Virus record (IMG/VR): IMGVR_UViG_3300047494_000107 | Span: 46,534-110,533 of that record | Reading direction: 5' to 3' (one strand) | Origin: a virus | DNA length: 64,000 nt | Shown: one piece after another, positions 1-64,000 of the stretch | How positions within the stretch are numbered: the first letter of the stretch is position 1 | Layout: every line of letters starts with the position of its first letter | Notes under the pieces: generated by a model | Told to the model about the DNA's origin: nothing | Databases searched by the model: none | Seen by the model: only the letters and a program-made list of their open reading frames with translations | Made by a program: the position numbers and the translations under genes

Positions 1-1
1 C

Positions 2-2185
2 GCGATCGGAGGTGGTTCTGGCGGCGGGAGCGGTGGGGGTGGCGCGCGAGCAAGAGGCAGTCGCGCAAGCCCCGCAGCATCAGCGGGTGGCCCTGCAAGC
101 GCATATCGTTACGGCGCTATGGCGAACGGTCTTGCTCCAGGTATGGGCGGCTTCAACGCGGCTGGTTCGCTAGGACGAGGCCGTAGCTTCACGCCACGCG
201 GTATGACTGCGGGAGCGCCGCTCGGGACAGGTGGCGGAGGTCGAGGAGGCACCCCGACGACGCGATCCTTCGGCGGTGGCGGAGGCTGGGGCTGGGGAGG
301 GGGTGGCGGTCTAGGCGCTGGCGCCAGCATGGTAGCCCGATACGCTGGTATGGGTGAGGCTGCGGGGCTTATGCGCCTTGCAGGCGCCGGTCCTCTAGGC
401 GCCGTGGCGGGACTAGGCGTGGCGGCTGTCATGGGCCCCGAACTCCTCCATGGCATCGGCGGGTTCATCGTTGATAAGACGGACGTCTACCGGGATTACG
501 CGAAGGGTGTCGCCAACCTCGGAAATGCGGGCGGCTACGACTCGTCTATGCTGAACGGGATGTTCAGACCAGGCAGCGGACTACCGACAGGCTGGATGCG
601 CCAAACCGGTACGAGCGCCACCGACGCCGTGTCCAACTTGAACAAATACGGAATTGTTCAACGTAGCGCTCAAGGCGCCCACATGACAGCGGCGGCGCTC
701 GCGGGCATTCCGCTTATGCAGGGTACGTCGGGCATGGACCCGAGCACCATCATCGCTTACGCGCGTATGAGGGCTGGGCTTAGCGACGAACCGAACGTCG
801 CCATGGGTGGATCTGCGTTCGGTTACGGCATAGGCACGGACGACTCTGGCGACTACAAGACCGCAGGCGGAGGCAGCGCCGCTGGTCGCATCCTGGGGCG
901 GCTTGACACGGTGCTGAGCCGTGCTGTTGCGCAAGGTCTTGACCGCGCTACGGTCTTGCGATCAATCGACGCCAACATTCAGTATTCTGTTCGAAGCGGC
1001 GGCAACATCGTCGGCGGTCAAGCCGAGAGTTTCGTCAGCAGTATGATGAGTGGAAAATCGGCCGCGTCGCGATCAGGAACTCTTGCCGCGGATTTCCAGG
1101 CCGGCATTGGAAACTATCTTCAGGACCCCACCGCTAGCCCGACCTCGATGTTTTTCAGTACGGCTATGATCCGAAAATACTCAACCAGGGACGCGCTTAA
1201 AGCTCTGAACCCTGAAACTTACAACAGCATTATGGCTGACCCACCTAAGAGACAATTGCTGGAGGACCATCTTCGCCTAGCGGCAAACCCTGCGCAAGAC
1301 ACGACGTGGCCAGCAGTAATAGCTATGTACAGCGCCGCCGACCAAGCAACGGCGTTTGAGAGCGTGGCTAGTGGAATGCTGGGCGGCCTTGATACGCCGA
1401 TCGGGCGAGCACGCTACTCGACAATGACAAACACGAAACCCTTGGCGACCGCGCAGTACGTTACAACCCGCGGCCAGCGCAACAACAACCCACTGAACTT
1501 AACGTACGCGCCGGGCCAGGGCACGATAGGGCGCGACGGCAGGTTCGGTCGGTACTCGACCATGGAAGAAGGCGTCGCCGCAGCAGAGCGGCAGTTGCTG
1601 ATTGATCAAGACAAGTACGGTTTTCGTACGCTGGCAAGCCTTATCGGTGACCCAGATCACGGGTGGTCTCCCGCCAAAGACGGCAATGACGTACCCGGCA
1701 TTCTTGCCGACCTGAAGACCCTGTCTGGATACGGTCCGAACGACCCGATAAATATGCGCGATCCGGCCACGGCGCGAAAAGTCATCAACGCGATGGGTCG
1801 CCGTGAATCAGGGTTCAACGATCCGGCCGTCGTGAATCGTGGCGTTGCACAAGCGCTGGGTATTCCTGAGTCCGGTATTCCGACTGCCGCTGGGCCGGCT
1901 ACTCGTCAAAAGATCGCCATGTTCGACAACACAGCCTCTGGCGTCCGAAACACCGAAGCGCTGAACGGTCAAGCCGCCCTGTCGACGTCGGAGGACGCAT
2001 TCAAGAAGCTCTCGGCCGTCGCTGATTTGTCCAACACGGCGTCAATCGAGTTCGCTACGGCCACACGCAGCTTCGCCACGGCGGTCGACAAGCTCGTTGC
2101 CGCGGTCACGCCGATCATGGCGGGTAGAGCCGGCCGTGCTTATGGGCCTGGAGGCACTCCACTCGCCGAGCCGGGCAACCGCTAA
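2..2185 (+). CDS. Tail tape measure protein with C-terminal lysozyme-like domain (5' partial)
   Basis: Frame is open from position 2 with no stop before the ATG at 119; Gly/Ala-rich; RGQRNNNPLNL...GRFGRYSTMEEGV motif of phage virion muramidase-like domains; precedes hub gene. Confidence 0.75.
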   Translation, partial: AIGGGSGGGSGGGGARARGSRASPAASAGGPASAYRYGAMANGLAPGMGGFNAAGSLGRGRSFTPRGMTAGAPLGTGGGGRGGTPTTRSFGGGGGWGWGGGGGLGAGASMVARYAGMGEAAGLMRLAGAGPLGAVAGLGVAAVMGPELLHGIGGFIVDKTDVYRDYAKGVANLGNAGGYDSSMLNGMFRPGSGLPTGWMRQTGTSATDAVSNLNKYGIVQRSAQGAHMTAAALAGIPLMQGTSGMDPSTIIAYARMRAGLSDEPNVAMGGSAFGYGIGTDDSGDYKTAGGGSAAGRILGRLDTVLSRAVAQGLDRATVLRSIDANIQYSVRSGGNIVGGQAESFVSSMMSGKSAASRSGTLAADFQAGIGNYLQDPTASPTSMFFSTAMIRKYSTRDALKALNPETYNSIMADPPKRQLLEDHLRLAANPAQDTTWPAVIAMYSAADQATAFESVASGMLGGLDTPIGRARYSTMTNTKPLATAQYVTTRGQRNNNPLNLTYAPGQGTIGRDGRFGRYSTMEEGVAAAERQLLIDQDKYGFRTLASLIGDPDHGWSPAKDGNDVPGILADLKTLSGYGPNDPINMRDPATARKVINAMGRRESGFNDPAVVNRGVAQALGIPESGIPTAAGPATRQKIAMFDNTASGVRNTEALNGQAALSTSEDAFKKLSAVADLSNTASIEFATATRSFATAVDKLVAAVTPIMAGRAGRAYGPGGTPLAEPGNR

Positions 2186-3825
2186 TGATCAGCATCTCCC
2201 AATGCTTCATCGAGGTATACCCGTTCGAAGGCACGCCCTACGCCATCTCCTCGCCGAACATCCTCGCCGTCACAACCTCACGCAACATCCGCGAACCGGC
2301 TGGGTCTTTCTCTTTGTCATTGCGACCTGGCGGTCCTGGCGGTGTCGACGCCATCCCAACGTGGACACAAATCATCACGCCGATGTCGCTCGTGCTGATC
2401 GGCATGCGGCGCGGTACGCATTCTCAGATCGTCATGATTGGTCTCGTGAGCGCTACGGCCGAAGACCAGGTTTGGCAGACGGGACGCGGCGCTCAGCGCG
2501 CCACGGTCGTCTCAGGCGGCGACTTTGGCTACTACTTCTCGCTGATGAACTACTACAGCTTGGGCTTCCTGGGCATGACAGCCGGCGCCGTGGCAGGAGA
2601 GGGGAGCCTGCTTCATACCGCAGTGGCTTTCCCGTCCATCTTGACCGGCAACGCCTACCAGTTCGGGCCGCCAGATCAGATTGGGCTGGCGTTCTACAAC
2701 AACATCATGGTCGGGCCTGACGGGCTTCTGGCCAACAGCTTCGTGCCGTACCAGAACAACGCGCGCATCCACATACGCGACGTGATCGGGACCTTCGTCG
2801 AGAAGTTCTACGACCTGATTATCCCCAACAACTCTGTCTTCATCACGACGGAAGGGTCGTGGCTGTCCAAGTTCTTCAACCTGTTCATGTTCCCGGTCTA
2901 CGAGTTTTTCGTCACGACAGCGCCGCTGAACTACTACGGGACAGCGTCAGGGCAAAGCGCCGGCTACTCTTTCACGATGAAGAGCATGCCCGAGGCAAAG
3001 GCTAGCGCGCCTGTCATGGTGGCACGGCTCAACCCGACACCGACGTTCACGACGACCTCCAACGGGTTCAACCAGGCGTTCAAATTGACCGGCATGGACA
3101 TGTCACGCTGGAGTGCTCTGCCGGTGTTCACGCCGGAAGCCGGGTTCATTCAGTCGCATGTCGGGTTCTCCATGGACGAGGTGCGCAACTTCTACATCTT
3201 GAACCCTGTCGCCATGCGCAGCCTGACCGGCGACACGAACACCCAGACGAACATATTCGCATTTTCGACCTACGGCATGGTCGACCCAGCGAGCGTGGTG
3301 CGGTACGGCTATAGGCCAGAGATCACGGCGACAGACTACTTCTCTGATCCGAACGGTTTGTACGCCCAAAAGGGCACCGTCGATGCGTCGCAGACCTTGT
3401 CCGTTATCTTGGCGCGAATTGCGGCGCACTACCACCCGACGCAGTTCATGGCACGGGCCGAAGTGACGCTGCCGCTGAGGCCAGACATCATGATCGGCAA
3501 TGTGTTTCGCTACGCGCCGTTCAAGGGGCAGCCGACGTGGGACTTCTACATCGAAGGCATTTCGCACGTCTTTGACTTTGAACACGCGCAATCGGTGACG
3601 ACGTTGAACCTGTCCCGCGGTCTTCCGTCGTCGATCTACGCTGACAGTTCAAGCGCTGGGCTGTTGATGAGCGTCCACACGGGGAACGCGCAGAGAGTCG
3701 ACGGAGTCTACGAGGCGGGGCTGCCGGCTGGAACAGGCCCCGCTCTTGAGTCATTCACACCCGGACCGCAGATCAATCAGTTCCTGGGGCAGATCTCCCC
3801 AGGTTTCACACAGCCGCAGTTTTAG
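2185..3825 (+). CDS. Baseplate hub protein (gp27/gp44-like)
   Basis: 546 aa, TAATG overlap with tape measure; AGSFSLSL, VSGGDFG and LRPDIMIG...FYIEGISHVF...TTLNLSRG segments typical of hub proteins. Confidence 0.7.
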   Translation: MISISQCFIEVYPFEGTPYAISSPNILAVTTSRNIREPAGSFSLSLRPGGPGGVDAIPTWTQIITPMSLVLIGMRRGTHSQIVMIGLVSATAEDQVWQTGRGAQRATVVSGGDFGYYFSLMNYYSLGFLGMTAGAVAGEGSLLHTAVAFPSILTGNAYQFGPPDQIGLAFYNNIMVGPDGLLANSFVPYQNNARIHIRDVIGTFVEKFYDLIIPNNSVFITTEGSWLSKFFNLFMFPVYEFFVTTAPLNYYGTASGQSAGYSFTMKSMPEAKASAPVMVARLNPTPTFTTTSNGFNQAFKLTGMDMSRWSALPVFTPEAGFIQSHVGFSMDEVRNFYILNPVAMRSLTGDTNTQTNIFAFSTYGMVDPASVVRYGYRPEITATDYFSDPNGLYAQKGTVDASQTLSVILARIAAHYHPTQFMARAEVTLPLRPDIMIGNVFRYAPFKGQPTWDFYIEGISHVFDFEHAQSVTTLNLSRGLPSSIYADSSSAGLLMSVHTGNAQRVDGVYEAGLPAGTGPALESFTPGPQINQFLGQISPGFTQPQF

Positions 3826-4166
3826 AAGTGCGTCGTACCGTCAGGGTCGATCGTCTCACCATCGACAGGCGGTGTTGAGTCGGGGGACGACGTGGTTGCC
3901 GGCGCCGACCCAGGTTTCGTGTCGTCGGTCTTAAGCGTGATGTGTGTGTTCGGGAACAGGTCGCGCAGGGCGTAGCAGCGATGGTCGACGATCTGAAGAT
4001 GCGCCTTGGTTGCCTTTTCGGAATTGACTTTGTAGTATTTGTCGCACTCGACAACCGTCATGAGCGTCGGCTGTTCCACGCTGGCGACGTGGCAGGTTGC
4101 GGCTGAGGGGGCTTGACCCGCCGCGCAGACTGTCATCAGAAGTCCGAAGATCGTAGGCGCCGCCAT
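3822..4166 (-). CDS. Hypothetical exported protein with 4 Cys
   Basis: 114 aa; hydrophobic N-terminus and paired cysteines. Confidence 0.5.
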   Translation of the reverse strand: MAAPTIFGLLMTVCAAGQAPSAATCHVASVEQPTLMTVVECDKYYKVNSEKATKAHLQIVDHRCYALRDLFPNTHITLKTDDTKPGSAPATTSSPDSTPPVDGETIDPDGTTHF

Positions 4167-4167
4167 G

Positions 4168-4434
4168 TCAGGTATCCTTCTGGGTTGAAAGTCGGTTCAG
4201 TTTTCGCTCGTCACGCTGGAAACCCGCCACGCTGAGCAGGATGGCGGGGTCCATGGCCAAGGCCGTCGCCATGTCGGCAAAGAAAGTGTCATGCGGGACG
4301 CGCTTGCCGGCGACGACGATGGATATGTACGCAGGGCTTTTGCACATCACTTGCGCCAGCTTTGACTGGTTCCAGCCAAGCTCGGCGAGGCGCGTTCGGA
4401 TGACGTGGCCGATCGTAGGCATGTAGCCGTTCAT
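4168..4434 (-). CDS. XRE/Cro-C1 family HTH regulator
   Basis: IRTRLAELGWNQSKLAQVMCKSPAYISIVVAGKRVP HTH signature. Confidence 0.85.
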   Translation of the reverse strand: MNGYMPTIGHVIRTRLAELGWNQSKLAQVMCKSPAYISIVVAGKRVPHDTFFADMATALAMDPAILLSVAGFQRDERKLNRLSTQKDT

Positions 4435-4754
4435 TCGTTGTCACCGTTTTCAAGATACTCGCAGTGGAAATGCTCGTCGTCTCCTTCGACGCCCCAGACC
4501 ATGACACAGGGGCCGTTCACGTCGTCAATCAGGTCGGCGTGGTGGAATATCAGGCTGGACGGTTTTCCCAGACCCCAGAGGGTTCGAATGTCTGCAATCG
4601 TCCTCTCGACGATGTCGTCCAACGGGACAGGCCCTTTCCAGGCCAGCGAAATAGGGCCTTCGTATCTCGGGTATCGCTCTTTGGCTTTAAGCATGGTGAT
4701 TTCGTCCGTGATGTCGACGGGGTCCAACGCGACGTATCCGAGTTTGTCTGTCAC
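4431..4754 (-). CDS. Hypothetical protein
   Basis: Probable GTG start overlapping the upstream stop; stop overlaps the HTH gene start. Confidence 0.45.
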   Translation of the reverse strand: MTDKLGYVALDPVDITDEITMLKAKERYPRYEGPISLAWKGPVPLDDIVERTIADIRTLWGLGKPSSLIFHHADLIDDVNGPCVMVWGVEGDDEHFHCEYLENGDNE

Positions 4755-5079
4755 AGGAACCATCTCGCCAAACTGGCAAGTGCTAGCAGCCCGATTACGC
4801 AGAAGCCATGAACCACCCCGTTGCAAGCGGGACAGTCTTCAAACGGCCAATGGATAAACCAGGGGCAGCCACAGTCTCGCTTGCGGCTCTGAGCACCCTC
4901 GCCGTCATTCGACATCAACACAGTCCTCCGGTGAATACGCCTCGCAAGCCAGATCCAGCTTAGCGAAAGCGCCGGGCAGGCCGCAGTCGCCGACCTTCCC
5001 GTTAGTTGCTCGGACAAGAGACCAACGCGCCAGGACTTCCTCGGCAGCGTCAAGTAGCTTGGCTTCTCGGTTGGCTGGC

Positions 5080-5310
5080 TCAGAGATCTGAAGCCTCCAT
5101 CCGGTCTAACGCACGTGTCAGGTTCGCCGTCATGTAGCCCACCACAGATTCGGCATTCAAATTCATTCCGTGAAGCGTACCGTCTACGTATAGATGAAAC
5201 CGCACACCCCTTTCCGGGTGGTTTTTCCACGTGAAAGCCGAGACCTTGAAGGACTCACCGAGGATTGTGCCTTCGGCTACGTCAGTCTCATGCACGTCAG
5301 ACACGCTCAA
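5080..5310 (-). CDS. Hypothetical protein
   Basis: 76 aa with GAGGAGG RBS, in a minus-strand operon. Confidence 0.5.
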   Translation of the reverse strand: MSVSDVHETDVAEGTILGESFKVSAFTWKNHPERGVRFHLYVDGTLHGMNLNAESVVGYMTANLTRALDRMEASDL

Positions 5311-5848
5311 CCCTCCTCGTGATCTCCTGAACAGAAAACGGAAGGCCGCCGGTCAAGTGCCCAGCCGTCACAGCATCATGAATCGTGTCCATGACGGCGA
5401 TGCACTGTGCATTGCGATAGAGCGCGAACTTGCCGGTATAGTTCGGCTCTAGCCTGTCAAGGTCGGCGAGGAACGCCTTGTGGTTAGCGTCGACCTCAGT
5501 CTGCTGCGCCTTCGCCTCGTCAACCGCGGTATCGCGCCGCCAACCAAACGGCAAGAGATCGGCGTGCGGCACGGGCTCGCCGGCTGCAGCCGCGGCTAAG
5601 TTGTCCAGCAGTTTGGTGATTTGATGCTGGCCCGGCTCATCGGGCTTCATCTGCCAGTAGCCGAGCAAGTCGGCGAGAAAGCCTACTGCTTGATACACCT
5701 CGGCGCAGACGTCTTGCGCGTCGGACAGAGTGGCGACATGTGTCGGCCACGGGCTTATCCGGCTGTACGGCTGGGACCTGATGTCACGGTAAGCTGTATC
5801 ACCCAAGCGGGCGTCTCCTCGCAGCGTCTCGCTACAAGGTGTCAACAT
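5297..5848 (-). CDS. Hypothetical protein (start uncertain)
   Basis: 183 aa ORF with TTGACA hexamers around its 5' end. Confidence 0.45.
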   Translation of the reverse strand: MLTPCSETLRGDARLGDTAYRDIRSQPYSRISPWPTHVATLSDAQDVCAEVYQAVGFLADLLGYWQMKPDEPGQHQITKLLDNLAAAAAGEPVPHADLLPFGWRRDTAVDEAKAQQTEVDANHKAFLADLDRLEPNYTGKFALYRNAQCIAVMDTIHDAVTAGHLTGGLPFSVQEITRRVERV

Positions 5849-5884
5849 CCCCCAGGTGTGTCAAGCGGATTGTATCAAGGCAGA

Positions 5885-7099
5885 TTAGCCGACCCACTCT
5901 ATGATACACAGACCGTCAGCGCCGTTGCCGCCTCCGTAGCCGTTGCCGCCCGCGCCGTTGCCGCCCATGCCGGGGTAATTTCCGGGCGAGCCTGCGCCGC
6001 CCAAGTTACCTGTTCGGCCGCCGCTGCAGAACGACCCGCCGCCCACGCCACCTACGATAGCACCTGCAGCTATTCCAATGGAGAACCCGCCGAAGTTGCC
6101 GGTAAAGGCCAGACCGCCTGTGGCCGAACCTGGCGTTCCTCCCGAGTTCCCGTTGCCTGCCCCCGCGCCACCACCATAAGCGATGAGCGTCCCAAACACG
6201 GACGCGTTTCCGGCCGCACCATTCGCAGCCGCTCCGCCGCCCGCGCCGCCCGCGCCCACCGAGAAGCTCAGCACCTGCCCCGACGACACGGTGATGATGT
6301 TCTCAACATAACCAGCGCCTCCGCCACCCGTGCCACCCGCCGCCGAGCCGCCGCCACCACCGCCGCCACCGCCGCCCCAAAGTCTGATTTTTGCGTAATT
6401 TACGCCTGCTGGGACGGTCTGCGTACTACTGCCCGGCCCGAAAATGAGCAGTGCTTTCGGAACCGCGGAGAAAGTCGGACGACCGTCCGCGTCAACGGTT
6501 ACCAGACTGCTGGCATATGTCCCCGACGGAATATCAAGCTGAGCCCCGGCACGAACTTGGAAGGCTGTGGAGAAGTTCGTAACCGTCGTACTGCCGTGTG
6601 TGAGCGTCCCTCGCGCAATCTCCAGACTGCCGGCCGGCGTCGTCGTACCAACGTTCAGCGAAAAGCTATCGACCACATTCGAATACGCCACGTATGGTAT
6701 GAAGTTAGGGTCATACGAAGGGTGCCCCTGGGGCGGTCCGATCACCGTGAACGGACCTTGCTGCACCGTGGTCGGCGTCGCGTACCAATAGACGCTCAGC
6801 GTCCCACTACTCGGCACCAGCGACGTCGCGTTCACGACGTAGGTCTGCGTGTCCGACCCGTTCGTCGCCCCGTGCGCGCGAGCGGCGAAGTCTCCGTAGA
6901 TCATCTCAAACGGCGCCGGGAATGTGGCCGTCAACGTCAACCCGCTGAAATTGTAAGTCGCGACACTCTGGTTTAGGAGCCCAATCTTGTTGGACCCGCG
7001 CTGCCGTTCAGCGATCGACGCCGTGACGGCTTGAAAAGCGGCGTCAAGCACAACGGACGAGACGTATTGTTTATTTGAGAAGTTCGGTGTCGACGACAT
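5885..7099 (-). CDS. Tail fibre protein with glycine-rich C-terminal domain
   Basis: Follows baseplate J/I; TVPAGVNYAKIRLWGGGGGGGGG...GGNGADGLCIIEW glycine-rich fibre domain. Confidence 0.8.
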   Translation of the reverse strand: MSSTPNFSNKQYVSSVVLDAAFQAVTASIAERQRGSNKIGLLNQSVATYNFSGLTLTATFPAPFEMIYGDFAARAHGATNGSDTQTYVVNATSLVPSSGTLSVYWYATPTTVQQGPFTVIGPPQGHPSYDPNFIPYVAYSNVVDSFSLNVGTTTPAGSLEIARGTLTHGSTTVTNFSTAFQVRAGAQLDIPSGTYASSLVTVDADGRPTFSAVPKALLIFGPGSSTQTVPAGVNYAKIRLWGGGGGGGGGGSAAGGTGGGGAGYVENIITVSSGQVLSFSVGAGGAGGGAAANGAAGNASVFGTLIAYGGGAGAGNGNSGGTPGSATGGLAFTGNFGGFSIGIAAGAIVGGVGGGSFCSGGRTGNLGGAGSPGNYPGMGGNGAGGNGYGGGNGADGLCIIEWVG

Positions 7100-7109
7100 A
7101 AGGCACCTG

Positions 7110-7751
7110 CTAGCTAGAAGGATTCAAACCTGGGTCAGTCAAGTAGATGTCAGGCAAAAGCGGCTGCGCGTTCTGCGTCGACGCCGACACCACGAGAGGA
7201 ACAGCCGTCACACTGTCGTCGAGGTAGCTGCCTTCGACGCGATGCGTGTCGGTGTAGTTGATAGTATCCAGGAACAAACCGCCGTCTTGTTGCACTAGGT
7301 TGAACGGGACACCGGCTGGCCGGATACGAGAGAGGCTCACGACGAAAGCGTTGATCGCCGCTGTTGTTACACCGTTCGGAAGCGTGATCGTATAGCCTAC
7401 CGGCGTCCTATCCGAGACGGTTACCGGCTGGCCGAAAACGAACTGACCCCAGATCTCAATGGCCGGCGTTGTGCCGACAAAAGCCAAAACCGTGGCGACG
7501 ATACGCGTTGAATACGAGCTGTCAGCTTCGTTCTGCGCCCGCTGAATACCGAGCAGCAATCCCCACACGTCTAGCCAACCCCACTGGGCGCTCGAAAACG
7601 AGTTGATCTGAGCGGCGATCATGTCAGCGCTGCTCGTGAAGTCCGCCGCCGGCACCGCTGATGTATCCGACAACTGCGCGAACGTCGTGCCTGGGCGAAG
7701 ATAGGTCGCCGGCTGGTCCGCCAGTTGTTTCAGGACATCAAAGAAGTTCAC
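7110..7751 (-). CDS. Baseplate wedge subunit (gpI-like)
   Basis: WLDVWGLLLGIQRAQNEADSSYSTRI and RIRPAGV motifs; GTG start overlaps the J stop. Confidence 0.75.
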   Translation of the reverse strand: MNFFDVLKQLADQPATYLRPGTTFAQLSDTSAVPAADFTSSADMIAAQINSFSSAQWGWLDVWGLLLGIQRAQNEADSSYSTRIVATVLAFVGTTPAIEIWGQFVFGQPVTVSDRTPVGYTITLPNGVTTAAINAFVVSLSRIRPAGVPFNLVQQDGGLFLDTINYTDTHRVEGSYLDDSVTAVPLVVSASTQNAQPLLPDIYLTDPGLNPSS

Positions 7752-8911
7752 GAGACGGAGACCGTGAGCGTGCTGAGAATGACGCGGTTTGGCGGCCCGC
7801 ACGTGATACTCGGCACGGACGAGCCGCCGCTCGCGTAGGTCAGCGACACCGTGAGGGACGAGAAATACCCAAGGCCAGCGTCAGCCGCCGCTGCGGCGAT
7901 CTGTGATTGAGCGGCGGTGTTCGTAATCTGCAAGGCGGCAAAATAGTTCTGCACCTGCGTCTGCACCGCGACCGCAACCTGAGACGGCGACGCGCTCGGC
8001 AGAAGGGTTCCCGTCACGCCAACGTTCGCGTAGATAGGCGTAACCCCGCTCACGGTGTACGGGACACCGGCTGGACGGTACCCCGACGTGTTTGTCGCCG
8101 CGCTCCCAAGCAGATAGGCCGCGCAGGCGCTTATCAGGTCCGGCTGAGCGCCGCCCGACCCGTCATCAATGAAGACAGTGAATCCTGCTGTGCCGCTGCC
8201 CGATCCAGACCCTGCGGTGATCCAAGGCTCCCAGCATGACGCGAACTGACAGACCGTGCCGCCTGACCCTCTGACACCCACGCACGCGTTCGCCACAGCC
8301 GTTGGCGAGCAAAGGCCGAGTTTGGCCTGCGCCGCGGCTAGGCGGGCTAGCGTGACGCTTGGCGCCTCTGCCGACGCCCCGTTCGTGATCGGCGCCGCGT
8401 TGTTCACGTAGAGCGGGTAGCCGATGTTGCTCAGAATTTGCGTGACGGAATCAGCTGGCGCGTTGCCTGCCGCTCCGCCGATGAGCGCGGAGATCGACGC
8501 TGTGGCACCCGTGCCGCCGACAGATATCGTCGTGTCGATCGTCGTCTGATATTGCGCGCCGCCCGCCGTGGCGACGATTGTGCCGGACGGAATGTCGATG
8601 TCTTGCGACGCGGCCGGCGGCGAACTCGTGAACGACGTCGCGAACGTCACGCTTCCTGTAGCTTGCTGCGCGGGGTAAGCGGCGATCCCATACGCGGACG
8701 CAGACCCATACGCGAGGGCTTTCACGGCTTGTGCGGTCGTCGCAACACCTTCAAAGTCAAGCACACTACCGAACGCTTCGGCCATGGTGCGCACTTGCGA
8801 CCCAACGTTGTAGTCGGTCGGCTGGCCACTGAGCGCCGCAATGGTCGTGAGAGTACGCTGAGCGACGCTTGCGGTTGTCGGAGGCGCTGCGAGAGATGTC
8901 GTGCCAGACAT
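7748..8911 (-). CDS. Baseplate J/gp47 family protein
   Basis: TDYNVGSQVRTMAEA, ATGSVTF, IPSGTIV, GAAGN, NGASAE and YRPAGV motifs. Confidence 0.9.
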   Translation of the reverse strand: MSGTTSLAAPPTTASVAQRTLTTIAALSGQPTDYNVGSQVRTMAEAFGSVLDFEGVATTAQAVKALAYGSASAYGIAAYPAQQATGSVTFATSFTSSPPAASQDIDIPSGTIVATAGGAQYQTTIDTTISVGGTGATASISALIGGAAGNAPADSVTQILSNIGYPLYVNNAAPITNGASAEAPSVTLARLAAAQAKLGLCSPTAVANACVGVRGSGGTVCQFASCWEPWITAGSGSGSGTAGFTVFIDDGSGGAQPDLISACAAYLLGSAATNTSGYRPAGVPYTVSGVTPIYANVGVTGTLLPSASPSQVAVAVQTQVQNYFAALQITNTAAQSQIAAAAADAGLGYFSSLTVSLTYASGGSSVPSITCGPPNRVILSTLTVSVS

Positions 8912-8929
8912 GAGACTGTTCCTGGTGGG

Positions 8930-10393
8930 CTAGCCCGGTCCTACCGGGGTAAATGTCTGGTTCACGCTGATCGGCTGCGTACCAAAGCCGACTGGCTGGA
9001 CCGTGGCGCTGAAGGTGACCAGCGAATTGCCGCCGCTTGGCGCCGTGGCTGTCGCTGATACGACGCTGCTGACACGACCGTCGCTCAGCAGGGCGGACTC
9101 TCCATATGCGGAGATACGCTGCAGCTCGTACGCCGCCTGCACGCTGCCGACTTCTGGCGGTATCCGCGAGCCGAACTGCGTATGGTAGATCAGGTCGCCG
9201 ATCGTCGTTTGGAGGCGACGCCCGAGCGAGAACGCCAGATTGGCGTAGCCTGTGATCGTCTGAAAATCGCCCGTCCATGGCGGCATCGGCGCGTTCATCG
9301 GGCCGAGATAGATGTCGACACCGAGAATGTCGGTCACGTAGGACGGCACCGGATAGCCAGCGACATAGTTGCTGCCAAACGACGGCGGCAGAAGGATGTC
9401 GTTGCCATAGTTCGCGATCGTCGTGCTGTCCGGCGCATACCCCGTCCAAGGCGCTGACAGTCCGTTCAGGGCGGCGATGTTCGACCACTGGCTGTAATCG
9501 CCGAGATTACGGGCGGCAACGTCCATCAGACTGTCGTTCGTGCGCACCTGCGCGAGGTTGATCGTGCTGGACACGGACTTGCGCAGCGTCAACAGAAGGA
9601 GCGCCAAGTTGTCGGCCAGCAAGCCGAGCGTGTGCTTGATCGCGCCACATTCCTGGTTGATGAAGACGTGCGGCGGCGAGAACAGGAGGCTTGCCAATGT
9701 CGTGAGCGTCGGCAGCGACACCATCTGATTCCAGAGAGTTGACGGGTCGCTGGCGCCCAGGACGTCCCGAGAATCGAACGGCCCCGATTGCAGGCTGGCC
9801 AAGCCGTTTGCGATATACGCAGACGAGGCCAGCATCCTCGCGGGGGCGTCTTGCGCCTGCGTGGCACCCATGCCTTGGACCGTCACCACCGCGTCGAACA
9901 CTTCCTGCCACGCAGCAACTTCGGCGTTGGCGTTTGCAACCAGACTAGCTGCGGTCAAGCCACTCGGGACAGCCTCGTAGGCGGATTGCAGCCAAGATTC
10001 GATGAGGCTGCCATAGGCAATGCACGGCTGGCTGGCCGTTAGGAGCGCGATAGCGTTCGTGGGTGTGGCAGCCGGTATGGCATAGGCGATGCCGGCTATT
10101 GCGGCTTCGAGCGCGGCGATGCGCGCATCGAACAGGATCTGCGTGGGCGTTGACAGCGACAGGTCAAGCGCCTGCGTCTCATTCAGGAAAATGAGTTCAC
10201 CCTGCCACGCGTTCTGAGTTTGCCACGCCTGTATGGCGTACATGCCGTTACGAAGAGACGTATAAACCGCCTGTATGGCGCTCGCGGAGTTGATGGGGTT
10301 GGTTGTGTCAAGAGTCGACGACAGCCACTGGACCGCGGCGTAGCAACAACCCCAGACCGCTCCAGGATAGCCGATGTAAGCGCGACTGCTCAC
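8930..10393 (-). CDS. Baseplate protein: helical N-terminus, LysM-like domain and gp25/gpW-like C-terminus
   Basis: VRTNDSLMDVAARNLGDYSQWSNIAALNGL (LysM); GYANLAFSLGRRLQTTIGDLIYHTQFGS...LLSDGRV (gp25-like); upstream of J. Confidence 0.7.
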   Translation of the reverse strand: MSSRAYIGYPGAVWGCCYAAVQWLSSTLDTTNPINSASAIQAVYTSLRNGMYAIQAWQTQNAWQGELIFLNETQALDLSLSTPTQILFDARIAALEAAIAGIAYAIPAATPTNAIALLTASQPCIAYGSLIESWLQSAYEAVPSGLTAASLVANANAEVAAWQEVFDAVVTVQGMGATQAQDAPARMLASSAYIANGLASLQSGPFDSRDVLGASDPSTLWNQMVSLPTLTTLASLLFSPPHVFINQECGAIKHTLGLLADNLALLLLTLRKSVSSTINLAQVRTNDSLMDVAARNLGDYSQWSNIAALNGLSAPWTGYAPDSTTIANYGNDILLPPSFGSNYVAGYPVPSYVTDILGVDIYLGPMNAPMPPWTGDFQTITGYANLAFSLGRRLQTTIGDLIYHTQFGSRIPPEVGSVQAAYELQRISAYGESALLSDGRVSSVVSATATAPSGGNSLVTFSATVQPVGFGTQPISVNQTFTPVGPG

Positions 10394-11112
10394 GGATCGG
10401 CAATCGAGAACGACGGCACATTGTTGCCCGCTATGAAGTCGGTCAACCCGGAGCCTGTGTAAAGCGTCGCGAAAATGTTCAGGTTGTTGGCGACGTTCGC
10501 CGCGGTAGCCGTCGCCGACCCGCCGAACACATTGGCCAAAGCGTCAAGAACGCCGGTTATGGGGGCGCTGACTTTCTTGATCGCCACCAGCCGAAACCGG
10601 TAGTTGACGTAGAGCGGCCGGTCTTTTGACTGGTATAGCCCTTGCGGTCCTTCTGGCGCCACCTGCCAGTAGTCGTTCCGAAAATAATCGTAGAACTCCA
10701 GCGTATAGAGCGGCGCTTGCTGGGCGATCTGCGTCTGGTTAAGTCTGGCGAATTTCGCAAAGAGCAGTTCGACGGCCTGGACAGACGCGAGACCAGTGAA
10801 CAAATAGCCGTCCGTCTGGTGGCGTTTGTTGCCGGTCGACCCTTCTATCGTGAAGACGGGCGGCGCTTGGCCGAACATGTCAACTTCGCGGTCCACGCCG
10901 CCTTGGAATGGTTGTCCCTGCGTATCGTAGACAGCCGTCATGGCCGTCCACTCTTTGCGGAGACTTTCAGGCGACATGGGAAACGTGTAGGTCAGGTATT
11001 CAGAACGCAGTTCGCCGGGTCCGCGAATCGACAGTGCGTAAATCGCCGCTTGGTAGTTTGGGTTGTCGATCGTCCTGAACGACATCCCTGTCGTGGAGAT
11101 GAACTCGCTCAT
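10390..11112 (-). CDS. Tail tube initiator-like baseplate protein
   Basis: YTFPMSPESL...TQG...DMFGQAPPVFTIEGSTG pattern and position in the baseplate block. Confidence 0.55.
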   Translation of the reverse strand: MSEFISTTGMSFRTIDNPNYQAAIYALSIRGPGELRSEYLTYTFPMSPESLRKEWTAMTAVYDTQGQPFQGGVDREVDMFGQAPPVFTIEGSTGNKRHQTDGYLFTGLASVQAVELLFAKFARLNQTQIAQQAPLYTLEFYDYFRNDYWQVAPEGPQGLYQSKDRPLYVNYRFRLVAIKKVSAPITGVLDALANVFGGSATATAANVANNLNIFATLYTGSGLTDFIAGNNVPSFSIADP

Positions 11113-12836
11113 GACAGCTTAATCAGCGCGCCAGTCATGCTGGTCGAGACGTATGTGACAGCACCACTGACCAGGATGCCGCTAGTACCGAGAGGCACGT
11201 TTTGAGGCTGACCAGACTGTTGGGCCACAACACCCGAACTGACTATGCCGCTCGGCGCGACAGTGTAGAGATTGTTGTTAGTCGTCGTGACGTAGGCACT
11301 GCCTGATCCCGTATCAGCGATGGCGGTCGGCACATTGTCAGGGCCCAGAGGGACACTCGTCCATCCCGACGTCGAAAAATTGTAGAACGAGACTTCGCCG
11401 CCCCTAACAGGCACGACAGTATAGGGGGCACCAAAGTTGTAGAGCGCCGTGTCAGACGAGCCGTAACAAAATAGAGTTTCATTCACGAGCAACAAGCCGT
11501 GGCCACTACCGACGGCGGTCGTAACCGAAGACTGCTGTGACCAAGTGCTGCTCGCGGATGGGTTACCTATGACGTGCAATTGAGCCGACGTCGGATACTC
11601 TAGCAAAGATACTTGACTATTGAACGCCGCCATAGCTGTACATGCGCCGTCCAGAGTCCCGTATTTCACCTGCGCGCCGTTGATTGCCGCGAAATGCCCT
11701 GTCGCAGCGGCGTAAACCGTGCCCGTGTTGTCAAGCGCGAGCTGCGTCGGCGTGAATGAAAGCGCCGCCGTTGATGTCACCGACCAAGTATTGACGACCA
11801 GCGATAGTTTCGCCACGCCGCTCGTCGTCGTCGCGACAGCGGTGGATGGCGTCGTCAGCAATACAGCAGACGAGTTCGCCAGTACGATGTCGTTGGAGGG
11901 ATTGGTCGCCCACGTGCCTCCCGTCTGAAGAAGAGGAACGATCGTGCCGCCTGTGCAGACTAACGCGTGCGTGTTGTCCGCTACTGCGAGCATACCGGCG
12001 GCGCCCAATGACGCCGTCTGCGCCACCGACAGCGCACCTGCCGAGTAGCCGAGGACTTTAATGAGGTTGTTGGCCGTATCGGAGATCAAAATCTGCGTGC
12101 CGTTCGGCGTCCACGCGCAGCTCACCGGGCTTGACGACAGACCTGTCAACGTCGTCACAGGCGTCCATAGGTTCGTCCCAGTCGATGCCGCCGAGTAGAC
12201 GGTCGCGGAACCCGCCGTCACCGCCACGATCTGGATAGCCGCGGCATCGGCTGCCATCGTCGCGTAACCTGACCCAAGACTGTACGGCGCGTAGCCTGCA
12301 GCAGCCATGAAGCCTGATACTGACGCAGCACATGTCACATTCGCCACGCCAGACGGGAGCGCCACATAAGAAGGTGTGCCACTAGGCGGTACCGACAGCC
12401 CCATGCCCGAAGCGCCGAACGCTGCGATATAGCCGCTGACCGCATAAGCCGCGCAGGCTGTCGGCGCCACGAACGTCGTCTCAAGCGTGCCCGACGCGTT
12501 TACGAGTTGACCGCCGTATTGCAGAGCGTAGACCGCGCCCGAGGCGTAAATCGCGTCGCTATAGACGCCACTGGGCAGCGTCACCTCGCCGTTTGGTCCG
12601 TAGAGAAGTCCTGCGGTGTTCAGCGCGTACAGGTTGCCGCTGCCATCGTTGACCATGGCCGCGATTGAGCCGCCGTCCGTGGTGCTGAACGCAACGGGCG
12701 ACCCGCCTGCCGTCGGCGTAAACTCCCATGCAACAGGGTTGTAATCGTCGCCGACCACGATGTTGGCGCCCGACGTCGCCAGTGACTGGCCGCGCGCCGC
12801 CTGTCCTGATACGGGCCAAAGATACGTCGTGGTCAT
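11109..12836 (-). CDS. Beta-propeller-like virion or tail-associated protein
   Basis: 575 aa, Ser/Thr/Gly-rich beta repeats (AWTPNGTQILISD, LALDNTGTVY); first gene of the baseplate operon. Confidence 0.55.
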   Translation of the reverse strand: MTTTYLWPVSGQAARGQSLATSGANIVVGDDYNPVAWEFTPTAGGSPVAFSTTDGGSIAAMVNDGSGNLYALNTAGLLYGPNGEVTLPSGVYSDAIYASGAVYALQYGGQLVNASGTLETTFVAPTACAAYAVSGYIAAFGASGMGLSVPPSGTPSYVALPSGVANVTCAASVSGFMAAAGYAPYSLGSGYATMAADAAAIQIVAVTAGSATVYSAASTGTNLWTPVTTLTGLSSSPVSCAWTPNGTQILISDTANNLIKVLGYSAGALSVAQTASLGAAGMLAVADNTHALVCTGGTIVPLLQTGGTWATNPSNDIVLANSSAVLLTTPSTAVATTTSGVAKLSLVVNTWSVTSTAALSFTPTQLALDNTGTVYAAATGHFAAINGAQVKYGTLDGACTAMAAFNSQVSLLEYPTSAQLHVIGNPSASSTWSQQSSVTTAVGSGHGLLLVNETLFCYGSSDTALYNFGAPYTVVPVRGGEVSFYNFSTSGWTSVPLGPDNVPTAIADTGSGSAYVTTTNNNLYTVAPSGIVSSGVVAQQSGQPQNVPLGTSGILVSGAVTYVSTSMTGALIKLS

Positions 12837-13068
12837 ATTGACGCTTGTAGCACGCGTCTTGAGACAGGCGGAGGGCTAGAACCCTGCCGCTCGCCGGCTG
12901 TCCGGTAGTAGACGTAAAGGTAGTATTTTGAGTACGGCGCCGAGCCTGGAGGCCAACCAGACCCGGCGCCTGACCCATCGCTCACAGGAGCTTCGCCATG
13001 GGCTACCGAGACTCTACACCGCTTCATCTAGGCCGGCCTGGAACAAAAACGTCAACAGGATCGGTTTC

Positions 13069-13296
13069 GTGAGCGAGCACAACGACATCGTAGCTGACTG
13101 GTCCGGCTGGATTGTCGGCCACATCTTGGTGGTTATGAGTCTGTTCTCCACCGCGCTGGTCGGGATCATACGGTTCGCATTCGGCGCTTCGAAGCTACTC
13201 ACCGAAGTCAAAGGGCTGAGCGACCGGATCGACCGCCAAGGCGACCAACTCAACCTCATCATCGACAAGCTGAAGTTGCCGATCGCGGACAGGTAG
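13069..13296 (+). CDS. Small membrane protein, holin-like
   Basis: GTG start after AGGA; one hydrophobic helix then a coiled-coil tail; upstream of endolysin. Confidence 0.55.
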   Translation: MSEHNDIVADWSGWIVGHILVVMSLFSTALVGIIRFAFGASKLLTEVKGLSDRIDRQGDQLNLIIDKLKLPIADR

Positions 13297-13312
13297 CTTT
13301 ATATTCTCCGCT

Positions 13313-13356
13313 CTTGATACATCTTGCGATTCTTGAGACATTCGTGGTATGATACA
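13313..13356 (+). promoter_or_regulatory. Sigma70-type promoter of the lysis cassette overlapped by three CTTGATACA-type boxes
   Basis: TTGCGA-18-TATGAT with extended TG; boxes at 13313, 13332 (CTTGAGACA) and 13348 (TATGATACA). Confidence 0.6.
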
Positions 13357-13379
13357 CGTCGACACGGCGAGATGGTGCG

Positions 13380-13946
13380 ATGGCCTCGGTTGACCGTTTC
13401 ATGGCGTTGATGCGCGAGGTCGAAAGCGACACACTCGACCTGGACCCGAATGACAGCGGCAACTACCCGAGCGGACAAGTCGGCGTGGGGCCACTCGTCG
13501 GCAGCAAATGTGGCATCAGCGCCGCGTCCTACCCGACCCTGGATATAGCCAATCTGTCCGATGACGCCATTCAGGCTATCTACCAGCGCGACTACCTTGA
13601 CCCGATACAGTTCTCGGCGCTGCCCGACGCGACCGGTATTATGGTAGCGGATGAAGCCGTCAACCAAGGCGTGGCCGCGGCGAAGATCACACTGCAGCAG
13701 GCGGTCGGTGTGACAGCTGATGGCTGGATCGGGCCGCAAACTTTGGCGGCGGCGGCGGCAGCGGATGATGCGTCTCTCGCGGCTGAGATCTGGGCTCGTC
13801 GCGCGTTGAAATACGCGACCACGAACCGCTTCAGCCTTTACGGATTGGGCTGGATGCGCCGCATCGTCAAGGCGTTCACATCGGCGGTCCCTGCGGCATT
13901 GCCGTTGAGTGTCAAGTTCTCTGGCAAAACACCGAAGTCCGGCTGA
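13380..13946 (+). CDS. Endolysin, glycoside hydrolase family 108
   Basis: DPNDSGN...SKCGISAASYP..DIANLS...AIQAIYQRDY, D.AVNQG, LQQAVGVTADGWIGPQTL, YGLGWMRR. Confidence 0.92.
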   Translation: MASVDRFMALMREVESDTLDLDPNDSGNYPSGQVGVGPLVGSKCGISAASYPTLDIANLSDDAIQAIYQRDYLDPIQFSALPDATGIMVADEAVNQGVAAAKITLQQAVGVTADGWIGPQTLAAAAAADDASLAAEIWARRALKYATTNRFSLYGLGWMRRIVKAFTSAVPAALPLSVKFSGKTPKSG

Positions 13947-14986
13947 TGCGTGCCGACCTTCTTCATGTCGTGACGGCTATCTCCAATCCGGTTCGCTGGA
14001 AGAGCCGCTTGTCGCTCTACAAAGACTTTGAGCAGCACATGCTCGAAAGTGGCGTCAAACTCTATACCGTCGAGTGGGCTTTGGGTGATCGGCCGTTCGA
14101 AGTGACATGCGCCGACAACCCAATGCACCTGCAGATCCACGGCAATGACCTGCAAGAGATCTGGATTAGGGACGCTCTGATCAACGCGGGTGTCCGCACG
14201 CTGCTGCCGAAAGAAGCGAAATATATCGCCTGGATCGACGCCGACATCAAGTTCTTGCGGAGGGACTGGGCGGCTGAGACCGTCCATATGCTCCAGCACT
14301 ACGCCGTTGGTCAGGTGTGGACGAACAGCATCGACGTGGCGCCCAACGGCGACATCGCACCGAACGAGTGGAACAACTCGGCGGATCGCTCCTTTTGCGC
14401 AGCGTGGCAAGCCGGTGACCTGGACGACCCGTGTGAAATCGGCAAACAGATCGCAGCCGGTTCAAGTTCACCGCCTCCAAGCGCGTTGGCGGCCCGACCA
14501 AAGTCGAGCGTGTTCAAGCGCCCGGACGGCAAAGAGAAAGACTGGAGAGCACACACCGGCTACGGCTGGGCGATCCGCAAGGACGTGTTCTCCGAGATGG
14601 GCGGCCTTCTTGACTGGATGGTGACGGGTAGCTGCGATTGGCACATGGCGCGTGCATTCGTCGGGCTGCCGGAGCCGAACGACCAGCGGATGACACCGGC
14701 CTACAACAGGCGTTTACAGGAGTTCTGGCTGCGGGCTGACCGCGCTGTGAAGCAGAACGTCGGCGTGGTGCCGGGGACCGTCGTGCATGGCTGGCACGGG
14801 CGTAAGAAGGATCGCCAGTATTTCACGCGGTTCGACGTGCTGATCGACAGCAAATTCGACCCTGACCTCGACCTTTCGTACGACTGGCAAGGCATCCCTC
14901 AGATCACAGGCGACAACCGTCAGCTCCGCGACGGGCTGCGCAAGCTAGCGCGCAACAAGAATGAAGACTCCGTCGATATCGCCTAA
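13946..14986 (+). CDS. Putative GT-A fold glycosyltransferase
   Basis: YIAWIDADIKF DxD motif; HTGYGWAIRK...GSCDWHMA; HGWHG; TGATG coupling to endolysin. Confidence 0.65.
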   Translation: MRADLLHVVTAISNPVRWKSRLSLYKDFEQHMLESGVKLYTVEWALGDRPFEVTCADNPMHLQIHGNDLQEIWIRDALINAGVRTLLPKEAKYIAWIDADIKFLRRDWAAETVHMLQHYAVGQVWTNSIDVAPNGDIAPNEWNNSADRSFCAAWQAGDLDDPCEIGKQIAAGSSSPPPSALAARPKSSVFKRPDGKEKDWRAHTGYGWAIRKDVFSEMGGLLDWMVTGSCDWHMARAFVGLPEPNDQRMTPAYNRRLQEFWLRADRAVKQNVGVVPGTVVHGWHGRKKDRQYFTRFDVLIDSKFDPDLDLSYDWQGIPQITGDNRQLRDGLRKLARNKNEDSVDIA

Positions 14987-15005
14987 CACCACAGGACCCA
15001 ACACC

Positions 15006-15539
15006 GTGAACAAGACTGCTCTTTTCGCCGCTACCATCCTCGCCGCGTCGACGCCGCTGTTCGCACACGCTGCGGATATCGTCGTCAGTGCGGCGCCGAT
15101 CACGGACTACCTGCAGCCGGCTGTCGACGCCATGAAAGCGGGGCTGGTTGCGGCGCTCAGCGCGTGGCTCATCAAGCATGTGCGCAATCAGCTGCTTCGC
15201 GCGGCGCTGCAGAAAGCGATCGTGTCGGCCGGGGCAGGCGTCTACAGCGCCTTGGTGATCGGCGGCAAGACACTACTTGATGGCGGCTTGGTCGAAGGCG
15301 CCGTGGCGTCGAAGACGAACGCGCTCATCGCCGCTTTTCCCGACACGATGAAGACGCTCGGCGTGACACCGGCCGACCTGCACAACGCTGTCGCCAATGC
15401 GTTCGGGCTGCACCTCGCCGCCGACCCAACCGTGACACTGCCGAAAGTGGTAGCGACGAAACCCGCAACCGCTAACGCGGACACGACGAACACTACCCCC
15501 GCTACGACCGTCTCAGGCGGCACCGTAGCCGTTTCGTAA
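15006..15539 (+). CDS. Membrane protein with signal peptide (holin or spanin candidate)
   Basis: GTG start after CAGGA; signal peptide ending AHA; second hydrophobic segment. Confidence 0.55.
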   Translation: MNKTALFAATILAASTPLFAHAADIVVSAAPITDYLQPAVDAMKAGLVAALSAWLIKHVRNQLLRAALQKAIVSAGAGVYSALVIGGKTLLDGGLVEGAVASKTNALIAAFPDTMKTLGVTPADLHNAVANAFGLHLAADPTVTLPKVVATKPATANADTTNTTPATTVSGGTVAVS

Positions 15540-15559
15540 CCACAGAAGGACCAATAAAC

Positions 15560-16081
15560 ATGCGCGTTCTCATCGGCGGTGGCACTGCTGGCCGCCGCGC
15601 ATTCCTATCCGGCACCGCTCTCGTGAGCGTCGCCGCCCTGGCCGCCTGCGCCGGCACCGCGGTGACCACACCCACTCCGACAACCCCGTCCGTCATCGCG
15701 ACCAATGTGGCGCTAATCTCGACCGGCCTCTCTGTGCTGTCGACCGAAATCGCGGCTGCGGGTGTCGCCGTGCCGGCCGCTGTCACCAAGGACCTGGCGA
15801 CGCTCCAGGCACTTGCGAAGGCCGCCGCGGCTGCCACAGTCAGCGACTCGGTCACGACAGTCCAGTCGGTCATCACGACCGTGCAGGACATCGCCTCCAT
15901 CGTTCCTGCGCTCGTCCCAGGCTCGGCGACGATCATCGCACTGGTTCAAGCGGCGCTATCTCTGCTGCCCGTCCTGAAAGCGGCTCTCCCGGCCAGCGTC
16001 AAGCTGAGCGCGCTGGCGCCGCCGAAGTACACACCGGACCAAGCACGTCTCATCCTCTCTGGCGCCGTACTGGCGCGCTGA
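15560..16081 (+). CDS. Lipoprotein with twin-arginine-like signal
   Basis: GRRAFLSGTALVSVAALAAC: RRxFL motif plus LAAC lipobox. Confidence 0.7.
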   Translation: MRVLIGGGTAGRRAFLSGTALVSVAALAACAGTAVTTPTPTTPSVIATNVALISTGLSVLSTEIAAAGVAVPAAVTKDLATLQALAKAAAAATVSDSVTTVQSVITTVQDIASIVPALVPGSATIIALVQAALSLLPVLKAALPASVKLSALAPPKYTPDQARLILSGAVLAR

Positions 16082-16083
16082 CC

Positions 16084-16836
16084 ATGAGGTTCGGCCGTCT
16101 GCAGCACGATCCCGACACGCTCGCAAGGGCGCCGTCGCTTCGGTTGTCGGCGGTCGAACCACCAGCCGTGCTTGACCGGTCATCGGTCAACGTCAATCTC
16201 GGCCTCTACCAGAACGACGTCTATCCGGATTGCACCGCGGCAGGCGCGTTCAACTATGTCTGCTGCATCGCCGCGTTGAACGGCTACGGACTCCCGATCG
16301 ACAACACAAAGGCCCCGACGTTCTACGCCGCTTGTATCGGTTGCGCGGACACGCCCGAAGCGATCGCCGCTACCGACGGTGCTTTGATGACCGACGTCAT
16401 CGCGAGGCTCGGGAGCCATGGCCTGGATATCGGATCGCAGACCCTTGTCGGGTTCGGAGGCACAATCCCTCTACGACGTATACAGCTTGCTTTGTCGCTC
16501 GCTCAGGTCGGCGCCGGTTATTGGGGCATTGACGTTTATCAGAACGACATGGACAATGTCGGCAAGGTCTGGACAACGGACTACAGCCCTGGTCCTGTCG
16601 AAGGCGGCCATTGCGTCGTCGGGTTCGACTACGCTGGACTGGGCAACAACGACGTCGTTCGCATCGCTACGTGGGGCGCTTGGCAGATGGCAACTTGGGC
16701 GTGGGTAGACGCACGCCTTCAAGAAGCGCACGGCCTGGCGTTCCGAGATTTGACACCGGCAAGTGGAAAATACTGGTCAGGTGTGACGTACGACACACTT
16801 CTTGCCGAGGCGGGTGTGTCGCCGGTCACGGTCTGA
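16084..16836 (+). CDS. Papain-like cysteine peptidase
   Basis: NDVYPDCTAAG (catalytic Cys), GGHCVV (catalytic His), IATWG. Confidence 0.7.
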   Translation: MRFGRLQHDPDTLARAPSLRLSAVEPPAVLDRSSVNVNLGLYQNDVYPDCTAAGAFNYVCCIAALNGYGLPIDNTKAPTFYAACIGCADTPEAIAATDGALMTDVIARLGSHGLDIGSQTLVGFGGTIPLRRIQLALSLAQVGAGYWGIDVYQNDMDNVGKVWTTDYSPGPVEGGHCVVGFDYAGLGNNDVVRIATWGAWQMATWAWVDARLQEAHGLAFRDLTPASGKYWSGVTYDTLLAEAGVSPVTV

Positions 16837-16841
16837 CGTCG

Positions 16842-17972
16842 ATGAGCGCCGTAGACGAAGCGGACATCAAGCGTTTCGCGGAAATATACCGCGCCGCAGT
16901 AGAATCTGGCGCTCAACCAAAAGGCGCGACATTCGGTGTAGGGCGGCGATCGGCGCTTTGGGACGCCTGCGAGAAGGGCGGCTGGAGCCGCAACGAGGGA
17001 AATTACCGGCTAGACAGAGCGCTCCGCGCTGGGCTGTTGGATGGGTTGCGCGTTGAAGTCTCATCCATAGAAGCCTTCACGGTTCAAGAACTGCCATCAG
17101 CGGAAGGCCCGATCGAAGACCTCATCGACCGGATGGCCGTTCAGTTTCAGCGCCAAAAGGTTGCCCGCGAAGCACGGACGCTCATTCAGGTGCAGGTGAA
17201 CATCGAGGGCGCCTACGGTATCTGTCATATGGGCGACCCGCATCTTGACGATAACGGATGCGACTGGACCACACTTCGCCGCCACATAGAGGTCATCAAG
17301 CGTACCGAGGGCTTGTTCGGCGCGAATGTGGGAGACTATCAGAACGGCTGGATCGGCCGTCTAGCGCGTCTATGGGCGAACCAGTCGACGAGTTCTCGTG
17401 ACGCGCAGCGCTTGGTTGAGTGGTTCGTCAATGAGGTTCGGTGGCTGTACCTTGTGGGCGGCAATCATGACGCCTATTGCGGTGTCAACGATCCGGTCAA
17501 ATGGTTCGCCGGCCAAGTCGGCGCGCTATACGAGCCTCATGGCTTGCGGCTGAATCTGGCGCAGTCAGACGGGTCGTCTGTCCGTGTTCATGCTCGCCAC
17601 AACTTCTCGGGCACGAGCATGTGGAACCCGACCCACGGCGCGGCGAAGAAGGCTAGGTTCGCGTGGGAGCGCGACCATATCTACACCTGCGGGCACCTGC
17701 ACCACGCTGGGCACCAGGAAGTGCTATTCGACGATGGACCTGATCAATTCATCGCGCACGCTATCCGGCTTGGGTCGTACAAGGTCTACGATGACCACGC
17801 CGACGCGAACGGGTTTGACGGCGTCAATATCCCAGCCGCGGTGACGGTGGTCAATCCGACCGCGAAGACTCAGGCAGGGCGCGTGTCATTCTTCTGGGAA
17901 CCGGAAGCTGCCGCAGACTACCTGACGTTCTTGCGGCGCCCGAAGTTCCGCGTAAAAGCCGCGACAAGCTAG
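16842..17972 (+). CDS. Calcineurin-like metallophosphoesterase
   Basis: GDPH, GDYQN, GNHD, HARH and GHLH motifs. Confidence 0.85.
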   Translation: MSAVDEADIKRFAEIYRAAVESGAQPKGATFGVGRRSALWDACEKGGWSRNEGNYRLDRALRAGLLDGLRVEVSSIEAFTVQELPSAEGPIEDLIDRMAVQFQRQKVAREARTLIQVQVNIEGAYGICHMGDPHLDDNGCDWTTLRRHIEVIKRTEGLFGANVGDYQNGWIGRLARLWANQSTSSRDAQRLVEWFVNEVRWLYLVGGNHDAYCGVNDPVKWFAGQVGALYEPHGLRLNLAQSDGSSVRVHARHNFSGTSMWNPTHGAAKKARFAWERDHIYTCGHLHHAGHQEVLFDDGPDQFIAHAIRLGSYKVYDDHADANGFDGVNIPAAVTVVNPTAKTQAGRVSFFWEPEAAADYLTFLRRPKFRVKAATS

Positions 17973-17974
17973 CC

Positions 17975-18217
17975 GTGACGCCTCGTCGACCTGCCGACAA
18001 GGCGAGCGACCTCACGCAGATACAAGAAATGGTAGTCGCGTTCGTGGCGCAGGCGATCGTCGCTCCTGCCGGCGAAGACAGCCCAGTGGCGTTCATGGTG
18101 TCGTACGAAACTCAGAGCGGCGAACTCGTGACACGCTGCTTCCCTGACCTGACGACAGTTGAGCAGGGGTTCATTCGCATCCTGTCAGCGAAACCGATCT
18201 ACGACTTATCTGACTAA
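17975..18217 (+). CDS. Hypothetical protein
   Basis: 80 aa, last gene of the plus-strand operon. Confidence 0.5.
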   Translation: MTPRRPADKASDLTQIQEMVVAFVAQAIVAPAGEDSPVAFMVSYETQSGELVTRCFPDLTTVEQGFIRILSAKPIYDLSD

Positions 18218-18344
18218 CCTGCGCACCCTGTTTTGATATTTCGCCGTAGCTTTTCCCACTTGCGTTCGATGTCAGCCCGCCGCACTGCTCGTGAAACTAA
18301 AACAGCGGTTACGGCAGCGCCGAGCAGCCCTAGATACACGCAAA

Positions 18345-18656
18345 TCATAGGCAGTTCTCAACCTCCATGGCTTCAACTACGCGCTGAGCTATCAGGCGCG
18401 GAGAAATGTGCTCCTCGTAGAAGGCGGTCCCGGCTGGACACTTACGGCGTTCGTCATCCCGGTATTGGCGGACGATCTCTTCTCGGACCACCCGAGCTAC
18501 GCGCTTCACGACAGCGCCCGGCGATAAGCAGCTTGTTGAGGCTGTCGGCGGCGTCGCAAACCGCTTTGGCGCAGGCGGCCTATCCGTCACCTGGAAGGTG
18601 TCATTTCTGCCGCCTTTCCTGCGATTGCCCTCAGCTAAAGGTTTGACCGTGCTCAT
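18345..18656 (-). CDS. Hypothetical protein starting MSTVKPL
   Basis: ATGA overlap with upstream gene; GGAG RBS. Confidence 0.55.
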   Translation of the reverse strand: MSTVKPLAEGNRRKGGRNDTFQVTDRPPAPKRFATPPTASTSCLSPGAVVKRVARVVREEIVRQYRDDERRKCPAGTAFYEEHISPRLIAQRVVEAMEVENCL

Positions 18657-19015
18657 ATCGCAACTCCGTCGTGATACCAAGCGCTATAACTGAGCGGCGC
18701 ACCGCTTACCGGAAAGCCAATCAGCTTAGCGACAGACGCATAGCCTTTGCACACGCGCGATTCGTCGTAGTGGCAACCCCAGGGTCGCCCTGCGGCTCTT
18801 GCCATATCCAGTATTTGGATATTGGTGGGTAGACATCCGTAATTTTGGGCTTGCTCTGCCCACTCATTGACGCTGAACGGGCATGTCAAACATCCGTCGC
18901 ATCCGGCAGATAGCGCTTTTGAGACGGTTGCCGAATCAAGGGGCGTTAATTCAGACCGACCGTCGACTACCGCCAGTTCACGCAGCGCATCAGATAAAGG
19001 TTTGACCGTGCTCAT
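18653..19015 (-). CDS. Cys-rich hypothetical protein starting MSTVKPL
   Basis: CDGCLTCPF...NYGCLP...WGCH...VCKG; lower GC than neighbours. Confidence 0.6.
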   Translation of the reverse strand: MSTVKPLSDALRELAVVDGRSELTPLDSATVSKALSAGCDGCLTCPFSVNEWAEQAQNYGCLPTNIQILDMARAAGRPWGCHYDESRVCKGYASVAKLIGFPVSGAPLSYSAWYHDGVAI

Positions 19016-19055
19016 GTTTCGTCCTTTGGCGCGACCATATGTCGCCTTCCGTAAA

Positions 19056-21555
19056 TCACAGTGGCCTCAAGGGCTGCGGCCGCACCTGATCCGCAAGGGC
19101 GGATATTCGCGCGCGTCGATCCGCTAATATTCTTTGCACGCGAGGGCTGGCCGTGTTGAGCGTCGTCTTGAACTCCACCTTTGCCGCCAGTTCGCGCAAA
19201 GCCTCGGCCACGAAGCGCCGGTCATCGCCAGAAACTGTGATCGTCACATCGTCAGGGTCCGACTCGCTCATCCCCCACCCCTCCGCTGTTCAATCCGCCC
19301 GCATGGTGCCCAATCCGCTAGATCGGCCCAGGCGTTGGCAATGTCGGCCGGGGTTCCTGTCGGGCTAGCGTCGCCATGAAACCATATGCCGTGCGCCGCC
19401 ACGACGTTCATGAGAAGCCGCTGGCGCTCGCTTATGGCCGGCTCTTGGGACTTGTCAGTCATCGCGGGAACCCTGCCGCTACAACTAGACGGACGCTAGC
19501 CATTCGTGACCACGGCCAGCGGAACCTATGCCGACCTGTGCAAGACCATGCGCGCCGCTCATCACGGTCTTTGACCCAGATCCAAAGACGGCCGATTGTC
19601 GAATCAGCCATTGCGCAACTCCCATGCCGCACCCACTTGTTCCGGCGTCATTGCCGTCGATGACACCACAATCGCGTATGCATCCTGCCCGGTATCGGCA
19701 TCATACAGGCGAGGTGCATTTCGGCCGTCGAATACACGCTGGATCGCCTCATCCAGATCAGCGGCATCGACCTGCTCTTTCCAGTCTCTGAACAAGACTT
19801 CGTACTTGGGAAGTTTTGTCGCCTCACTCATCCCCCGCCCTCCTTCGCTCAATCCACACCCGCAGTTCCCGCGCCGCATGCAGCAACTCCGAACTCCAGC
19901 GCCTAGGCACGCCGCTCCATTCCGTGAACGGGCCGGCAGGTCGCCACCACACGCCGGGCAGGCGCTCCCACAGGTCGAAGCCTCGCACGGTCAAAGGCGC
20001 ATCCATGCCGGCGCACCATACCTGGATCATCTTGGGGCCGTAGGGTAGTTGGCTCATGCAGGAGCGCCAGTCGTCGCCGACGGGAAATGGGGTGCTTTCG
20101 AAGGTGAGGGAGGCGTTAGGCATGCTTAACCGACCCCGCGCCCATTAATTCAGTGATCTCATTGAAGCACAGAACGGCGGCAAACCCCTCGTCCGTTCCA
20201 AGCCTGTCGGCGATTTCCTCACACGCGGCCAACGAAGCGGCCAGAACGCCCCGCAGCCTCTGTATCTCCCCCGCGCATTCCCCCAACGTCGCCGAGCGCA
20301 GCCGACCCGCGCCGTCCGGTCGCCACCAGAGGTTGCCGTAGAATTCGTCGGTGGGGGTTGGATCAGATTGGGTTTGGTCCGTCGTGCCGGCGACCACAGC
20401 AAAACCGCATCGCTCAAGGGCCGCCAGAACCTCGGTCGCCACACGCCGCGCATCGCTGTTGCCGTCGCCGCACACGCATTCGATTTCCCGTGCGATGATT
20501 GAGATCGGCGTCGATTCAGGCATGCGGATTCACCTTCTGCATGGCCGCAACCACGGCAAGCGTCACCGCTTTGACGCCGCGCGTAACCGGCCAGAGACTG
20601 GGATTGCCCGCAAGTTCGTCGCCAGGGTCGGCCTCGTTCGCCGCCTGATCAAAAATTTGCACAAGGTCCTGCAACGCCAAGCCGGGGGCAATCGCTTTAC
20701 ACGACAACACCATTCCGGCGTGCTCCGTGGTGAGGGTTCCGAAGTCCGGGGCTGTGGATTCAGGCAGTTCGGTCATGTCAGCTTACCTAGCAGGACGCGA
20801 GCCAATATCTGGTGCGGTTTGTCTGCCCACCAATCAGCGTAGATGCTTTCCGTTCCGTCGAGCGGACCGAATGCGAGCTTTTCAACTTCGCGTCTATCCA
20901 GCGCGTCTGCCGACTTCATAGCGATTGCCCGCTCAAGGGTGGCGAGATCATCCTTTGATCGGCGTGGGTTTATTTCGCAGCCGCTTTGGTCCAGCGCGCG
21001 GCGCAATGTGGCCGTCTTGCGTTCAGCTATCGCGGCGGCCTCGGTCACGGCGGAGTAGCCGGTCGATTCAGGCATGGACGCGCGCCTCCCGTATGTTGTC
21101 GAGAACCAACCGGCGCGCATACTCCGCATTGAGGCAATAGCAGTCCGTCACCCACCCTCGCCGGGTCCACTTTTGGACCTCGGCGGGGCCGACGCGCCAA
21201 GCCCCGGATGGCGTGCCGCATTCATCGTCCAACGTCACGCCGCAGAACGGGCATTCGTCGGTGTCGGGGTCGAGGCCGATGCAGGGTGGTTCTGTTGATT
21301 CAGGTTCCCCACTCACCGCCGCACCCCCAACGCTTCCTTCATCCACCCGACCCCATGCAGGAACCAAGCTTGGCCAGGCGTGCAATTCGGCATGATCGCC
21401 CGCGCGGCCGCGATGACCTCCACGGGCACGACGATTTGGGCGGTTTCCTCGAACTGATACCACCCGTTCGGCCCGAAGCCACCGCCGCCTCGTTTGAGGG
21501 TGATGGTGCGTTCAGGCTCGGTCAGGTCGCAGGGGGCGATCAGTTCGTCCGTCAC
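19056..21555 (-). other. Run of small translationally coupled hypothetical genes (19056-19271, 19268-19462, 19604-19831, 19824-20123, 20116-20523, 20516-20776, 20773-21075, 21068-21316, 21313-21555)
   Basis: Consecutive minus-strand ORFs with 4-8 nt start/stop overlaps. Confidence 0.6.
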
Positions 21556-21728
21556 CGCCGCACCTTCTTCGCTTCCGCCCGCAGCCCCGACTGGATTAAC
21601 CGCCGCAGCGTCTCCATCTCTGAGCCGATCTGCTCGGACAGCCGGAACTCAGCGACGCTCGCCCACAGACTCTCTGGCAGGGTCACGCTCTTTCGGATCA
21701 TAGGCTCGGGCGGCTTCGGCTTGCTCAT
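21552..21728 (-). CDS. Ribbon-helix-helix type regulator
   Basis: IRKSVTLPESLWASVAEFR...SEMETLRRLIQSGL; preceded by TTGCAT-17-TACCAA. Confidence 0.65.
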   Translation of the reverse strand: MSKPKPPEPMIRKSVTLPESLWASVAEFRLSEQIGSEMETLRRLIQSGLRAEAKKVRR

Positions 21729-21827
21729 GCCTCTTGGTAGCAGGATGCAGCGCACCATGCAAGCGCGACAGTGGTGAGATTGGTGTTGCGCGGCGGCGGG
21801 GGATGTGCTGTAAGTTGCGAACAGAAT

Positions 21828-22964
21828 ATGGAGGACGGGATGAGCGACTATCGGATCACCTACGATACGCTGCTAGGTGGCTACTCAATTGAGCGGCTAG
21901 CGACTGGCAAGCGAGGATATCGCGGCTGGCTCAGGATCAGCAACCACCGCACCTATGACGATGCCAAGGCCGCTTTCACCGCATTCACCTAACCCTTGAT
22001 CGAGGTAGCCATGAGCCAGGAGGATTACGACGTAGGCTACGAAGAAGGTCGCGCCTCCCGCCAATGGGAAATCGACCTAACCGCCGAGGACACGATGCCG
22101 TCCGGACACACCGACGACCGCGCTATGACGCCATATCGGGCCGCGCTGCTTGCGCGCCTTCCGGTGGCGCGGATCGCGCTGGAGACACAAGAGCGGCGGC
22201 AGCTAAACGAAATGGTGCGCTTCGGCTGGGTCGAAGATGACGGCACCGTTTACCGCCGCGTTGAACAATCAACCTGATCGCCGGAGGACCGAACGATGCC
22301 TTACGCCACACACAGCCTCGAACGCACAAGTCCCAAAGGCCGGGGGCAAAAATTCCTCGGTCGCTGCATTCGATGCGGCATGACAGACTTGCCAGCCAGC
22401 GCCGCGTTTGATCCGTGCGAGAATCATGCGCGGGTGAGCGACGATGAGGCGTTGTTGCTAGCCATCCGTGGCCCTTCAACCTAATCCAGGAGCCTGCCCC
22501 GTGGTGGACTGGCGTGCGCGATTGCAGGAATTTCGGGGTAAATTCAACCTCTGGCACCGCGCTGTTTGCGAATGGCGCCGAGGTCAAATCCGCGTCTGGC
22601 CGCTCAACCCCAGCGACGACTTTTCGGGCGAATTGCCGAAAGCCTACAAGGGCACGCCGGTCGTCTGGAACAATCTGGGCGTTTCGAAACCACCCAAGCC
22701 ACCAGCCAATTGGTCGCCGCCGCCCGGCTGGGTGCCTTTCGACAAACGCAAATCAACCTAACCCCCATGGCCCGATGCGCCCGCTGCGACGCCCCCGAAA
22801 GCCAATGGCGCATCCACCCATGCCCAGCGTGCGGCTATCCAGGCCCCGACACACGCCCGCCAGAGCGCGTCACGCAGGACGAAGCTGACCGGCATGCGCG
22901 GATTTGGGGCGACGAACATGTCTATGCGCCGGGGGCGGATGGGTGTGTGGTTTGTGGGTGGTGA
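21828..22964 (+). other. Divergent cluster of small hypothetical genes (incl. 21828-21992, 22011-22277, 22296-22484, 22468-22761)
   Basis: GGAGG/GAGG RBSs, co-oriented short ORFs ending at a terminator. Confidence 0.5.
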
Positions 22965-22976
22965 GGGTGGAGACGC

Positions 22977-23008
22977 AAAAGGACCGCCCGGTTTCCCGAG
23001 CGGTCCTT
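22977..23008. terminator. Intrinsic terminator between convergent units
   Basis: AAGGACCGCCCGG-tttc-CCGAGCGGTCCTT hairpin with a T-run on the minus strand. Confidence 0.8.
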
Positions 23009-23031
23009 CATAAAATTTGTCCCAGCGTCAA

Positions 23032-23289
23032 TCACCAATGGGTCAGCGGTGCCCGCACGGTGACTGCCCAAGGCGTGGTGGCTGGGGCGGTTTGCAGAAC
23101 AATCCCGACGCTCACTTTCGTTACCCAGACACCCTTATACTGAATGACAACACCAGGAGAGACCTTCGAAAATTGTGCTCCTGTGTTTTGCAGCACAACA
23201 CCAGGAGAGACCTTCGAAATCTCCGCCTGCTGTGCCATTGCGATGCTCGGAAGAAACAACATCAGCCCAGCGACAATCCAACGGATCAC
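23032..23289 (-). CDS. Small exported protein with three (S/T)KVSxG(V/I)V(L/I)Q repeats
   Basis: Signal peptide MIRWIVAGLMLFLPSIAMA; near-identical DNA repeat ACAACACCAGGAGAGACCTTCGAAA twice. Confidence 0.75.
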   Translation of the reverse strand: MIRWIVAGLMLFLPSIAMAQQAEISKVSPGVVLQNTGAQFSKVSPGVVIQYKGVWVTKVSVGIVLQTAPATTPWAVTVRAPLTHW

Positions 23290-24392
23290 GGGATCGTCTC
23301 CACCCCAAAGTCAACGCCGGCAGCGGTCAAATCAGACGGCAACCATGCAACGCCAGTGTTGGGATTTGTCGCCTGAATATAGCTGCTGAAGTTCGAGAAG
23401 CTATTCGTCGGAGCATAGCTGCTGCTGAGATAGTCCGTGCCGCCGACCCGCGTATCGAACTCGAAGTGCTGAGGACCAGACGAACCAACCAATGCCTGAG
23501 CGCTCATCGCTACGCCAAGCACGCTATAACTGCCGCTGGGTAGCGTGTTGTAGATGGCGCAGTTGTGCAGAACGTTGTTCGATGCGCTGTAGGCGTAGTT
23601 AGCTTGGTTCAGCGTCGAAGCATTCCAAATCGACGAGCAGACGTTCGTGCCACTCAAGCCGGTGCTATTGCCATTTGCGTTTGTGTAGGCCGTGAAGACG
23701 CCCATGGCGCGCGTGTCGGTGGTGGCGACGATGACTTCGGACCAGAGACCTAAGTTAGTTTGGGGCACTGCGAACTCGACCTGGTTAAGCGTCGTAGCTC
23801 CATCGCCATTCGTGACGTTACCAGTATAGTCACAGACTTGTGTGCTGTTACTATAAAGAGTAACTTCCCCGCTTGATCCGTAGTTCACATACATGTCGAA
23901 TTGATCAAGCGACGCAGGGATCGCGGATGAACATGTGACAAGGTCGGTAAATGTGCCCCCTGATGTGCGGGATGATATCTTTACCTGGCCATTCGTTCCG
24001 GTGCCTCGCACAATTAATGTCGGGTTTCCGCTGCTATCGTTAATTCGCAACATCTGATAGTTGGACGCCGTCGTGGTTATGCAAGTATTTGAGTTATCGG
24101 TGCAATACTGCCCGTGAATCCAAATAGTAGAATTTCCTGCGAAAGTAGACGTTTGAAACCTGTTCACAGGCGGATCAGAGGCGGAAGTATCGGAAACGTC
24201 ATACGAGCCACGGGACCAGGCTGAGCGGTAAAGCCCAGATGGCGCAGTAAATCCACACGTGCCACCACTCAAGCACGTAAAGTCCGAGTCCTCTTTACCC
24301 ACGAACAATAGCGTCGCTTGCGCCGAGTGCGCTGCACCCAGCATCAGCCCAATCAGCACCAATAGCGGGAAAAGCCGACGAATGAAGTTCAT
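23286..24392 (-). CDS. Exported beta-rich protein resembling a phage virion protein
   Basis: Signal peptide ending AQA; 8 Cys; C-terminal TNPNTGVAWLPSDL. Confidence 0.75.
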   Translation of the reverse strand: MNFIRRLFPLLVLIGLMLGAAHSAQATLLFVGKEDSDFTCLSGGTCGFTAPSGLYRSAWSRGSYDVSDTSASDPPVNRFQTSTFAGNSTIWIHGQYCTDNSNTCITTTASNYQMLRINDSSGNPTLIVRGTGTNGQVKISSRTSGGTFTDLVTCSSAIPASLDQFDMYVNYGSSGEVTLYSNSTQVCDYTGNVTNGDGATTLNQVEFAVPQTNLGLWSEVIVATTDTRAMGVFTAYTNANGNSTGLSGTNVCSSIWNASTLNQANYAYSASNNVLHNCAIYNTLPSGSYSVLGVAMSAQALVGSSGPQHFEFDTRVGGTDYLSSSYAPTNSFSNFSSYIQATNPNTGVAWLPSDLTAAGVDFGVETIP

Positions 24393-24997
24393 GAACCATC
24401 TCCAATAAAGACATAAGCTGCGGCTGAGCCGTTATTCGATATGACCGTCGCACCAATGATTGATTTCGACCCATAGGTGCCCGTGAAGCTGTGTGGCGAA
24501 GTCAGCGTGGCCCCCGAGCCGGCCGACAGAGTGACCTTGGCGGTGCCGCCCTGGATCATCCCGATGTTACACCCGGCCGCTAGGCTGTTAGGTAATGTGA
24601 CGGTTACAGCGCTGTTGGAGCTGAAGTTGATCAAGGTGCCGCAGTCAGAGGCTGCTAGCGTATACGTGGTGCCGCTCTGCGTCGAAACTGCGCCGTAGAC
24701 GGCACCGAACGTCTGTGGACCCGTCCAAGTGTTGGTGCCCGCGAGAGAGACGCCGCCCGTGCTGCATGTCATAGTTCCACTCGAAATTGTACACCCCGAC
24801 AGATTAAGAGGCGTTGCTGCTCCAGCTCCGCCTGTGCCTCCATATATTTGAGACGTTGTGCCGGACGGAATAGCCGACGTAATCGCGCTGGAAAGTTGCC
24901 CCGATGTCACCCCCGGCGGCGGGATAGGTCCGCCAGCAAACGCCTGCGAAACCCCGAGCAGTGCGCACAGCCAAAGTGCGACAAATTTTACCATCAC
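24389..24997 (-). CDS. Exported protein with tail-fibre-tip-like domain
   Basis: Signal peptide ending AFA; LAGTNTWTGPQTF and QSGTTYTLAASDCG...AVTVTLP...YVFIGD. Confidence 0.75.
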   Translation of the reverse strand: MMVKFVALWLCALLGVSQAFAGGPIPPPGVTSGQLSSAITSAIPSGTTSQIYGGTGGAGAATPLNLSGCTISSGTMTCSTGGVSLAGTNTWTGPQTFGAVYGAVSTQSGTTYTLAASDCGTLINFSSNSAVTVTLPNSLAAGCNIGMIQGGTAKVTLSAGSGATLTSPHSFTGTYGSKSIIGATVISNNGSAAAYVFIGDGS

Positions 24998-25602
24998 TGG
25001 AACGCCTCGCCGGCCAGCGTCGCGGACGCTGAGACCATGATGCAGTTAATCGCCGCATTCCCAACCGTGGGGTAATCCCACTCATAGCCGCCGCCCGGCT
25101 GTATGCGGACGCCGTAATTGAGAACAGCCGACGCACCGTCAGAGCGGCACCAAGCGTCGTTGCCGCTGCCCGCAGTTGCGAGGCTGTAAATGACGACGCG
25201 CGCCCGCGTGCCGGTCGAGGCGGCCACGACGGGGGTTGCGGACGTCGAAGCGGAGACCGAAAAAGCGGACGTGGTCGCCGCCACAGGGGGTGCCGCAGCG
25301 GTGATATGGGACGGAACACCCCCGTCAGAATTGAGCGTATAAGGCCAAAAGTTGCCGGTTGGCGGGGTCACAAACCAAGGCGAAGAAGACGACCCCTGAG
25401 CCCCTTGGGTGACCGTACCGCCCCCTCCGCCCCCGTTTAGGTTGTAGACCACAGACGCCCTGGAGCAGTCCGACAGCAAGACCTGGTTGAGTGGTACCCC
25501 GGCAGGACAACCTGTCACCGCATTGCCGGGCGTCTGAGCACGGGCGCCTGTGGCGCCCCAGACCCCGCAAATGAGAAACACTAAAGCAAGCAGAATCCGC
25601 AT
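24994..25602 (-). CDS. Exported beta-rich protein
   Basis: GGAGG RBS; signal peptide MRILLALVFLICGVWGATGARA; 4 Cys in the mature part. Confidence 0.75.
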   Translation of the reverse strand: MRILLALVFLICGVWGATGARAQTPGNAVTGCPAGVPLNQVLLSDCSRASVVYNLNGGGGGGTVTQGAQGSSSSPWFVTPPTGNFWPYTLNSDGGVPSHITAAAPPVAATTSAFSVSASTSATPVVAASTGTRARVVIYSLATAGSGNDAWCRSDGASAVLNYGVRIQPGGGYEWDYPTVGNAAINCIMVSASATLAGEAFQ

Positions 25603-25729
25603 GACCGCCTCCAAGGAGGCAGCATTTTAAGACGTCTCAGTCTTTAGACGGCAGGGTTGCTGTCTGCCTTCAGGTCGACAAGTATGTTCTTATAGTCACA
25701 AGGTAGCAACACGGCGTTAAGCGGTCTAA

Positions 25730-25916
25730 AATCCTTTCAACTCGTACTCCGCCTATTGAGCTTTTTGACCGCCTAGAGGTGCAAAAAGTTGAAAGGATTG
25801 GCGTATATACGCGGCTGTCGTCGCATTACAAAACCGCTGCACTACCGCTGTGCTAACCCGGCGGACTGTTGTTTTCGATATATTTTATGGCGGCTCTAAC
25901 CGCTAATTTCAACTCG
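25730..25916. promoter_or_regulatory. attP region with candidate integrase arm-type sites
   Basis: 13-bp inverted repeat AATCCTTTCAACT (25730-25742) / AGTTGAAAGGATT (25787-25799); TTTCAACTCG at 25735 and 25907, on either side of the core; palindrome GCGTATATACGC at 25801-25812. Confidence 0.7.
25826..25862 (-). other. attP core: 5' half of tRNA-Thr(UGU), 37 nt
   Basis: GCCGGGT-TA-GCAC-AGCGGTA-GTGC-A-GCGGT-TTTGTAA gives acceptor 5' strand, D arm and anticodon loop (TGT); tRNA similarity then stops; 46 bp from integrase stop. Confidence 0.85.
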
Positions 25917-27006
25917 CTTTCTGGGCCACTTTCGACTCATGCCGCTTGCCCGACCTCAGTTTACGCATCGCACCCTCAGCAAACGTCCGGTCAGGTCTGA
26001 CGTATACCGACAGCACATTTCGGCTTTTGTGGCCGGTTATCGCCCTGATTTGGTCCTCCGAACACCCTGCAGCCCCGAGCGCCGTGGCCAGAGTGCGCCG
26101 CAAATCACGAAACTGCAGATCGTCCGGCAGCCCTGCCAGCGCTCTTAGGCCGGCAAATCGGTGTTGAAAGTCACTTTCAGCGTAGGGTCGCCCCGTGGCC
26201 TCGGAGACGACGATAGGGCCATTTTCGACTCGCGGGGTTGTCTCCAGCAGCCGGCGGAGTTCAGGGAGCGCCGGCACCCAGACTGCGGCGCCCGTCTTCT
26301 CCTGGCGCAGCAAGACAGCCTTCCCGTCATACGCCGCCCAGGACAGCTTGCGGAGGTCGGCCGGGCGTTGGCCCAGGCACCAGCCCAGCATCACGGCCAA
26401 GGCCATGCTTGGGCGGCCAGCTTCAACGGCCTTGGCGCAGAAAACGTCGCGCTCATTGATCGTCCAGACCCGTGAGCGACTATCCGGCACGGACACCATC
26501 ATCTTGAGCGCCGGGTTCTTGTCAATCCAACCCTCGTCGACCCCAAAACTCAACAGGCGGCGCAGAGCGGCAATCGCGTTACGGGCGGCGGATTCACCGC
26601 GATCGGCTTTCAGACCCCGGTACCAGTTCTTAACCATTTTACGCTCAAGCAGGGCTACAGAAGATTCACCCGCAGCGTCTAGCGCCGGCTTGATGTTGTA
26701 GAGGTAGTCGCGCTGAGTTCGCGGAGCCATGTCGACCATGAACTCCTCGTCGGCCTGGAACAGGTCGTGAAGAGCCAGTAGGCTATCCGACCGGTAAGAT
26801 GGACCTGTCTTGGGTTCTTGCTTACGGCGCCACTGATCCAATTCCGCGTTCAGGCGCTCAGCTGCGACGATGGCCTGTATGCGGTCGTCGGGGAGACGAC
26901 GAGGGATGAACCCGGCGGCGAGGAGTTTTGGAGTCGGTTGCCAATACCAGAGCGTACGGCCTTTAAGGGGCCGCTTTACCAGATACCGGACGCCGATGTC
27001 CCGCAC
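25909..27006 (-). CDS. int: Tyrosine integrase
   Basis: GQRPADL (R), QEKTG (K), FRDLRRT, ITGH, SVY catalytic residues. Confidence 0.95.
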   Translation of the reverse strand: MRDIGVRYLVKRPLKGRTLWYWQPTPKLLAAGFIPRRLPDDRIQAIVAAERLNAELDQWRRKQEPKTGPSYRSDSLLALHDLFQADEEFMVDMAPRTQRDYLYNIKPALDAAGESSVALLERKMVKNWYRGLKADRGESAARNAIAALRRLLSFGVDEGWIDKNPALKMMVSVPDSRSRVWTINERDVFCAKAVEAGRPSMALAVMLGWCLGQRPADLRKLSWAAYDGKAVLLRQEKTGAAVWVPALPELRRLLETTPRVENGPIVVSEATGRPYAESDFQHRFAGLRALAGLPDDLQFRDLRRTLATALGAAGCSEDQIRAITGHKSRNVLSVYVRPDRTFAEGAMRKLRSGKRHESKVAQKAS

Positions 27007-27265
27007 TCATCCGCTCCATCAAGATCGCTCGCTCATCTTCGCGCGGGTCGCCAGCGCCGACAACCTGCCATCGCCGCCGCACCCACGCCTCGACGGCCTC
27101 GACGGCGTAGAGCCCATAGAACGGGTCGGGCTTGGGGAAGTCAGGGGGCAGGTTGGCCTGCACCCATAGGACGGGGCGGCGAAACACCCGATCGGCCACC
27201 TCGCTGATCGTCATCGTCAGCGGTGTCCAATCGTACCGCTTGTGCCGTGGAGCGCGGGTCATCAC
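26963..27265 (-). CDS. Excisionase-like protein
   Basis: MTISEVA...DFPKPD...YAVEAVEAW AlpA/Xis-like pattern directly upstream of int. Confidence 0.6.
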   Translation of the reverse strand: MMTRAPRHKRYDWTPLTMTISEVADRVFRRPVLWVQANLPPDFPKPDPFYGLYAVEAVEAWVRRRWQVVGAGDPREDERAILMERMSAGHRRPVSGKAAP

Positions 27266-29433
27266 CCGAACCTGTTGCTGATATGGGCGTCGACCTTCGT
27301 GGGGAGCCCTGCCGCCCAGGAGGGCTTGACGGTCATCAGGTCAACGAAGACGGGAAGAAGTCGCTCAGCGTCGTCCTCCCTGACCTCGGCGGCGATGCTG
27401 TCGTGGACGTGCAAGACGACGGGAAGGCCGCCGTGCCTGTCCATGTTGTCGAGTGCGATCGCGAGAAGGTCAGCGGCAATGGCTTGGTCTTGGTTTTCGA
27501 CGAGGATGGTGTGGTATAGCGGCCGACGCGTAACAGACGCGCCTCGTGGGTTGAGCGCTGTGAGGATAGGGTTGCCCCACTCGTCTAGCCCTTCAAGGCG
27601 AGGCGCCCAGTAGCGAAGCAACCGGCCAGCCGGTAATCTGCAGCAAAGAGCACCGTCTAGCATGAAGTAAGAACAATAGCCAAACGGGCCGACAGGAAAC
27701 TCCCTGCCGGGGTGCTTTACCGCGTTAATCGCAGCACTGCTTGTTGCATACCAATACTTTACAATTTCAGCGTTAGCCGCACGCCACTTCGCAACAATAG
27801 GTTTTGCTTGGTCTCTGTTCATGCGTATGTTGTATGCCATGCTCATAATGACAAACACACCCGTTCCGCCACCGTAACCACAACCGAGCACACCGACCTT
27901 TCCCAATTGACGCTCCTCTTTTGTAACCTCCGATACTGGTTTCCCGACCATTGGGGCGGCAGCTATACTGTATACATCATCGCCGTTAGCAAAGGCGTCT
28001 ACGATATTCTGTTGCCCTGCCAGCCAGGCTATGATGCGCGCTTCGACCTGCGCGAAATCTCCCTGGAGGAGGGTACGGCCGCCGGGGGCGCGGAGCGTTC
28101 GACGCAGCATCCGGGAGACAAACGGCAGCACAGGTCCGTACGCAGTGCGGATCGCGATAGCATCGCCGCTTTGGCCGTAGGCAACTGCTTGGGCGAGCGC
28201 GTCAGCTTGCAACTTGCGGAGCAACTTCTTGTCGTCACCACTAGGTTTACGTCCCAATATGAGGGCGGCCTGCCGCTCGACGTAGCCTGCGTCCGGCAGC
28301 GCATTCCTGGGCAGGTTATGGGGCTGCCAACCTCCCCCGCCAGCCCAGCGCATCGTGGTTTGGGCGCCGCCAAGAATGAACGCACCACGTAGACGACCGT
28401 CGACGCCTGCAGCCCGCTCCATGACCGACAGCTTCTTCGCGGATATCTTCGCCGCATCAGCACGCATCTGCAGGACGTCACGCACACGGCCGCACGGCTT
28501 GCCGTCTGGTCCTTCGTAGTCCTCGGGTAGGTCGCCGGCAAGTAAGTCTATGACGTCATTTTTGCGTAGACGATATCTCTTCGGGTTAAACTCATCCGTG
28601 TTGTCGTCGTCGTCCAAGGGGACGTCATCCTCGGGCTTGCGATTCGGATCGACTATGAGCGGGAGGCGAACGCCGCGCTCAAGCAGCCACGCCTTCAAGT
28701 CCTGCACAGCCGTCAGCTTCGGTATCTTGCCGTTCGTGACCCTGGCGACCTCGGCGTCTAGCCGCAGCGTCTCGTATTCCGACGCCTTGCGCATACCAAT
28801 CACGAGCGGCATGTCGGCCAGAATGCCGCGGTCGTTGATCCGCATGTCGACGCCTGGCATGCGCGGCCACGGCTCAGCGGTTATCCAAGGCGGCGTCGCA
28901 GCGCCAGTAGCCTCTTCGGCCAGAACGTCGGTGATGCAGTACTGACCGAATGCGATCAGCTTGGGGCGCTTCTTCTCAGACCAGAGCGCCGCCCAGGACG
29001 TGTTCTTCGCCTGCGTAAGCTCTTTGACGAGCGCCGACCCCGCCTTATCTTTGACTGTGCTCGCGCCTGTAGCCCGGCTGGCGCCATCCAACGATCGAGG
29101 TAAATTAGCCCCGACAGCTCGCAGCATGGTGTCGGCCCACTGCCAATCTGGCACTTCCGGCCAACCATATTTGCCGACGCAGACGTGTCGCCACATTAAC
29201 CTCTCGAACCCCGCATTCCACGCGCATAGCGGCCAACCACGTTGAATATGCTCTGCAAGCGCCTCGGGTATCGGCTGACCGTGCCACCACAGTTCTGGCG
29301 GCGCTGAATCGCCGACAACGTGATAGGCCAGCATAATCGCTTCGGTAGACGGATGCGCCGCGTAGTGATGAGCGCCGAGTTTTATGTCGGCTTCGCTCCA
29401 AGTCTCGAAATCCAGGCTGAGAGCGCGCATCAC
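27262..29433 (-). CDS. Family A DNA polymerase
   Basis: Exonuclease LDFET and AWNAGFER; motif A GDFAQVEAR; motif B RQLGKVGVLGCGYG; motif C LHVHDS. Confidence 0.95.
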   Translation of the reverse strand: MMRALSLDFETWSEADIKLGAHHYAAHPSTEAIMLAYHVVGDSAPPELWWHGQPIPEALAEHIQRGWPLCAWNAGFERLMWRHVCVGKYGWPEVPDWQWADTMLRAVGANLPRSLDGASRATGASTVKDKAGSALVKELTQAKNTSWAALWSEKKRPKLIAFGQYCITDVLAEEATGAATPPWITAEPWPRMPGVDMRINDRGILADMPLVIGMRKASEYETLRLDAEVARVTNGKIPKLTAVQDLKAWLLERGVRLPLIVDPNRKPEDDVPLDDDDNTDEFNPKRYRLRKNDVIDLLAGDLPEDYEGPDGKPCGRVRDVLQMRADAAKISAKKLSVMERAAGVDGRLRGAFILGGAQTTMRWAGGGGWQPHNLPRNALPDAGYVERQAALILGRKPSGDDKKLLRKLQADALAQAVAYGQSGDAIAIRTAYGPVLPFVSRMLRRTLRAPGGRTLLQGDFAQVEARIIAWLAGQQNIVDAFANGDDVYSIAAAPMVGKPVSEVTKEERQLGKVGVLGCGYGGGTGVFVIMSMAYNIRMNRDQAKPIVAKWRAANAEIVKYWYATSSAAINAVKHPGREFPVGPFGYCSYFMLDGALCCRLPAGRLLRYWAPRLEGLDEWGNPILTALNPRGASVTRRPLYHTILVENQDQAIAADLLAIALDNMDRHGGLPVVLHVHDSIAAEVREDDAERLLPVFVDLMTVKPSWAAGLPTKVDAHISNRFG

Positions 29434-29978
29434 ACAGCCGGCTTGGCTCGTATACCGCCAATTTCAACACGGTCATCGTTGGCGGTCGTCCAGTCGCGCC
29501 AAACATCGCCGACAATGCCAGTTCCTGGGAACAAGTCGTCTAACGTATCATCCCGTTTGGCGTTCAGCAGAGAAAACACCCACTCACAAAACCGAGCAGG
29601 CTTAGCGCCCGTAAGCCCTTTTTTGAGTGTGATATTTTCAGCTAGCCAATCGCGACGAGTTGCCTCTTCCCGGGTCACCTTTCTTCCGCCCCGGAAGATC
29701 ACAGGTTCCCACGCGTAAGCAACTCCGACGTTCGGCTTAAAAATCGCGAACGGTTTGGTCCACGCACCCACTCTGACATCGTCCGGGCAGAGCGGCAGTA
29801 TTGCGCGTAAACTGGTCGACGACGCACTCAGCGCCCATCCGTCAACATACTCATCCGAGAGGCGCTGAATAAGCCGGCGATGCTCACCGATGTTATCCCA
29901 GTCAGTCGCGTCAGCATGGTGTTTGACATAGAGCCGCCCACAGCCAAGGTACGGCGGGTCCGCGTATGCGAACTTCAT
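29430..29978 (-). CDS. DNA amino-methyltransferase (N6A/N4C)
   Basis: YADPPY catalytic motif; DLFPGTG SAM-binding motif. Confidence 0.85.
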   Translation of the reverse strand: MKFAYADPPYLGCGRLYVKHHADATDWDNIGEHRRLIQRLSDEYVDGWALSASSTSLRAILPLCPDDVRVGAWTKPFAIFKPNVGVAYAWEPVIFRGGRKVTREEATRRDWLAENITLKKGLTGAKPARFCEWVFSLLNAKRDDTLDDLFPGTGIVGDVWRDWTTANDDRVEIGGIRAKPAV

Positions 29979-30038
29979 CCCACCCTCCACACGTAGAAAG
30001 GGCGTCACCCCGCAAAGAGCGACGCCCTTGTTCAGCGA

Positions 30039-31064
30039 TCAGCGCGGCGGAGCATACCCGGGATACTGGCCGGGCGGCGGAGCAGGGGGCTGCTGCGGGA
30101 AGTTCTGGTACGGCGGAGCAGGCGGAGCAGGCGGAGCAGGCGGAGCAGGCGGAACGGCCGGTGTCAGGTGGCCCTGGTACGCAGGAGCCGGTGCCGGCTG
30201 CGGGTAGCCCTGGTACGCAGGAGCCGGTGCCGGCTGCGGGTAGCCCTGGGGCGCATACTGAGGCGCGGGCGGCTGCGCTCCCGGATAACCCGGCTGCGGC
30301 GCCACGTACTGCGGGGGTGGCTGATACGCCGGCTGTGGCGTCTGCGGAGGGGCATTCCACGGCTGCGGCTGTTCCGGCACCGGATACCCCTGGAAGGCCG
30401 GCGCAGCTGGTGCCGACGGCGGAGCAGCAAACGCTCCTGGAGGACCTGCAGGCGCGGCGCCCGCGATCGGCGCGAACCGCTTCTGCACATCTTCCAGACT
30501 ACGCTCATTCGTCGACAGACGCTCACCGTCCCTGGCGAACTGGATCGTGTCGAGGTAGATCGTGATGCCGCGGTTCGTCACGGCGCCGGTCTTGCGGTCC
30601 TTGTATTCGAACTCACTGATCTTGATCTCGGCGATGACATAGCAGCCGCTGTAGATCGTCGACGCTGGCGCCGGGAACGCATTCGCGCCGAGCACGAACG
30701 GCACTTTCGCCGATGAGGCATTGATATACCACTTGCCCTGGTACTCGGGACCCTTGGCTTTGCCGGTCTTGACCGATACCGACGATCCGTTCTTCAGCGG
30801 CGACTGAATGAGGTTCTGCTTGACCTTGTCCGACCCACTGCCGCTCGCATCCGAGAACGCCGCGTCCGCAACGCGCAGAATGGCCGCGTAGATGTTGGCG
30901 ATATCCTCTTGGTCTTCGAGGATCAGGTTCGTCCCGTAGTCGTAGACCTTGTTTCCATCCTTGTCCGTGTAATCTTTCTCGCGCGGTGCCGAGATGTTAC
31001 AGTACGACGTACGGGCGACCCTCTTCAGGACATAGTTTTCCTGGGCCTTCGGTTTATCAGCCAT
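30039..31064 (-). CDS. Single-stranded DNA-binding protein (DUF2815-like) with Pro-rich tail
   Basis: SPLKNG, YINASS, IYSGCY, GITIYLDTIQFARDGERL. Confidence 0.85.
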   Translation of the reverse strand: MADKPKAQENYVLKRVARTSYCNISAPREKDYTDKDGNKVYDYGTNLILEDQEDIANIYAAILRVADAAFSDASGSGSDKVKQNLIQSPLKNGSSVSVKTGKAKGPEYQGKWYINASSAKVPFVLGANAFPAPASTIYSGCYVIAEIKISEFEYKDRKTGAVTNRGITIYLDTIQFARDGERLSTNERSLEDVQKRFAPIAGAAPAGPPGAFAAPPSAPAAPAFQGYPVPEQPQPWNAPPQTPQPAYQPPPQYVAPQPGYPGAQPPAPQYAPQGYPQPAPAPAYQGYPQPAPAPAYQGHLTPAVPPAPPAPPAPPAPPYQNFPQQPPAPPPGQYPGYAPPR

Positions 31065-31078
31065 AGATGTCAGACTTT

Positions 31079-32332
31079 CTACTGGTGGGTTAAGGCGGGA
31101 AAATGCTTCGCCGTGATCGGTTCGAAGAGCGGCTTCACTGTCTCAACTGTATCATCTGTCTCATCGACCCTGACCAAGGTTGTAGCACCCTCGGGGCGAA
31201 AAACAAGCGTATTCACGAGCCACTTGTGCTGAGATGGGACGACCTTCTCGACCTGGGCCGGACTCAGCAGTTTCGGCTCCGTATAGAGTTCCTCGCGAAA
31301 AACGCCTGTTGTCAGTAACGTCTCTTCAGCCGCGACGGGGTCCACCCACTTGCGGTTACCTGTACGACTCTTGAGACCCCAGCCTGGTACCTTGATACCG
31401 GCCTGTAGCATATCGACGGCGTGCTGCTTCACCATGGTGATCCACGCGGCGTAAACCGCTTCGCGTTCCAGAATCATTGATACATCTGCGCCGCTCATGC
31501 CGACCGGATCAGGCAGCACCGGCATCGGCCTCAGATCAGGCATTGGCGAGACGACCGTCATCTCCTGGCCGATCGGTTTGAACTTCGTCTGCGCGACATC
31601 CAGAGCCCGCTGCGCCATGGCCGGGCATGGACGTTTCGCGCCTGGGCACCAGCGGCACTGCTTCTCGCCAGGATTGAGCGGCGGGTTGGGGCTGAGTGCC
31701 GCCCGCATCGCCAAGTACATCGTATTGCCCCAGCCGTAGACATCGACGATATCGTGAATGTAGGTTTTCACGCGCTCGTCTTCGTACGGCGCCCTCGGCT
31801 GAATGATGATCGTCTCGACGTCTTTCCAGCCGCCCGCACAGGCGAAATTGACAAGGGCGAGGAAACTATACGTCTTCAACTGCGGAGCGTCGGCGGCGAC
31901 GGGCAGCATACCCGTCTTCAAGTCGATGACGGTGATCCGCCGCGTCGCCCAGTTCAGTAGAAGGATGTCGACGGTGCCCCCGAGTTCACCCCACAAAGGG
32001 TCCTTGGTGTCGAACGGCTGAGCCGACAGGAATTGCTCGGAGCGCATCTCCGTCGTGTTGGGGTCCCACCGGGCCTTCGTCTCATCAATGGCGAGTTGAA
32101 CGCCATCAGACATGACGTCGTCAAACTCAATCTTGTCGTCCTCGACGACAATGATGCGACCAACCATTTCGGCGGGGGATGGGCCGCCTTTCAGCGCCGC
32201 TTCGAGGACTTGATGGCACGCCGTGCCTTCGCGCGCGGGGCGGCCTCCTTTGGAAGGTATCCCCTCCGACATCTGCGTCGAGCCGATGCAAGTCGTGATG
32301 CGGTCAGAAGACGACGGCCGGAAGCGAGGCAT
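31079..32332 (-). CDS. DUF2800-like PD-(D/E)XK nuclease
   Basis: PSSSDR...C, EGTACH, GTVD, VIDLKTG, QL..Y, QPR, PGEKQCRWC. Confidence 0.85.
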   Translation of the reverse strand: MPRFRPSSSDRITTCIGSTQMSEGIPSKGGRPAREGTACHQVLEAALKGGPSPAEMVGRIIVVEDDKIEFDDVMSDGVQLAIDETKARWDPNTTEMRSEQFLSAQPFDTKDPLWGELGGTVDILLLNWATRRITVIDLKTGMLPVAADAPQLKTYSFLALVNFACAGGWKDVETIIIQPRAPYEDERVKTYIHDIVDVYGWGNTMYLAMRAALSPNPPLNPGEKQCRWCPGAKRPCPAMAQRALDVAQTKFKPIGQEMTVVSPMPDLRPMPVLPDPVGMSGADVSMILEREAVYAAWITMVKQHAVDMLQAGIKVPGWGLKSRTGNRKWVDPVAAEETLLTTGVFREELYTEPKLLSPAQVEKVVPSQHKWLVNTLVFRPEGATTLVRVDETDDTVETVKPLFEPITAKHFPALTHQ

Positions 32333-32361
32333 AACTTGTCCAGTCGAGCAGGGAGGGTAGG

Positions 32362-33156
32362 CTAGTGAGCAGCGTGTTGCTTTAGCAGCGCGACTTCGGC
32401 TTCGAGAGCTTTTATTCGTTGTTCCAGAATGTCGAAGTTATTCGACACAGCGATGATCGAGGCGCGAGGGTCAGACGCCCAGTTCTCTGGCGTAATCTTG
32501 TTCGGTGTGAGGTCTGCTGGTGTCAGTGTGACCGATCCACCGCCGTCGATTGACGTCACTGGCGGGTCTGCTACCCCCTCTACTACCAGTCCATTAGGGT
32601 ATCCAGGCGGATACTTGATTGGCTCTTGATGATTAAGTGACTTAGCCTCAAGAGCAGCTGGTCCACGCGCAAGCGCATCCTGGTTCTGATATATCCACGT
32701 AGTCGTAGCTGCGGGTTCAGAGGACCAGATAAATGCGCTGGTGCCCCTGCTGACGAGAATACTAGATGTACCGGTAACGACTACGGGGCTATCGGTAAAA
32801 CGGTGTTCCAGAGTCGACGGAAATTCCGCTGCCGCCCGGAACGGGGCGGCCTCTGTCTCCCGCTTCTTCCGCTCTTCCTCGGCCTTATCCGCCGCATACA
32901 TGGCGCCCAGTTCGCCGTTGATCTTCCAATCCTGGTCAACCTGCTGCGCTTGCGGCGACGGGTCTGCAGCCCAGTAACCTTCCAGGCAGTACCAATCCAT
33001 ACCCGTACACACCCAGTGCTGACCGGGGTGCTTGGCGATTTCCGCCTGCATTTCTTGCTCGGCCTTCGAAGGCGTCGTAAATGCGAGGTTGCTCGTCGTC
33101 TGCGCGTTCGCCGACAGAGGGAACATTAGTGCAGCGGCAAGCAGTACGTGCTTCAT
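32362..33156 (-). CDS. Hypothetical exported protein
   Basis: Signal peptide MKHVLLAAALMFPLSANA; C-terminal coiled coil. Confidence 0.65.
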   Translation of the reverse strand: MKHVLLAAALMFPLSANAQTTSNLAFTTPSKAEQEMQAEIAKHPGQHWVCTGMDWYCLEGYWAADPSPQAQQVDQDWKINGELGAMYAADKAEEERKKRETEAAPFRAAAEFPSTLEHRFTDSPVVVTGTSSILVSRGTSAFIWSSEPAATTTWIYQNQDALARGPAALEAKSLNHQEPIKYPPGYPNGLVVEGVADPPVTSIDGGGSVTLTPADLTPNKITPENWASDPRASIIAVSNNFDILEQRIKALEAEVALLKQHAAH

Positions 33157-33157
33157 C

Positions 33158-33460
33158 TCAGTCGACCTTCTTGAAACTTCCGCCGAGTATCTTCAGCACG
33201 TCCTCGTCGAACAGACAGCCGCGGTCATGGAGAACTTCGACGAGACGGCCGACGAGTTGATACGTGTTGTTTGCCGTTCCGAGCGCCATGTCAGCTACCG
33301 AGCCGGTATACTCGTCGTAACATTCCCGCTCTACAGCCTCTTTGATGGTATAGTTGTCAGGCGCCTTCTTATAGTCGTACAGGTAGTAGAGTTTCACAGG
33401 AACACGAACCCCAATGCGAGTGCCACATTCGGCAGAGAGCCGAACTGTATCCACTGCCAC
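33158..33460 (-). CDS. Hypothetical protein (start uncertain)
   Basis: 100 aa ORF in the minus-strand operon. Confidence 0.45.
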   Translation of the reverse strand: MAVDTVRLSAECGTRIGVRVPVKLYYLYDYKKAPDNYTIKEAVERECYDEYTGSVADMALGTANNTYQLVGRLVEVLHDRGCLFDEDVLKILGGSFKKVD

Positions 33461-33571
33461 TTCTGGATACCCTCGGCGGCGCCGAACAGGCAGAACTCAG
33501 CCGCCAGGAACAACGCCGCTCCCAGCCACATCCGCCACTTCCTAGTCATCCTGAGCCCGCGCATGGCAGTG

Positions 33572-34033
33572 TCAGCGCGCGGCGGCGTAGAAGTCGGGCG
33601 ACAGATCCAACTTCGTATTCGACGAAATGTCAAAGCCGTCGAGACGGTATGTGCGCGGCCCGAAGTGTATCAAGATTGTCCGCGAGCACTTGCTGGCGCC
33701 GAATGCGATAATCGCGCCGTAACCGTTGCTCAGAATACCGTTCGGGATTGACATAGGTGTCGTCGTCCAGTTCACGCAGTCGAGGCCGGTCACCGGATGG
33801 CCGCTCGTGTTCAGCACCATGATGAGCGGCGTCGCGCCAAGCGCCGACAGATCAATCCGGCTGATCGGGATGTCCGTAGTCACCGACTCTGAAGCGACCG
33901 GCTCTTGGTGCCACACGCCAAGACCATCTTGAACCCAGCCTGGAGGAGCCGACTGCGCCTTGGCCGTCACCGATCCGAACAAAAGTCCCGCGGCCAAGGC
34001 AGCGGAAGCCAGCGTCGCGATACGCACATTCAA
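33572..34033 (-). CDS. Hypothetical exported protein
   Basis: AAGGAG RBS; signal peptide ending AKA; 2 Cys. Confidence 0.65.
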   Translation of the reverse strand: MNVRIATLASAALAAGLLFGSVTAKAQSAPPGWVQDGLGVWHQEPVASESVTTDIPISRIDLSALGATPLIMVLNTSGHPVTGLDCVNWTTTPMSIPNGILSNGYGAIIAFGASKCSRTILIHFGPRTYRLDGFDISSNTKLDLSPDFYAAAR

Positions 34034-34204
34034 CTCCTTCTACGGAGTAAAAACGAAGGAAGCTCGTCGCCTCTAGACCGCGGCCTACGAATGACCGGCG
34101 GGTTTTTAAAGCCAACGGCAGGCGCACTCCCTAAAGCGCTACCCCTGCTTTGGCGGCATACTCACGCGGGCTGATGCACCAGCTTGCGCGCCCCTAGCCG
34201 CATC

Positions 34205-34894
34205 TCACGGGGCTTCCGGCTTGAACATCTCCGTCATCATGTACCAGAGGTGCTCAGCCGGCACGCTCTCGACGGTCGGCCAGCCGTGCTTCTTGGTGGC
34301 GATACGGTGGAACTTCGCCGCCCCGTCCGGGATCTGGAACACCGCCGTCTTCAACTGCTCATGCGTGAAGATCGGGTGACCGCTGGCGTTGACGCCGACT
34401 GGGTCAGGGATCGTCGGCATCGGCGGCTCGACGATGACAGGCTGGGGAACCGGCGCAGGAGCCGGCACAGGCGCCAATGGCACGACAGGCTGCAGCGTCA
34501 CTGGCTGGCCGATCGGCGGCATAGGTGGCAGCGGCTTCGGCGCCTCGGTGCGGGTAGGAATCTGCAGCGGAGGCGTGAAGCCCGGCGAAGGCATATTGGT
34601 GGGCAAGAGGCCGGTGGTGGCAGCCGCCGCAAGGGTCTTGGCCTGCGCCGCGGCAATCGCGGCATTGTCGGCTTCGATCTGCGCCTTGGTGCGCTTAGCA
34701 CGCTTGCCCGTGACGGCGTCAGTTTCGGCCGGTGTGCCGCCTTGATTGCCGGCAGGGGCGTCGTCCGACTTAGCCTTGTCATCGCCGACGACATACTCGC
34801 CGCGCTCGATCGCGAGTCCGAGGTCGAACCAGCGCCGCAGCGCATCGGCGTCATAGTCGTCAGGCAGCGTAATTGTCTGCGAAATCTGGGCCAC
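34205..34894 (-). CDS. Pro/Ala-rich hypothetical protein of the replication module
   Basis: GTG start with AGGAGG RBS; KRAKRTKAQIEAD segment. Confidence 0.6.
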   Translation of the reverse strand: MAQISQTITLPDDYDADALRRWFDLGLAIERGEYVVGDDKAKSDDAPAGNQGGTPAETDAVTGKRAKRTKAQIEADNAAIAAAQAKTLAAAATTGLLPTNMPSPGFTPPLQIPTRTEAPKPLPPMPPIGQPVTLQPVVPLAPVPAPAPVPQPVIVEPPMPTIPDPVGVNASGHPIFTHEQLKTAVFQIPDGAAKFHRIATKKHGWPTVESVPAEHLWYMMTEMFKPEAP

Positions 34895-34973
34895 GGAGCC
34901 TCCTGAGCGTAGGGTCAAGCGTGGGATTGATACAGCATGCCGGCTATCCGAAGTCAAGCAGCCTGTATCAAGA

Positions 34974-35540
34974 TTAGCGTAGCCATTTGACCGCCGGATC
35001 GCCTTTGTAGCCGCGCTCAAAGATGAACCAGGCAAACGCCAATGCGCCGCCGGTCGTTCTCGGGTTGGGGTCGTCACCCCGCCATAGCGTCTGCCGACCG
35101 CAGAACTGCCAGATCCTGATCGGCGGATGCACGCTCCAGAGCGTGTCGTAGCGCTTACGGCCTTCGAGCCACCCAGACCTGGCAAAGAAGGCGATCTTCT
35201 CAGCGCCAAGGTTCAATGCGTGCAGAGCAAACTCGTCAATAAGGTTGAACGGCGGGTTCGTGATAACGCTCCGAGCAAGCAGCCCGCCCGTCGACAAGAA
35301 GTCAACACCGGCTGTTCCGAATCCGCGGTCGACCAAATCCGTGCTGACGACCTGATAGCCGGCCTCCGTCATCGGAACGGCGATCGCACCGTCACCACAC
35401 GCAGGCTCCCATACGTCGACAGTGAACTGCTCGACCCGCAACAGCGCGTCAATCGCCGACCTCGGTGTCCTGTAGAAATCTTGCGGTGAACGACCTGGAT
35501 TACCGTCACGGCGTGTCTTTGCGAGTGTGGCTACGCTCAT
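34974..35540 (-). CDS. DNA adenine methyltransferase-like protein
   Basis: DFYRTP, WEPACGDG, ITNPPF. Confidence 0.85.
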   Translation of the reverse strand: MSVATLAKTRRDGNPGRSPQDFYRTPRSAIDALLRVEQFTVDVWEPACGDGAIAVPMTEAGYQVVSTDLVDRGFGTAGVDFLSTGGLLARSVITNPPFNLIDEFALHALNLGAEKIAFFARSGWLEGRKRYDTLWSVHPPIRIWQFCGRQTLWRGDDPNPRTTGGALAFAWFIFERGYKGDPAVKWLR

Positions 35541-35565
35541 GCCAGCCGCCCGAGGACAATGTCGC

Positions 35566-36900
35566 TCACGTCGAATGCCCCAGCACTATCCCGCTCATCT
35601 GCGCCTTCTGCGCGATCAATCGGCTCGTCAGTTCGTCCAGCCAGCACCCCGACGCGAACAGAACCTCGACCAGCACAGGACGCTTCTGCCCGATGCGCGA
35701 CATACGCTTCACCGCCTGCTCCATCGCCCGCGCTGTCCAAGGCTGCTCAACCATCACGCCGCGGTTCGCCCTTGTCAGCGTGATACCCGCGCCACCGGCC
35801 TGGATCTGCAACAACAAGACATCAAGCTGACCAGCCTGGAAGGCATCCTGGATCGGCTGCGACACACCCGAGTTGCTGCCGTCGATGTACGCTACGCGCA
35901 GCTTCTTATCCGATAGTTGCGCGAACGCTGCGTCTTTGACGTCCCGGTGCAGATAGTAGACGACAACCGGACCGGCACCACTCTTGACCAGATATTCCGT
36001 GTACACCGCCGCTTGCGACACCTTCGCCAGACCGAGGGCATGCCGGACGCGAGAGATGGCCGGGTCGTCAAGCGCATCAGCGACGATCCGCTCAACCTGC
36101 TCTTCCGTGAAGGCGCTGGCCAGCATCGCGCGGTGCAAGTCCGCCGTGATCTCGTCTAAAGACTCTTGCGAGACTTCGACGGGGTAGGTCGTCACCGTCA
36201 ACGGCGGCAAGTTCAAGATGCCTCGGCGTGCCAACATGTGAGGCCGCAGAACCGCCCACAACTCTTCGCCGTTCTGCAGCACGCCGGATTTCGGCTCCAT
36301 GGCGTGTGTGAAGCTGTTGCGCACCATCATGCAGTAGCGGTTGCAAAACGCATCGTAGGAGGGGAGCGCGCCGAGCCTTTTCGCCAGGGTACTCGACATG
36401 ATCGGGTAGAGATCGGCAGCGCTGTTGACGATCGGAGTGCCTGTCAGCGGCCAGACGTAGCGGGCGTACTGCCAAAGAGACTCAATGGCGCGGCCGAACA
36501 GAGCGACGGTGCGCCGTGCCGTGACTGACGTGTAATTGTCAGCCTCGTCACAGATGATCGCGTCCCAGGGTGAAGATTTGAGAAGGTTCAGATGAGAGTC
36601 GCGCTTCGCCATAGCGGCATGACTAGCGATGACGACGCCATGTGTGTGAACCGCGGTAACTAGGCCATCAACGACGGTGACGGGACGGGGAATTTGCTGC
36701 CATTCGCGAAAGGTCCTGGCCCAGTGCTGCTTCACAACCGAAGGGCAGAGGACCAGGATGTGAAGAAGAGCGGCGAGATCACAGGCGAGAAGGACGCTCA
36801 GGGTCTTGCCAGCACCCGGCTCGTCAAACAGACAGCCGCCTTCATGCGAGGCTAAGAAATGGCCTGCCTCAATCTGATGAGGGTAGGGGTCTGGTCTCAC
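35566..36900 (-). CDS. SNF2-like superfamily 2 helicase
   Basis: PYPHQ, DEPGAGKT, IICDEA, LTGTP, GGAGITLT, QAVKRMSRIGQ. Confidence 0.92.
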   Translation of the reverse strand: MRPDPYPHQIEAGHFLASHEGGCLFDEPGAGKTLSVLLACDLAALLHILVLCPSVVKQHWARTFREWQQIPRPVTVVDGLVTAVHTHGVVIASHAAMAKRDSHLNLLKSSPWDAIICDEADNYTSVTARRTVALFGRAIESLWQYARYVWPLTGTPIVNSAADLYPIMSSTLAKRLGALPSYDAFCNRYCMMVRNSFTHAMEPKSGVLQNGEELWAVLRPHMLARRGILNLPPLTVTTYPVEVSQESLDEITADLHRAMLASAFTEEQVERIVADALDDPAISRVRHALGLAKVSQAAVYTEYLVKSGAGPVVVYYLHRDVKDAAFAQLSDKKLRVAYIDGSNSGVSQPIQDAFQAGQLDVLLLQIQAGGAGITLTRANRGVMVEQPWTARAMEQAVKRMSRIGQKRPVLVEVLFASGCWLDELTSRLIAQKAQMSGIVLGHST

Positions 36901-37133
36901 TTACTATCAACCGGCTGGATTGACAGCGCCGAAAACTCAGATGCGTCAATCCCGTGTTCCACGGCTGCTTGCTTCGCGGCGTCAGCCAGCAAGTCCCAGT
37001 CTTCCGTAGAGAGGGGCCAGTGTATAGGAATCGTCGCCTCCGCAGAACAACGGGCTACACCCATCCCGAGAACGTTGTCCTTGTACGCGAACGCGACGCT
37101 CCAGACTTTGTGGCTCGGAGACCGGAACATCAC
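36897..37133 (-). CDS. Hypothetical protein
   Basis: 78 aa, coupled to the helicase start. Confidence 0.5.
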   Translation of the reverse strand: MMFRSPSHKVWSVAFAYKDNVLGMGVARCSAEATIPIHWPLSTEDWDLLADAAKQAAVEHGIDASEFSALSIQPVDSK

Positions 37134-37512
37134 CCGCCCTCTTTCAGCAGTTCAGCCTTGGCAATCGACACGGAGAAGTCGCAGCGCGTGCAACTGAACT
37201 CGACCATCCTGACTTCTGGCGCGTACCAATTGCCGCGTTCCTTGAAGCCGATGTCGTGCCCGAACACCCAGCAAAATAGCCGTCGTATCGGGTTCGTCCC
37301 GCGTGTCGAATAGACAGCCTTAAAGGCGGCGAGTTCCGCGGTGGTCATCCCCAGAACCCTCCGAACCACAGCACGATAGCCACGACGATAGTCTCCACCG
37401 GCACCGACGCGCCCTTCCAGTCATGCTTCGCGCAGACCCAGTCCCCGAGCGCATAGACGGCGCCCAAGTAGATCGCCATCGTCCATTGCGGCCAGTGCCA
37501 AGTCGTCACAGC

Positions 37513-38292
37513 TTACGCAGCCTCCCGTCGAAGCGCCGCGACGACGTCTTTCGGCTTCGTCCCTTCTATCCACGCAATGAGCACCGGCAACTCAGCCACA
37601 GAGAAGCGATCACGCAGACAGGCGGCGTATTGCTGCGCTTCGGTCAATGCGATCATCCGATCTGTCTGCCGGTTCGCCTTGTGGGCTTCGATCTTAGCCT
37701 GCTCGTCACGGATACGCTGAAGCTGCAACGCAGGATCAGGGGCAGCCGCCGCACGCAACAACGCCGATCGATTGTCGTCCAGGCCAGCCCCGCGCGCCGC
37801 AGCTTTTGCCTCGGCAGACAGCCCGTCGACCTTCGTAGCTCGATGAGCGTCGTTCTTACTCACGCCTATCTCACGAGCTGCTCGACGAACGCCACTCTCT
37901 GGCCGACCAACAGGTAATTTCGTCCCAACTTGGGACGAAACCCTATCCGCCAGCCTGATCCACTCGGCTATATGCTCGTCCCGCTCAAGCGCCGTCAGAT
38001 CAGCACGGTGAAGGTTCTCAGCGACTTCCCACATACGTGCTGTCGTCTCATCCTCAAAGAACACGCAATCAATCAAAGGCCAGTCTAAACGCTTTGCCGC
38101 CTCTAGACGGTGAAGCCCGGCTACGAGAAACGGGTTATCGTCTGTGTCATTCGCGTACCGTACGGCGATCGGCGACTGAAGGCCGAGGCTGCTCATGCTC
38201 TCCATCAGACGCAACACCGTCGTCTCGTCGAGGCGCGAACGCAGCCGATCACCAACGATGATCTCCTCTGGAGTGAGACGGTCTCGACGCAT
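37513..38292 (-). CDS. ParB/Srx N-terminal domain protein
   Basis: GLQSPIAV, LVAGLHRLEA, ENLHRADLT, HTH-like GVRRAAREIGVS. Confidence 0.85.
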   Translation of the reverse strand: MRRDRLTPEEIIVGDRLRSRLDETTVLRLMESMSSLGLQSPIAVRYANDTDDNPFLVAGLHRLEAAKRLDWPLIDCVFFEDETTARMWEVAENLHRADLTALERDEHIAEWIRLADRVSSQVGTKLPVGRPESGVRRAAREIGVSKNDAHRATKVDGLSAEAKAAARGAGLDDNRSALLRAAAAPDPALQLQRIRDEQAKIEAHKANRQTDRMIALTEAQQYAACLRDRFSVAELPVLIAWIEGTKPKDVVAALRREAA

Positions 38293-39170
38293 CAGAGAAC
38301 GTCGGGCAGCGACGTGGCCGACTTCCAAGTCAAGTCCATACGGACGCGATTCGACACCCACGTATTCCAGGCAATGGTGATTGCGGCCGCTATCTTCACG
38401 GCGCCATCTCGCGTGTTCTTCACCCTACGCAAATCGCCTCGCAGCGTCTCGCGCAGCTTGAGAAGCGGACTCGTCTTGTTCAGGTTCGCACCCGAGACAA
38501 CCTTGTCCCAGAACTCTACCACCTTATCCTGATGTTTCGTGTTCTCACTTATCCAAACATACGCGAGCGCAAGCGACGTAGGCGAACCAAGGACGCGCCC
38601 TCTTTTTGCAACCAGTAGCGCGTCCCGAGTTGTAGGAGTGTTCATCTTCTTGGCTTGCGCGAGGATAGTCTGGGAGTCCATCGGCTCCCGGTAATCCTGC
38701 AGATACAGTGCCGTCGCAGCAAGTGAAGCGCGAGTTCTGGCGTTGTCCATGCCGTCAATCGCAACGAGATCGGCGCCTCCGCGCTTCGTGCCGCAGTCAA
38801 GTATCTCAAACTCGTCGTCTTCGGTGCCGAACCACACGGTGAACGGGAGCGTCGTGTCAGCCGCCACAAGTGCCATCAGACGGTGCTGGCCATCAGTTAA
38901 GACACCAGACTTCGCGAACGCGATGGCTTCCGTCGACAGGCGCCAGCGACCCTTGACCATGATCTTGCGAAAACGCTCAACAGCCCTAGCGGTGACAGGC
39001 CGGTTTTTGGTATTCCGCTCCAGCATCGTCATCGCGATGGCGGGAGTGATGTCGATGATCTCGACAAACCGCTCAACACGACCGCGCGTGAACTGACGTG
39101 TCAGCCACTGGTCGGCATTGATCGGAGACTTGACGCTCACGGATTTCCCGAGAGCCAGAGGCTTAGTCAT
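38292..39170 (-). CDS. ParB-superfamily DGQHR-motif protein
   Basis: ITPAIA...NTKNRP...GRW...LTDGQHRLMA...LDCGTKR. Confidence 0.75.
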   Translation of the reverse strand: MTKPLALGKSVSVKSPINADQWLTRQFTRGRVERFVEIIDITPAIAMTMLERNTKNRPVTARAVERFRKIMVKGRWRLSTEAIAFAKSGVLTDGQHRLMALVAADTTLPFTVWFGTEDDEFEILDCGTKRGGADLVAIDGMDNARTRASLAATALYLQDYREPMDSQTILAQAKKMNTPTTRDALLVAKRGRVLGSPTSLALAYVWISENTKHQDKVVEFWDKVVSGANLNKTSPLLKLRETLRGDLRRVKNTRDGAVKIAAAITIAWNTWVSNRVRMDLTWKSATSLPDVL

Positions 39171-39363
39171 GCTTTCACCTTTCCCGTACTCGCCAACGCT
39201 TCAGCGCGGCACTCGTCCAAGACCGCCGCCAGCTGCTTGCGCCACATAACGCCGACCGTGCCTGCCGGCTCGTAGTCGTAAATGAACGTCGACAAAGACG
39301 TTGGATGCGGCGTTTCGGACGCTTCCTCGCATTGCCCCCAGGTCGGAAGCACGACAGGCTTTT

Positions 39364-40062
39364 TCACGGCTCAGGGACTTCAAGACTGTCAGGCGACGGC
39401 TCCAGACCGTCAATGACGGTTAGTGGGTCGACATGCCGCAAAAGACCGGTAATGACCTTCGCTTTGCCGTCTTCACCCGCGCAAGAAAGCGAGGAGTCGT
39501 ACACGCCTTGTATGAGTCGGGCGATGACCTTCCCCAGATCTTCGGGGCTGATGTCATAGCCTCGCTTGAGGAACTTCTGCACGCGAAGAATGCTGCCGCC
39601 CGCGTCCTCGTTCCGCTTCGGTTGCGTGTAGACGAGGCGCTTAGCGGCGAGATCCTGGTAGAACTCCGCTGCGATCGCCGACTTCCACGCGCCATCCTCC
39701 CACCACACGCACGCCATGGCGACAGTGAAGTCAAAGCTCTCCAGCAGTTCTTGCGGTGTGCTGTAGACCCACCGATGAATGAACTGGACCGGCACGCGCC
39801 CCGGCGTCAGCACCGTGTAGGCGTTCCGAGTCCTGAACGTCTTGGTGCCTTCACCACGTGTCCCCCTCAACTCGGTCGCCAACTCCTGGGCCTTGACCGG
39901 ATCATCGGTGAACAAGTCGATGTCGTTTTGAACTTCGCCGGTTATACTGGAACGGATATAGCCCCCGCCCAGAATAGCGCCGCTCTTGCGCATCAACTCA
40001 AAGACGTCGCGGGGCATATGGCCGATCAAACGGCGCATATCCTGATAGTTCAACTCTTGCAT
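39364..40062 (-). CDS. Nucleotidyltransferase (CCA/poly(A) polymerase head-like)
   Basis: LGGGYIRS...NDIDLF and ESFDFTV motifs; RVQKFLKRGY. Confidence 0.75.
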   Translation of the reverse strand: MQELNYQDMRRLIGHMPRDVFELMRKSGAILGGGYIRSSITGEVQNDIDLFTDDPVKAQELATELRGTRGEGTKTFRTRNAYTVLTPGRVPVQFIHRWVYSTPQELLESFDFTVAMACVWWEDGAWKSAIAAEFYQDLAAKRLVYTQPKRNEDAGGSILRVQKFLKRGYDISPEDLGKVIARLIQGVYDSSLSCAGEDGKAKVITGLLRHVDPLTVIDGLEPSPDSLEVPEP

Positions 40063-40070
40063 GGAATTTC

Positions 40071-40571
40071 CTACGTTGGGACAGGCACGCCGCTCTCGCG
40101 GCACCACAGCAGCACGGCCATCAACAAGGCGTCAGCTACGTTATGGTCTTTGACACGGCTGAACGACGCCACGCTTCCAGGGAACAACCGCGCGCAGACC
40201 TGACGCGACATCTCCTTGCCTGGCTGCATTTTGAACGCCTTGCGCCACGTAACCGGCGCGATCCGCTTCACACTCATCCGGCGCCCCAGCATGATGCCTT
40301 CGAGCAGCCCCGCCGCATTCGCGAACCGCGCCGCCGACGCCACGCCTTCACCTGGACGCGACGATACGATCTCGACGGCGCCGACGGTCGGACCATACTT
40401 GTCCAGGTTCGCCATGATCGTCGCCACGTCAGGGTCGCTCCGCTTCTTGCCGTCCCCACGTGTCCGAGAGACGCCTAGATCTGTATCAAGAAAAGGTGCG
40501 TAGTCCGGACCCGCATAGATCGCCATGCTCGGACTGACGCCCGGATCAAAGGCGCAGACGACCAGAGGCAT
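40071..40571 (-). CDS. RuvC-like Holliday junction resolvase
   Basis: AFDPG, AVE.V..RPGEGVAS, P..WRK, KDHNVADALLMA. Confidence 0.85.
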   Translation of the reverse strand: MPLVVCAFDPGVSPSMAIYAGPDYAPFLDTDLGVSRTRGDGKKRSDPDVATIMANLDKYGPTVGAVEIVSSRPGEGVASAARFANAAGLLEGIMLGRRMSVKRIAPVTWRKAFKMQPGKEMSRQVCARLFPGSVASFSRVKDHNVADALLMAVLLWCRESGVPVPT

Positions 40572-40963
40572 CAGAAGCCAAGTGCGCGCCTGTACACGTC
40601 GAGCAGGGTGTCCTGCTCCTCCAACTTAGCCTGGTCCATCGCCCGCAGCTTGATGATCTGGCGGATAGTTGCGACATCAAACCCAGCCGACTGAGCTTCT
40701 TGGCCGATCTCCTTGATGTCCTCGGACAGCGCCTTCTGCTCTTCTTTCAGCCGCTCGATCCGCTCGACGATGCTCCGAAGCCGTCGCGCCGCATCCGCTT
40801 CGGAAATATCGGCCGCCTTCGTTTTCTTTTTACCCTTCTTCGTCTCACCGGAGTTATGGCCGATGCCAGCAATCTGATCCTCAACCGCGGCAATCTCATC
40901 CGCATTGATGACGTAGGCGGTAGGAGGAGCCGGCGGCGACAGCGTTGTCGACATCTGTGTCAA
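40571..40963 (-). CDS. gapR: GapR (DUF2312) nucleoid-associated protein homologue
   Basis: LRSIVERIERLKEEQKALSEDIKEI..EA.SAGFDV..IRQIIKLR...LLDVYRRALG. Confidence 0.9.
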   Translation of the reverse strand: MTQMSTTLSPPAPPTAYVINADEIAAVEDQIAGIGHNSGETKKGKKKTKAADISEADAARRLRSIVERIERLKEEQKALSEDIKEIGQEAQSAGFDVATIRQIIKLRAMDQAKLEEQDTLLDVYRRALGF

Positions 40964-41199
40964 TTCCCTGTCTTTTGTTGCGCGACGAACCGCTTCTTCG
41001 CCTCGTCGAAATCAGCCGGGGTCACCACGCCGCCCGTCAATTCCTGGATGCGCGCGGCATGCTTGGCGGTCGGTATCCGCCGACCCGTCGACCAATGATT
41101 CACACACGCCACGGTCACGCCGCATTCACCTGCGAGCCATGTTCGGGAGCGCCCTGTCTCAGCGAACCAATCCATCAAGTTCATCGCGGCCCTTGCCAT
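40960..41199 (-). CDS. Cro-like HTH protein
   Basis: LAGECGVTVACVNHWSTGRRIP...IQELTGGVVTPADF. Confidence 0.85.
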   Translation of the reverse strand: MARAAMNLMDWFAETGRSRTWLAGECGVTVACVNHWSTGRRIPTAKHAARIQELTGGVVTPADFDEAKKRFVAQQKTGN

Positions 41200-41208
41200 A
41201 CCCTGAGC

Positions 41209-41243
41209 CTTGATACATAAATGTCTTGATACACCGCGTCAAC
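41209..41243 (-). promoter_or_regulatory. Promoter of the cro/replication arm with two tandem TGTATCAAG boxes
   Basis: Minus strand TTGACG-17-TATGTA; boxes at 41209-41217 and 41225-41233. Confidence 0.65.
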
Positions 41244-41397
41244 CAGGAACATCGCCGCTTGGCTTCTGCTGTATCAAAACCTCCTGATCCGCCGCCAAAC
41301 TTCGTCAACACACTGATATTGCAGGTCGATCGACGAGCACCCTGGTCAGCCCCGCCACCAACATGCTAGGCCGAGCCATCTTGACACAGAGGCATAT

Positions 41398-41592
41398 GTG
41401 AACACCGAATACGAAGACCTTGAAGGGACCTGTATCGTGGCGACCACTCGGGCGCTGCGAATCGCCTTCGACGGCGTAGCCGATCCAGTCTGGGCGCCGC
41501 GGTCAGTAGTCGAGGACGGCGAGGACAAGGTGAAGAGTGACGAAGACTTTCGAGTCGCGCGCTGGTTCGCCCTCCAGGAAGGTCTCATATGA
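41398..41592 (+). CDS. Small phage protein
   Basis: TTRALRI...VWAPRS...VARWFALQEGLI pattern, recalled from small genes near phage primases. Confidence 0.6.
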   Translation: MNTEYEDLEGTCIVATTRALRIAFDGVADPVWAPRSVVEDGEDKVKSDEDFRVARWFALQEGLI

Positions 41593-41728
41593 GCGACGTG
41601 CCGCTTCACAAGACGGAAACCGTTTTTGACCGCGACTACGTCGTCGGGTACCGGCTGCGGGTCGAAAGCGGCTGGATCTACGTGTTTCGCGAACCCGAAG
41701 CTACTGTCTTCGTCCCTGACAAGCCGCC

Positions 41729-42085
41729 ATGCGCCACGTCACCGACGACTTCATAGAGGTGCTCCGGTACGCGCCGAAAAGCGACGAGGGCCTGCTCGTC
41801 TGCCGAGCCTTGCACCTCGCTCGCGCCGAAGGGTGGGTCAAGCCTCCCAAGTGCTTCGGCTACTTTGAGTTGTTCGTCGACTCACGAGCACTGGCGCTCT
41901 TGATACGGCCTGATGAAGCTATGGGGTATTCCGCCGTGACTCATTTTGACCTTGGCTACTCCAGCTCGGCCGTCCGTCTCGTGCTGCCAGACGGTGAAAC
42001 CACCTATGTGACCGTCGACGCCCCCACAGAGCCATTGGCGCTCGCGCTCGCCTTTCTACTCGCTCATTCTGCCCTGCGCGCGTAA
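41729..42085 (+). CDS. Hypothetical protein
   Basis: 118 aa directly upstream of primase. Confidence 0.5.
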   Translation: MRHVTDDFIEVLRYAPKSDEGLLVCRALHLARAEGWVKPPKCFGYFELFVDSRALALLIRPDEAMGYSAVTHFDLGYSSSAVRLVLPDGETTYVTVDAPTEPLALALAFLLAHSALRA

Positions 42086-42097
42086 CGCCGCCCCGAC

Positions 42098-44431
42098 GTG
42101 TCATCCGCAGTGGATGGGCGCGTGGATGCGCTGCAGCCCGACCCGGCCGCCATCAACCAATGGATGGCCACCTGGTTCGCCAAGTGCGATGCAGGGAACA
42201 TCGAACTCGCATGGTCCGACCCTCAGACCGGGAAGGTCAACCGCGCTCGGCAGTTCGCGCTCGGCAACCCTGAGATCGGCGAGATCGCCGCTCAACTGAA
42301 CCGCACGCCGAACGTCAATGTCTACTACATGGCGGCGACGACCAGGAGCGCCGACAACCGTCGTTCCTGCGACGACGATGTTGTCCAATCTCCGGGGTTC
42401 TGGATCGACCAGGACTCCGAAGAGCACGTCAGGGCCACCGACAACATCCTGCCCATGCTCCGTCCCCAGTGGTGGATCGTCACGGGCCGGACGCCCTACC
42501 TTCGCCGCCACGGCTACTTCCTGACCGACGAGGTGATCCGCGAAGAGTCGGTCATCCGCAATTTCAACGACCGTCTCATCAGCCTCTACCGCTGCGACAA
42601 GACCACGGTGAACCCGAGCCGCCTGCTTCGATGCCCCTACACTATCGCATGGCCGTCGAAACGCGGCGCACCGATCCCCGGCCGAATCCCCGAGCTGACG
42701 TACTTCACTCGGGAGGATCTATGCGCCCCGGACCACTACACCAGGGCCCACCTCGACCTGAACCTGCCGCGGATCGCTGAAGCCCCGGAACGGAAGCCGT
42801 TACCGGCCCAGCCCTCCAGCCCCGTCATCTTGCCCGACGGCGAGCGTGTCGAGACGTTCGACGAACTGTTCGCCAAGCTGCAGACGTCGGCATTCGGCCG
42901 ACATGACACGCTGAATCGTCTCATCGCCTCCATGATGACGCGCGGCATGCCCGACAGCGCCATCATCGACCTGTTGGCACAGCCGAAGTTCAACGTGCCC
43001 GACCATGCCGGCCGGGCGATGGGCGATGCCGAGTGGCACGAAGAAGTCTCCAGCCGAGTCAAGCGCGATCGCGCCAGTGGCAAGTTCGGGGCGCCTGACC
43101 CCGACCCGCCAGCCACCACGGCGTACGATCATGTCCGGCAGAATTTCCAGCCGATCACTCAAGACACTGACCCGACCGCTGAGCCCCGCACGTACGGGAC
43201 GCTCAGCCTCAGTCAAATGGTCATCAAGCACGGGCCGCCGCCCGAGTGGCTGATCCATGGCGTCATCCCTCGCCGCGATGTCACGCTGCTGTCGGGGCTT
43301 CCTGGCGCCGGCAAGTCCCCGATCGCACAGATGTGGGTCGCCCATCTCATCACAGGACAACCATGGGACGAGCGGCCATCTGTCCCATGCAACGTGTGCT
43401 ATGTCGCGCGAGAGAGCGAAGGCCAGACCGCTCGCAACATTCACTCCATGGTGCGGGAAATTCTTGAAGCCCGCGAGGGGCTTCCGAGAGATTCCATAAC
43501 GGAACCGCTCCTCGACCACATGCTGTCTGGCAATTTTATATCAATCACCAGCCGTGCATGGAACGATGAGGCCAACCCGCCGTTCTTCATTGAGACGGAA
43601 ATGGACATCCTCATTGCCACGCTCGAAAAAGAGTGCCGCCCAGGCGGTCAGTTCGCTGGCGGCGAGCCCGACCTCACGGTCATCGACACACTGCGCGCCG
43701 CGTCCGTCGGCTCGCTCAGCGACGACAAGGACATGAGCGTCGTGCAGCGTGAGATCGCCCGGCTGAAGGCGCGATTCCCGAACATGGCCGTACTCCTGCT
43801 CACCCACGCGGCGAAAGCCCAACCCGGCGGCGTGTCCGGCACCAACCGCATTGACGGTTTCTCGGACAATATCTTCAGCGTCATCCTGACCACCCGGGAT
43901 GCTGACATCGACGATGACGACGCGGTCAAGCGGCCGAAGAACTACGGCCCTGACAGCGAGGGGTATGTCTACCGAGCGATGAAGCTCCTGCACCTGCGGT
44001 ACAAGAACTGGCAGACCCTTCGTAATACGCGCATAACCGCGCGCATCAAGGAATCGCACCTGTCTCTGCTGGTCGGGGAGCAAGGGTCGAGGATGCTCGA
44101 AACAGCTACGAACGGAAAATTTACTTCTGTGGTTGAGCCCGAAGCCTTCGCGGCATCATCTCAGCAAAACGTGAACATACTCACAATAAATGACGAGGCC
44201 AACATCACGCTTCTTCTGCTAGTGTCGACGACGCATAAGGGCGGAGTGACGACGCAGTTTGTCGCAGACGCTCTCAAGACTATGAAACTACGCGCTGACA
44301 TTCAGCGGGTGCTTCGTATCGGCCACGACGACTGTTTGGGGGCTGTAAAGCGTCGGCTGTTCGTCATGAGCGCCACAGGCCAACTGACACACTCCGTACA
44401 CAACGGAGAAAACATATGGCGATATCCGTAG
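42098..44431 (+). CDS. Primase-helicase (RepB-like primase, AAA/RepA helicase, C-terminal winged helix)
   Basis: NVYY, FWIDQD, RHGYF, NPSRLLRCP; WLIHGVIP, GLPGAGKS (Walker A), TVIDT (Walker B), LLTHAAK. Confidence 0.88.
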   Translation: MSSAVDGRVDALQPDPAAINQWMATWFAKCDAGNIELAWSDPQTGKVNRARQFALGNPEIGEIAAQLNRTPNVNVYYMAATTRSADNRRSCDDDVVQSPGFWIDQDSEEHVRATDNILPMLRPQWWIVTGRTPYLRRHGYFLTDEVIREESVIRNFNDRLISLYRCDKTTVNPSRLLRCPYTIAWPSKRGAPIPGRIPELTYFTREDLCAPDHYTRAHLDLNLPRIAEAPERKPLPAQPSSPVILPDGERVETFDELFAKLQTSAFGRHDTLNRLIASMMTRGMPDSAIIDLLAQPKFNVPDHAGRAMGDAEWHEEVSSRVKRDRASGKFGAPDPDPPATTAYDHVRQNFQPITQDTDPTAEPRTYGTLSLSQMVIKHGPPPEWLIHGVIPRRDVTLLSGLPGAGKSPIAQMWVAHLITGQPWDERPSVPCNVCYVARESEGQTARNIHSMVREILEAREGLPRDSITEPLLDHMLSGNFISITSRAWNDEANPPFFIETEMDILIATLEKECRPGGQFAGGEPDLTVIDTLRAASVGSLSDDKDMSVVQREIARLKARFPNMAVLLLTHAAKAQPGGVSGTNRIDGFSDNIFSVILTTRDADIDDDDAVKRPKNYGPDSEGYVYRAMKLLHLRYKNWQTLRNTRITARIKESHLSLLVGEQGSRMLETATNGKFTSVVEPEAFAASSQQNVNILTINDEANITLLLLVSTTHKGGVTTQFVADALKTMKLRADIQRVLRIGHDDCLGAVKRRLFVMSATGQLTHSVHNGENIWRYP

Positions 44432-44620
44432 GTTAGAGTTTCACTACGGCGATAGACAGTTACGATACAGAACGTCACACGCGCGAAAAGCTGCCGAAAT
44501 CGGCCGGTTAAACGTGTTTGTGAGAGCACGACCGTATGCCCGCGCTCGACAAAACTGAATCTATCTGTATCTTTCGTGCGGCAGATGTAAGAATGTGCGA
44601 ACGTACGCAAAGGGGATTTC

Positions 44621-45070
44621 GTGTTGGCGGCTTACAGCGTAAAAGACCAAGCCCTTGATATCATTGTGCATATCCTCCTGAAGAAGCCGGAAGGCATGCG
44701 GATGAAGGAGCTGCTCAGCGAGATCGACGGCCACGCGATGACCGCGCCAATGCGAAAGACGTTCGGCGTGAACCCTCTCCAGCAGCGCACCTATACGGGG
44801 CGGCTCCTGAAAGCGGCGCGGGTCAAAGGTCTCGTCAACAAGACGGGCAAAATCCAGGATTCGACGTGGATAGCCGTATGGGGCGACATGATTCCGGACA
44901 ATCAGCGCTTCAAGATAGAGAACGGCGAGATCGTGGAGAGCGAACTCGCCGCAATGGACACGCTTAGGAATGTGGTCAGTATCGCCATGGGCCGGAAGCC
45001 AAAGCCAGCCACTGCACCCAAGCGGGCGGGGCAAAAGCCACGGCCTGGAAAACCACCGCGCAGGAGTTAG
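44621..45070 (+). CDS. Putative winged-helix DNA-binding protein
   Basis: LLKKPEGMRMKELL...LLKAARVKGLVNKTG...W. Confidence 0.55.
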   Translation: MLAAYSVKDQALDIIVHILLKKPEGMRMKELLSEIDGHAMTAPMRKTFGVNPLQQRTYTGRLLKAARVKGLVNKTGKIQDSTWIAVWGDMIPDNQRFKIENGEIVESELAAMDTLRNVVSIAMGRKPKPATAPKRAGQKPRPGKPPRRS

Positions 45071-45273
45071 GCGACCGATCGCGGAGCAAATTCTTCTGCG
45101 CGCGAAACGCGCTTCTGAGCCCAGCGGCCTATCAAAAGGGCGAGTTCTTCTGGCGTATTCGCGATGTACTGTTGAACCACGAACGAGCCATCTTCTTCGA
45201 TCGTGTCACCCGTGATGACCCAGCCATTTGCGGCATTCACGACAGTCAGTTCGGCGTAGCTGGCATTTATCAC
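45067..45273 (-). CDS. Hypothetical protein
   Basis: 68 aa with AANGWVI motif. Confidence 0.5.
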   Translation of the reverse strand: MINASYAELTVVNAANGWVITGDTIEEDGSFVVQQYIANTPEELALLIGRWAQKRVSRAEEFAPRSVA

Positions 45274-45492
45274 TTCTCTGCCCCTGTCCTGATTTTAGCC
45301 CGTTGTGGGCTGACTTGTTAGTTTAACATACGCTCAACCGACGACACCGCAACAAGATAAATACGTATACTTCATAGCGTATAGAAAACGTAAAAGCCCA
45401 TTTGCGATACGTTCTATTGCACAGCACAAGTGGTATATCGTATACGAGTTCACATGCCCGACTTTTTAAGTGCTGCCGTAAAACGCTTGACG

Positions 45493-46089
45493 CTAGTCGT
45501 CAAGGTGCAGCGGCGCCCATGGGTCCGGAGTCTTCACGTCATCCCGATCGGCCAGTAATTCGGCGAGTTCACGCTGGACCTGAGCCAACTCGGTCGCCAG
45601 CTTGATCTCAAGGTCTGTACGCGGACACGCAGTCGGAGGCTCGCCTGTCAAGCCGTTCCTCGACCACAATTTTGTGATGTTGTGAGTTCGGGCATCGGCA
45701 CCATCGGCGTTAATCTGACGGTAGACGTGCTCCAGATACCAGAGGATGTCGCCACACTCGGACAGGACCGAATCGCGGTCGAGCGCAACCTCGCCCGCCA
45801 GCGCCTTGTGCAGGATCTCCGCCAGTTCACCGGCCTCGGAGATCACACCGATGACGCCTCTGGTAATGTCCAGAAGGTCTTCGCGCAGTTGTACCGACGT
45901 CATGTGGTTCGTGCGGTGGCTGTCAAGGGGCTCACCGCGGAATAGGGCACGCTCTATCCGGTCGGCCCTGGCGGCGATCGTCGTGGCCTGAGTGAGGAAG
46001 GTATCCATCTCCCAGGAGAAGACCTTGTCGGTGTGGAACCCTCCCACGACGGTCTGCTGCACGGCTTCGGCGTAGGTGCGTTCATCCAT
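45493..46089 (-). CDS. MazG-like NTP pyrophosphohydrolase
   Basis: GVISEAGELAE...SECGDILWY...NITKL. Confidence 0.85.
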   Translation of the reverse strand: MDERTYAEAVQQTVVGGFHTDKVFSWEMDTFLTQATTIAARADRIERALFRGEPLDSHRTNHMTSVQLREDLLDITRGVIGVISEAGELAEILHKALAGEVALDRDSVLSECGDILWYLEHVYRQINADGADARTHNITKLWSRNGLTGEPPTACPRTDLEIKLATELAQVQRELAELLADRDDVKTPDPWAPLHLDD

Positions 46090-46111
46090 GAATTAAGTCC
46101 TTGGTGTAGTG

Positions 46112-46312
46112 TTAATATCCAGTCTTAACACAGTGGGTATCAGACGGAATACGGCCGTCAGCTAAGTGCTCCTGGAAATGCGCTTGGGCCTTATTGCACA
46201 GTGTCTCTGTGGCAAATGGTATCGTAAAACTGGTGACAGCCGGATGTTCGTAGTTCGAGTCACTTGGCATGTTCGTCCATAGCACGACCACGAGAACCCA
46301 CGCCGGCAACAT
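46112..46312 (-). CDS. Small membrane or exported protein
   Basis: MLPAWVLVVVLW; FATETLC...HCVK; TGATG overlap. Confidence 0.55.
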   Translation of the reverse strand: MLPAWVLVVVLWTNMPSDSNYEHPAVTSFTIPFATETLCNKAQAHFQEHLADGRIPSDTHCVKTGY

Positions 46313-46491
46313 CACATGTAGTCCCGGCCGAACCACGCCAAGGCCACCAGCCCGGCAATGGCGATCACCGCCAAAGTAAGCGTCCTGACAGGATGCTGCT
46401 CCCAGTCATCGCCGGCCTGCCACAGCCTGACGAGCCAACTCTCGGGCTTCACGGCGTAGGTCTCTGACGGCGTCGCGTTCTCGCTGTCCAT
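46312..46491 (-). CDS. 59-aa membrane protein starting MDSENATPSET (absent from the ORF track)
   Basis: Hand translation; TGATG overlaps at both ends; C-terminal transmembrane helix. Confidence 0.65.
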   Translation of the reverse strand: MDSENATPSETYAVKPESWLVRLWQAGDDWEQHPVRTLTLAVIAIAGLVALAWFGRDYM

Positions 46492-47429
46492 CAGACGTCC
46501 TCCTTCGGGCGCCCGTTTTCATCCAACGTGTACCAAACATAAGGTTTGATACCGTCTCTCCCCACGATTCCGGCCCACGCGTGGGTGATGTTCCAGTCGT
46601 CGTCTCGTCGCGCTAAAAACAAAGCGTTTCCTGTAACGCCCATGACGCGACCGTACTTGCCGGATGACATTGCGGCGGACCGGTCGCCCGTGGAGGAGGC
46701 GGCGGACTGATCGCCCGTGGAGGAGGCGGCGGACTGGTAGCCCGTGGAGGAGGCGGCGGACTGGTAGCCCGTGGAGGAGGCGGCGGACTGGTCGCCCGTG
46801 GAGGAGGCGGCGGACTGGTCGCCCGTGGAGGAGGCGGCGGACTGGTAGCCCGTGGAGGAGGCGGCGGACTGGTCGCCCGTGGAGGAGGCGGCGGACTGGT
46901 AGCCCGTGGAGGAGGCGGCGGACTGGTAGCCCGTGGAGGAGGCGGCGGACCGGTCGCCCGTGGAGGAGGCGGCGGACTGGTAGCCCGTGGAGGAGGCGGC
47001 GGACCGGTCGCCCGTGGAGGAGGCGGCGGACTGGTAGCCCTCGACGTGCTTGCTCCCCGTAGCCGTTGCTCGCGCGATCACCCATTCGATGGCGCGCTTG
47101 ACAAGATCGGGAATCTTGATCTCAGCGTCGATGGTGATGCGCGCGCTGGCGATCTTCGCGTCATCGGCGCTCTCACGTGATGTTTCGCCGGACTGCCGAA
47201 CATCCGCGTAACGAGAGGCGCCGGGCGCATAGTAGCTGAACACGCTGAGCGGATGATGGTCGACGCTGCACGCGTGAAAACCAGACTGGCAGGCGATGAC
47301 AGGTCCGACATGCTCGTAGGTCTTGCCGACCTCGAACTGATAGCCACGACATTTCCAGTCGAGGTCAAAGCCTTTAATTGACGCGATCTCTTCATCTGTA
47401 TCCGACGGTGTTGCGTTCTCGCTGTCCAT
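46491..47429 (-). CDS. Phage nonapeptide-repeat protein (KGFD...CRGYQFEVG...CQSGFHAC family)
   Basis: Characteristic N-domain; 14 G(Y/D)(Q/R)SAASST-type units; C-terminal GRDGIKPYVWYTL. Confidence 0.85.
   Translation of the reverse strand: MDSENATPSDTDEEIASIKGFDLDWKCRGYQFEVGKTYEHVGPVIACQSGFHACSVDHHPLSVFSYYAPGASRYADVRQSGETSRESADDAKIASARITIDAEIKIPDLVKRAIEWVIARATATGSKHVEGYQSAASSTGDRSAASSTGYQSAASSTGDRSAASSTGYQSAASSTGYQSAASSTGDQSAASSTGYQSAASSTGDQSAASSTGDQSAASSTGYQSAASSTGYQSAASSTGDQSAASSTGDRSAAMSSGKYGRVMGVTGNALFLARRDDDWNITHAWAGIVGRDGIKPYVWYTLDENGRPKEDV
46672..47040. repeat. 27-bp tandem repeat, 13 full units plus 1 partial
   Basis: Invariant CCCGTGGAGGAGGCGGCGGAC core with variable first codons. 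Confidence 0.95.
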
Positions 47430-47449
47430 GTCTGTCTCCCATGTGCTGT

Positions 47450-48127
47450 TCATTCCCAGAAGCTCGCCAGCGGCTTCACGCCGGCCTCGTCTATCAACCG
47501 CGTCACCAAGTCGATGAATGCCCCGCGTGCCGCCGAGGGTGTCATCAGCGTCTGCGTCGGCACATGCGAACACGGCGGAAGCGCCGGCCAATCTCGCAAC
47601 GGCGTCGCCATGAAGTCTCGCTTCTCGACCGCCAAGGCCAGCAGATCGGCCTTCTTGACCTTCCGCTCCAATTCGCCGAACTCATCGGCCGGGCAGTAGA
47701 GCAAACGCTCCGTCAGCCCTGCCGCGGCCTCGACCGCCACCTGGACGCGCTGTTGAAGCGCCTTCACAGGGTTGAACGCCACGTCAAAACGCTGACGGAT
47801 AAGCTCACCCAGGGCATCCTGCATCGGCGACGTGATATCGCCCGTGACGTATTCGTGGGCGTCATGCAGCGCCGCCATCAGCATCTCGAATGCCGAGGCT
47901 TTCGGGGGCATGAGACTGGCCACCAGGACGCTGTGCTGCGCCACCGAATAGGGCGGTTCGACGACTCCCGTAGCGACGCACGTATGGTTGGCGAACCTGC
48001 CCTCACGAGACAGCGCCACACCAATGTCACGCAGCCGAATGACGTGCGGATCAGGGTCCAAGAGTTGGAACGGGGCGCCGCTACGCAGCTGCATCCAGGT
48101 GCGGGACAGGACTTCAGGACTGGTCAT
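47450..48127 (-). CDS. HD-domain 5'-deoxynucleotidase-like protein (YfbR-like)
   Basis: DIGVALSREGRFANH, YSVAQHS, ALHDAHEY..GDI.SP, VKKAD...LAVEKRD. Confidence 0.88.
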   Translation of the reverse strand: MTSPEVLSRTWMQLRSGAPFQLLDPDPHVIRLRDIGVALSREGRFANHTCVATGVVEPPYSVAQHSVLVASLMPPKASAFEMLMAALHDAHEYVTGDITSPMQDALGELIRQRFDVAFNPVKALQQRVQVAVEAAAGLTERLLYCPADEFGELERKVKKADLLALAVEKRDFMATPLRDWPALPPCSHVPTQTLMTPSAARGAFIDLVTRLIDEAGVKPLASFWE

Positions 48128-48693
48128 GCCACGCTCGTCTCATTGAAGACGGTCTCGACGATGCACTTGACCTTGGAATGCAACTGCTCGACCGACCCGT
48201 CGTTGAACACAGTCCAGTCCACCTTCAAGTCGGCGATGAACGCCTCGCTGGCGTGGCTCTGGCCGATGTCGCCGGGATTGTTGGGCCGTTCGATGCGGAT
48301 GACGATGCCGCCCAGATCGTGAATGCGTTCGACCTCGTTGGGGAAGCGCACATCCGTCACGACGACGTCGGAGTGCTGAGATGCCACGTCTTCGAATGTA
48401 TCAAGCCAAAAGTCGGGGTCCATATCCACGCGGCCCCACTCGGTCCCCAGCGTCTGGGCGGCATGCCGCGGTGTCTGGTTGGAGAGGTAAGGGCTTGGTA
48501 CGTGTTTTAGGACGCCCCAAAGCGCGGCGTTGATGTGTTCCTCTTTTGCGCCGCGAATGCGCATCAGCGTCGCGAGCATCTCTTTGAGCGGATCGGCGAA
48601 TGCGACGCGTGTGGCGCCTTCGCGCACGAGACCCAGCGCCGCCGTGTCCTTGCCGGCTCCCGCATAGCCGCACAACCCGACGAGGCGGATCAT
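48124..48693 (-). CDS. Deoxynucleoside monophosphate kinase
   Basis: GLCGYAGAGKDT, FADPLK, QTLGTEWGR, TDVRFPNE, HASE. Confidence 0.92.
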   Translation of the reverse strand: MIRLVGLCGYAGAGKDTAALGLVREGATRVAFADPLKEMLATLMRIRGAKEEHINAALWGVLKHVPSPYLSNQTPRHAAQTLGTEWGRVDMDPDFWLDTFEDVASQHSDVVVTDVRFPNEVERIHDLGGIVIRIERPNNPGDIGQSHASEAFIADLKVDWTVFNDGSVEQLHSKVKCIVETVFNETSVA

Positions 48694-48932
48694 ACCTCGA
48701 CTCCGAGTTCGGCGAGGCGCTGTTTGATGGCCGTGGCTTCGCCTTCGAAGAAAAAAGTGGCCGCTCGCACTATATCGGCGAGAAAGTCTTCGTTAGAGCT
48801 AATATGCCGATGTATCACGCTTAGCGCTACATAACCGTTAATGGCTGCACTAGTTAGCGCAGTTTTATCCTCCTTCAACCTATGCAGGTCGTTGCGCAAC
48901 CGCGCAACCTCATCCATATCCTCCAGCTTCAC
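48690..48932 (-). CDS. Hypothetical protein
   Basis: GGGAGG RBS; behind a TTGACA hexamer that carries a box. Confidence 0.5.
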   Translation of the reverse strand: MKLEDMDEVARLRNDLHRLKEDKTALTSAAINGYVALSVIHRHISSNEDFLADIVRAATFFFEGEATAIKQRLAELGVEV

Positions 48933-49368
48933 AACGCCTGTCCTCCCATCCGTGTCACTTGAGACTCTGGCTGTATCAAGACAGGCTGTCAATCAGGTTT
49001 CCGGCATTTCAGCAACTTTTTGTATCACCGCGTTGATACAACCCTCAGATGGCGGCGCTGTTCGACATCGTACGCTTTCAAATCGTAAATTGAGCGGAAA
49101 GGTGGCCACTCAATGGCACCGACCTTCCTCTTTTCGTCCGCCTGGCGTTCCAGGTGCGCCAGAAGCGCTCGGTAACCGAGGACGATCGCCAAGGCCCCGC
49201 ATGTGACAGCGAATCCGTACATGGACTACCCCTTCTTTCGGTAGCCGATCGACGCCACGACGACGAGCACGACCAGCAATATGTCAAAACCCATCCAGAC
49301 TTCCGCCGTGACAGGACTGTAGAGAGCACTCGGTGTCGTCGCCCCAGTATGCGTGGTGAGTGTCGGGT

Positions 49369-49764
49369 TCAAAATCTTACCTCCCATAGCGGCACATGGC
49401 CCTGTTTCAGAATGTCCGTCATGTTTCTCGTGCCAGGGCCGCCGGGGAACGCCACAGCCGCGTCGGGGCGCTCGCACGCCATGGCGAAGTTGCGCAATCC
49501 GCCGGCTCGACGCCCGTCCCGCTCCCAGTCCGCAGGGAATTGCTGCCAAGGTATGCCGCGCGACACCGCCCAGTTATGCGCCAGGGAATCGGCGCCCTTC
49601 GCCGCCCCGTCGATCTGCATCGTGACACCCCAGGTCTCATGCACGTAATCAAGGATGCGCTCCAGCATGGCCCGCTCTTGATACGCCTTGTCGATTTCCT
49701 GCTGGCTTGGATTGCCGTATGGCACGACGCCATAGTGTCGACCGCCGCACACCAGCAGTTTCAT
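49369..49764 (-). CDS. SLOG family protein (DUF2493/YspA-like)
   Basis: MKLLVCGGRHY, GAAKGAD..A..WA, FPADW, AG..RN..M, AFPGGPGT.NM. Confidence 0.88.
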   Translation of the reverse strand: MKLLVCGGRHYGVVPYGNPSQQEIDKAYQERAMLERILDYVHETWGVTMQIDGAAKGADSLAHNWAVSRGIPWQQFPADWERDGRRAGGLRNFAMACERPDAAVAFPGGPGTRNMTDILKQGHVPLWEVRF

Positions 49765-50156
49765 AGCGCGTGCCTTCCACTCTGAGCGGCCTTCTCTGCT
49801 CGCCATTTCGCCCGTAGAGCGTCGGCCGTCACCGGATCGGCCAGCAGTCGGCGTCGATGCTTGGCCATCCAGGAGTTGACACACTCTCGGCACTTGCCGT
49901 TTTTGCCGCGAACCGGGTTGACATGGCCCTTGCGGCACGTGGGCAGCACGTCGATCGCGGGCTTGCGCCACAGCAGCTTCCGGCCGCGCTTACGCGCCAT
50001 GTATCCTCGCCAGTGAGACGCGCAGATGCCGCGGACGCCTTGGTAGAACGTCGTCTCGCCAGGCGCCAATTCACACACCCTGCAGGCACGGGGCCCACGC
50101 GTGTACGACCACCGAGCGGCGACCTGGGCAGCAACACGGAAGACAGAGGCACTCAC
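49761..50156 (-). CDS. Zinc-finger protein
   Basis: CRVC...CASH and CRKGH...CREC. Confidence 0.55.
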   Translation of the reverse strand: MSASVFRVAAQVAARWSYTRGPRACRVCELAPGETTFYQGVRGICASHWRGYMARKRGRKLLWRKPAIDVLPTCRKGHVNPVRGKNGKCRECVNSWMAKHRRRLLADPVTADALRAKWRAEKAAQSGRHAL

Positions 50157-51205
50157 GATTCGGCGTGTGCCGGATAAAGACGCGCGTCCTGGCTGATCGT
50201 CGCCATCCCGCGCACGAAGTCCGCCGCCTCCATCAAAAGCGCCACGCGTTTGAGGGCTATGTTCCGATCAATACCGAACGGTATCGTCAGGGCTTCGCCC
50301 ATGCCCGACAACGCGCTGTCCACGAGTCGAGCGTACAGACTGTCCTCTTCGAACCCCTCCATCATGGCGTCGTCTCGTCCAGGAAGCCCTCGGGAGGGTT
50401 GCATTTCGCGACAGTCTTAAGTGCCGCCATGAGACGGTCGCGACACAGGCACGGCTCAAGGTCGGGGCAGCGGAACTTGCAGACATCCAGCCCGCTTAGA
50501 TGCGCCAAACCTTTGTCAAGTATAAGGTCTTTGTTCATGATGATTCAACGGAGTATAAGCGTGGCGACAACTGCCGCTAGAGCCAACGCTATATACCAAG
50601 GGTAAAGTCTTGGTCGGCCCGACTTCTCCTTGTCATCCAGCCGGCTCTGAAGTTCCGCGTTCGTGCGGTCGCTTGCTTCAAGCAAGTCGGTCAGTTCTTC
50701 CACTTGCTTGGTTTTCTTCGCGAGTTCGGCCCTCAGATCGTCCATCTGTTCGGCGCGAAATACCCAGCCAGGATAAGACATTCGCGATTTCCTCCTCTAT
50801 ATGTCGACGAATACGACGAAGAACGAGCCGACGGTGACGAACAGGAACATCACGCGGACCAGCCACCGCCCCCAACCTTCGCCGCTCGCCCACAGCTCGT
50901 AGTTCACGACGCCCAGTGTCATTACCGCCAGCACCGGCCACGTCGCGTCGAAGAGCCATGAGCCTGGATTAGTACGGAGCATCCGGCGCCTCCCGCGACC
51001 AGACGCTATCTTCGTTCGCTGTCCGATCTGAAGCAAGGTAGACAGGCAGCTTTTCCGTTGCGGCGTCGCCGGGATCACGAATCTGTGTCGAAGACACGAA
51101 ACCCACGACATCCACGGCGCCAGGACTCAAGGCCCTGTACGCCATCACGTAGCCGCCGATCAGCACAACGGCCAACGCCGCAAGAACCAAAGTCGATACC
51201 CGCAT
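50153..51205 (-). other. Cluster of small hypothetical genes, several with transmembrane helices (e.g. 50545-50781, 50969-51205)
   Basis: Coupled short ORFs. Confidence 0.5.
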
Positions 51206-51810
51206 CAGTGCTTGCCACCGTGGCCCGTGTGACTCATCGAAGAGTGGTCATGTCCCGTAGCCTCGTGCCCGCTCTTCGCCGATTCGTGCGTGTGCTGGCA
51301 GTGCGCGTCGTGGCTGTGCGACTTATCGCTGCCCGTATCGTGCCCGTGGTCATCCCTGGCGCCGTTGCTCTTGCCTTTGTCGTCGCCCTTCTTCGGCGGC
51401 TCGGACGACTTGCCGTCCATGCCCTTGCAGTGCATCGGCGGCGTGACAGGCTTGATCGGCTTCACGACTGGAGGAGGGGTCACTGGCGGCACAGGCGCTG
51501 CGATTGGAGTCGCGACAGGAGCGACCGCGGCCTTGACGACGGGAGGCGGCGCAGGGGCGGCTGCCACGGGTATCGCCGCCACGACAGGGGTTGGGGCCGT
51601 CGGCTGTGCAGGGGGTGTCGGTGCCGCGACCACTGGCGTAACCACGGCTTTCGGTGCGGCGGTTGGTACAGCGTCGGCGGCATCACGATGGCAGGCGCCT
51701 GTACGCACATCATCCGTCAGCCAGCGGCAGTGGTGTCGCGACGGTAGATCGGACGCCGACACAGCCGCCACGGGGATGAACACTGAGAGCAACAAGACCG
51801 TACGTATCAT
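51205..51810 (-). CDS. Exported Pro-rich protein with His-rich C-terminus
   Basis: AAGGAG RBS; signal peptide; Pro/Ala/Val/Thr linker; HGHD..SHSHDAH..HTHE..HDH..HTGH tail. Confidence 0.75.
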   Translation of the reverse strand: MIRTVLLLSVFIPVAAVSASDLPSRHHCRWLTDDVRTGACHRDAADAVPTAAPKAVVTPVVAAPTPPAQPTAPTPVVAAIPVAAAPAPPPVVKAAVAPVATPIAAPVPPVTPPPVVKPIKPVTPPMHCKGMDGKSSEPPKKGDDKGKSNGARDDHGHDTGSDKSHSHDAHCQHTHESAKSGHEATGHDHSSMSHTGHGGKH

Positions 51811-51868
51811 GTTTGGCTCCTTCCGTTGTCTTGATACAGACAGTGTTTCCTGCGGAACGAGACAGGTG

Positions 51869-54800
51869 TCAACACACTTTCGAAGGGTACATGTGAGCCA
51901 GGTCACGCGCGTAACACAGAGGTGACACGCCCGACTGGAAAGCCCCGTAATTCGAATAGGGCGGCCACGCCTCGAAGTGCGGGCCGAGCAGGCTCTCCAC
52001 GGCATCCAGCCACGCCAAGAAGCGCTCGTAGTCCGCCGGCATGCGCATTTGACGATTCGTCACGTCATCGGCGAAGGGCCAGCCTCGCCACTTCCCAGCC
52101 GGGACGGCCGAACCTGTCCTTATATGCGTACGCGACGCAACGCCCCGGAGATAAATAGGGCTGACGACGCGGGTCCATGTCTGACCAGTTGTCCGCGTCG
52201 GCGTAGTGCTCAAGGGCTTTGCGAAGACGGTCGATCTCCTCCGCAGCGCAATACGTGGAGCAGGAGCCTGGATTCGGGCAGTCGCATTCAGCCTGAACTT
52301 GGCCAATGCTCATCGCGCGTTCACCATCATGTCTCGCACCGACGCGCGGAGCAGAAGGCGCGGATGATCGTGTCGCCGCAACCACGCGATCGCATCCCGA
52401 GTCGCGTTGAAGTGCATGTCGCTATCCCCCATCAGCGCCACGAGGTTTGCAATTATACGGGCTGTCTCATCGTGGGGCATATCTACGCCGTCAGCGGGCG
52501 GCAGCTCGGGATCATTCATCGTCCGTCACCGGATTCGTGCAGTTCGCATCAAACCATGCTCTGTCGATCGCAGCATCGCCGCCAGCGGGCCTGTTCAGCG
52601 TCCAGGTGTAGTAAAGATCTGCGTCATTCGCAATTCCGTTCGGGCGCAAGAGAATGTTGTCCACCCCACTCCCATACCAGGACGCCGAGCAGTACGGGCC
52701 AATCTTGTAGACGTCAGACTTTTTTGCCGCCCCCTCTCGAATCAAGATGACGGAACCGACGCTGCCAATACCCAAAGGTTCACCGAAGGCCAAGTAACAG
52801 AAGCCGAAGCCCACGACAAACGCTAGCAAAAGGCTGAAACTTTCACTCGATCGCATCTGCCCACCAGGAATAGCCGCACGAGCGGCAGTTGTATTGCAGG
52901 ACGTCGTAGCCTTCGAACCAGTCGCTGTACGTCCGGGCTTGCACTTCCTGCGCGCCGCAATGCTGACAAGGAATCGGATCGTCAAGCCAGGTTTCGCTCA
53001 CGACAGGAACCTCATTTTGCCGAACTCGCGCAGCAAGTACCGACGATCAACACGATCCATATGGTAGGCCATGATTTGGCCAGGGAACGTGCGAAACGAG
53101 CGGCGTCGCTTCGACTCACGACGAGCCGGCAATCCGACACCTTTGCAAACGTAGACGCCTAGGTAGTAGCCCTCCGCGTCTACAAGCATGCGTCTCTGAT
53201 AAGGGCAGTTCACGGAGGGGCCCGCTTCACGAACCGGCCCTTCCTGTCCCTGACAGGCGTCACGGCTGACGCAGCTTTGGCGGCGTCAAAGGCGGCGTTG
53301 TCGTGGTCGGCGGCGAACATCACCGCGTCCCAATACCGCGCCTGCAGATGCTTCGGCCAACGCTCAACGGGCAGCCCAAGCCACGGGCCCATCTCCTTGA
53401 CCTCTTCGAGGGCCAGAAACCCCGTCCTGACGTCACCAAGGAGTTTGCTGTCCACGAGCGCGCCAAAGTCGTCGACAGGCTTTGGCCAAAGTTCGCTCTT
53501 GACCGCTTGTATGAGGCTGCGGAGCATCACGGACGCGCTCCTTTCTGTGGTGGGCGCTTGTTGGCGCCGAACAGCTGCTTGAAACTCTCGACGCACTGGA
53601 GATACTCATCGACCTCCCGTTCGAACTTGGTGAGTTCGTCCTCGGTGGGCAGCCCCTTTGCTTTCGGCGTGTCGTCGATGTGGGTACTGCGCATGGACCT
53701 GAGGTCCAGCCAGTCGGCCAAGAAGTCATGCAGGTTTTCCACGCTTTCCGGGTTCAACTGCGCCGCATTCGCGACGCCGTCCAACATGACCTCCAGCGAG
53801 AGTTCGTCCGCCCCAGTCTGTATGACAGTAAAGCGATTTCGCGCGTCGTTAGCGATCGAGAAGGCTTCGCCAATGATTGCCGGCATGTCAGTTCTCCTTG
53901 CCGCGGACGAGGCAGTCCTTGATCGCGTCGATCAGGTCGCACGAAGCGGTGACCTCGCCATCTTCGTCACGCGCCTCAATCTTGCCGCGCTCAAAGTCGA
54001 AATCAACATAGCCATCAGACGGCCCTTTGTAATCAGGGTGCGGCATCAAGTCGTACAACTGCACGACTAATTCGTTCACGTAGTCCCAGCCTGTGACCGT
54101 TCCGACCAAGCGTCCGCAGATGGAATAGTCCAGGCGACCTTCTTCATTGCTCATTTGATTCTCCTGTTTCAGGTGTTGTCAGCGATCCACTGATTAGCGG
54201 CCGATCGCGAGGGAAATATCACTACGACGGGGAAAGCAGTGCTACCGTAGGGGTTTGTACGACCTTTTCCCGTCTTGTCCTGCCAAAACCCGTCAACCAC
54301 GAACGGCAAGAACGCACCGTCGTCCTCGGTCACGTCCATCGGCGCATACTTTCGCGCCACGAACCGAAAGCTATCGCCGAACGTGACGCCGCCCTCGTCC
54401 AGCAAGCGGCGAAGGACGTCAGCCGCGCTTTTCCCCGTCGCGCCTTGCTGCACCAAGGTATCCATCAACGTTTGAGACGCGATACCTTTCGGTGCCAGGC
54501 CCAAGAGGGCCAGAGCAAGTTTCATCGTCTCGTACGAGTTCATACAGGGTCTCCTACGACAACGATGCCTGTGATGCCGGCTGCAGCCTCGCCGATGTAC
54601 GTTACTGATACATGCTCGGGGGCTGATGCCCAGGTGGAGGGCAGGTAGGTCCATTCGTCCGCTGGATTCATCATCCTGGCGGCCTCTTCCGTCTCGGCGG
54701 CTACTACAGCAGCGCTGTATGTGTCGTAGCCGCGTTTCTCACGCTGAATCAGAAGCCACAACTTCACGGCACGTCTCCCGTGCTGTTGACGAGGCGTGTC

Positions 54801-55306
54801 AAGACAGCCGCTGACGCAAAGGCCGCCAAGGCCGCGTAGGCACCGCCCAGGATCAGCGCGTGGTGAAAAGTCACCAGACCGAACCCCACGGCCAGAAGGC
54901 CGAGGAAGGACGAAGCGATCAAGCCCGCAACCAGCGCCCCGGCGAAGCGGCCCAGGAAGGCCGCACGAGGCCACACGTCGGCGCCGCTTGCCTGTGTGTA
55001 GGTGACAGGGCCAGACGGCTTGACGACCTCACAGACAGCGTCAGGGCGGTAGGCGCCCGCAAGGCCGCCAGACCCTACCCAGGTGACGCAGGCGTCGCTC
55101 AGCGTGTCCTGGTCGACCGGTTTGATGTGGTGGGCGGCCCCGCTCACCGAAGCGGCGTACGCCAGCACACGAGCCTCGACGCGCTCGTAGTCCACAGGCA
55201 CTACCCGACGAGCGACAGAGTCATAGGCCACGCTTTTCGGAGCGAGGGGATGTTCAGCGGACGGGGCGGCTAGGCGGCCAGCCGGGGTGGCGTGCTCATT
55301 GGTCAT
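51869..55306 (-). other. Operon of small hypothetical genes (incl. 52310-52519, 52998-53213, 53527-53886, 53888-54154, 54764-55306)
   Basis: Co-oriented coupled ORFs with RBSs, behind the promoter near 55360. Confidence 0.55.
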
Positions 55307-55793
55307 GCGGCTCTCCTTCCGTTCTGGTTGATACAGACACTGTTCGGCGGGGTTGTGTCAAGGGCCTGTATCATGTCTGAGCCAGACGTATCGAGGGCGG
55401 TTCTTGACCGTTGAGAACGTCCCGGTAATCTAGGGTTATCCTTGTATTGTGTGTTCTTGATTTGCCTTGTGTTATCAAGAGATGGGCAATAGGCGCCGCG
55501 CCACCCCGGTAATGAGCGGCCCCCTGTGGGCCACTCATACCGTTGGGTGCGCTATTAGCCGACCTGTGCTCAAGGCTCTGGGGTGTTTTTCATATTGTTA
55601 ATATGGTAGTTGAATTGATCGCATAAAGGCTATAGCGTTGATAACCGCTATTCAAAGTCTTATCTTCTCTATCAACAAGTTGGTTCTTTTTCGGCACCCT
55701 TTAGTGGTTGTATTTATATTTCTCCAATTTAACTTCGTATCTGGTATTATAGCTGTATTTAAGCGCAGTCATTTGGCGCAGAAAGGGCTCGGC

Positions 55794-56873
55794 ATGGCTA
55801 AGGTCGGCAACGTTTTCACCTACCTGGGGCAGGATTACGCCTATGTGCGGGATCAGGCGGGTACGATGAAAGCCACCAATGTAAAAGGTAAGGCGGGTCA
55901 GGAGGTTATCGTCCCCACTTCCTACACGGTGTGGCAGACGCTGTGTCCCGAGGCTGGGTGCGGCGCCCCGTTCGAAGTGTTCCTGCCTTGGAGCTTCCCT
56001 GTCGGCCGGTTCAACATGGTGCGGCGATGCCCCGACCACCGAAAGCCGCGGGTCAAGGTGGCGGGGTCCGACGAATACATCCCGGAAGAGGTGAAGGAGC
56101 GGCGAAAGCTGGTCCGGGCGCCGCGGGCGGGGGTGGATCGAGGGGCGTCCAAGCGCCACGCACCTGCCGACGACTATGTGTTTGCCTGCATGGTGGCGTC
56201 CAACGAGGCTGCTGGCGAGGGCGTGCGCCCAGGCGCCCTTGTTCAGATGGTGCGGGACGGGGGACGCGCGTTACCGGAGGAGACGCGGAAGGTGCTGGGC
56301 CTGCACAAGCCCGAAGATATGCACCTGAAGTATCTCTCGCTGGCGCTGGCACGGTTGCGTGAGAAGGGCCGGATCGTGCCGGTCGGCGGGGGGAACGCTC
56401 GACGCTGGCTGTTGAAGACCAGCAACTACATCCCGTTGGATCAGCAAGAACCCAAGCCTGTGCGGCCCGTAGTGTCGGTTCAGCCCGCACCACCTGTTCC
56501 CGCACCACCTGTTCCCGCATCGCCTCCCGCGCCACCTATCGCGCCTGCCGTGAAGACGCAGCGAGAGTTAACTATTGATCTTTGGGTACTACGTGGTGTC
56601 CCAGCCAAGGAAGCCGAGGAGGCGTATTTCAACCCCGACGCCCGAAAAAGGTTGGCGGACGAATTAGGGCCGTATTTCCTCACCGACGCGGCCCTGAATG
56701 AACGAGGAAAGTTCGTACCGACCGAAGCGCCCCTTGAAATACGGCAAGCGCTTGGTCTCGCGCCCATCGTGCGGTATGTGGCCGACCCCAAACTTGCTGA
56801 AATGCAGTCTCAGTTCGGGGCGCCACCCCCGCCGCCCCCAGCGCCTTCCGCACCCCCTAAGCCTCAAGGCTGA
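55794..56873 (+). CDS. Hypothetical protein with Zn-ribbon-like segment, winged-helix-like domain and Pro-rich segments
   Basis: CPEAGC...RRCPDH; EGVRPGALV...LREKGRIV...RW. Confidence 0.65.
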   Translation: MAKVGNVFTYLGQDYAYVRDQAGTMKATNVKGKAGQEVIVPTSYTVWQTLCPEAGCGAPFEVFLPWSFPVGRFNMVRRCPDHRKPRVKVAGSDEYIPEEVKERRKLVRAPRAGVDRGASKRHAPADDYVFACMVASNEAAGEGVRPGALVQMVRDGGRALPEETRKVLGLHKPEDMHLKYLSLALARLREKGRIVPVGGGNARRWLLKTSNYIPLDQQEPKPVRPVVSVQPAPPVPAPPVPASPPAPPIAPAVKTQRELTIDLWVLRGVPAKEAEEAYFNPDARKRLADELGPYFLTDAALNERGKFVPTEAPLEIRQALGLAPIVRYVADPKLAEMQSQFGAPPPPPPAPSAPPKPQG

Positions 56874-56896
56874 CCGCATGCTACAGGTAAGGGATC

Positions 56897-57787
56897 ATGT
56901 CGCTGGTCCCTTACTCCCGGCCGTATCTCACGCAGCCCTCCATGGGCTACGGGATGTACGAGGGCACCTGCATGAGCCAGGACCCCGATCGGCGGCGCAT
57001 CACCGTCATGCTGCGCTCGGGGATGATCGTCGACTGCCAGTTGATGAGCCACGGCCCGAACGACGCGCTCAGGGTCCACCACGGGCCGATGCCAACTGTG
57101 ACGACGAGCTGTGTCGTTCAGTTCGTCCATGGCGATGTCCGCAACTGTGTGCTGATCGGCACCCTCAATCGCAATCAACAGGACGCGTTCACCACGGCGC
57201 CGGGCGATGAGCATGCCCATTACGAGTCGGACTGGTCAGGCGGTTGGCGCTATCGCAGCAGCAACGGCCAGTTCGCCGACGTCTATCCCGATGGCACAGC
57301 CTTCATCGTGGGCTTTGGCGGCTCCATACCGACCACCTACCGGCATGTCGTCACGAGTGGGCAGGCACGGGAGCGGCAGGCTCTCACGCCCGCTCAGAGG
57401 CGTCCTGCAGCCGCGTCGGCCTATCCCATCACACTGGCACAGTCGACCGGTGCGGCACTGGAGTTCTCCGCCGCGGGCTCGGTCAGCCTAGCCTCGGCGA
57501 CAGGCCATCAGAACGCCTTGCAGAGCAATGGCGCGGACGTCACGCTGAGTGGCACGGGCGCTGTCGTGGTCTTGGCGGCGAGCGGTCAGACGGTCACGCT
57601 GCAGGCCAATGGCGGCACGGTCGTGATTGACAGTTCCGGCAACATGACCCTGACGCCAGCGGGCGGCCAAGTGACGATTAACGGCACCTTGAACGTCACG
57701 TCGCTGAACGTGAATGGCGCGTCGTATGCCGGCCACGAGCATATCGACACGCAGCCTGGAACGGGGCGCAGCGGTCCTCCAGGTTAA
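56897..57787 (+). CDS. Baseplate spike (gpV/gp45-like)
   Basis: N-terminal OB-fold-like region; beta-helix repeats; C-terminal YAGHEH metal-binding apex ending GPP. Confidence 0.8.
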   Translation: MSLVPYSRPYLTQPSMGYGMYEGTCMSQDPDRRRITVMLRSGMIVDCQLMSHGPNDALRVHHGPMPTVTTSCVVQFVHGDVRNCVLIGTLNRNQQDAFTTAPGDEHAHYESDWSGGWRYRSSNGQFADVYPDGTAFIVGFGGSIPTTYRHVVTSGQARERQALTPAQRRPAAASAYPITLAQSTGAALEFSAAGSVSLASATGHQNALQSNGADVTLSGTGAVVVLAASGQTVTLQANGGTVVIDSSGNMTLTPAGGQVTINGTLNVTSLNVNGASYAGHEHIDTQPGTGRSGPPG

Positions 57788-57798
57788 GGGGTGGGAGG

Positions 57799-57828
57799 GG
57801 TTTTCGGAAACTCGGGTTTCTGAAAACC
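57799..57828. terminator. Hairpin between convergent genes
   Basis: GGTTTTCGGAAAC-tcgg-GTTTCTGAAAACC, one mismatch. Confidence 0.6.
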
Positions 57829-57841
57829 GAAAAGGTTTTCC

Positions 57842-58531
57842 CTATATGTTCTCGTTTTTGAGACTCGTTTCAAGTATGTAAGCGTTGTTCTTTCTACGTT
57901 CTCTGCGCTCAGCGCCAAGGTCAGAACGGCTGGGTCCTACGCGGTAGATACCCCGTATGATCTCAATGCCTTTTGCCTTTTTCCGCGTGTAGTTATCGCA
58001 TTTCGGCATGATTGAGGCGGACCAGCTCAGTACGAATTTGAACGATGGGTCGTCTTGCAGGGCGGCGAATATCTTGGTCCAGATACCCTTGTGGCTCCAA
58101 TGGCGTATCGTCGATCGGAAGTTGGTCATTTGCCAGTCGTCGACGGTCAGGCCGTTCTGGGCGGCCGACAGCACGGCTTCGACGCATGACCTGGCGTTCT
58201 CGACCGACTGGACGCCCTCGACGAATAGCGTGGATCGCACACGGCGCCACTGCGTTTCGGTCAGGGCCACCCCTTCGAGCGTCTCGGCGTAGAGCGGCCT
58301 GGGTTTGCGCGCGGCGGGGTCGACCAGGTAGGATGAGAGCCATTCGTCGAGGTCTTCGAGCCGGTAGCGGATGACGGTCTCGAATCCCTTCTTGGTTTCG
58401 ATGTCCATTTCCGCGAACGGCGGCCCGGAACCTTGCTCGCGCCAGTAGCGCAGCAACGCAGGACGAATGCCGAGGTACGCAGCCGCGAGGGATTGGTCTA
58501 TCCATCGGGATTGTGTAGATATGTCAGTCAT
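57842..58531 (-). CDS. MerR/Xis-type HTH fused to an IS5 transposase-like N-terminal fragment
   Basis: AAAYLGI...LRYWR..GSGPPF...IRYRLEDLDEWL; LTETQW...R..VEAVL...RHWSHKGIWTKIFAALQDDP. Confidence 0.65.
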   Translation of the reverse strand: MTDISTQSRWIDQSLAAAYLGIRPALLRYWREQGSGPPFAEMDIETKKGFETVIRYRLEDLDEWLSSYLVDPAARKPRPLYAETLEGVALTETQWRRVRSTLFVEGVQSVENARSCVEAVLSAAQNGLTVDDWQMTNFRSTIRHWSHKGIWTKIFAALQDDPSFKFVLSWSASIMPKCDNYTRKKAKGIEIIRGIYRVGPSRSDLGAERRERRKNNAYILETSLKNENI

Positions 58532-59123
58532 GCAGCCTCCTGTGCCTCCGTTGTCGCCTGAATACTTGGCCGAGAGCGCGCCTCAGCCGTCTAGCATGGT
58601 CGAGAAACTGCTCGCGAAGGGTCGGCGGCGACACAAGCCTGTGCCGCTTGAGCCGCCGGTACCACCCATGGTGTCGACGTCGACCGATGTCGCGCTCAAG
58701 GCGAACGCCGAGCACAGCCAAGCGCTGAGGCATTTGCGGGTGTTGCTGCGCCGCGGCGGCGTGAACTTGGCCGAGTTCCAGGCTCGGCTGTACGAGACCG
58801 AGGCGGTCGATCAACTGGCGAGGTTCATGCGCGACGAACGGCTGGAACCGGAGTTCAGGCGACGCTGTATCAAGGACATCCTTGATCGGGCGCGCGGCAC
58901 CCCGATGGGCGTCGCACGTGTTGAGGTGCCTGACTTGGCGGCGTCCCTCGCCGAGGATGTGCTGTTCCGCGAGGTGCAAGAGGGGGCGGAGTCGGCGCTG
59001 GCCATGCAAGAGATGCAGACATGGCTGGCCAAACCTTTGGCGCAGTGGCCAGCGCACATCCGGGCGAAGTATGAAGCCGAAGCGTCATTGTTGACGTCGA
59101 TTGAGGAGATCACGCCTGGCTAG
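58521..59123 (+). CDS. Terminase small subunit-like protein (start uncertain)
   Basis: EAVDQLARFMRD...RRRCIKDILDRARGTP pattern. Confidence 0.45.
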   Translation: MSVMQPPVPPLSPEYLAESAPQPSSMVEKLLAKGRRRHKPVPLEPPVPPMVSTSTDVALKANAEHSQALRHLRVLLRRGGVNLAEFQARLYETEAVDQLARFMRDERLEPEFRRRCIKDILDRARGTPMGVARVEVPDLAASLAEDVLFREVQEGAESALAMQEMQTWLAKPLAQWPAHIRAKYEAEASLLTSIEEITPG

Positions 59124-59299
59124 CGGATGATGTCGGACGGTTTGGTGACCTCGAACGCCTCCCACTTGCCGTCATCATCCTCTCGTGCCTCTTTCAGCAT
59201 GCGAGCGATCGCGTGTTGCGGACTGATAGCGTTCCAGGCTCCGCGCAATTGGTGCGGTACGTTGTCGCTGTCATAGTGGACGATGTAATACCGCGGCAT
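59120..59299 (-). CDS. 59-aa hypothetical protein (absent from the ORF track)
   Basis: Hand translation MPRYYIVHYDSD...; ATG at the end of repeat D1 with AAGGAG RBS. Confidence 0.6.
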   Translation of the reverse strand: MPRYYIVHYDSDNVPHQLRGAWNAISPQHAIARMLKEAREDDDGKWEAFEVTKPSDIIR

Positions 59300-59360
59300 G
59301 GGCTGGGTCTCCTTTTGGGTTTTAACGCATTTCAGATTCGAGAAAGTTTTGCTCTAACTG
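59297..59360 (-). repeat. Leader repeat D1
   Basis: Near-identical to 59593-59656; ends at an ATG. Confidence 0.85.
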
Positions 59361-59370
59361 ATCCAACGGG

Positions 59371-59595
59371 TTAGTCGGTGATGTCGGGCGGCTTGCGTTG
59401 AACCATTCGAACAACCGGCAACGTCTGACCGTCGCCGACATCAAGTTTGCCGTCCACGATGGGCAACCGGTCGTAGAGGTCGGCATGGATCATGAGCAGG
59501 CCGAAACACTGCGCGGCCTGTTCGACCAAGCGGCGCGTATCCAGTTCGAGCACGTTCGGGGGTACCAAATACTCCCCGTCATCAGAGATAGGCAT
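59371..59595 (-). CDS. Hypothetical protein
   Basis: ATG at the end of repeat D2. Confidence 0.6.
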   Translation of the reverse strand: MPISDDGEYLVPPNVLELDTRRLVEQAAQCFGLLMIHADLYDRLPIVDGKLDVGDGQTLPVVRMVQRKPPDITD

Positions 59596-59656
59596 GGGGT
59601 GGGTCTCCTTCTGGATTTTCACGCATTTCAGATTCGAGAAAGTTTTCGCCTAACTG
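59593..59656 (-). repeat. Leader repeat D2
   Basis: CAGTTAG..AAAACTTTCTCGAATCTGAAATGCGT..AAGGAGACCCA.CCCATG. Confidence 0.85.
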
Positions 59657-59948
59657 GTATTTTTCGACGCTTCGCTCGCGCCTCCTTTAGCCGTGCTTCC
59701 GGGGTGAGAGGCTGACGTATCCCCATCTCGGCGTCGTCGGGCGGCGATCCTTCGATGAACCAAGCGAGCAACAGGATAGCGTCAGGGTGCATGCAGATCC
59801 CGGCGGTCTCCCATCGTTCAAGCGTACGGTGAGGCACGCGCAACGCATTGGCTGCGGCGACCTGGGTGTAGCCCATGCGCGTGCGCCACTGGAACAACTC
59901 ATGGCCGATGTAACGGGCGGTATGGAGCCGCAGGACGGTGTTAGGCAT
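59628..59948 (-). CDS. XRE-family HTH protein
   Basis: WRTRMGYTQVAAANALRVPHRTLERWETAG. Confidence 0.85.
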   Translation of the reverse strand: MPNTVLRLHTARYIGHELFQWRTRMGYTQVAAANALRVPHRTLERWETAGICMHPDAILLLAWFIEGSPPDDAEMGIRQPLTPEARLKEARAKRRKIPVRRKLSRI

Positions 59949-60234
59949 CTATGACTGGCGCGGTGAAGGCCGACCCGTTCTGCTGAGCCGCACGGATGGC
60001 CGGCAGCAGCTGGTCGGCGTAGTAGTCGCCACGCCAGCACTGCGTCATGTCGTCAGGTGTCAGGACGGCGTAGTGGTCACCTATCTGTGTCTCGCCAGAC
60101 TCGTCCTCGCGTGTCCACACGGTCGCGATGAATCGCTGACCTTTGTATTTCGTGTCGGTGAACTCGACGGTGAAGAAGCCGATACCGCCCACACCGTTGC
60201 GGTGATAGCGGACGCGCTGAACCTTGATCGCCAT
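59941..60234 (-). CDS. Phage hypothetical protein with YHRNGVGG motif
   Basis: ATG at the end of repeat C1; C-terminal WRGDYY. Confidence 0.65.
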   Translation of the reverse strand: MAIKVQRVRYHRNGVGGIGFFTVEFTDTKYKGQRFIATVWTREDESGETQIGDHYAVLTPDDMTQCWRGDYYADQLLPAIRAAQQNGSAFTAPVIDA

Positions 60235-60288
60235 AGGGCTGGGTGTCCTTTCGGGATTCTGGGCGACGTGAAAACGAGAAAGGTTGCG
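60232..60288 (-). repeat. Leader repeat C1
   Basis: CGCAACCTTTCTCGTTTTCACGTCGCCCAGAATCCCGAAAGGACACCCAGCCCTATG. Confidence 0.88.
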
Positions 60289-60289
60289 C

Positions 60290-60834
60290 CTAGTTGTCGA
60301 ACAGTCCCACGTGCGTGATGGTGCAGCCCGGCTCGGCGTTCTCGCATTGCTCGCGAGCGTGTTCTTCGTCGTCAGCCTCAAACCGGTAGACCTGGGGTTC
60401 TTCTGTCTCAGGCCAGCCGATCGGGCGATACTCAACTAGATACGTGTTCATGGGTTTGGCCGCAGGAACGGTCGTACCGTCCGCGAATACGGTCTCAATA
60501 CGCCCGTCGCGCCAGTGCTTCACGTGGGCATGCCCGAGGCGTTTGGCGGCCCGTAGAGCGGCCTTCTTTGCACCCCCGAGCGTTGAATGCCACTTGCCTA
60601 TAGGCTGACGGCGCATGGGGTTTGTCACGCAATATATGGTCACGGCGTCACCTCGCGGAACAGGTCAGGCCGCTTGGCGGCTTCGGCGCGCAAGGCTCGC
60701 ACGATGGCGTGGCCCACTCGCATGGATGGCACACGGATGTCGTCGCATCCGTCAAAGCCGCCTGCTTTGACCACGTAGCCTTGAGGCTTGATGCCGGTCA
60801 GATAGACGCGATGATCGATGTCGTCGGGATGCAT
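60290..60834 (-). other. Two small hypothetical genes (60290-60643, 60640-60834)
   Basis: Coupled ORFs following repeat C2. Confidence 0.55.
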
Positions 60835-60887
60835 GGGCTGGGTATCCTTCCGGGATTCTGGGTGACGTGAAAACGAGAAAGGTTGCG
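60832..60887 (-). repeat. Leader repeat C2
   Basis: Near-identical to C1; ends at an ATG. Confidence 0.88.
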
Positions 60888-60888
60888 A

Positions 60889-62136
60889 TTAGCGACGGTA
60901 ATATCTCAGCCCATCGTACGGTGACACGAACCAGCGCTTGGCGAACCGTGTTCCGGGCCAGCACACATCCTCGACCGCAAACGTGGCGTAATGTGTCGCG
61001 CCTTCGCCGAACTTGATTTCCCACGGTGTCGGCTCGCGGTGGTAGGTAATCTCGGTCACGTCGTCGCGAACGGGCAGCCTGCCAGTGAAGTCGGGGAGCT
61101 TGCTCACGGCGTCGCCTCCGCCCGGATGTCGGCCGGGTTCGGATGCCACGTGCGCGGCTCCCCGAGCGGCGATGTCCCGCACAACACGATGAGACCGAGT
61201 GGGCGATAGTCAGCCTCGACTACCCAGCCGCTACCGTTGACGCCGGCCACTTCGATGACCTTGCGGTCAAGGTCACCCCACAGCGCGTGAGAGGCGATAA
61301 TGACCCGTGTCCCGGCGGCCAAGGGTGGCAGCTCGTTCACGGGTTTGGTGTTCCAGAGTAGGGGTGACGGCGGGCGCGGCATGGCTCAGCGCTCCAGGAC
61401 GGGCGAGAAGGCCGCAGCACGGCGCGACGCGGCGAGCCGGCGGGCAAGGCGGCGGGTCCTCTCGCGTACCTCGCGCGCGTCGACATCGTCACGGTTCGCG
61501 CGGGCGGTGTCGCGATGGCGGGCGGAGCGGGACTGGTAAGACATGACGGAGTCTCCGGTTCAGCTGCGGTCAGTTGATCCGACGGCATGCCAGGCAGGGC
61601 GCGCGTGACGCCCCGTAGGGTATGCGGTCAGAGCGGGTCGGTGTCTGTGTCGAATTCGACTTCTTCGGCGATAGCCTCGCATGGGTTTGACCCGTGCCGG
61701 TCAATCCACAAAATCGTCCCGTGCCGTTTGCAGCCTAGGTCCAGCTCCGGTGTCGTTTCATGCTCCATGACCCCGAGGGCGGCAGCTTTGGCTTTCTCAA
61801 TCGCTTCCGCGTCGGACTCGGCTTGGACCGCGACGCTCTCATAGCCGCGCACCCAGTAGGCAACCTTCACTTCGTATTCAGCCATCACACCGACTCCTCC
61901 GCTAGGACCGCGAACGGTTCATGGTTGCCACCCAGACGCGAGCCGCAGCATTCGCACGGCGACCATGAGAATGATGGCTCGGCATCCTCTCCGCCGCTGT
62001 AAACGAGGTGACGCGCGGCGTCACCCCATACGCGCTTAATGTCGGCTGCCAAGGCCGGCCGGTCCTCCGGGACATCACCGTTGGCAATCCAGGCGATGCA
62101 GTCGGCGCACGCCATGCCTTCATATGTGACAATCAT
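60889..62136 (-). other. Small early-type genes (60889-61107, 61104-61382, 61386-61544, 61628-61885, 61885-62136)
   Basis: Coupled ORFs; motifs EIKFGEGATHY, V.V.AES..EAIEKA, FSWSPCECCGS. Confidence 0.6.
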
Positions 62137-62555
62137 CACACCGACTCCGTCTCGAATAGCAGCGTGGCGTATGCATGCGCCGAACCGAGGAACGCGCGGA
62201 GTTTCTTTGCTTGGCGTTGACACACTTTGAACGTGTGCTCTGCCTGCCTGCTATCGGTGTCGTAGCCGTATTCGGCACACCACTCGGCAAAGTCACCGTT
62301 AGCGTTGCCTACACCGTTGGCGTCAAGCGCGAGCGTGTCAAGCACGCTTTCCACGGCCGGCGGCTTTCCGTCGTGCCCACGCCCCATTGAGTACACCAAG
62401 GTCATGCGTGACCGGCCCCGACGTAGAATACAACGCCAATGGTCCATATTGTCCGAGTCGGGCATGTTCGGGTTGGAGTCAGTCCATTCGGCGGTCATGG
62501 TGATACCCATGTAGCCGACGAATTGCGCGATTGTTTGACGGGTGTCAGTGGGCAT
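62136..62555 (-). CDS. Phage early-region hypothetical protein
   Basis: YSMGRGH...VLDTL..DA...FAEWCAEYGYDTDSR; ATG at the end of repeat B1. Confidence 0.7.
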   Translation of the reverse strand: MPTDTRQTIAQFVGYMGITMTAEWTDSNPNMPDSDNMDHWRCILRRGRSRMTLVYSMGRGHDGKPPAVESVLDTLALDANGVGNANGDFAEWCAEYGYDTDSRQAEHTFKVCQRQAKKLRAFLGSAHAYATLLFETESV

Positions 62556-62601
62556 GGCTTGTCTCGTTTCCAGAGGTTTGAATGGGCGGCGAGGTGTCAG
62601 G
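62553..62601 (-). repeat. Leader repeat B1 (49 bp)
   Basis: Differs from 63672-63720 at 2 positions. Confidence 0.9.
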
Positions 62602-62767
62602 CTTTGTCGGCTGCCGCGCGGGCTTTCTCCCGCCGCCGATCGGCCAGATCCAGTCGGATATGCCGAACGTCGCTGCTGATCGCCTGAACCACTGTCAGAC
62701 CGACCATTCCGAAAAACAGAATGCCGACGCCGCCGAGAACAAAGGCGGCGTAAATCTCGATGAACAT
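62597..62767 (-). CDS. 56-aa membrane protein
   Basis: ATG at the end of A1; N-terminal transmembrane helix. Confidence 0.65.
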   Translation of the reverse strand: MFIEIYAAFVLGGVGILFFGMVGLTVVQAISSDVRHIRLDLADRRREKARAAADKA

Positions 62768-62894
62768 GTTCGTAATCTCCATTGGGGTTGTCCGTCTCAG
62801 TGAGCAAAGATTACCGTGACTAACGGTGTAGCGCAAGCCTTATTTTGGGCTTTGAGCGGAAAAATCCGTATCAAGACCATCGGATGCGGCGGCG
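62765..62894 (-). repeat. Promoter-RBS repeat A1 (130 bp)
   Basis: Matches 63871-64000; minus strand TTGCGC-17-TAATCT, GGAG RBS, ATG. Confidence 0.95.
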
Positions 62895-63041
62895 CGGGCT
62901 TGCTCTAGGCTTGTCGATTCCAGGACCATCTGTAGCGCGCGCCGCATCCGGTTGAATTGTTCGCGGCGCTTAGCCTGGCGGCGAGCCTGCGTGGTGTCAT
63001 AGGAGCGGCGCGGTTTGGTGGGGGGTATGTCGACCATCCTA

Positions 63042-63302
63042 TCAGGCGCGCAGAGCGCGCGCCCATTCGGTGGCCGGCAGGGTGGCGGTGTCGACGATTT
63101 TGCAGCCCGTCATTTCAAAGTCGAAGCGGGCGGCGCTTGCGGCGCGGCTGACGGCCAGCGCCGCGTCATAGGCGGCTTGTGCGCCGGCCGGGCGACGCTT
63201 GCGGTCGAGGACCCGTTGCGCATCGCGGAGGGCGGCAGCAGCCTTGTTAGCAGCGATTTCGAGGCGGAGATATTCAGCGTGCCATTCCGGGTTGTGAGCC
63301 AT
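63042..63302 (-). CDS. 86-aa Ala-rich hypothetical protein
   Basis: ATG at the end of A2. Confidence 0.65.
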   Translation of the reverse strand: MAHNPEWHAEYLRLEIAANKAAAALRDAQRVLDRKRRPAGAQAAYDAALAVSRAASAARFDFEMTGCKIVDTATLPATEWARALRA

Positions 63303-63429
63303 GTTCGTAATCTCCGTTGGGGTTGTCCGTCTCAGTGAGCAAAGACTACCGTTACTAACGGGGTAGCGCAAGCCTTATTTTGGGCTTTGAGCGGAAAAAT
63401 CCGTATCAAGACCATCGGATGCGGCGGCG
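63300..63429 (-). repeat. Promoter-RBS repeat A2 (130 bp)
   Basis: About four substitutions relative to A1/A3; -10 reads TAGTCT. Confidence 0.95.
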
Positions 63430-63434
63430 ACGTG

Positions 63435-63674
63435 TCAGGCGGTCGCTTTGGAGAAGGCTTGCTGCACGGTGTTCTCGCATTGCGCCGCGGTGCAGCCGTT
63501 CGTCAGATCGGCGAGGAACAGCTTGTGCGCATGCTCAATTGCGTGATGCACCTCGAAGCTTTTTGCCTTCTTAGGCTGCCGGCTGATGACAAAGGCTTCA
63601 GCACGTTTCCATGCGTCCGTGTAAAGTGCCTTTTCAGCGGGTGACATCAGACTAAACAGGTCTTTAGCTGTCAT
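63435..63674 (-). CDS. 79-aa hypothetical protein
   Basis: ATG at the end of B2. Confidence 0.65.
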   Translation of the reverse strand: MTAKDLFSLMSPAEKALYTDAWKRAEAFVISRQPKKAKSFEVHHAIEHAHKLFLADLTNGCTAAQCENTVQQAFSKATA

Positions 63675-63720
63675 GGCTTGTCTCGTTTCCAGGGGTTTGA
63701 AGGGGCGGCGAGGTGTCAGG
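63672..63720 (-). repeat. Leader repeat B2 (49 bp)
   Basis: CCTGACACCTCGCCGCCCCTTCAAACCCCTGGAAACGAGACAAGCCATG. Confidence 0.9.
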
Positions 63721-63873
63721 TTAGACCGGTTCGCAAGACACAACGTAGCAGTCAGCGTCGTGTAACTCGGGGCCGACCGACTTAATCGCATCGTCCCGGT
63801 TCAAGGCTTGAATATCTTTCCGGATACGCGCGCTCGTAAACATATGCTGGGCGATTATGCGGAAAGTTATCAT
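63721..63873 (-). CDS. 50-aa hypothetical protein
   Basis: ATG at the end of A3; stop abuts B2. Confidence 0.6.
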   Translation of the reverse strand: MITFRIIAQHMFTSARIRKDIQALNRDDAIKSVGPELHDADCYVVSCEPV

Positions 63874-64000
63874 GTTCGTAATCTCCATTGGGGTTGTCCG
63901 TCTCAGTGAGCAAAGATTACCGTGACTAACGGTGTAGCGCAAGCCTTATTTTGGGCTTTGAGCGGAAAAATCCGTATCAAGACCATCGGATGCGGCGGCG
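63871..64000 (-). repeat. Promoter-RBS repeat A3 (runs to the window edge)
   Basis: Matches A1. Confidence 0.95.

Follow-up and report, generated by a model that had tools for sequence, protein, structure and literature searches.

A 7-bp box dispersed over the promoter-bearing intergenic DNA of a temperate phage suggests a genome-wide operator network

Genome-wide networks run by a single repressor are known mainly from P1, the cluster A mycobacteriophages and SPbeta-like phages. The operators of P1 occur as single sites or as overlapping inverted pairs, and the reverse complement of the L5 site starts with CTTGACA and thus overlaps a -35. C1 of P1 acts on 22 dispersed asymmetric operators with the 17-bp consensus ATTGCTCTAATAAATTT (PMC8546580). 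In L5 and other cluster A phages, more than 20 asymmetric sites of 13 bp, located at promoters and in short intergenic gaps, are read by gp71 as a monomer; these sites are strictly co-oriented with transcription, and their reversal abolishes function (PMC9283540).

The phage described here has a genome of 110,533 bp and is temperate, since an integrase is present; its attB is a tRNA-Thr site. The window, the whole stretch of DNA first described, comprises 64,000 nt (genome 46,534-110,533); window and genome coordinates are kept apart, and positions refer to the window unless marked as genome. As in P1, a large temperate phage (~100 kb) carries one asymmetric site at the promoters of many functionally different operons, and an asymmetric operator-like site dispersed over many operons was found here too. 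The two differ in core length (7-9 bp here versus 17 bp), in the alphaproteobacterial-type host, and in that the box here doubles as a -35-like or -10-like element according to its orientation. The box shares with the L5 site its asymmetry, its numerous copies scattered over promoters or between genes, and an overlap with -35 hexamers. The preliminary description had likened the boxes to L5 stoperators: the dispersed asymmetric sites bear this out, but the defining orientation rule does not hold, as ~20 copies run with and ~17 against transcription. The operators of P1 C1, asymmetric and dispersed, are the closer functional counterpart. No relatives of C1, of the two-domain gp71 (N-terminal HTH plus stoperator domain) or of MrpR were detected among 70 of the 153 proteins, scanned with Pfam, PHROGs or both. 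The catalytically dead integrase-fold repressor of SPbeta (MrpR/YopR, with SPBRE boxes) had no counterpart among them.

Exact copies of CTTGATACA/TGTATCAAG occurred 12 times in the window, whereas dinucleotide shuffles averaged 0.26 copies and never gave more than 2. All 12 had been listed by the preliminary description, which expected fewer than one by chance. Its one-mismatch copies at 5857, 12858, 13332, 34926, 41270, 41380, 49032, 55327, 55354, 62867, 63402 and 63973 were also recovered, and nine more were found at 1388, 10304, 18330, 31391, 31476, 41899, 48811, 49677 and 55367. Altogether, 33 sites with at most one mismatch lie in the window (6.5 expected; the largest shuffle gave 12). 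The unit that is conserved proved to be a 7-bp core, TGATACA, rather than the 9 bp originally proposed. This 7-mer occurs 25 times in the window (3.2 expected) and 50 times in the genome. The k-mer enrichment against a Markov background that had been suggested as a check gave 29 intergenic copies versus 1.42 expected (order-2 model trained on intergenic DNA; maximum of 6 in 300 simulations), a ~20-fold excess, and 20 coding copies versus 8.3 expected; gene calls were made with our own crude caller, so that DNA may in places have been wrongly assigned as 'coding' or 'intergenic'. Intergenic DNA makes up 12% of the genome and holds 29 of the 50 copies, and TGATACA ranks first among all genome 7-mers for intergenic enrichment (binomial p = 5.5e-15). 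When position-4 variants are included, ~45 intergenic sites are spread over 24 of the 75 intergenic gaps. The shuffles and the Markov enrichment exclude an origin of the box by chance or composition. Intragenic copies occupy all three frames in both senses, which bears out the earlier remark on differing frames and excludes an origin in codon usage or peptide sequence.

Two flavours of the core exist, CTTGATACA and ATGATACA(C), with the extended forms C-T-TGATACA and A-TGATACA-C. At core position 4 the preference is T>G>C and A was never found; the base 5' of the core is T, A or G, never C. Single-base variants in intergenic DNA number at most nine each and are confined to positions 4, 7 and 1, against 29 copies of the exact core. 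Boxes are found alone, as tandem copies at distances of 13-19 bp or as inverted copies, and in both orientations: coding boxes are 8 sense and 12 antisense, and those in co-directional gaps ~11 forward and 5 reverse. Read forward, the box contains CTTGAT (-35-like); reversed, it reads TATCAT or TATCAA (-10-like). Boxes overlap -35-like and -10-like hexamers, promoter spacers and leaders, and they also lie in a convergent gap and inside genes. The main sites in the window are as follows.

5689..5697, plus strand: exact CTTGATACA within the 169-aa gene 5297-5806(-), whose start is 109 nt away.
5795..5908, minus strand: five-box cluster where the tail-fibre gene 5885-7099 adjoins the following minus-strand gene, with TGATACA at 5795-5801, TTGACACC at ~5838-5845, CTTGACACA at 5857-5865, CTTGATACA at 5871-5879 and ATGATACA at 5902-5908 (+).
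12858..12866, plus strand: variant CTTGAGACA in the gap from which the baseplate/tail operon (-) and the lysis-side genes (+) diverge.
13313..13356, plus strand: three co-oriented boxes (CTTGATACA at 13313, CTTGAGACA at 13332, ATGATACA core at 13350), spaced 19 and 16 bp, the last of them 24 nt upstream of the endolysin gene 13380-13946.
33666..33674, minus strand: exact intragenic box that points in the direction in which gene 33572-34027(-) is transcribed.
34926..34972: inverted pair, ATTGATACA at 34926(+) and CTTGATACA at 34964(-), bracketing the minus-strand promoter-like pair TTGACT-N19-TATCAA, whose -10-like hexamer falls within the 34926 box.
40482..40490, minus strand: exact intragenic box, 83 nt from the start of gene 40071-40571(-).
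40960..41184, minus strand: gene for P0003, a 74-aa Cro/YdaS-like HTH protein, at the head of the leftward early/replication operon; candidate binder or target.
41209..41278: early control region with two tandem exact boxes at 41209 and 41225 (+), which cover the -10 (TATGTA 41219-41214) and spacer of the minus-strand pair TTGACG(41242-41237)-N17-TATGTA reading into P0003, and an inverted TTTGATACA at 41270(-).
41380..41388, plus strand: variant CTTGACACA just before the rightward genes towards the primase/helicase 42122-44431.
48397..48405, minus strand: exact box inside the dNMP-kinase-like gene 48124-48693(-).
48811..48819, minus strand: CGTGATACA within the 80-aa gene 48690-48932(-); its 7-mer core is exact.
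48972..48980, minus strand: exact box in front of gene 48690-48932(-); a TTGACA hexamer precedes the box by 7 nt.
49020..49041: tail-to-tail palindrome TTGTATCA-ccgcgt-TGATACAA, as first described.
51830..51838, plus strand: exact box whose minus-strand reading, TGTATCAAG, is in a -10-like position, 23 nt upstream of the start codon (ATG) of gene 51205-51810.
55327..55375: three boxes before gene 54764-55306(-), namely CATGATACA at 55367(-), CTTGACACA at 55354(-), which is a perfect CTTGAC hexamer, and GTTGATACA at 55327(+), which reads TGTATCAAC at a -10-like position.
58866..58874, minus strand: exact box where gene calls are uncertain; the 229-aa HTH_17/excisionase-like gene 57842-58531(-) lies 335 nt downstream.
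62867..62875, minus strand: variant CTTGATACG (G variant, putative box) in repeat A; the same at 63402-63410 and 63973-63981.

Copies had been described as clustering on -35/-10 elements. This is clear at some sites (41209/41225 and 34964/34926), but a recognisable pair does not accompany every copy. The densest cluster lies outside the window, adjoining two orphan genes, and has the only perfect 21-bp palindrome. There, the 152-bp gap genome 7042-7193 has four exact boxes. The palindrome, ATGATACA-cgcgc-TGTATCAT at genome 7066-7086, is among them, and the boxes cover the two divergent promoter-like pairs, TTGACG-N16-TATCAT and TTGACC-N16-TATCAT-N7-ATG. Genome-wide, boxes accompany early, replication, lysis, tail, structural and TIGR-TasA units, and in the last case they are present in and around the array itself. 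By contrast with the ~7 copies expected at mean intergenic density, the region of the integrase, attP and cargo genes (window 18218-34204) had no box in any of its 15 gaps, ~3.5 kb in all. This absence indicates that the distribution of boxes follows function.

Four things were observed directly: the box is enriched, its motif is sharp, it is biased towards intergenic DNA, and it overlaps several promoter-like pairs. We infer that a protein binds the box, that the phage encodes this protein and that binding represses transcription. On balance, TGATACA is likely to be the recognition core of one sequence-specific DNA-binding protein of this temperate phage, probably a repressor, and its copies to form a genome-wide operator network. 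The earlier proposal of one phage protein acting directly at many promoters gains from copies far beyond chance in the promoter-bearing intergenic DNA of many units, for which one dedicated binder is the most economical reading. The motif is sharper than degenerate sigma-70 hexamers, which fits such a binder better, and boxes in leaders, spacers, a convergent gap and all frames of genes are not expected of a pure promoter element. Since boxes would need neither a fixed orientation nor a fixed spacing, each is probably bound individually, by a monomer or by a loosely spaced oligomer of the protein. The box is compatible with both hexamers of an alphaproteobacterial-type host, so that the bound protein could occlude a -35, a -10, a spacer or a leader. 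Early, replication, lysis, tail, structural and TIGR-TasA units would then come under one control, most likely for silencing in the prophage. Control of many gene groups by a single regulator is of a kind that is already known. A 7-bp core is short for one high-affinity site, which counts against the network reading.

Other readings were weighed against this operator network. It is fairly unlikely that the box serves a phage transcription activator of the middle or late type, which would bind at or just upstream of the -35 and recruit host RNA polymerase to weak promoters. Several forward boxes do lie 5-7 bp upstream of TTGAC (5871, 34964, 55367 and genome 844), many boxed gaps lack a recognisable -10, and late units (lysis, tail, structural) are boxed; yet both orientations are found, early control regions are as box-rich as late ones, and boxes sit on -10 elements, spacers and leaders, where a bound protein should block polymerase. 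The position 5-7 bp upstream of TTGAC is one that activators also use, which counts against repression. The -35 of alphaproteobacteria is CTTGAC. The forward box holds the similar CTTGAT, the reversed box holds TATCAT, which matches TATNNT, three clean pairs have 16-nt spacers, and reversed boxes often stand 8-37 nt before start codons. On these grounds the boxes could themselves be promoter elements, with CTTGATACA as an extended -35 and TGTATCAT/A as an extended -10, which host RNA polymerase would recognise directly, possibly with a phage-modified sigma. This is quite improbable: two elements would have to share one exact 7-mer as reverse complements by coincidence, and the exact conservation is far sharper than that of sigma-70 hexamers. 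The fixed orientation and distance to start site and gene expected of a sigma-70 core element were not found, boxes also occur in spacers, leaders, a convergent gap and N5/N6 palindromes, and a simple sigma-70 scan of window 40000-56000 did not pick out the boxed gaps.

A recruited host regulator or nucleoid protein, through which phage expression would track a host signal, would account for the fact that no phage protein can be assigned to the box and that orphans are all that is encoded by the three genes adjoining the densest clusters. Autoregulation is instead suggested by the perfect palindrome that covers the promoter of a phage gene pair, and no alphaproteobacterial regulator is known to use a TGATACA site; the known consensus sequences of DnaA, CtrA, LexA, FNR/FixK, PhoB and IHF do not fit. 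We regard a host factor as rather doubtful. The phage also carries a nuclease-free TIGR-TasA locus, and guided TasA represses transcription (bioRxiv 10.64898/2026.09.09.750476). The boxes might be targets of this RNA-guided repressor through its 9+9-nt guide spacers, as the 9-bp box first described has the length of one spacer and boxes occur in and around the array. A brute-force comparison of the genome with all pairs of 9-mers up to 60 nt apart in the array regions gave two independent exact 9+9 targets versus ~1 expected, neither at a box, and both one-mismatch matches at boxes derive from a hairpin, itself built of two boxes. A constant 7-bp core with variable flanks is also unlike 18-bp dual-spacer targeting. 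With matches at chance level and no exact one at a box, self-targeting was rejected as extremely improbable.

Under the operator-network reading a binder should exist, and the candidates first put forward for it, the HTH proteins at 4168, 40960 and 59628, the ParB proteins and the winged-helix paralogues, gained no specific support; a winged-helix paralogue family was not detectable by BLASTP or phmmer. The HTH protein encoded at 4168-4434 has 88 aa and is of the HTH_3 type, the one at 59628-59948 has 106 aa and is of the HTH_31 type, and a ParB-like protein is encoded at 37513-38361. An MrpR-like dead recombinase was excluded, for the only extra recombinase, a XerD-like protein (genome 916-1818), is catalytically intact and shows the full R-K-H-R-H-Y set (R, K, HxxR, H, Y) when aligned to XerD. 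The best lead is P0002, a 76-aa orphan encoded outside the window by a leaderless gene (genome 7194-7424), the first of the operon that carries TIGR-TasA. Its ESM Atlas model resembles a MarR winged helix (TM 0.75-0.80), and its single-sequence AlphaFold model is all-helical and matches generic helical bundles only, so that DNA binding by P0002 is only a lead. The ESM Atlas model of P0001 had no DNA-binding fold. As a tentative and rather unlikely proposal, P0002 would be the immunity repressor, binding as a monomer to a 7-bp 'promoter-mimic' word and blocking the -35 in one direction and the -10 in the other. If so, two repressors would come from one operon: a protein that acts on the phage's own genome and an RNA-guided one, perhaps directed against competitors. 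Boxes also lie inside the operon that would need to stay on in the lysogen if this model of P0002 is right, which counts against the network reading.

The box is unusually short, free of orientation and able to stand in for either promoter hexamer. Should the binder be found, it would form with the box a compact new repressor/operator pair and provide a regulatory map of early, lysis, tail, structural and TIGR-TasA units, including the switching of a natural TIGR-TasA locus, for an almost wholly unannotated phage. A literature search for the box word returned primers only, and scans of IMG/VR and metagenomes for two tandem boxes gave mostly low-GC contigs and few high-GC ones, none related to the phage. 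No nucleotide relatives were present in the phage collection searched, and DNA polymerase and terminase searches returned matches of at most 33% identity. Relatives of the primase/helicase were absent from IMG/VR, the genome collection and metagenomes, its only near homologue being P0007 on an 18-kb contig (94% identity over the N-terminal 348 residues). P0001, P0002 and P0003 are orphans, with the exception of P0011 on a 476-bp contig, which is 93% identical to P0003. The host is probably an alphaproteobacterium, judging from a GapR-like gene, CTTGAC-type -35 hexamers and the stem-loop TIGR-TasA locus.

The repeated box of this phage genome is a real regulatory word and strongly non-random. 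The preliminary description defined it as a 9-bp box; the enrichment held, but the conserved unit proved to be a shorter core, TGATACA, rather than the 9-mer. All 12 exact copies of CTTGATACA were recovered (0.26 expected), as were the reported one-mismatch copies, among 33 sites with up to one mismatch (6.5 expected), and the palindrome at window 49020-49041. TGATACA occurs 50 times genome-wide and 25 times in the window (3.2 expected), and is the top intergenic-enriched 7-mer of the genome (29 intergenic versus 21 coding copies, binomial p = 5.5e-15). Separate order-2 Markov models, one trained on intergenic and one on coding DNA, gave simulated expectations of 1.42 intergenic copies (maximum 6 over 300 simulations) against 29 observed, and of 8.3 coding copies against 20 observed. 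Some boxes are thus intragenic; they lie in all three frames and both senses, so codon usage, already doubted as their cause, does not account for them. TGAAACA had no intergenic occurrence in the genome, and only 4 of the 21 single-base variants of the core exceeded expectation:

Single-base variants of TGATACA above expectation
Position 4, T to G: 9 intergenic copies
Position 4, T to C: 7 intergenic copies
Position 7, A to G: 6 intergenic copies
Position 1, T to C: 5 intergenic copies

The base preceding the core was T in 15 copies, A in 9, G in 5 and C in none, with a preference for C at the second base 5' of the core; these preferences define two flavours of the box, CTTGATACA and ATGATACA(C).

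The genome is that of a temperate, tailed phage, a single contig of 110,533 bp (60% GC) of which the window is the final 64 kb (window coordinates are genome coordinates minus 46,533). It encodes tail-fibre and baseplate proteins, a family-A DNA polymerase, a primase/helicase, an exonuclease, a Gp2.5-like SSB, a tyrosine integrase, a GH108 endolysin, a GapR-like DNA-binding protein, a large terminase and a ParB-like protein, and carries a stem-loop TIGR-TasA locus outside the window. A crude codon-usage caller predicted 153 genes and 12% intergenic DNA, and these calls are approximate. No close relative was found in the phage collection, IMG/VR, the genome collection or the metagenomes searched. 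The -35 hexamer of alphaproteobacteria is CTTGAC, and CTTGAC-type hexamers together with GapR point to an alphaproteobacterial host. In the leftward early operon, the gene for the GapR-like protein (PF10073, E = 5.6e-28; window 40571-40954), a phage version of an alphaproteobacterial nucleoid protein, immediately follows the Cro-like gene.

Boxes occupy 24 of 75 intergenic gaps, as single copies, in direct repeat at spacings of 13, 14, 16 or 19 bp, or as inverted pairs, which are head-to-head at spacings N5, N29, N31 and N36 and tail-to-tail in one case (N6). Promoters were assigned from hexamer matches alone.

Boxed units and box positions
Window 5795-5908: tail-fibre unit
Window 13313-13356: lysis unit
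Window 34926/34964: inverted pair flanking TTGACT-N19-TATCAA on both sides
Window 41209-41388: early and replication unit
Window 41209 and 41225: tandem boxes over the -10 and spacer of TTGACG(41242)-N17-TATGTA
Window 48397-49041, 51830 and 55327-55375: nucleotide metabolism and small early genes
Window 51830 and 55327: boxes at -10-like distance 5' of start codons
Genome 5968: box in a leader
Genome 8621, 9223, 9266 and 9538 (outside the window): TIGR-TasA locus
Genome 10851: box in a convergent gap
Genome 12623-12724 (outside the window): start of the terminase/structural operon

The promoter under the tandem boxes reads into the leftward replication operon, the first gene of which (40960-41184) encodes a Cro/YdaS-like HTH protein. 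A TTGAC hexamer follows 5-7 bp downstream of the boxes at window 5871, 34964 and 55367 and genome 844. The densest cluster of the genome lies outside the window, at genome 7042-7193, where the 152 bp that separate two divergent orphan genes contain four exact boxes. The predicted promoters are TTGACG-N16-TATCAT on the minus strand and, on the plus strand, TTGACC-N16-TATCAT followed after 7 nt by the ATG of the 76-aa protein P0002. Both predicted -10 hexamers fall within boxes, a third box occupies the minus-promoter spacer, and boxes build a perfect 21-bp palindrome, ATGATACA-cgcgc-TGTATCAT. No box was found in the 15 gaps (about 3.5 kb) of window 18218-34204, where about 7 were expected at the mean intergenic density. 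This region holds small cargo genes, secreted proteins, attP, the integrase and the polymerase operon; cargo and integration genes like these would be expected to stay on in a lysogen. In the small-gene arrays (window 59300-63720) only the variant CTTGATACG occurs, within the three A repeats.

Box orientation is not fixed relative to transcription (8 sense and 12 antisense in coding DNA; about 11 forward and 5 reverse in co-directional gaps). The forward box includes CTTGAT, one base off the -35 hexamer, and the reversed box includes TATCAT or TATCAA, which is -10-like. A pure promoter element is nevertheless improbable: the same 7-mer, as its own reverse complement, would have to serve two different polymerase contacts, and boxes in spacers, leaders and genes would be left unexplained. 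The 20-fold intergenic enrichment of a sharp short word, placed over -35, -10, spacers and leaders of units with unrelated functions in free orientation and spacing and absent from the cargo region, is best explained if TGATACA serves as operator for a single dedicated DNA-binding protein, most likely a repressor of the prophage state that reads single boxes; it would dock either way round over a -35, -10, spacer or leader. Copies just upstream of -35 hexamers are compatible with an activator site; activation seems unlikely, if slightly less so than the promoter reading. A host factor is a minor possibility, given as little weight as the promoter element.

Most likely the boxes form a new version of the genome-wide operator networks already known from phages. 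The P1 repressor C1 has 22 asymmetric operators of 17 bp, dispersed over the genome (PMC8546580); L5 gp71 reads more than 20 asymmetric 13-mer sites as a monomer, sites that must point with transcription (PMC9283540). The likeness to both is functional and lies in the dispersed, asymmetric sites; here, in contrast, the core is short, orientation is free and the box doubles as a -35-like or -10-like sequence. The proposed analogy with L5 stoperators fails on orientation, which places the network outside the L5 kind. Membership of the P1 kind is not claimed, because no C1 relative appeared among the 70 proteins scanned, each in Pfam, PHROGs or both.

Among candidate binders, P0001 (127 aa), P0002 and P0003 (a 74-aa Cro/YdaS-like HTH protein) had no homologues beyond near-identical copies. 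P0002 is the first gene of a rightward operon with the TIGR arrays, a partner gene and tasA, and is located at the densest cluster. As the predicted -10 lies only 7 nt before its ATG, its message would be leaderless, like the cI message from lambda PRM. Its ESM Atlas model resembles a MarR-type winged helix (TM 0.75-0.80); the single-sequence AlphaFold model is all-helical without a specific match, so on these conflicting models P0002 is no more than a lead. For P0001, the Atlas model shows no DNA-binding fold. Other HTH proteins are encoded at window 4168-4434, 57842-58531 and 59628-59948, and a ParB-like protein at 37513-38361; nothing links any of these four to the box, among them the HTH proteins at 4168 and 59628 and the ParB-like protein that were earlier named as candidates, and no family of winged-helix paralogues was found. 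Besides the tRNA-linked integrase at window 25909-27006, the phage encodes a second tyrosine recombinase, which is XerD-like (genome 916-1818). It has all catalytic residues, which excludes a repressor of the MrpR type; together with the ParB-like gene it prompts the question whether the phage passes through a plasmid-like or dimer-resolving stage.

TasA, when programmed, is a proven RNA-guided repressor. An exhaustive comparison of 9-mer pairs taken from the array regions with the genome gave matches at chance level only, so the array boxes more plausibly control the array and tasA than serve as TasA targets. In the second TIGR sub-array (L001, the genome record, 9221-9274), a pair of inverted boxes with 36 bp between them folds into a stable hairpin, possibly an internal array promoter or a control element. 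This hairpin is unlike the neighbouring units and is flanked by two guide-like hairpins with shared AAGGGTGAGA/TCTCACC stems.

Paralogous promoter/leader modules at window 51811-51868 and 55307-55375 share, in this order, a TTGACAC hexamer, TGTCTGTATCAA and ACGGAAGGAG before the ATG, as if an entire expression signal had been duplicated. Over its N-terminal 348 residues, the primase/helicase (window 42122-44431) is 94% identical to P0007 (871 aa, PF13148), a homologue encoded on an 18-kb public contig; the C-terminal half of P0007 differs, a domain swap in a close relative's replication protein. Adjacent Fic/DOC-domain and RtcB RNA-ligase genes (genome 3724-5551) belong to the leftward operon downstream of orphan P0001. 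A second repeated word, GGAAACGAGACAAGCCATG, at genome 397 and window 62560 and 63679, terminates exactly on the start codons of small minus-strand genes; since one copy lies at the contig's left end, the small-gene array seems to continue past the contig ends, as in a circular or permuted genome.

Follow-up and report, generated by a model that had tools for sequence, protein, structure and literature searches.

It is assumed that the virion proteins of tailed phages undergo folding and assembly in the cytoplasm. This group includes T4 gp9 and gp10, CBA120 TSP4 and the Pa223 spike (1qex, 2fl8, 7rej and 9ny6), which have a fold in common with the C-terminal domain of P2, one of the four proteins described below, at 13-22% identity. 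These known proteins are cytoplasmic virion parts that lack disulfides, whereas P2 carries a leader and a Cys pair specific to its family. Similarly, leaderless phage proteins of phrog_6368 (Brevundimonas phage Strzyga STRZYGA_00710 and Loktanella phage pCB2051-A LOKG_00041) correspond to a second protein, P3, over its whole mature length (residues 27-359), including the N-terminal motif. However, the leaderless homologues of P2 and P3 have no conserved Cys pairs and are located inside phage tail modules, whereas in the phage examined here both genes encode leadered, Cys-paired proteins and reside beside attP/int, away from the tail module.

Other described systems resemble the present one with regard to export or genomic position. 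Morons located next to attachment sites (lambda lom/bor, P22 exclusion genes) share with this operon the same attP/int position, a terminator of their own, exported products (predicted in our case) and the lack of a link to the phage's own regulatory boxes. The moron products are single outer-membrane proteins or lipoproteins, however, whereas the operon reported herein encodes a four-protein fibre/lectin kit of virion ancestry. The mosaic adhesive trimer (MAT) fibres of Bdellovibrio bacteriovorus are cellular, phage-tail-fibre-like proteins that carry a signal peptide and function as extracytoplasmic adhesins with varied tips (Caulton et al. 2024, PMC10769870). They are single long polypeptides with a conserved beta-rich N-domain of ~130 aa, and many have S74 chaperone-protease ends (PMC10769870). 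By description only, MAT fibres and P1-P4 are alike in being leadered and fibre-like, but the latter are four small separate proteins that are phage-encoded and Rhs-linked. Finally, Zhang et al. (2012, PMC3482391) list tail-fibre modules as stalks within polymorphic toxins. The bacterial relatives of our cassette adjoin genes for leadered Rhs proteins with a papain-like (C39-like) peptidase domain, which brings them close to the Sec-dependent Rhs/WapA-type toxins. In toxins of this type the fibre repeats are inside the toxin, whereas here the corresponding parts are separate exported proteins encoded upstream, and the phage copy is toxin-less.

Two aspects of this locus are new, namely the link to Rhs toxins and the coupled change of leader and cysteines, and we found no paper describing either. 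Likewise, our literature searches did not find a description of fibre or lectin parts as separate exported proteins encoded upstream of an Rhs toxin. The suggestion made in the initial annotation that this is an undescribed system therefore holds as far as those searches reach.

Organization of the att-site operon

The genome analysed is that of a 110.5-kb temperate phage, and positions are given for a window of 64,000 nucleotides, which is the whole stretch of its DNA that was presented for analysis. Four translationally coupled minus-strand genes, P1 to P4, are located between attP/integrase and a strong terminator (Table 1), with overlapping junctions of TGATG (P1/P2), ATGA (P2/P3) and GTGA (P3/P4). 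A GGAGG Shine-Dalgarno sequence is present 5' of the P1 ATG at 25602. The terminator hairpin has a folding energy of -34 kcal/mol (z -5.0), and none of 200 shuffled sequences was equally stable. Thus, the open reading frames, their junctions, the tRNA half and the hairpin bear out the original description of four coupled genes beside attP with their own terminator.

Table 1. Features of the P1-P4 operon and its flanks, with positions in the window
Feature	Position	Strand	Details
Intrinsic terminator, operon end	22977..23009	-	14-bp stem, GAAA loop, U-tract
P4	23032..23289	-	85 aa
P3	23286..24392	-	368 aa
P2	24389..24997	-	201-202 aa
P1	24994..25602	-	202 aa
attP core, 37-nt 5' half of tRNA-Thr(UGU)	25826..25862	-	223 nt upstream of P1
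Promoter-like TTGAAA-N19-TAAAAT	25882-25912		5' of the tRNA half; found by eye, no call in promoter scan
Tyrosine integrase	25909..27006	-	Pfam PF00589 (Phage_integrase) E 1.8e-13; phrog_1 1.9e-32

The 37-nt tRNA-Thr half has exact matches in 5 of 401 Alphaproteobacteria genomes, and in locus L054 the match falls within a real tRNA-Thr(tgt). Rfam makes no call at this tRNA half, and ARAGORN finds no full tRNA within the window. On the minus strand from the tRNA half to P4 there is no convincing terminator, the sole consensus match being a weak 5-bp stem inside P1, and the recurrent 9-bp box of this phage has no copy between positions 18338 and 31391. In the free genome the operon follows a putative tRNA-type promoter, and integration would place it behind the promoter of the host tRNA-Thr gene. 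Given this promoter context without the phage box, we infer that the operon is probably made in lysogens.

Sec-type leaders ending in ARA, AFA, AQA and AMA are evident on P1 to P4, respectively, and in each of them a basic n-region is followed by an uncharged hydrophobic core and then an A-x-A site. The predicted cleavage sites (marked by a slash) are GARA/QTPG for P1, QAFA/GGPI for P2, SAQA/TLLF for P3 and IAMA/QQAE for P4. We judged leaders by a crude heuristic of our own, which looks for an h-region some 9-17 residues long, small amino acids at positions -3 and -1, and no Cys at +1. P1, P2 and P3 passed, whereas P4, being outside that ORF set, was judged by eye. The residues at +1 are Q, G, T and Q, and therefore these proteins are not predicted to be lipoproteins. 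Because only 14 of the 154 ORFs in the 110.5-kb genome are flagged by the heuristic, several of them doubtfully, four consecutive leaders are very unlikely to have arisen by chance. The signal peptides proposed initially for all four proteins also recur in homologues, including about 115 of the 120 listed for P3 (the exceptions are visibly truncated) and the top ~40 for P2. Counts of 4, 4, 8 and 0 Cys residues in the mature proteins were reproduced, and the motifs NTWTGPQTF, QSGTTYTL, VTLP and TNPNTGVAW reported at the outset are all present. Pfam, NCBIfam and PADLOC provide no family for any of P1-P4, and a search of the 2023 PADLOC library gave no match at E <= 0.1.

Homology and structure of the encoded proteins

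P3 consists of its leader, an N-terminal ConA-like jelly roll (about residues 27-230) and a second beta domain (about 235-368), with eight conserved Cys residues. It matches phrog_6368 with an E value of 1.3e-21, wherein residues 27-359 align with profile positions 2-323 of 328. The AF2 model has a pLDDT of 86, and comparison with BFVD gives whole-length TM values of 0.66-0.74 to phage proteins of 320-360 aa. More than 214 P3 homologues were collected, including close ones encoded by Mesorhizobium and Bradyrhizobium isolates, and the family is sporadic across genomes (3 of 138 and 2 of 401). A scan of viral contigs with the single protein yielded no match, and an alignment query was needed to obtain matches. 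A PDB sequence profile search with the P3 alignment gave nothing at E <= 10, and longer, fused forms of P3 were not found, which is weak evidence.

The N-terminal domain of P3 resembles lectin, CBM and lyase jelly rolls at VIA Z scores of 16.9 to 12, many of them in the range of 12-16, and the top match is 3zyp (Z 16.9, rmsd 2.7 A, 178 residues). Since the best solved matches include the PL20 glucuronan lyase 2zzj (Z 16.5), PL14, PL7/PL36 alginate lyases and Cip1, and since R56, R61, W91 and Y180 of P3 are conserved, it might be proposed that the operon encodes a periplasmic or secreted polysaccharide-modifying enzyme set in which P3 is a beta-jelly-roll lyase that remodels the exopolysaccharide or LPS of the lysogen. 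However, non-catalytic lectins, CBMs and the baseplate CBMs of phages display this fold just as often, and no enzyme family of Pfam or NCBIfam matches. Moreover, several leaderless homologues have Thr in place of the candidate catalytic residue His93, and because this residue is not conserved across the superfamily we consider the lyase assignment of P3 to be unsupported, and the enzyme set as a whole to be very improbable.

P2 begins with its leader, continues as a low-complexity shaft and ends with a fibre-tip/adaptor domain of ~100 aa (residues 100-202) that carries a Cys pair at positions 119 and 143. Its PHROG matches have E values from 1e-8 (phrog_21978) to 7e-4, and it also matches the C-termini of phrog_18179 and phrog_8295, which are annotated as 'virion structural protein' and are homologous to the P2 tip. 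No match was obtained by tblastn of P2 against the phage collection. The C-terminal domain is modelled by AF2 with a pLDDT of 94-98, and its top ten Foldseek matches, at E values of 1e-6 to 1e-2, are all phage virion proteins. These include the Pa223 capsid spike (9ny6_C, 1e-6), the KP1 baseplate, the N-terminal domains of CBA120 TSP4, and T4 gp9 and gp10. The mature parts of P2 and P3 are thus supported as relatives of virion proteins.

The initial annotation regarded the mature parts in general as virion-like, and this assessment stands for P2 and P3 on the strength of their PHROG matches, their homologues in tail modules and their likeness to phage spike, baseplate and adaptor folds. It does not extend to P1, which had been described as a decoration-like beta sandwich and has only about 14-15 representative matches, all of them distant. 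P1 is composed of the leader, a Gly-rich linker, a FWPYTLNSDGGVPSH motif and a C-terminal beta domain of ~100 aa with a conserved WCR...C pair, and this domain is common to small, mostly leadered proteins. Its nearest neighbours by Atlas features are hypothetical viral proteins of small size (0.91), which we treat as a lead only. When other fetched loci were searched by tblastn, P1 was found beside no other cassette.

P4 has three repeats of the SK-V-S-P-G-V-V-L-Q type after its leader, a conserved RAPLTHW end and no Cys. Members of this family, with three to eight repeats, directly follow P3 in every locus whose sequence reaches the C-terminus of P4. The leaderless phage versions of P3 are likewise paired with a short-repeat gene, which adjoins the P3-like gene in L014 and L015 as it does here. 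Co-folding of P3 with P4 gave a median score of 0.78, versus 0.00 for the best control, with an interface formed by P4 residues 50-68 in the last repeat. Between runs, at least 85% of contacts are shared, and the partner pLDDT is about 52. In calibration, 58 of 80 solved complexes came up to the 0.78 mark, as did 2 of 110 mismatched pairs, and these counts hold only roughly because our own alignments were used. These results support P4 as a predicted strap that binds P3, and its last repeat may form an added strand between the N-terminal strand and the C-domain of P3. The Atlas model of P4 is poor (pLDDT 0.40), and therefore the beta-solenoid look-alikes it retrieves are only a hint.

Comparison of leadered and leaderless homologues reveals that the leader and the Cys pairs occur together in both the P2 and P3 families. 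The mature N-terminus of P3 (T-L-L-F-x-G-x-E-D) aligns with the leaderless start M-T-I-L-F-A-G-G-E-D. The close leadered clade conserves all eight Cys residues of P3, six leaderless homologues lack them, and three distant leadered forms retain only part of the set. Similarly, for P2, all 25 homologues aligned from the leadered group (one of which is N-terminally truncated) have Cys 119 and 143, whereas none of nine leaderless ones does. It had been anticipated that homologues without signal peptides might lack the Cys residues, and the answer is clearly positive for both proteins. Two virion families that each have a sister branch gaining a leader and conserved Cys pairs represent a clean evolutionary switch, one that would make phage receptor-binding parts usable outside the cell.

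Related cassettes beside Rhs toxin genes

Wherever a close relative of the P2-P3-P4 cassette comes with sufficient flanking sequence (8 distinct contigs), it adjoins an Rhs gene, and so does one distant relative. The nine loci are of bacterial or metagenome origin. The product of the neighbouring gene is a Sec-leadered toxin with a C39-like peptidase domain and RHS repeats, as established by Pfam for L005, L018, L025, L029 and L039 and seen likewise in L057, L020, L031 and L036, and the Rhs N-termini are leadered in nine of nine loci by the same heuristic judgement. In all close relatives, which derive from Alphaproteobacteria, the cassette is immediately upstream of the Rhs gene and on the same strand. 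The variable C-terminal toxin in L005 is an HNH domain, and a DUF4265 gene downstream of the toxin in the Rhs loci is presumably the immunity gene. P3 of the window is 52-66% identical to the copies in Rhs loci, versus 37-44% to leadered copies in phage structural modules. No phage genes were seen around the bacterial Rhs-linked cassettes.

Because the P2-P3-P4 core adjoins a secreted Rhs gene in soil bacteria, it is most likely an export-adapted receptor-binding kit and not an ordinary virion part. In the Rhs-bearing bacteria, this core most plausibly would bind glycans on the surface of target cells on behalf of the toxin. Thus, besides its association with secreted Rhs toxins in soil Alphaproteobacteria, the leadered branch is carried by a temperate phage. 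No RHS repeat is present anywhere in the 110.5-kb phage genome, and so an Rhs gene hidden elsewhere in the phage was rejected.

A more far-reaching proposal, which we put forward tentatively and consider rather doubtful, is that P2-P3-P4, assembled from tail-fibre, adaptor and lectin parts of phages that became adapted to export, serves as the target-recognition apparatus of an undescribed class of Sec-exported (probably type II-secreted) C39-Rhs toxins, and that temperate phages trade toxin-less copies. In lysogens, such copies would retarget these toxins or neutralise them; alternatively, they would be used outside the cytoplasm to arm virions. If Rhs toxins are aimed by the kit, this would explain how Sec-dependent Rhs toxins from Gram-negative bacteria locate their targets, and the kit would also offer swappable, disulfide-stable binding modules. 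If the target-recognition reading is true, phage receptor-binding hardware would shuttle between virions and secreted bacterial weapons via a leader-plus-disulfide switch.

Candidate functions of the phage-borne operon

For the phage copy itself, the explanation we favour, to which we assign about an even chance, is that the operon is att-site cargo, probably expressed from a tRNA-type promoter, and encodes a glycan-binding complex that is exported, folds oxidatively and has been rebuilt out of tail components of phages. Judging from the leaders and alignments, Sec would export all four proteins, and signal peptidase I would cut P3 exactly where its leaderless virion homologues start. Disulfides formed in the periplasm presumably stabilise the exported proteins. 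P3 would be a two-domain ConA-like lectin strapped by P4, and P2 a short fibre ending in an adaptor domain of the gp9/gp10/TSP4 type. The phage copy would represent a toxin-less form to which P1 has been added, carried as cargo at attP without a phage-type promoter box. Such a complex would act at the envelope or surface of the lysogen, and not as a cytoplasmically assembled virion component. There it could hide a surface receptor from incoming phages or from toxins of the Rhs type, or it could retarget a resident Rhs toxin, and given that the phage has no Rhs gene, the role of the kit without its toxin is a guess. Several points stand against this explanation. Sec reaches only the periplasm, and crossing the outer membrane would need another route. 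In addition, P1 accompanies none of the other fetched cassettes, has viral proteins as its nearest feature neighbours, and could be a virion adaptor.

A related possibility is that the lectin complex has no link to a resident Rhs toxin, and simply occupies a surface glycan of the lysogen so as to block related phages or Rhs toxins that use the same kit. Cargo located beside the attachment sites of temperate phages typically consists of lysogenic-conversion or exclusion genes, as in P22, and this fits an operon that is receptor-binding by ancestry, lies in a constitutive tRNA-type promoter context and is carried by a phage without a toxin gene. To our knowledge, however, the exclusion proteins described so far are lipoproteins or membrane proteins of small size and not four-protein fibre kits. 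P1-P4 also have no match in PADLOC, although a defence role may lie outside the 2023 library. A shield of this kind overlaps with the favoured explanation and differs only in the role assigned, and we judge it unlikely in this specific form.

The initial annotation weighed two alternatives, in which either fibre or decoration parts are exported, folded oxidatively and added to virions at lysis, or tail-derived modules have been repurposed as a surface appendage or receptor-blocking decoy of the lysogen. The repurposing of tail modules outside the virion fits better, given that the closest P2-P3-P4 relatives are found in Rhs operons and not in phages. The former alternative, in which P1-P4 would fold in the periplasm and dock onto finished particles at lysis as disulfide-hardened receptor-binding parts, we regard as improbable. 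It would agree with the homology of P2 and P3 to virion proteins, with the likeness of the P2 tip to adaptor domains by which fibres attach to baseplates or capsids, and with a virus-like P1 that accompanies no other fetched cassette. However, the operon has its own terminator, lacks the phage promoter box and lies beside int/attP. The lysis and early-gene regions separate it from the baseplate genes, which are over 10 kb away, and its distance to the genes for fibre-like proteins in the late operon exceeds 20 kb. The phage already has a normal, leaderless tail fibre encoded beside the baseplate, no phage genes were seen near the closest relatives in bacterial Rhs operons, and we did not find literature on the attachment of periplasmic proteins to tailed phages after lysis. 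If the kit does arm virions after export, this would constitute a new assembly route for tailed phages.

Further observations that favour the docking of exported parts onto virions, and likewise count against the favoured explanation, come from other structural genes. In L012 and L043, leadered relatives of P3 and P4 immediately follow genes for baseplate or collagen-like fibre proteins. Furthermore, just ahead of its sheath gene, the late structural operon of the present phage encodes four more proteins with leaders (938, 152, 658 and 583 aa). Together with the L012 and L043 relatives, these proteins suggest that exported proteins may serve the particle in this lineage. The late-operon proteins are fibre-, esterase- and beta-helix-like, and two have a mature N-terminus in common, in the manner of alternative fibres.

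The leadered operon and its attachment-site setting

The 110,533-bp IMG/VR record, of which the window forms the final 64 kb, carries direct terminal repeats, is rated complete, and represents a contractile-tailed, temperate phage of approximately 60% GC. Beside attP and the integrase gene lie four genes, P1 to P4, which the initial annotation had described as a coupled operon whose products all carry Sec-type signal peptides (leaders). This description holds, in that the gene junctions overlap (TGATG, ATGA and GTGA), a terminator composed of a 14-bp GAAA hairpin and a U-tract (-34 kcal/mol, z -5) lies 3' of P4, and each N-terminus exhibits a basic n-region, a hydrophobic core and an A-x-A site. 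Given that a crude leader heuristic flags only 14 of the 154 ORFs in the whole genome, four consecutive leaders are very unlikely to be due to chance.

Coordinates of the features discussed, in the window unless another sequence is named
Feature	Position	Strand	Details
Sheath and tube genes	just upstream of window
Tape-measure protein	start of window
Baseplate, leaderless tail fibre, endolysin	5.9-14 kb		endolysin 13380-13946
Lipoprotein-like ORF	15560-16081	+	lipobox ..LAAC↓AG
P1, P2, P3, P4	25602-23032	-	202, 202, 368, 85 aa; predicted cleavage ARA↓Q, AFA↓G, AQA↓T, AMA↓Q; mature Cys 4, 4, 8, 0
tRNA-Thr(UGU) half	25826-25862	-	37 nt
Promoter-like sequence to tRNA half	25826-25912	-	TTGAAA-N19-TAAAAT
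Tyrosine integrase	25909-27006
Family A DNA polymerase, SSB, exonuclease	27-32 kb
Leadered ORF	32362-33156	-	264 aa; ..ANA↓QTTSN
Leadered ORF	33572-34033	-	153 aa; ..AKA↓QSAPP
Late-operon leadered genes	genome 33417-42009 (L048, a stretch of the same genome, 3418-12010)		4.5-13 kb before window start
RHS-repeat small protein	L005 11590-11913		107 aa
DUF4265 gene	L005 16700-17176
Four leadered proteins	L012 8683-12190
Leadered P3 relative and partner	L058 297-2229

On the operon strand, 223 nt upstream of P1, a 37-nt stretch equals positions 1-38 of tRNA-Thr(UGU), with the identity stopping in the anticodon loop. The exact 37-mer occurs in five of 401 sampled Alphaproteobacteria genomes, including a MAG with cassette relatives (L005), where it falls within a genuine tRNA-Thr gene. 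This attP carries the 5' half of the tRNA, not the usual 3' part. Ahead of the tRNA half, and overlapping the int stop, a promoter-like sequence was recognized by eye and not called by a promoter scan. A terminator scan from the tRNA half to P4 gave no convincing terminator, the sole consensus match on the operon strand being a weak 5-bp stem inside P1. In the free genome, the operon would lie behind a tRNA-type promoter, and after integration the host's own tRNA-Thr promoter would stand ahead of P1-P4, with the phage promoter ahead of the rebuilt tRNA. A recurrent 9-bp box, CTTGATACA, is present in 33 copies in the window (at most one mismatch; approximately 6.5 expected), with no copy between 18338 and 31391.

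Virion ancestry and the leader-cysteine switch

Over its last ~100 residues, P2 aligns with the C-terminal ends of PHROG families labelled 'virion structural protein'. The predicted fold of this domain (pLDDT 94-98) is shared with the Pa223 capsid spike, KP1 baseplate proteins, the N-terminal docking domains of CBA120 TSP4, and T4 gp9/gp10. P2 homologues keep the tip and vary in the N-terminal part, which is a fibre-like pattern.

For P3, the match to phrog_6368 begins at residue 27 (E 1.3e-21), and tblastn identified homologues in Brevundimonas phage Strzyga, where the gene lies in the tail module two positions after the tape measure, and in Loktanella phage pCB2051-A, where it closes the run of tail genes. 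These two proteins and four viral-contig homologues (L013-L016) are leaderless and start M-(T/A)-(I/V)-L-F-A-G-G-E, a start that coincides with the P3 residue left by predicted cleavage. The AF2 model of P3 (pLDDT 86) has an N-terminal ConA-like jelly roll, for which VIA gives Z 16.9-12 to Cip1, PL20/PL14/PL7 lyases and CBMs, and the same Z range to sialidase lectin domains, the BoNT Hc N-domain and phage baseplate CBMs. At whole length, the model resembles phage proteins of 320-360 aa (TM 0.66-0.74), of which one bears a virion structural annotation. The candidate His93 varies across the wider family, which leaves a lyase role unsupported, and we judge any enzymatic role of the operon to be very improbable.

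More than 214 P3 homologues (50-66% identity) occur in Mesorhizobium, Bradyrhizobium, Rhizomicrobium, Nitrosospira and soil metagenomes, and a leader is present in approximately 115 of the 120 listed, the exceptions being visibly truncated. Aligned homologues share eight Cys (positions 40, 46, 97, 104, 154, 187, 252 and 278), none of which is present in the six leaderless virion homologues. Likewise, the P2 tip pair Cys119/Cys143 is found in 25/25 aligned leadered-group homologues versus 0/9 leaderless ones. The initial annotation had proposed asking whether homologues without signal peptides lack the Cys, and they do. This co-occurrence of leader and Cys favours extracytoplasmic, oxidative folding, as judged from sequence. 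Distant leadered P3 forms (L012, L011 and L039) have a partial set, at positions 154 and 187 only, and a leadered relative with one Cys in a 1.8-Mb low-GC genome (G518, locus L058) is an exception. A leadered P4-like partner sits beside the latter, and a tRNA-like stretch adjoins both.

Members of the P4 family consist of a leader, 3-8 repeats of the S-S-K-L-S-P-G-V-V-L-Q-G type and a conserved R-A-P-L-T-H-W end. Wherever the available sequence extends far enough, the P4 gene comes directly after that of P3, and short-repeat neighbours also accompany leaderless phage P3 homologues (L014, L015). When mature P3 was co-folded with P4, the median score was 0.78 (best control 0.00), a mark reached by 58/80 solved complexes and 2/110 mismatched pairs in a benchmark whose counts are only rough, since our own alignments were used. 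At least 85% of contacts agree between runs (partner pLDDT ~52), and the model places the last P4 repeat (residues 50-68) against the P3 N-terminal strand (28-37) and C-domain. The modelling therefore supports a predicted P3-P4 interaction.

P1 is rare (15 representative hits), and tblastn found it in none of the other fetched loci. Its C-terminal ~100-aa domain, with a W-C-R...C pair, is common to small, mostly leadered proteins; its Atlas neighbours, small viral hypotheticals, offer a lead only. We consider export, oxidative folding, virion ancestry and the predicted P3-P4 complex to be well supported.

Linkage to Rhs toxins

In L005, the P2-P3-P4 cassette is followed by a gene whose 1578-aa RHS-repeat product ends in an HNH tip and then by a DUF4265 gene, which is probably the corresponding immunity gene. 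P4 and the Rhs gene are separated by the gene of a small protein that contains a hydrophobic segment and a single RHS repeat. Rhs proteins of the same type as the 1578-aa one, which have a C39-like peptidase domain, are encoded 3' of the cassette in L018, L025, L029, L057, L020, L031 and L036; in L039, a divergently oriented gene of this type lies upstream of a P3 relative that is only distantly related (34% identity). Among close relatives (at least 50% identity), an Rhs gene adjoins the cassette in 8/8 distinct contigs with at least ~1 kb beyond the cassette end, two with ~0.5 kb being left out. Each of the nine Rhs proteins starts with a Sec-type leader. The family is sporadic (3/138 species representatives in one order, 2/401 in the class). 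This linkage shows that the Rhs-linked branch works outside virions in bacteria.

P3 of the window is 52-66% identical to Rhs-linked copies, versus 44% (L043) and 37% (L012) for leadered copies in phage structural modules, and thus the att-site cassette belongs to the Rhs-linked branch. No RHS repeat was found in the phage. The reading we favour, with evenly balanced confidence, is that the operon is att-site cargo acting at the envelope; a purely shielding function seems to us doubtful.

In full-text literature searches, no paper was found that describes tail-fibre proteins with Sec leaders in tailed phages, or exported fibre or lectin proteins acting as separate partners of Sec-dependent Rhs toxins. 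A survey of polymorphic toxins lists tail-fibre repeats only as stalks inside toxins (PMC3482391), and the MAT adhesins of Bdellovibrio, which are leadered and fibre-like, are the nearest cellular precedent (PMC10769870). The Rhs link of the P2-P3-P4 family and the leader-cysteine switch appear to be new.

Other leadered proteins

Just before the sheath gene, the late structural operon of the phage encodes four further Sec-leadered proteins of 938 aa (with a C-terminal GDSL/SGNH esterase), 152 aa, 658 aa and 583 aa (a right-handed beta-helix), and the 938- and 658-aa proteins share the mature N-terminus QTPPDSSLP. Apparently, this phage exports an entire suite of proteins resembling fibres and depolymerases. 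These proteins, together with leadered P3/P4 relatives that other phages encode 3' of their baseplate or collagen-like fibre genes, argue against a purely cellular role and for P1-P4 being exported virion parts, as the initial annotation had suggested among its options. However, the Rhs linkage places this branch of the cassette outside virions, and we regard a role of P1-P4 as exported virion parts as unlikely.

In the 74.5-kb viral contig L012, four leadered proteins, one of them a P3 relative, stand in a row directly past the baseplate genes, and the same mature N-terminus (..WNSYFAAKQDYPVP..) is present on two of the four, reminiscent of alternative fibres fitting a single socket. Two more leadered ORFs lie among the replication genes of the window, neither matched in Pfam or PHROG. 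Two genes past the endolysin, a lipoprotein-like ORF without a family match may be an outer spanin.

Follow-up and report, generated by a model that had tools for sequence, protein, structure and literature searches.

A tRNA-Thr(UGU) 5′ half next to an integrase gene as the probable attP core of a large phage of alphaproteobacteria

The virus record considered here comprises 110,533 bp with direct terminal repeats and is rated complete; the window, i.e., the whole stretch of 64,000 nucleotides that was analysed, corresponds to its positions 46534–110533 and has a GC content of 60.5%. The virus appears to be a temperate tailed phage of about 110 kb with an alphaproteobacterial host. The locus of interest lies on the minus strand, where an integrase gene is followed by a short spacer, half of a tRNA gene, and a group of genes for predicted exported proteins. 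Its features are as follows:

25909..27006, minus strand: tyrosine integrase of the lambda Int type, 365 aa (P0001), assigned by PF00589, phrog_1, and alignment with lambda Int
25903..25937, minus strand: putative P-arm repeats AGTCGAAAG (from 25937) and AGTTGAAA (25914..25907), located in the int 3′ end and the spacer, the two being looser copies of the flanking motif
25884..25912, minus strand: promoter-like element TTGAAA-17-CATAAA upstream of the tRNA half, agreeing with the consensus at 9 of 12 positions
25826..25862, minus strand: probable attP core, identical to tRNA-Thr(UGU) from position 1 through the whole anticodon loop (exact 5′ half), identified from host and related att sites
25826..25833, minus strand: probable crossover (overlap) region TTTTGTAA, the anticodon loop plus one base, deduced from the segment shared by related sites
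25730..25799: putative P′-arm perfect 13-nt inverted repeat AGTTGAAAGGATT, at 25787–25799 on the plus strand and 25730–25742 on the minus strand, found by repeat search
23032..25614, minus strand: four co-oriented, overlapping genes, each with a predicted N-terminal signal peptide in its translation

The integrase gene, the tRNA half, and the flanking repeats

The integrase gene ends with a TGA codon at 25911..25909. Its product matches PF00589 with 51.1 bits (cutoff 27.1) and the phrog_1 integrase family with 1.9e-32, and it can be aligned with residues 40–346 of lambda Int; in this alignment, R214, K237, R303, H326, and Y335 occupy the catalytic positions. The equivalent of lambda H308 is Arg, as it is in the consensus of the integrase clade described below, and the activity of the enzyme is therefore only assumed. 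Between the gene for DNA polymerase A and int, a 100-aa ORF (26963–27265, minus strand) overlaps the integrase start. It has no Pfam or PHROG match and is, by position only, a candidate excisionase or regulator.

A spacer of 46 nt separates the int stop from tRNA position 1 at 25862. From there to 25826, the minus strand reads GCCGGGT (acceptor 5′ strand), TA, GCAC AGCGGTA GTGC (D arm), A, GCGGT (anticodon 5′ stem), and the 7-nt loop TTTGTAA, with the anticodon TGT at 25830..25828; past 25826, the sequence continues as TGCGAC and bears no likeness to tRNA. The 37-mer is present once in the window, and none of 100 shuffles matched it even when 3 mismatches were allowed. ARAGORN found no complete tRNA anywhere in the window, so the 37-mer is a half and not a gene. 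The tRNA alignment that was forced on this half with Rfam scored a sub-threshold 13.6 bits and is uninformative for a half gene. The sequence-only reading that preceded this analysis had recognized these 37 nt as tRNA-Thr(UGU) from position 1 through the anticodon loop, placed at attP, and the exact copy found at 25862..25826 upholds this. It is very probable that the 37-mer forms the core of the phage attachment site and that the adjoining integrase recombines it with the host tRNA-Thr(UGU) gene.

The same reading had proposed that comparison of the 37-mer with alphaproteobacterial tRNAs would predict the host, and at the level of class it does. Exact matches were found in at least 120 species-representative genome records, nearly all from Alphaproteobacteria; among the matches listed, the 37-mer starts an intact tRNA-Thr(TGT) gene in 115 of 120, and the taxa include many Acetobacteraceae (Roseomonas and allies, Acidiphilium), as well as Reyranella, Xanthobacter, Ancylobacter, Bosea, and Rhodoblastus. 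A single intact copy was found in each of four genomes that were searched in full. The predicted host is accordingly an alphaproteobacterium, the matches listed coming chiefly from Acetobacteraceae, Reyranella, and Xanthobacteraceae; the core is too conserved to narrow the host below class.

The core is flanked on both sides by a repeated motif, AGTTGAA(A/C)GGAT, which is kept in relatives. At the P-arm position, relatives carry two to three copies of (A)GTTGAAC or GTTCAACT. On the other side, AGTTGAAAGGATT has no perfect copies within the 64 kb besides the two of the inverted repeat, and a copy of ATCCnTTCAACTTTTT lies about 30 nt past the anticodon loop in every related attP. These flanking motifs may be regarded as putative arm-type binding sites. 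In the attP cores of L222 and L146, the stem is lengthened into the inverted repeat GCAGCG ... CGCTGC, of which the window has a less perfect version.

Relatives of the integrase and the reversed geometry

The exact 37-mer occurs in five other viral contigs (L002–L006). In three of them (L003, L005, and L006), the half stands directly behind a co-oriented integrase gene and there is no whole tRNA; the L006 integrase is 59% identical to that of the window, and those of L003 and L005 represent a second, more distant lineage. In L004, an integrase gene (60% identical) is followed by a whole tRNA-Thr, about 940 bp from the contig end. The remaining contig, L002, contains a complete tRNA-Thr(UGU) with identical 5′ 37 nt (L002:6421-6495) inside a replication module encoding a RecD-like helicase, PolA with a UDG domain, and AAA_24, with no integrase nearby; the region upstream of this tRNA resembles the upstream region of host tRNA genes (GGGCGGGTCGTG, present in the bacterial genome G342 too).

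Further relatives were gathered by contig scans with integrase alignment. At about 37–67% integrase identity, they occur in two states, in which int is followed either by the half only (attP) or by an intact tRNA-Thr (attR). The attP state is seen in the window, L145, L146, L219, L222, and L223. The attR state, with an intact co-oriented tRNA-Thr(TGT) 53–114 nt past int, is seen in L144, L212–L218, L224, L231, and L238, and the same arrangement with a broken int in four more contigs (L253, L254, L256, and L263). In all reversed relatives, i.e., those in which int and the tRNA are co-oriented, tRNA likeness starts exactly at position 1, and in the attP forms (window, L145, L146, L219, L222, and L223) it ends exactly past the anticodon loop TTTGTAA. 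The expectation that integration leaves an intact tRNA gene behind phage int, with its native upstream region displaced, is thus matched by at least 11 attR contigs of relatives. In L211, whose integrase is the closest at 62% identity, no tRNA piece was found in the 330 nt that follow int.

The attR contigs are short metagenomic contigs, and chromosomal synteny was seen for one of them: the DNA past the tRNA in L215 is syntenic with the chromosome past tRNA-Thr in L007, L010, L015, and L110, these including empty sites such as L015. In blastn comparisons with 120 bacterial loci, the downstream flanks of nine other attR contigs had no match, and none of the integrase-side flanks matches the bacterial loci. 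Of the two junctions whose mapping in integrated relatives had been suggested beforehand, attR was found in the clade and attL was not recovered; neither the window phage nor its reversed relatives of the same integrase clade yielded an attL/attR pair. In the bacterial genomes L007, L032, L038, and L049, arm motifs of the AGTTGAAC type occur no more than 80 nt upstream of intact tRNA-Thr, and fragments of an integrase C-terminus are also present upstream of tRNA-Thr in L007/L137; the motifs probably mark prophage ends of the same reversed type that have since decayed.

A maximum-likelihood tree of 41 integrases, rooted only at the midpoint, confines the reversed state to one clade of 17 (support 100/98), which includes 15 reversed members, one of unknown state (L211), and one of the usual orientation (G342). 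Outside groups with a known state are all convergent on a tRNA 3′ end (Thr-UGU, Thr-CGU, Met, Arg, and Lys). With the distant out-rows taken as the outgroup in this midpoint-rooted tree, a single change to the reversed geometry and a single reversion would account for the states most simply. The reversed clade would then have arisen among relatives of the usual orientation, carrying the 3′ half and mostly also targeting tRNA-Thr. As far as the tree indicates, the reversed geometry is no one-off and is inherited throughout a group of alphaproteobacterial phage integrases. It had been raised as an objection that relatives might integrate elsewhere; this is mostly refuted, 13 of the 15 reversed relatives in the tree using tRNA-Thr(UGU) and the other two being a pair at tRNA-Leu(CAA). 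In this subclade (L220 and L221, integrase identity 49%), an intact co-oriented tRNA-Leu(CAA) lies about 63 nt past int, i.e., the reversed geometry has been transferred to another tRNA gene. The int-tRNA spacer of these two contigs contains AGTTGGAA repeats.

When 401 bacterial genomes from the family to which G002 (Pseudoroseomonas globiformis KCTC 52094) belongs were searched with the integrase, two matches were obtained, G342 and G106, and no reversed lysogen was found among these species-representative genomes. The G106 match targets tRNA-Lys. In G342, int (58% identity) has the usual orientation, converging on the 3′ end of the same tRNA-Thr gene, and the 10.6-kb element is bounded by a direct repeat running from the anticodon loop to the tRNA 3′ end. 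On the midpoint-rooted tree, this orientation is consistent with flipping about the near-palindromic anticodon stem-loop. The only complete reversed attL/attR pair found, with a repeat of 41 nt, belongs to G002 itself. Its 19.9-kb island (contig C2, 38134 to 58000) has an orphan tRNA-Thr 5′ half at the left end (L133:2135-2171) and the intact gene at the right end (L134:8001-8072). The island integrase, of 357 aa and 29% identical to that of the window, is located on the opposite side of the core when compared to the window. Its gene starts 184 nt past the orphan half, reads away from it, and is followed by a PriCT_2/AAA_25 primase-helicase gene; the host tRNA promoter points straight into this int.

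The segment TTTTGTAA is the only one common to the 5′-half repeats of the clade and the 3′-half direct repeat of G342, which makes the anticodon loop the most likely overlap region. We infer that strand exchange most likely takes place within this 7–8 bp segment. In two further genomes, G003 (L135:5935-6146) and G001 (Bosea sp. 117, L136:5212-5422), an orphan tRNA-Thr 5′ half precedes the intact gene by only about 100 nt; G003 has a tandem duplication of the half together with its leader of about 72 nt. The G001 orphan half departs from the intact gene by compensated changes in the D stem (GCAC/GTGC vs. GCTC/GAGC), which places the exchange 3′ of the D arm. These orphan halves look like the minimal scar, or a very small cassette, of an element of the reversed type.

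Transcription after integration and alternative readings of the site

Since attP carries the 5′ half, the prophage would lie upstream of the restored tRNA gene. At attR, phage int would be followed by the 46-nt spacer and an intact tRNA composed of the phage 5′ half and the host 3′ half; at attL, the host promoter would be followed by the orphan 5′ half (the 37-mer, with TGCGACGACAGCC after it) and the phage P′ arm. The target would be the single host tRNA-Thr(UGU) gene. With the native upstream region of the tRNA displaced, tRNA-Thr(UGU) of the lysogen would therefore be expressed from phage-borne signals, either a promoter between int and the tRNA or read-through from int, or the two together. 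For a single-copy tRNA, a promoter on phage DNA would logically be needed, read-through from int being a possible route.

The candidate for a dedicated promoter is the element TTGAAA-17-CATAAA, which is present as the sequence-only reading had described it, overlapping the int stop. TTGAAA lies at 25912..25907 and, after a 17-nt spacer, CATAAA at 25889..25884 (minus strand), with TAAAAT at 25887..25882 (minus strand) as an alternative −10 hexamer. Its score of 9/12 is reached by 1.5% of shuffled leaders. Scoring of this kind fails to tell the native tRNA promoters of the hosts from shuffles either, so that consensus sigma-70 scoring, blind to native promoters, cannot decide the promoter question. 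A sigma-70 scan did not call the element, because CATAAA lacks the final T. The attR contig L217 has TTGGAA-17-CATAAA at the same distance, ending at the same −22 position, and an A/T-rich leader is common to the window, L215, and L217 at integrase identities of only about 60%. TTGAAA, however, doubles as one of the arm-type repeats (AGTTGAAA), and a different conserved leader, GCTAAGTCATTGAAAT, is found in most relatives, where it abuts the tRNA and has no −35 element at a usable distance. From these comparisons, TTGAAA-17-CATAAA as the phage promoter of the restored tRNA is only plausible.

The 16 nt before tRNA position 1 read GCTAAG(T/C)CnTTGAAAT in most reversed relatives (L212–L214, L216, L219, L222, L224, L231, L238, L253, L145, and L146), whose spacers are divergent outside these 16 nt. 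Read on the other strand, this sequence nearly fits the IHF consensus; GCTAAGT in the leader resembles host −10 elements (gCTAnnn) at the same distance.

The alternative that fares best also accepts the site as attP and proposes that the restored tRNA has no dedicated phage promoter, being transcribed by read-through from int or genes further upstream and released by RNase P and 3′ processing. No terminator was called between int and the half, and the distance from the int stop to tRNA position 1 is just 14 nt in L003 and L005, too short to accommodate a promoter in the spacer. However, with a single intact copy in each of the four genomes searched, the sole decoder would hang on a gene normally expressed weakly in lysogens, and the A/T-rich leader has been kept in the window, L215, and L217 at the integrase divergence given above. 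Read-through as the only source of the tRNA is a possibility, less likely than not.

A second alternative, which is the full model of the sequence-only reading, adds a transcriptional switch to attP: the spacer promoter TTGAAA-17-CATAAA would take over the tRNA, and the displaced host promoter, its transcript crossing the orphan half and the P′ arm, would drive the four downstream genes in lysogens. The geometry is correct for this, as the four co-oriented genes, all with predicted signal peptides, begin 220 nt past the core (first ATG at 25602), and no intrinsic terminator was called on the minus strand between 25825 and 25602. The promoter-like element also recurs in L217, and host tRNA promoters were shown to drive element genes upon integration in ICEKp1, ICEclc, and ICEEc1 (PMC13023037). 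On the other hand, the downstream genes are not co-oriented in five of six related attP contigs: in L145, L146, L223, L003, and L005, genes past attP face the core or there is no clear co-oriented gene, and only L219 has a co-oriented ORF next to attP. The RNA between the core and the first gene has unusually strong structure (z = −3.96), with a hairpin enclosing the ribosome-binding site of this gene. In PHROG, the four genes match virion structural proteins and phrog_6368 only weakly, and late expression is conceivable on this account; their nearest Atlas clusters are viral hypothetical proteins. The arm-repeat nature of TTGAAA and the GCTAAGTCATTGAAAT leader of most relatives also speak against such a switch, which is unlikely on balance. 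The fuller version, in which a phage promoter with its −35 element overlapping an Int arm site would control the sole tRNA-Thr(UGU) while the host promoter switches on four Sec-exported proteins, is less likely still. If true, this dual rewiring would constitute a lysogenic-conversion switch built into the att-site geometry, with the four-gene cassette on only in the prophage, and the promoter exchange would offer a simple system in which to study phage control of a single-copy host tRNA. In the hairpin (25603–25625, minus strand), the GGAGG Shine-Dalgarno sequence of the first signal-peptide gene is predicted to pair with an upstream CCUCC, which might gate translation of this gene.

The reading of the 37-mer as the decayed remnant of a phage-borne tRNA-Thr gene and not an att site, for which the whole tRNA-Thr(UGU) with the same 5′ half inside the replication module of the phage contig L002 can be cited, is highly improbable and was rejected, as the half starts exactly at position 1 and ends exactly at the loop in six independent contigs with unrelated flanks, always stands just past an integrase gene, where intact-tRNA counterparts occur in relatives, and has arm repeats on both sides.

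In practical terms, programs that find prophage boundaries by expecting a 3′ tRNA fragment and an int converging on it will set the ends of these prophages wrongly.

Comparison with known systems

Lambda Int is a heterobivalent tyrosine integrase with arm-type sites. The window integrase is alike over the aligned residues, with R, K, R, H, and Y kept, and its attP likewise has repeated arm-like motifs on both sides of the core, to which the binding of Int is only presumed. The differences when compared to lambda are the low sequence identity, the tRNA-gene target, and the Arg at the H308 equivalent.

Among tRNA att sites, Williams reportedly distinguished in 2002 an anticodon-loop class. In the window, too, identity with the tRNA gene stops at the anticodon loop, which stands between the two strands of the anticodon stem, an inverted repeat, as in that class; however, the identity extends from there to the 5′ end of the gene instead of the 3′ end. 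Zhao and Williams, also in 2002, are said to have described integrative elements that reverse the usual orientation of the tRNA target. These elements reportedly carry the tRNA 5′ part, leave an orphan 5′ fragment at one end and the restored gene behind element DNA at the other, and supply the upstream region of the gene, in all of which the window would resemble them. What differs here is the 110-kb tailed phage of alphaproteobacteria, the target tRNA-Thr(UGU), and the distribution of the geometry over a whole integrase clade, of which a single member has the usual orientation.

Genes of ICEKp1, ICEclc, and ICEEc1 can be transcribed from a host tRNA promoter, and this only when the element is integrated (PMC13023037). 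The effect was measured in those elements, where int is preceded by a whole tRNA in the usual orientation, whereas the transcript of the window phage is a prediction from sequence and would start with a truncated tRNA.

Recombination with the 5′-distal part of a tRNA gene is considerably rarer than that with the 3′ part (PMC6563490); for the 5′ part, that article cites Zhao and Williams (2002) along with a few examples from archaea and viruses. The window provides a clean, sequence-complete example of this rare 5′-half attP in a large temperate phage. The reversed 5′-half attP is a rare but already known layout, to which the distribution at the level of an integrase clade adds modest value.

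Follow-up and report, generated by a model that had tools for sequence, protein, structure and literature searches.

In this work we describe an array of about 20 small genes, all on one strand (-), in which short translationally coupled groups are separated by reused families of spacers, carried by an uncultured phage represented by a 110,533-bp contig (GC 0.60 genome-wide). Four families of repeats (A, 130 nt; B, 49 nt; C and D, about 60 nt each) stand upstream of these genes, and the same design recurs, with different modules, in unrelated phages that share one cargo homologue. On balance, and with a little more than even confidence, we favour the interpretation that this is a PeSL-type array in the accessory arm of a novel phage, whose expression modules have been recycled through homologous recombination at the modules themselves.

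The window, by which we mean the whole 64,000-nt stretch that was analysed, ends inside the array at position 64,000. The 127-bp 'direct terminal repeat' of the contig proved to be a copy of module A (63874-64000), the terminal overlap being exactly 127 bp, and the array thus crosses the contig junction. When it was followed past the window, as a preliminary description of this DNA had advised, it continued through genome positions 1 to about 925, with a third copy of B (genome 387-433) and two further genes. Within groups, neighbouring genes overlap by 1-8 nt or lie 3-4 nt apart, and genes preceded by a module start 32-137 nt past the previous stop, with the module occupying most or all of the gap. 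Searches of IMG/VR, JGI metagenomes, GTDB genomes and GenBank phages turned up no relative of the phage. Its family-A polymerase shares no more than 33% identity with the polymerase of any phage in culture, it encodes two tyrosine recombinases, and it shows no DNA similarity to T4-like phages.

All four leader families announced in the preliminary description were recovered at their positions by BLASTN self-comparison (E-values 1e-14 to 1e-61), and all features given below lie on the minus strand, in window coordinates unless marked as genome positions. Module A is present in three copies. The copy at the window and contig end (63871..64000) is 100% identical to that at 62765-62894, coincides with genome 1-127 and has its 5' box at genome 137-121. 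The second (63300..63439 including the box, the module itself being 63300-63429) is 97% identical, carries 4 private substitutions, and has a 17-nt box at 63439-63423 and its ATG at 63302; the third (62765..62894, ATG at 62767) is without the CCTGACAC part of the box. An upstream stop is found at or within the box in two copies, and a putative terminator hairpin at the 5' end is weak. The AT-rich tract CAAAGCCCAAAATAAGG precedes the -35 box, and every copy contains TTGCGC-17-TAATCT (TAGTCT in one copy), which matches the E. coli consensus at only 6 of 12 positions; a promoter scan with that consensus did not call these hexamers. All three copies have 5-bp stems in the spacer separating -35 from -10 (62827-62813, 63361-63349 and 63933-63919): the 63300..63439 copy reads TTGCGC-17-TAGTCT with the palindrome CCGTT-AGT-AACGG, followed by GGAG and ATG, and the 62765..62894 copy reads TTGCGC-17-TAATCT with ACCGT-TAGTC-ACGGT. 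GGAG, 9 nt and ATG close every copy. The -10 form GGTAATCT/TAGTCT also accompanies a TTGACC -35 box at two other intergenic and correctly oriented sites, at genome 836 (upstream of gene g775) and window 55404, and this promoter-like pattern gave 7 hits against 1.1 expected. Module A would form a complete expression unit for the host RNA polymerase, consisting of a stop, an AT-rich tract, -35 and -10 boxes 17 bp apart, a leader of about 40 nt, GGAG and ATG, presumably active early, with a small palindrome abutting the -10 box that could serve as operator or stem-loop. Among the large genes of the phage, no phage RNA polymerase was found.

Module B shares its opening with module A. The 17-nt box CCTGACAC(C/G)TCGCCGCC begins both families, its four perfect copies being the 5' ends of two A and two B modules, and partial copies occur at the remaining A and B. 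In the B copy at 63672..63720 the box is followed by a leader ending GGAAACGAGACAAGCC-ATG (ATG at 63674), and in the copy at 62553..62601, which is 96% identical to it (ATG at 62555), the upstream gene takes its TGA stop from the box. Dyad symmetry is absent from the box, and the box itself is absent from modules C and D. Module C at 60835..60892 leaves no other intergenic sequence between the preceding TAA and the ATG at 60834 (AACCTTTCTCG...AAGGATACCCAGCCC); its second copy (60235..60293, with the repeat at 60236-60293) has one extra base before the ATG at 60234 (...CAGCCC-T-ATG). The earlier claim that the leaders end exactly at ATG is one base off for this copy. Module D is found at 59596..59656 (ATG at 59595), where it overlaps the last 11 codons of a helix-turn-helix (HTH) gene, and at 59300..59360 (ATG at 59299). 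The C copies are 91-94% identical and the D copies 89%, and the 3' block AAGGA(G/T/C)ACCCA(G/C)CCC is conserved across these two otherwise diverged families. A fifth repeat, the 15-nt junction GGAGTCGGTGTGATG, occurs at 62134..62148 and 61883..61897 and comprises an RBS, codons for ...SV, a TGA stop and an overlapping ATG. B, C and D resemble leaders for translation that carry no promoter, but could nonetheless hold promoters of an unrecognised kind; together with the 15-nt junction they would act as intercistronic, promoter-less initiation leaders that give their genes the same ribosome-binding context.

The boundaries of the modules are sharp. Identity between copies is 0.88-1.00 before the ATG and falls to 0.20-0.33, the chance level, once the initial 60 nt of the genes are compared. 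Start and stop codons mark abrupt limits to modules that are 89-100% identical, and the intervening genes have nothing in common, which argues that the modules have spread recently relative to the genes, although cassette insertion is indistinguishable, at 2-3 copies per family, from gene conversion acting on spacers already in place. A search of the whole 110-kb genome found no additional copies of A-D outside the array. Some module copies extend into coding sequence: the HTH gene runs 11 codons into D, and an ORF at 63037..62840 would run 18 codons into the boxless A. RNA folds of all modules were no better than those of shuffled sequences (z-scores for A, B, C and D from -0.57 to +0.62), and no inverted repeats apart from the 5-bp palindrome were found in them.

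The cargo of the array is as varied as its leaders are uniform. The contig-end copy of A leads a 50-aa gene (63721..63873; GC 0.52; no Pfam family), which is followed by a B-led gene of 79 aa (63435..63674), an A-led gene of 86 aa (63042..63302; GC 0.68) and a possible 65-aa gene (62840..63037), an uncertain call whose last 18 codons lie within module A. The remaining A copy leads a 56-aa gene (62597..62767), whose product is probably a small membrane protein given its hydrophobic N-terminal half. A 139-aa gene (62136..62555) led by B belongs to phrog_4273, a widespread phage family of unknown function; its AlphaFold model (pLDDT 93) has no match among solved folds, and its homologues, of 131-139 aa, span its full length, which confirms the ATG ending module B as the true start. 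Downstream are a Cys-rich 83-aa gene (61885..62136; phrog_3034) whose start overlaps the upstream stop, an 85-aa gene (61628..61885), and three coupled genes of 52, 92 and 72 aa (60889..61544), the last of which encodes a phrog_38643 protein also present in Caulobacter and Acidovorax phages. C leads an overlapping pair of 64 and 117 aa (60290..60834) and a pair (59628..60234) comprising a 97-aa protein and a 106-aa XRE-type HTH protein (gene 59948..59628), which scored 24.8 bits against HTH_31, just under the Pfam cut-off of 27. Finally, two D-led genes of 74 and 59 aa (59120..59595) have C-termini that resemble each other (...KPPDITD* and ...KPSDIIR*), and their ends are alike over 27 nt at 78% identity (repeat family D7). 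As had been proposed, the cargo proteins are mutually dissimilar (best E 0.057 in an all-against-all BLASTP of a 20-protein set). Nearly all are orphans, with no Pfam family in 18 of the 19 scanned; cargo GC spans 0.52-0.74 against 0.60 for the genome, and, for the early host-takeover or anti-defence role that the preliminary description suggested the genes may have, PADLOC returned no hits among the 10 cargo proteins scanned.

Homologues of the 139-aa protein provided a view of comparable loci in other phages. They were found at 80 viral loci without common neighbours, 16 of which carry dispersed repeats of their own (35-300 bp), and in the three such loci examined the repeats are promoter-bearing spacers between predicted genes. 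In L035 at least four copies each follow a similar terminator-like hairpin and contain TTGACA-17-TATAAT and GGAGG-ATG; in L051 the repeats contain TTGCAC, a palindromic spacer, TAGAGT and AAGGAG-ATG; and in L028 a TTGACG promoter-like core lies within a C-rich/G-rich stem.

Two known systems offer close comparisons, and both analogies drawn in the preliminary description are supported, the first for module A and the second for the 3' block of C and D. PeSL cassettes of T4-type phages consist of an upstream stop, an AT-rich region, sigma70-like boxes, a stem-loop mostly between -35 and -10, a Shine-Dalgarno sequence and a start codon (PMC2839356). They help genes to be swapped, the defining evidence being indels between relatives and mini-circles detected by inverse PCR (Arbiol et al. 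2010, PMC2839356; Comeau et al. 2014, PMC4122927). Module A matches this anatomy feature by feature and in the same order, from upstream stop, AT-rich tract and candidate sigma70-type -35 and -10 boxes with a stem-loop between them to Shine-Dalgarno and ATG; it likewise occurs as several near-identical copies around small orphan genes in a non-core region, with boundaries whose sharpness is consistent with recombination between copies. However, the phage is unrelated in sequence and not T4-like (family-A polymerase, two tyrosine recombinases, 60% GC), which weakens a claim of homology with PeSL and leaves the analogy unaffected. Module A also differs in having only 3 copies, a 5-bp stem and no polyG/polyC tract, in alternating with the promoter-less B, C and D, and in sharing a 17-nt box with B. 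The start-associated sequences (SAS) of Cluster K mycobacteriophages, which are thought to be regulatory, carry the 13-nt motif GGGATAGGAGCCC 3-7 bp before the start in 11-19 copies over half the genome, along with a 17-bp inverted-repeat ESAS (Pope et al. 2011, PMC3203893). The C/D block AAGGAnACCCAsCCC and the B leader resemble these in being asymmetric, of one orientation and placed before the ATG of unrelated non-structural genes, sometimes with the upstream stop; a one-orientation motif with a Shine-Dalgarno core near the ATG is present in all four C/D and all three B copies. The phage repeats are nevertheless not GGGATAGGAGCCC, measure 49-64 nt rather than 13 nt, number 2-4 rather than 11-19 copies, and lack an ESAS.

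The modules might instead constitute a regulon only, in which a single regulator acts on all of them, as a repressor at the A palindrome and as a translational regulator or RNase at the B, C and D leaders, and concerted evolution by gene conversion preserves their identity with no part in gene gain or loss. Such control would suit the palindrome that every A copy places exactly in the -35/-10 spacer, the XRE-type HTH protein encoded within the array, the 3' block kept across the two diverged families C and D, and the regulatory role considered for SAS (PMC3203893). We judge it unlikely, however: identity of 100% over 130 nt and 96% over 49 nt takes in positions without plausible function, and so indicates recent common descent regardless of role; gene conversion is itself a form of recombination among the copies; and the boxless A is fused to the upstream ORF in a way that resembles a recombination scar. 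We consider it very unlikely that the array was produced during assembly, by joining alleles of a mixed phage population at shared repeats or splicing a small circle into the contig. The contig does end inside a 130-nt repeat, 3 nt above the likely k-mer (127), and with two A copies 100% identical, one large circle plus a 1.1-kb circle would give equal k-mer content. Yet the sequence flanking each module copy is unique on either side and private substitutions mark the middle A, which means that the joins between gene ends and modules are present in the sequence; B, C and D, with lengths well below k, cannot mislead the assembly graph; and the same design appears in independent assemblies of other phages. 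Tandem duplication of units of gene and leader, with genes then diverging beyond recognition, might be read from the similar ends of the two D-led genes and from the small size of all genes, which could evolve fast, but seems extremely improbable, as a 100% match gives way to chance similarity within a single codon of the ATG, no mutational process could erase coding sequence and leave the adjoining 130 non-coding nt untouched, and protein lengths and compositions vary widely.

The array had also been called integron-like, and a likeness is apparent in its one-directional, small, unrelated and mostly promoter-less genes, its recurring separators and the tyrosine recombinase gene at its upstream end. 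In a strict sense the description does not hold: integrons have an IntI-type integrase divergent from the array, attI, folded attC sites and a single Pc, whereas here several internal promoter units (module A) lie within the array. The only recombinase gene near the array (genome 1818..916), directly upstream of it and on the same strand, encodes a Xer-like enzyme whose best model is XerC (130 bits), and an IntI-type integrase was rejected at 72 bits against the cut-off of 265 for the integron-integrase model TIGR02249 (PRK15417, 36 against 435); attC-like sites were rejected with module fold z-scores of about 0. It is highly doubtful, in our estimate, that this enzyme acts on the A/B box, perhaps assisted by XRE-type or HTH_17 proteins, and excises and inserts single-gene cassettes as part of a phage-borne site-specific system. 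The co-oriented gene immediately upstream, a box common to two otherwise different module families and often carrying the upstream stop, an excisionase-like HTH_17 protein just past the far end of the array and a faint match of the array HTH protein to the Xer-activation-factor family (24 bits, cut-off 70) all speak for it. Against it, the box lacks dyad symmetry and is absent from C and D, the modules show no attC-like fold, a dif-like 11-6-11 site just upstream of the recombinase's own gene is its likelier substrate, and the two phage contigs whose recombinase is 42-43% identical carry no array of this kind. If true, it would represent an integron-like system that relies on a Xer-family recombinase and on sites that are not palindromic.

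Homologous recombination at the modules, either between co-infecting relatives or through unequal or intramolecular exchange, would remain the most economical route by which the modules of this PeSL-type array spread. Such exchange, the PeSL mechanism demonstrated in T4-type phages, would insert, delete or swap whole genes while keeping their expression. We lean towards viewing the array as the arm that carries the accessory genes of a novel myovirus-type phage of 110 kb, and as an arrangement of an already known kind, that of the PeSL cassettes of T4-type phages.

The most fitting interpretation of the array at 59120-64000, in which every gene lies on the minus strand, is that reusable promoter and leader modules surround orphan genes, in a manner resembling the promoter-early stem-loop (PeSL) cassettes of T4-type phages. 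Regional repeat finding and a whole-genome self-BLAST both recovered the four repeat families of the preliminary description, each preceding minus-strand genes: module A (130 nt, 97-100% identical) at 62765-62894, 63300-63429 and 63871-64000; module B (49 nt, 96% identical) at 62553-62601 and 63672-63720; module C (91-94% identical) at 60835-60892 and 60236-60293; and module D (89% identical) at 59596-59656 and 59300-59360. A motif search of the whole 110,533-bp genome found no occurrence of the A-D core motifs elsewhere. Coding-strand alignments further showed that ATG terminates all module copies, with a single extra base before the ATG in one C copy, and that copies of a family match pairwise at 0.88-1.00 up to the ATG, compared with 0.20-0.33 over the following 60 nt. 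Since identity drops from 100% to chance level exactly at the start codons, duplication followed by divergence cannot be the source of this pattern. Hidden paralogy among the cargo, the small genes between modules, was likewise rejected, as no mutual similarity was found among the 20 array-encoded proteins.

Two further candidate copies were discarded. A fifth C/D-like sequence at 57788-57845 (62%) lies in a convergent-terminator region between two genes and its resemblance is due to chance, and a promoter-like region ("A0") before g775, the gene downstream of genome position 836, was excluded from the copy count because it could not be aligned to module A. Separately, one A copy is preceded, 48 nt away and within a doubtful 65-aa ORF, by an inverted partial copy of the module A 5' end (62940-62959; 20 nt, 80% complementary), which could allow transcript pairing with the 5' part of module A. 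The ends of the two D-led genes (59118-59144 and 59369-59395) are also alike over 27 nt (78% identity; ...KPSDIIR* and ...KPPDITD*), while the encoded proteins are otherwise dissimilar; these ends may represent a repeated 3' junction or chance.

The organization of module A comprises, from its 5' end, a 17-nt box (CCTGACACGTCGCCGCC, absent from one of the three copies), a weak hairpin with a T-run behind it, an A-rich stretch, the hexamers TTGCGC and TAATCT (TAGTCT in the variant copy) separated by a 17-nt spacer, and a leader of approximately 40 nt leading to GGAG, 9 nt and the ATG. The spacer holds the palindrome ACCGT-TAGTC-ACGGT, or CCGTT-AGT-AACGG in the variant copy. Given that no phage RNA polymerase was seen among the large genes of this genome, promoters for the host polymerase are expected. 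The module A hexamers are weak relative to the E. coli consensus, and a consensus scan made no call there. At two more intergenic positions, genome 836 and window 55404, the module A -10 element was found in the correct orientation with a better -35, and the count for the -10/-35 pattern is 7, compared with an expectation of 1.1. Module B begins with the same 17-nt box and ends in GGAAACGAGACAAGCC-ATG, while C and D carry the same 5'-terminal (AAC(C)TTTCTCG) and 3'-terminal (AAGGAnACCCAsCCC) sequences and span the entire gap from stop to start. No convincing promoter was seen in B, C or D; sigma54 and ECF-type promoters were considered by eye and set aside on account of unsuitable spacings.

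The likeness to repeated promoters of T4-like phages that had been proposed for the array was borne out, with module A agreeing point by point with the published description of PeSL cassettes, which consist of an upstream stop, an AT-rich region, sigma70-like boxes, a Shine-Dalgarno sequence and a start codon, with a stem-loop mostly placed between the boxes (PMC2839356); the weak hexamers of module A would be the candidate counterparts of the sigma70-like boxes. In contrast to the PeSL systems, the modules described here reside in a high-GC phage that encodes tyrosine recombinases and falls well outside the T4-like phages, and they form a two-tiered scheme in which putative promoter units alternate with apparently translation-only leaders.

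The window makes up the final 64 kb of the 110,533-bp IMG/VR contig, and the array was found to extend beyond its initial description, continuing past the window across the contig junction. Read across this junction in the direction of transcription, an Xer-like recombinase is followed by a palindrome with 15-bp arms, a promoter-like TTGACC-17-TAGTCT and a gene of 113 aa, and then by B-84 aa, A-50 aa, B-79 aa, A-86 aa (with the doubtful 65-aa ORF), A-56 aa and B-139 aa; two 15-nt junctions introduce genes of 83 and 85 aa, after which come genes of 52, 92 and 72 aa, C-64 and 117 aa, C-97 and 106 aa (an HTH protein), D-74 aa and finally D-59 aa. Within groups, neighboring genes have overlaps of 1-8 nt or gaps of 3-4 nt, whereas module-preceded genes start 32-137 nt past the previous stop, with the module occupying most or all of the gap. 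At the far end, a palindromic CTAG (59120-59123) holds the stops of both the last array gene and a convergent plus-strand ORF (58596-59123; 175 aa, good codon-position GC, no family), and a terminator is absent between the two; past this end lies an HTH_17/excisionase-like protein. Genome self-comparison also revealed, within a coding region at 46672-47040, a 54-bp unit repeated in tandem about 7 times with 94-96% identity.

The "direct terminal repeat" of the contig is exactly 127 bp long and is itself an A copy (window 63874-64000, genome 1-127), and the module is also present twice internally. De Bruijn assemblers run at k=127 leave an overlap of 127 on a closed path; the contig is therefore most likely a circular assembly cut within module A, with no physical terminal repeat, and completeness and end-type calls based on this repeat should be treated with care. 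The same consideration raises the question of whether the array itself could be an assembly artefact. The placement of the 1.1-kb segment between two identical A copies does rest on repeat resolution, but it is the only point of the layout that does so, and with unique flanks at every junction and modules B, C and D being far shorter than k, an artefact is unlikely.

Other explanations for the repeats assign them to guide-directed repression, to structured RNA or to site-specific recombination. TIGR-TasA systems are able to repress transcription (bioRxiv 10.64898/2026.09.09.750476), and TIGR stem-loop units are present in this phage (genome 8446-9502). Guides aimed at the modules were rejected: with spacer boundaries set by the motif rules of that preprint, which may be imperfect, all spacer-pair arrangements gave 0 module matches genome-wide, and the 7 genome-wide matches with one mismatch and 78 with two equaled those of shuffled controls. 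A structured RNA or ribozyme was similarly rejected, with Rfam giving no match in the array (E<=1) or the whole genome (gathering scores) and module folds being no better than shuffles. An integron-like cassette array had been suggested, and a 300-aa Xer-like tyrosine recombinase is encoded directly upstream of the array (L005:916-1818 of the whole contig, minus strand). Integrase model scores, the same folding results and gene orientation contradict a strict integron; the position of this enzyme beside the array and the sharing of the 17-nt box by A and B leave an integron-like role for it a small probability. The recombinase scores 130 bits with the XerC model (below the cut-off), and is accompanied by the 15-bp-arm palindrome downstream (L005:860-905) and, just upstream of its gene, by a dif-like 11-6-11 site (ACGCAAGACAA-TTAGCA-TTATATTGCGT, L005:1849-1876) that is plausibly its own site. 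A second integrase is encoded at window 25909-27006. On the strand of the Xer-like recombinase and upstream of it (L005:2129-5551, minus), genes for an RtcB-type RNA ligase (450 aa), a Fic/DOC-domain protein (174 aa) and a CxxCxxCC protein suggest a context of accessory or counter-defence genes.

Returning to the PeSL-like modules, the phage carries terminase, portal, major head protein, tail sheath, baseplate and tape measure genes together with a family-A polymerase, helicase and exonuclease, and its cargo is nearly all orphan, with a single sub-threshold Pfam match (HTH_31), four PHROGs of unassigned function and no PADLOC match for any of the 10 proteins scanned. The GC content of cargo genes varies between 0.52 and 0.74, compared with 0.60 for the genome, which hints at mixed origins. 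The XRE-type HTH protein of 106 aa (59628-59948, minus strand) gave a faint match to the VC1465 family of Xer recombination activation factors (24 bits, cut-off 70), which may be mere general HTH similarity. The B-led 139-aa protein (62136-62555, minus strand), which the gene call of the collection shortens to 89 aa, is a member of phrog_4273, a family widespread among phages, and homologues of 131-139 aa that align with it over its full length confirm its start. Its confidently predicted fold (pLDDT 93) had no significant Foldseek match and a best VIA-align Z of 4.8, with no convincing match to a solved structure.

Across 80 viral loci (L008-L087), the 139-aa family has no conserved neighbors and thus behaves as a freely moving gene. 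Sixteen of these loci contain dispersed repeats of their own (35-300 bp), and the three examined, L035, L051 and L028, carry sequence-unrelated modules with a promoter-like core between predicted genes, which indicates that the design is recurrent. These comprise at least four copies with TTGACA-17-TATAAT in L035 (7500-10600), modules with a palindromic spacer much like that of module A in L051 (3650-7920), and a promoter-like core within a C-rich/G-rich stem in L028 (5290-7110). A ribosome-binding site and ATG additionally conclude the modules of L035 and L051, and a module copy closely follows the cargo homologue in L028 and L035.

Closer relatives were sought in viral, metagenome and genome contig collections, none of which contains module B or the core of module A. 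Neither the flanking proteins nor the polymerase revealed a close relative (best cultured-phage polymerase match 33% identical), the nearest homologues of those array proteins searched against protein and contig collections are at most 60% identical, and contigs with Xer homologues (42-43% identity) contain no array. L008 has only one gene in common with this phage, and L026-L029 represent one phage, so that cassette variation is not demonstrable from them. The phage is thus a lineage without known relatives in the collections searched.

In the A copy lacking the box, 18 codons of the upstream ORF lie inside the module, an arrangement that resembles a scar left by recombination. Together with the boundary step, the mobile cargo and the recurrent modules, this indirect evidence is favorable to, though not decisive for, recombination-driven exchange. 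From the array we infer the promoter activity of the modules, their early timing, their recombination history and the function of their cargo. Identical leaders mark some 20 co-regulated orphan genes as candidates for host-takeover or counter-defence screens. PeSL cassettes act as reusable expression units into which orphan genes are plugged, dropped or swapped with expression intact; if the modules of this phage mediate exchange, the PeSL strategy would be at work well beyond T4-like phages, and this would strengthen the case that phage mosaicism is shaped by conserved boundary sequences as well as by random illegitimate recombination.
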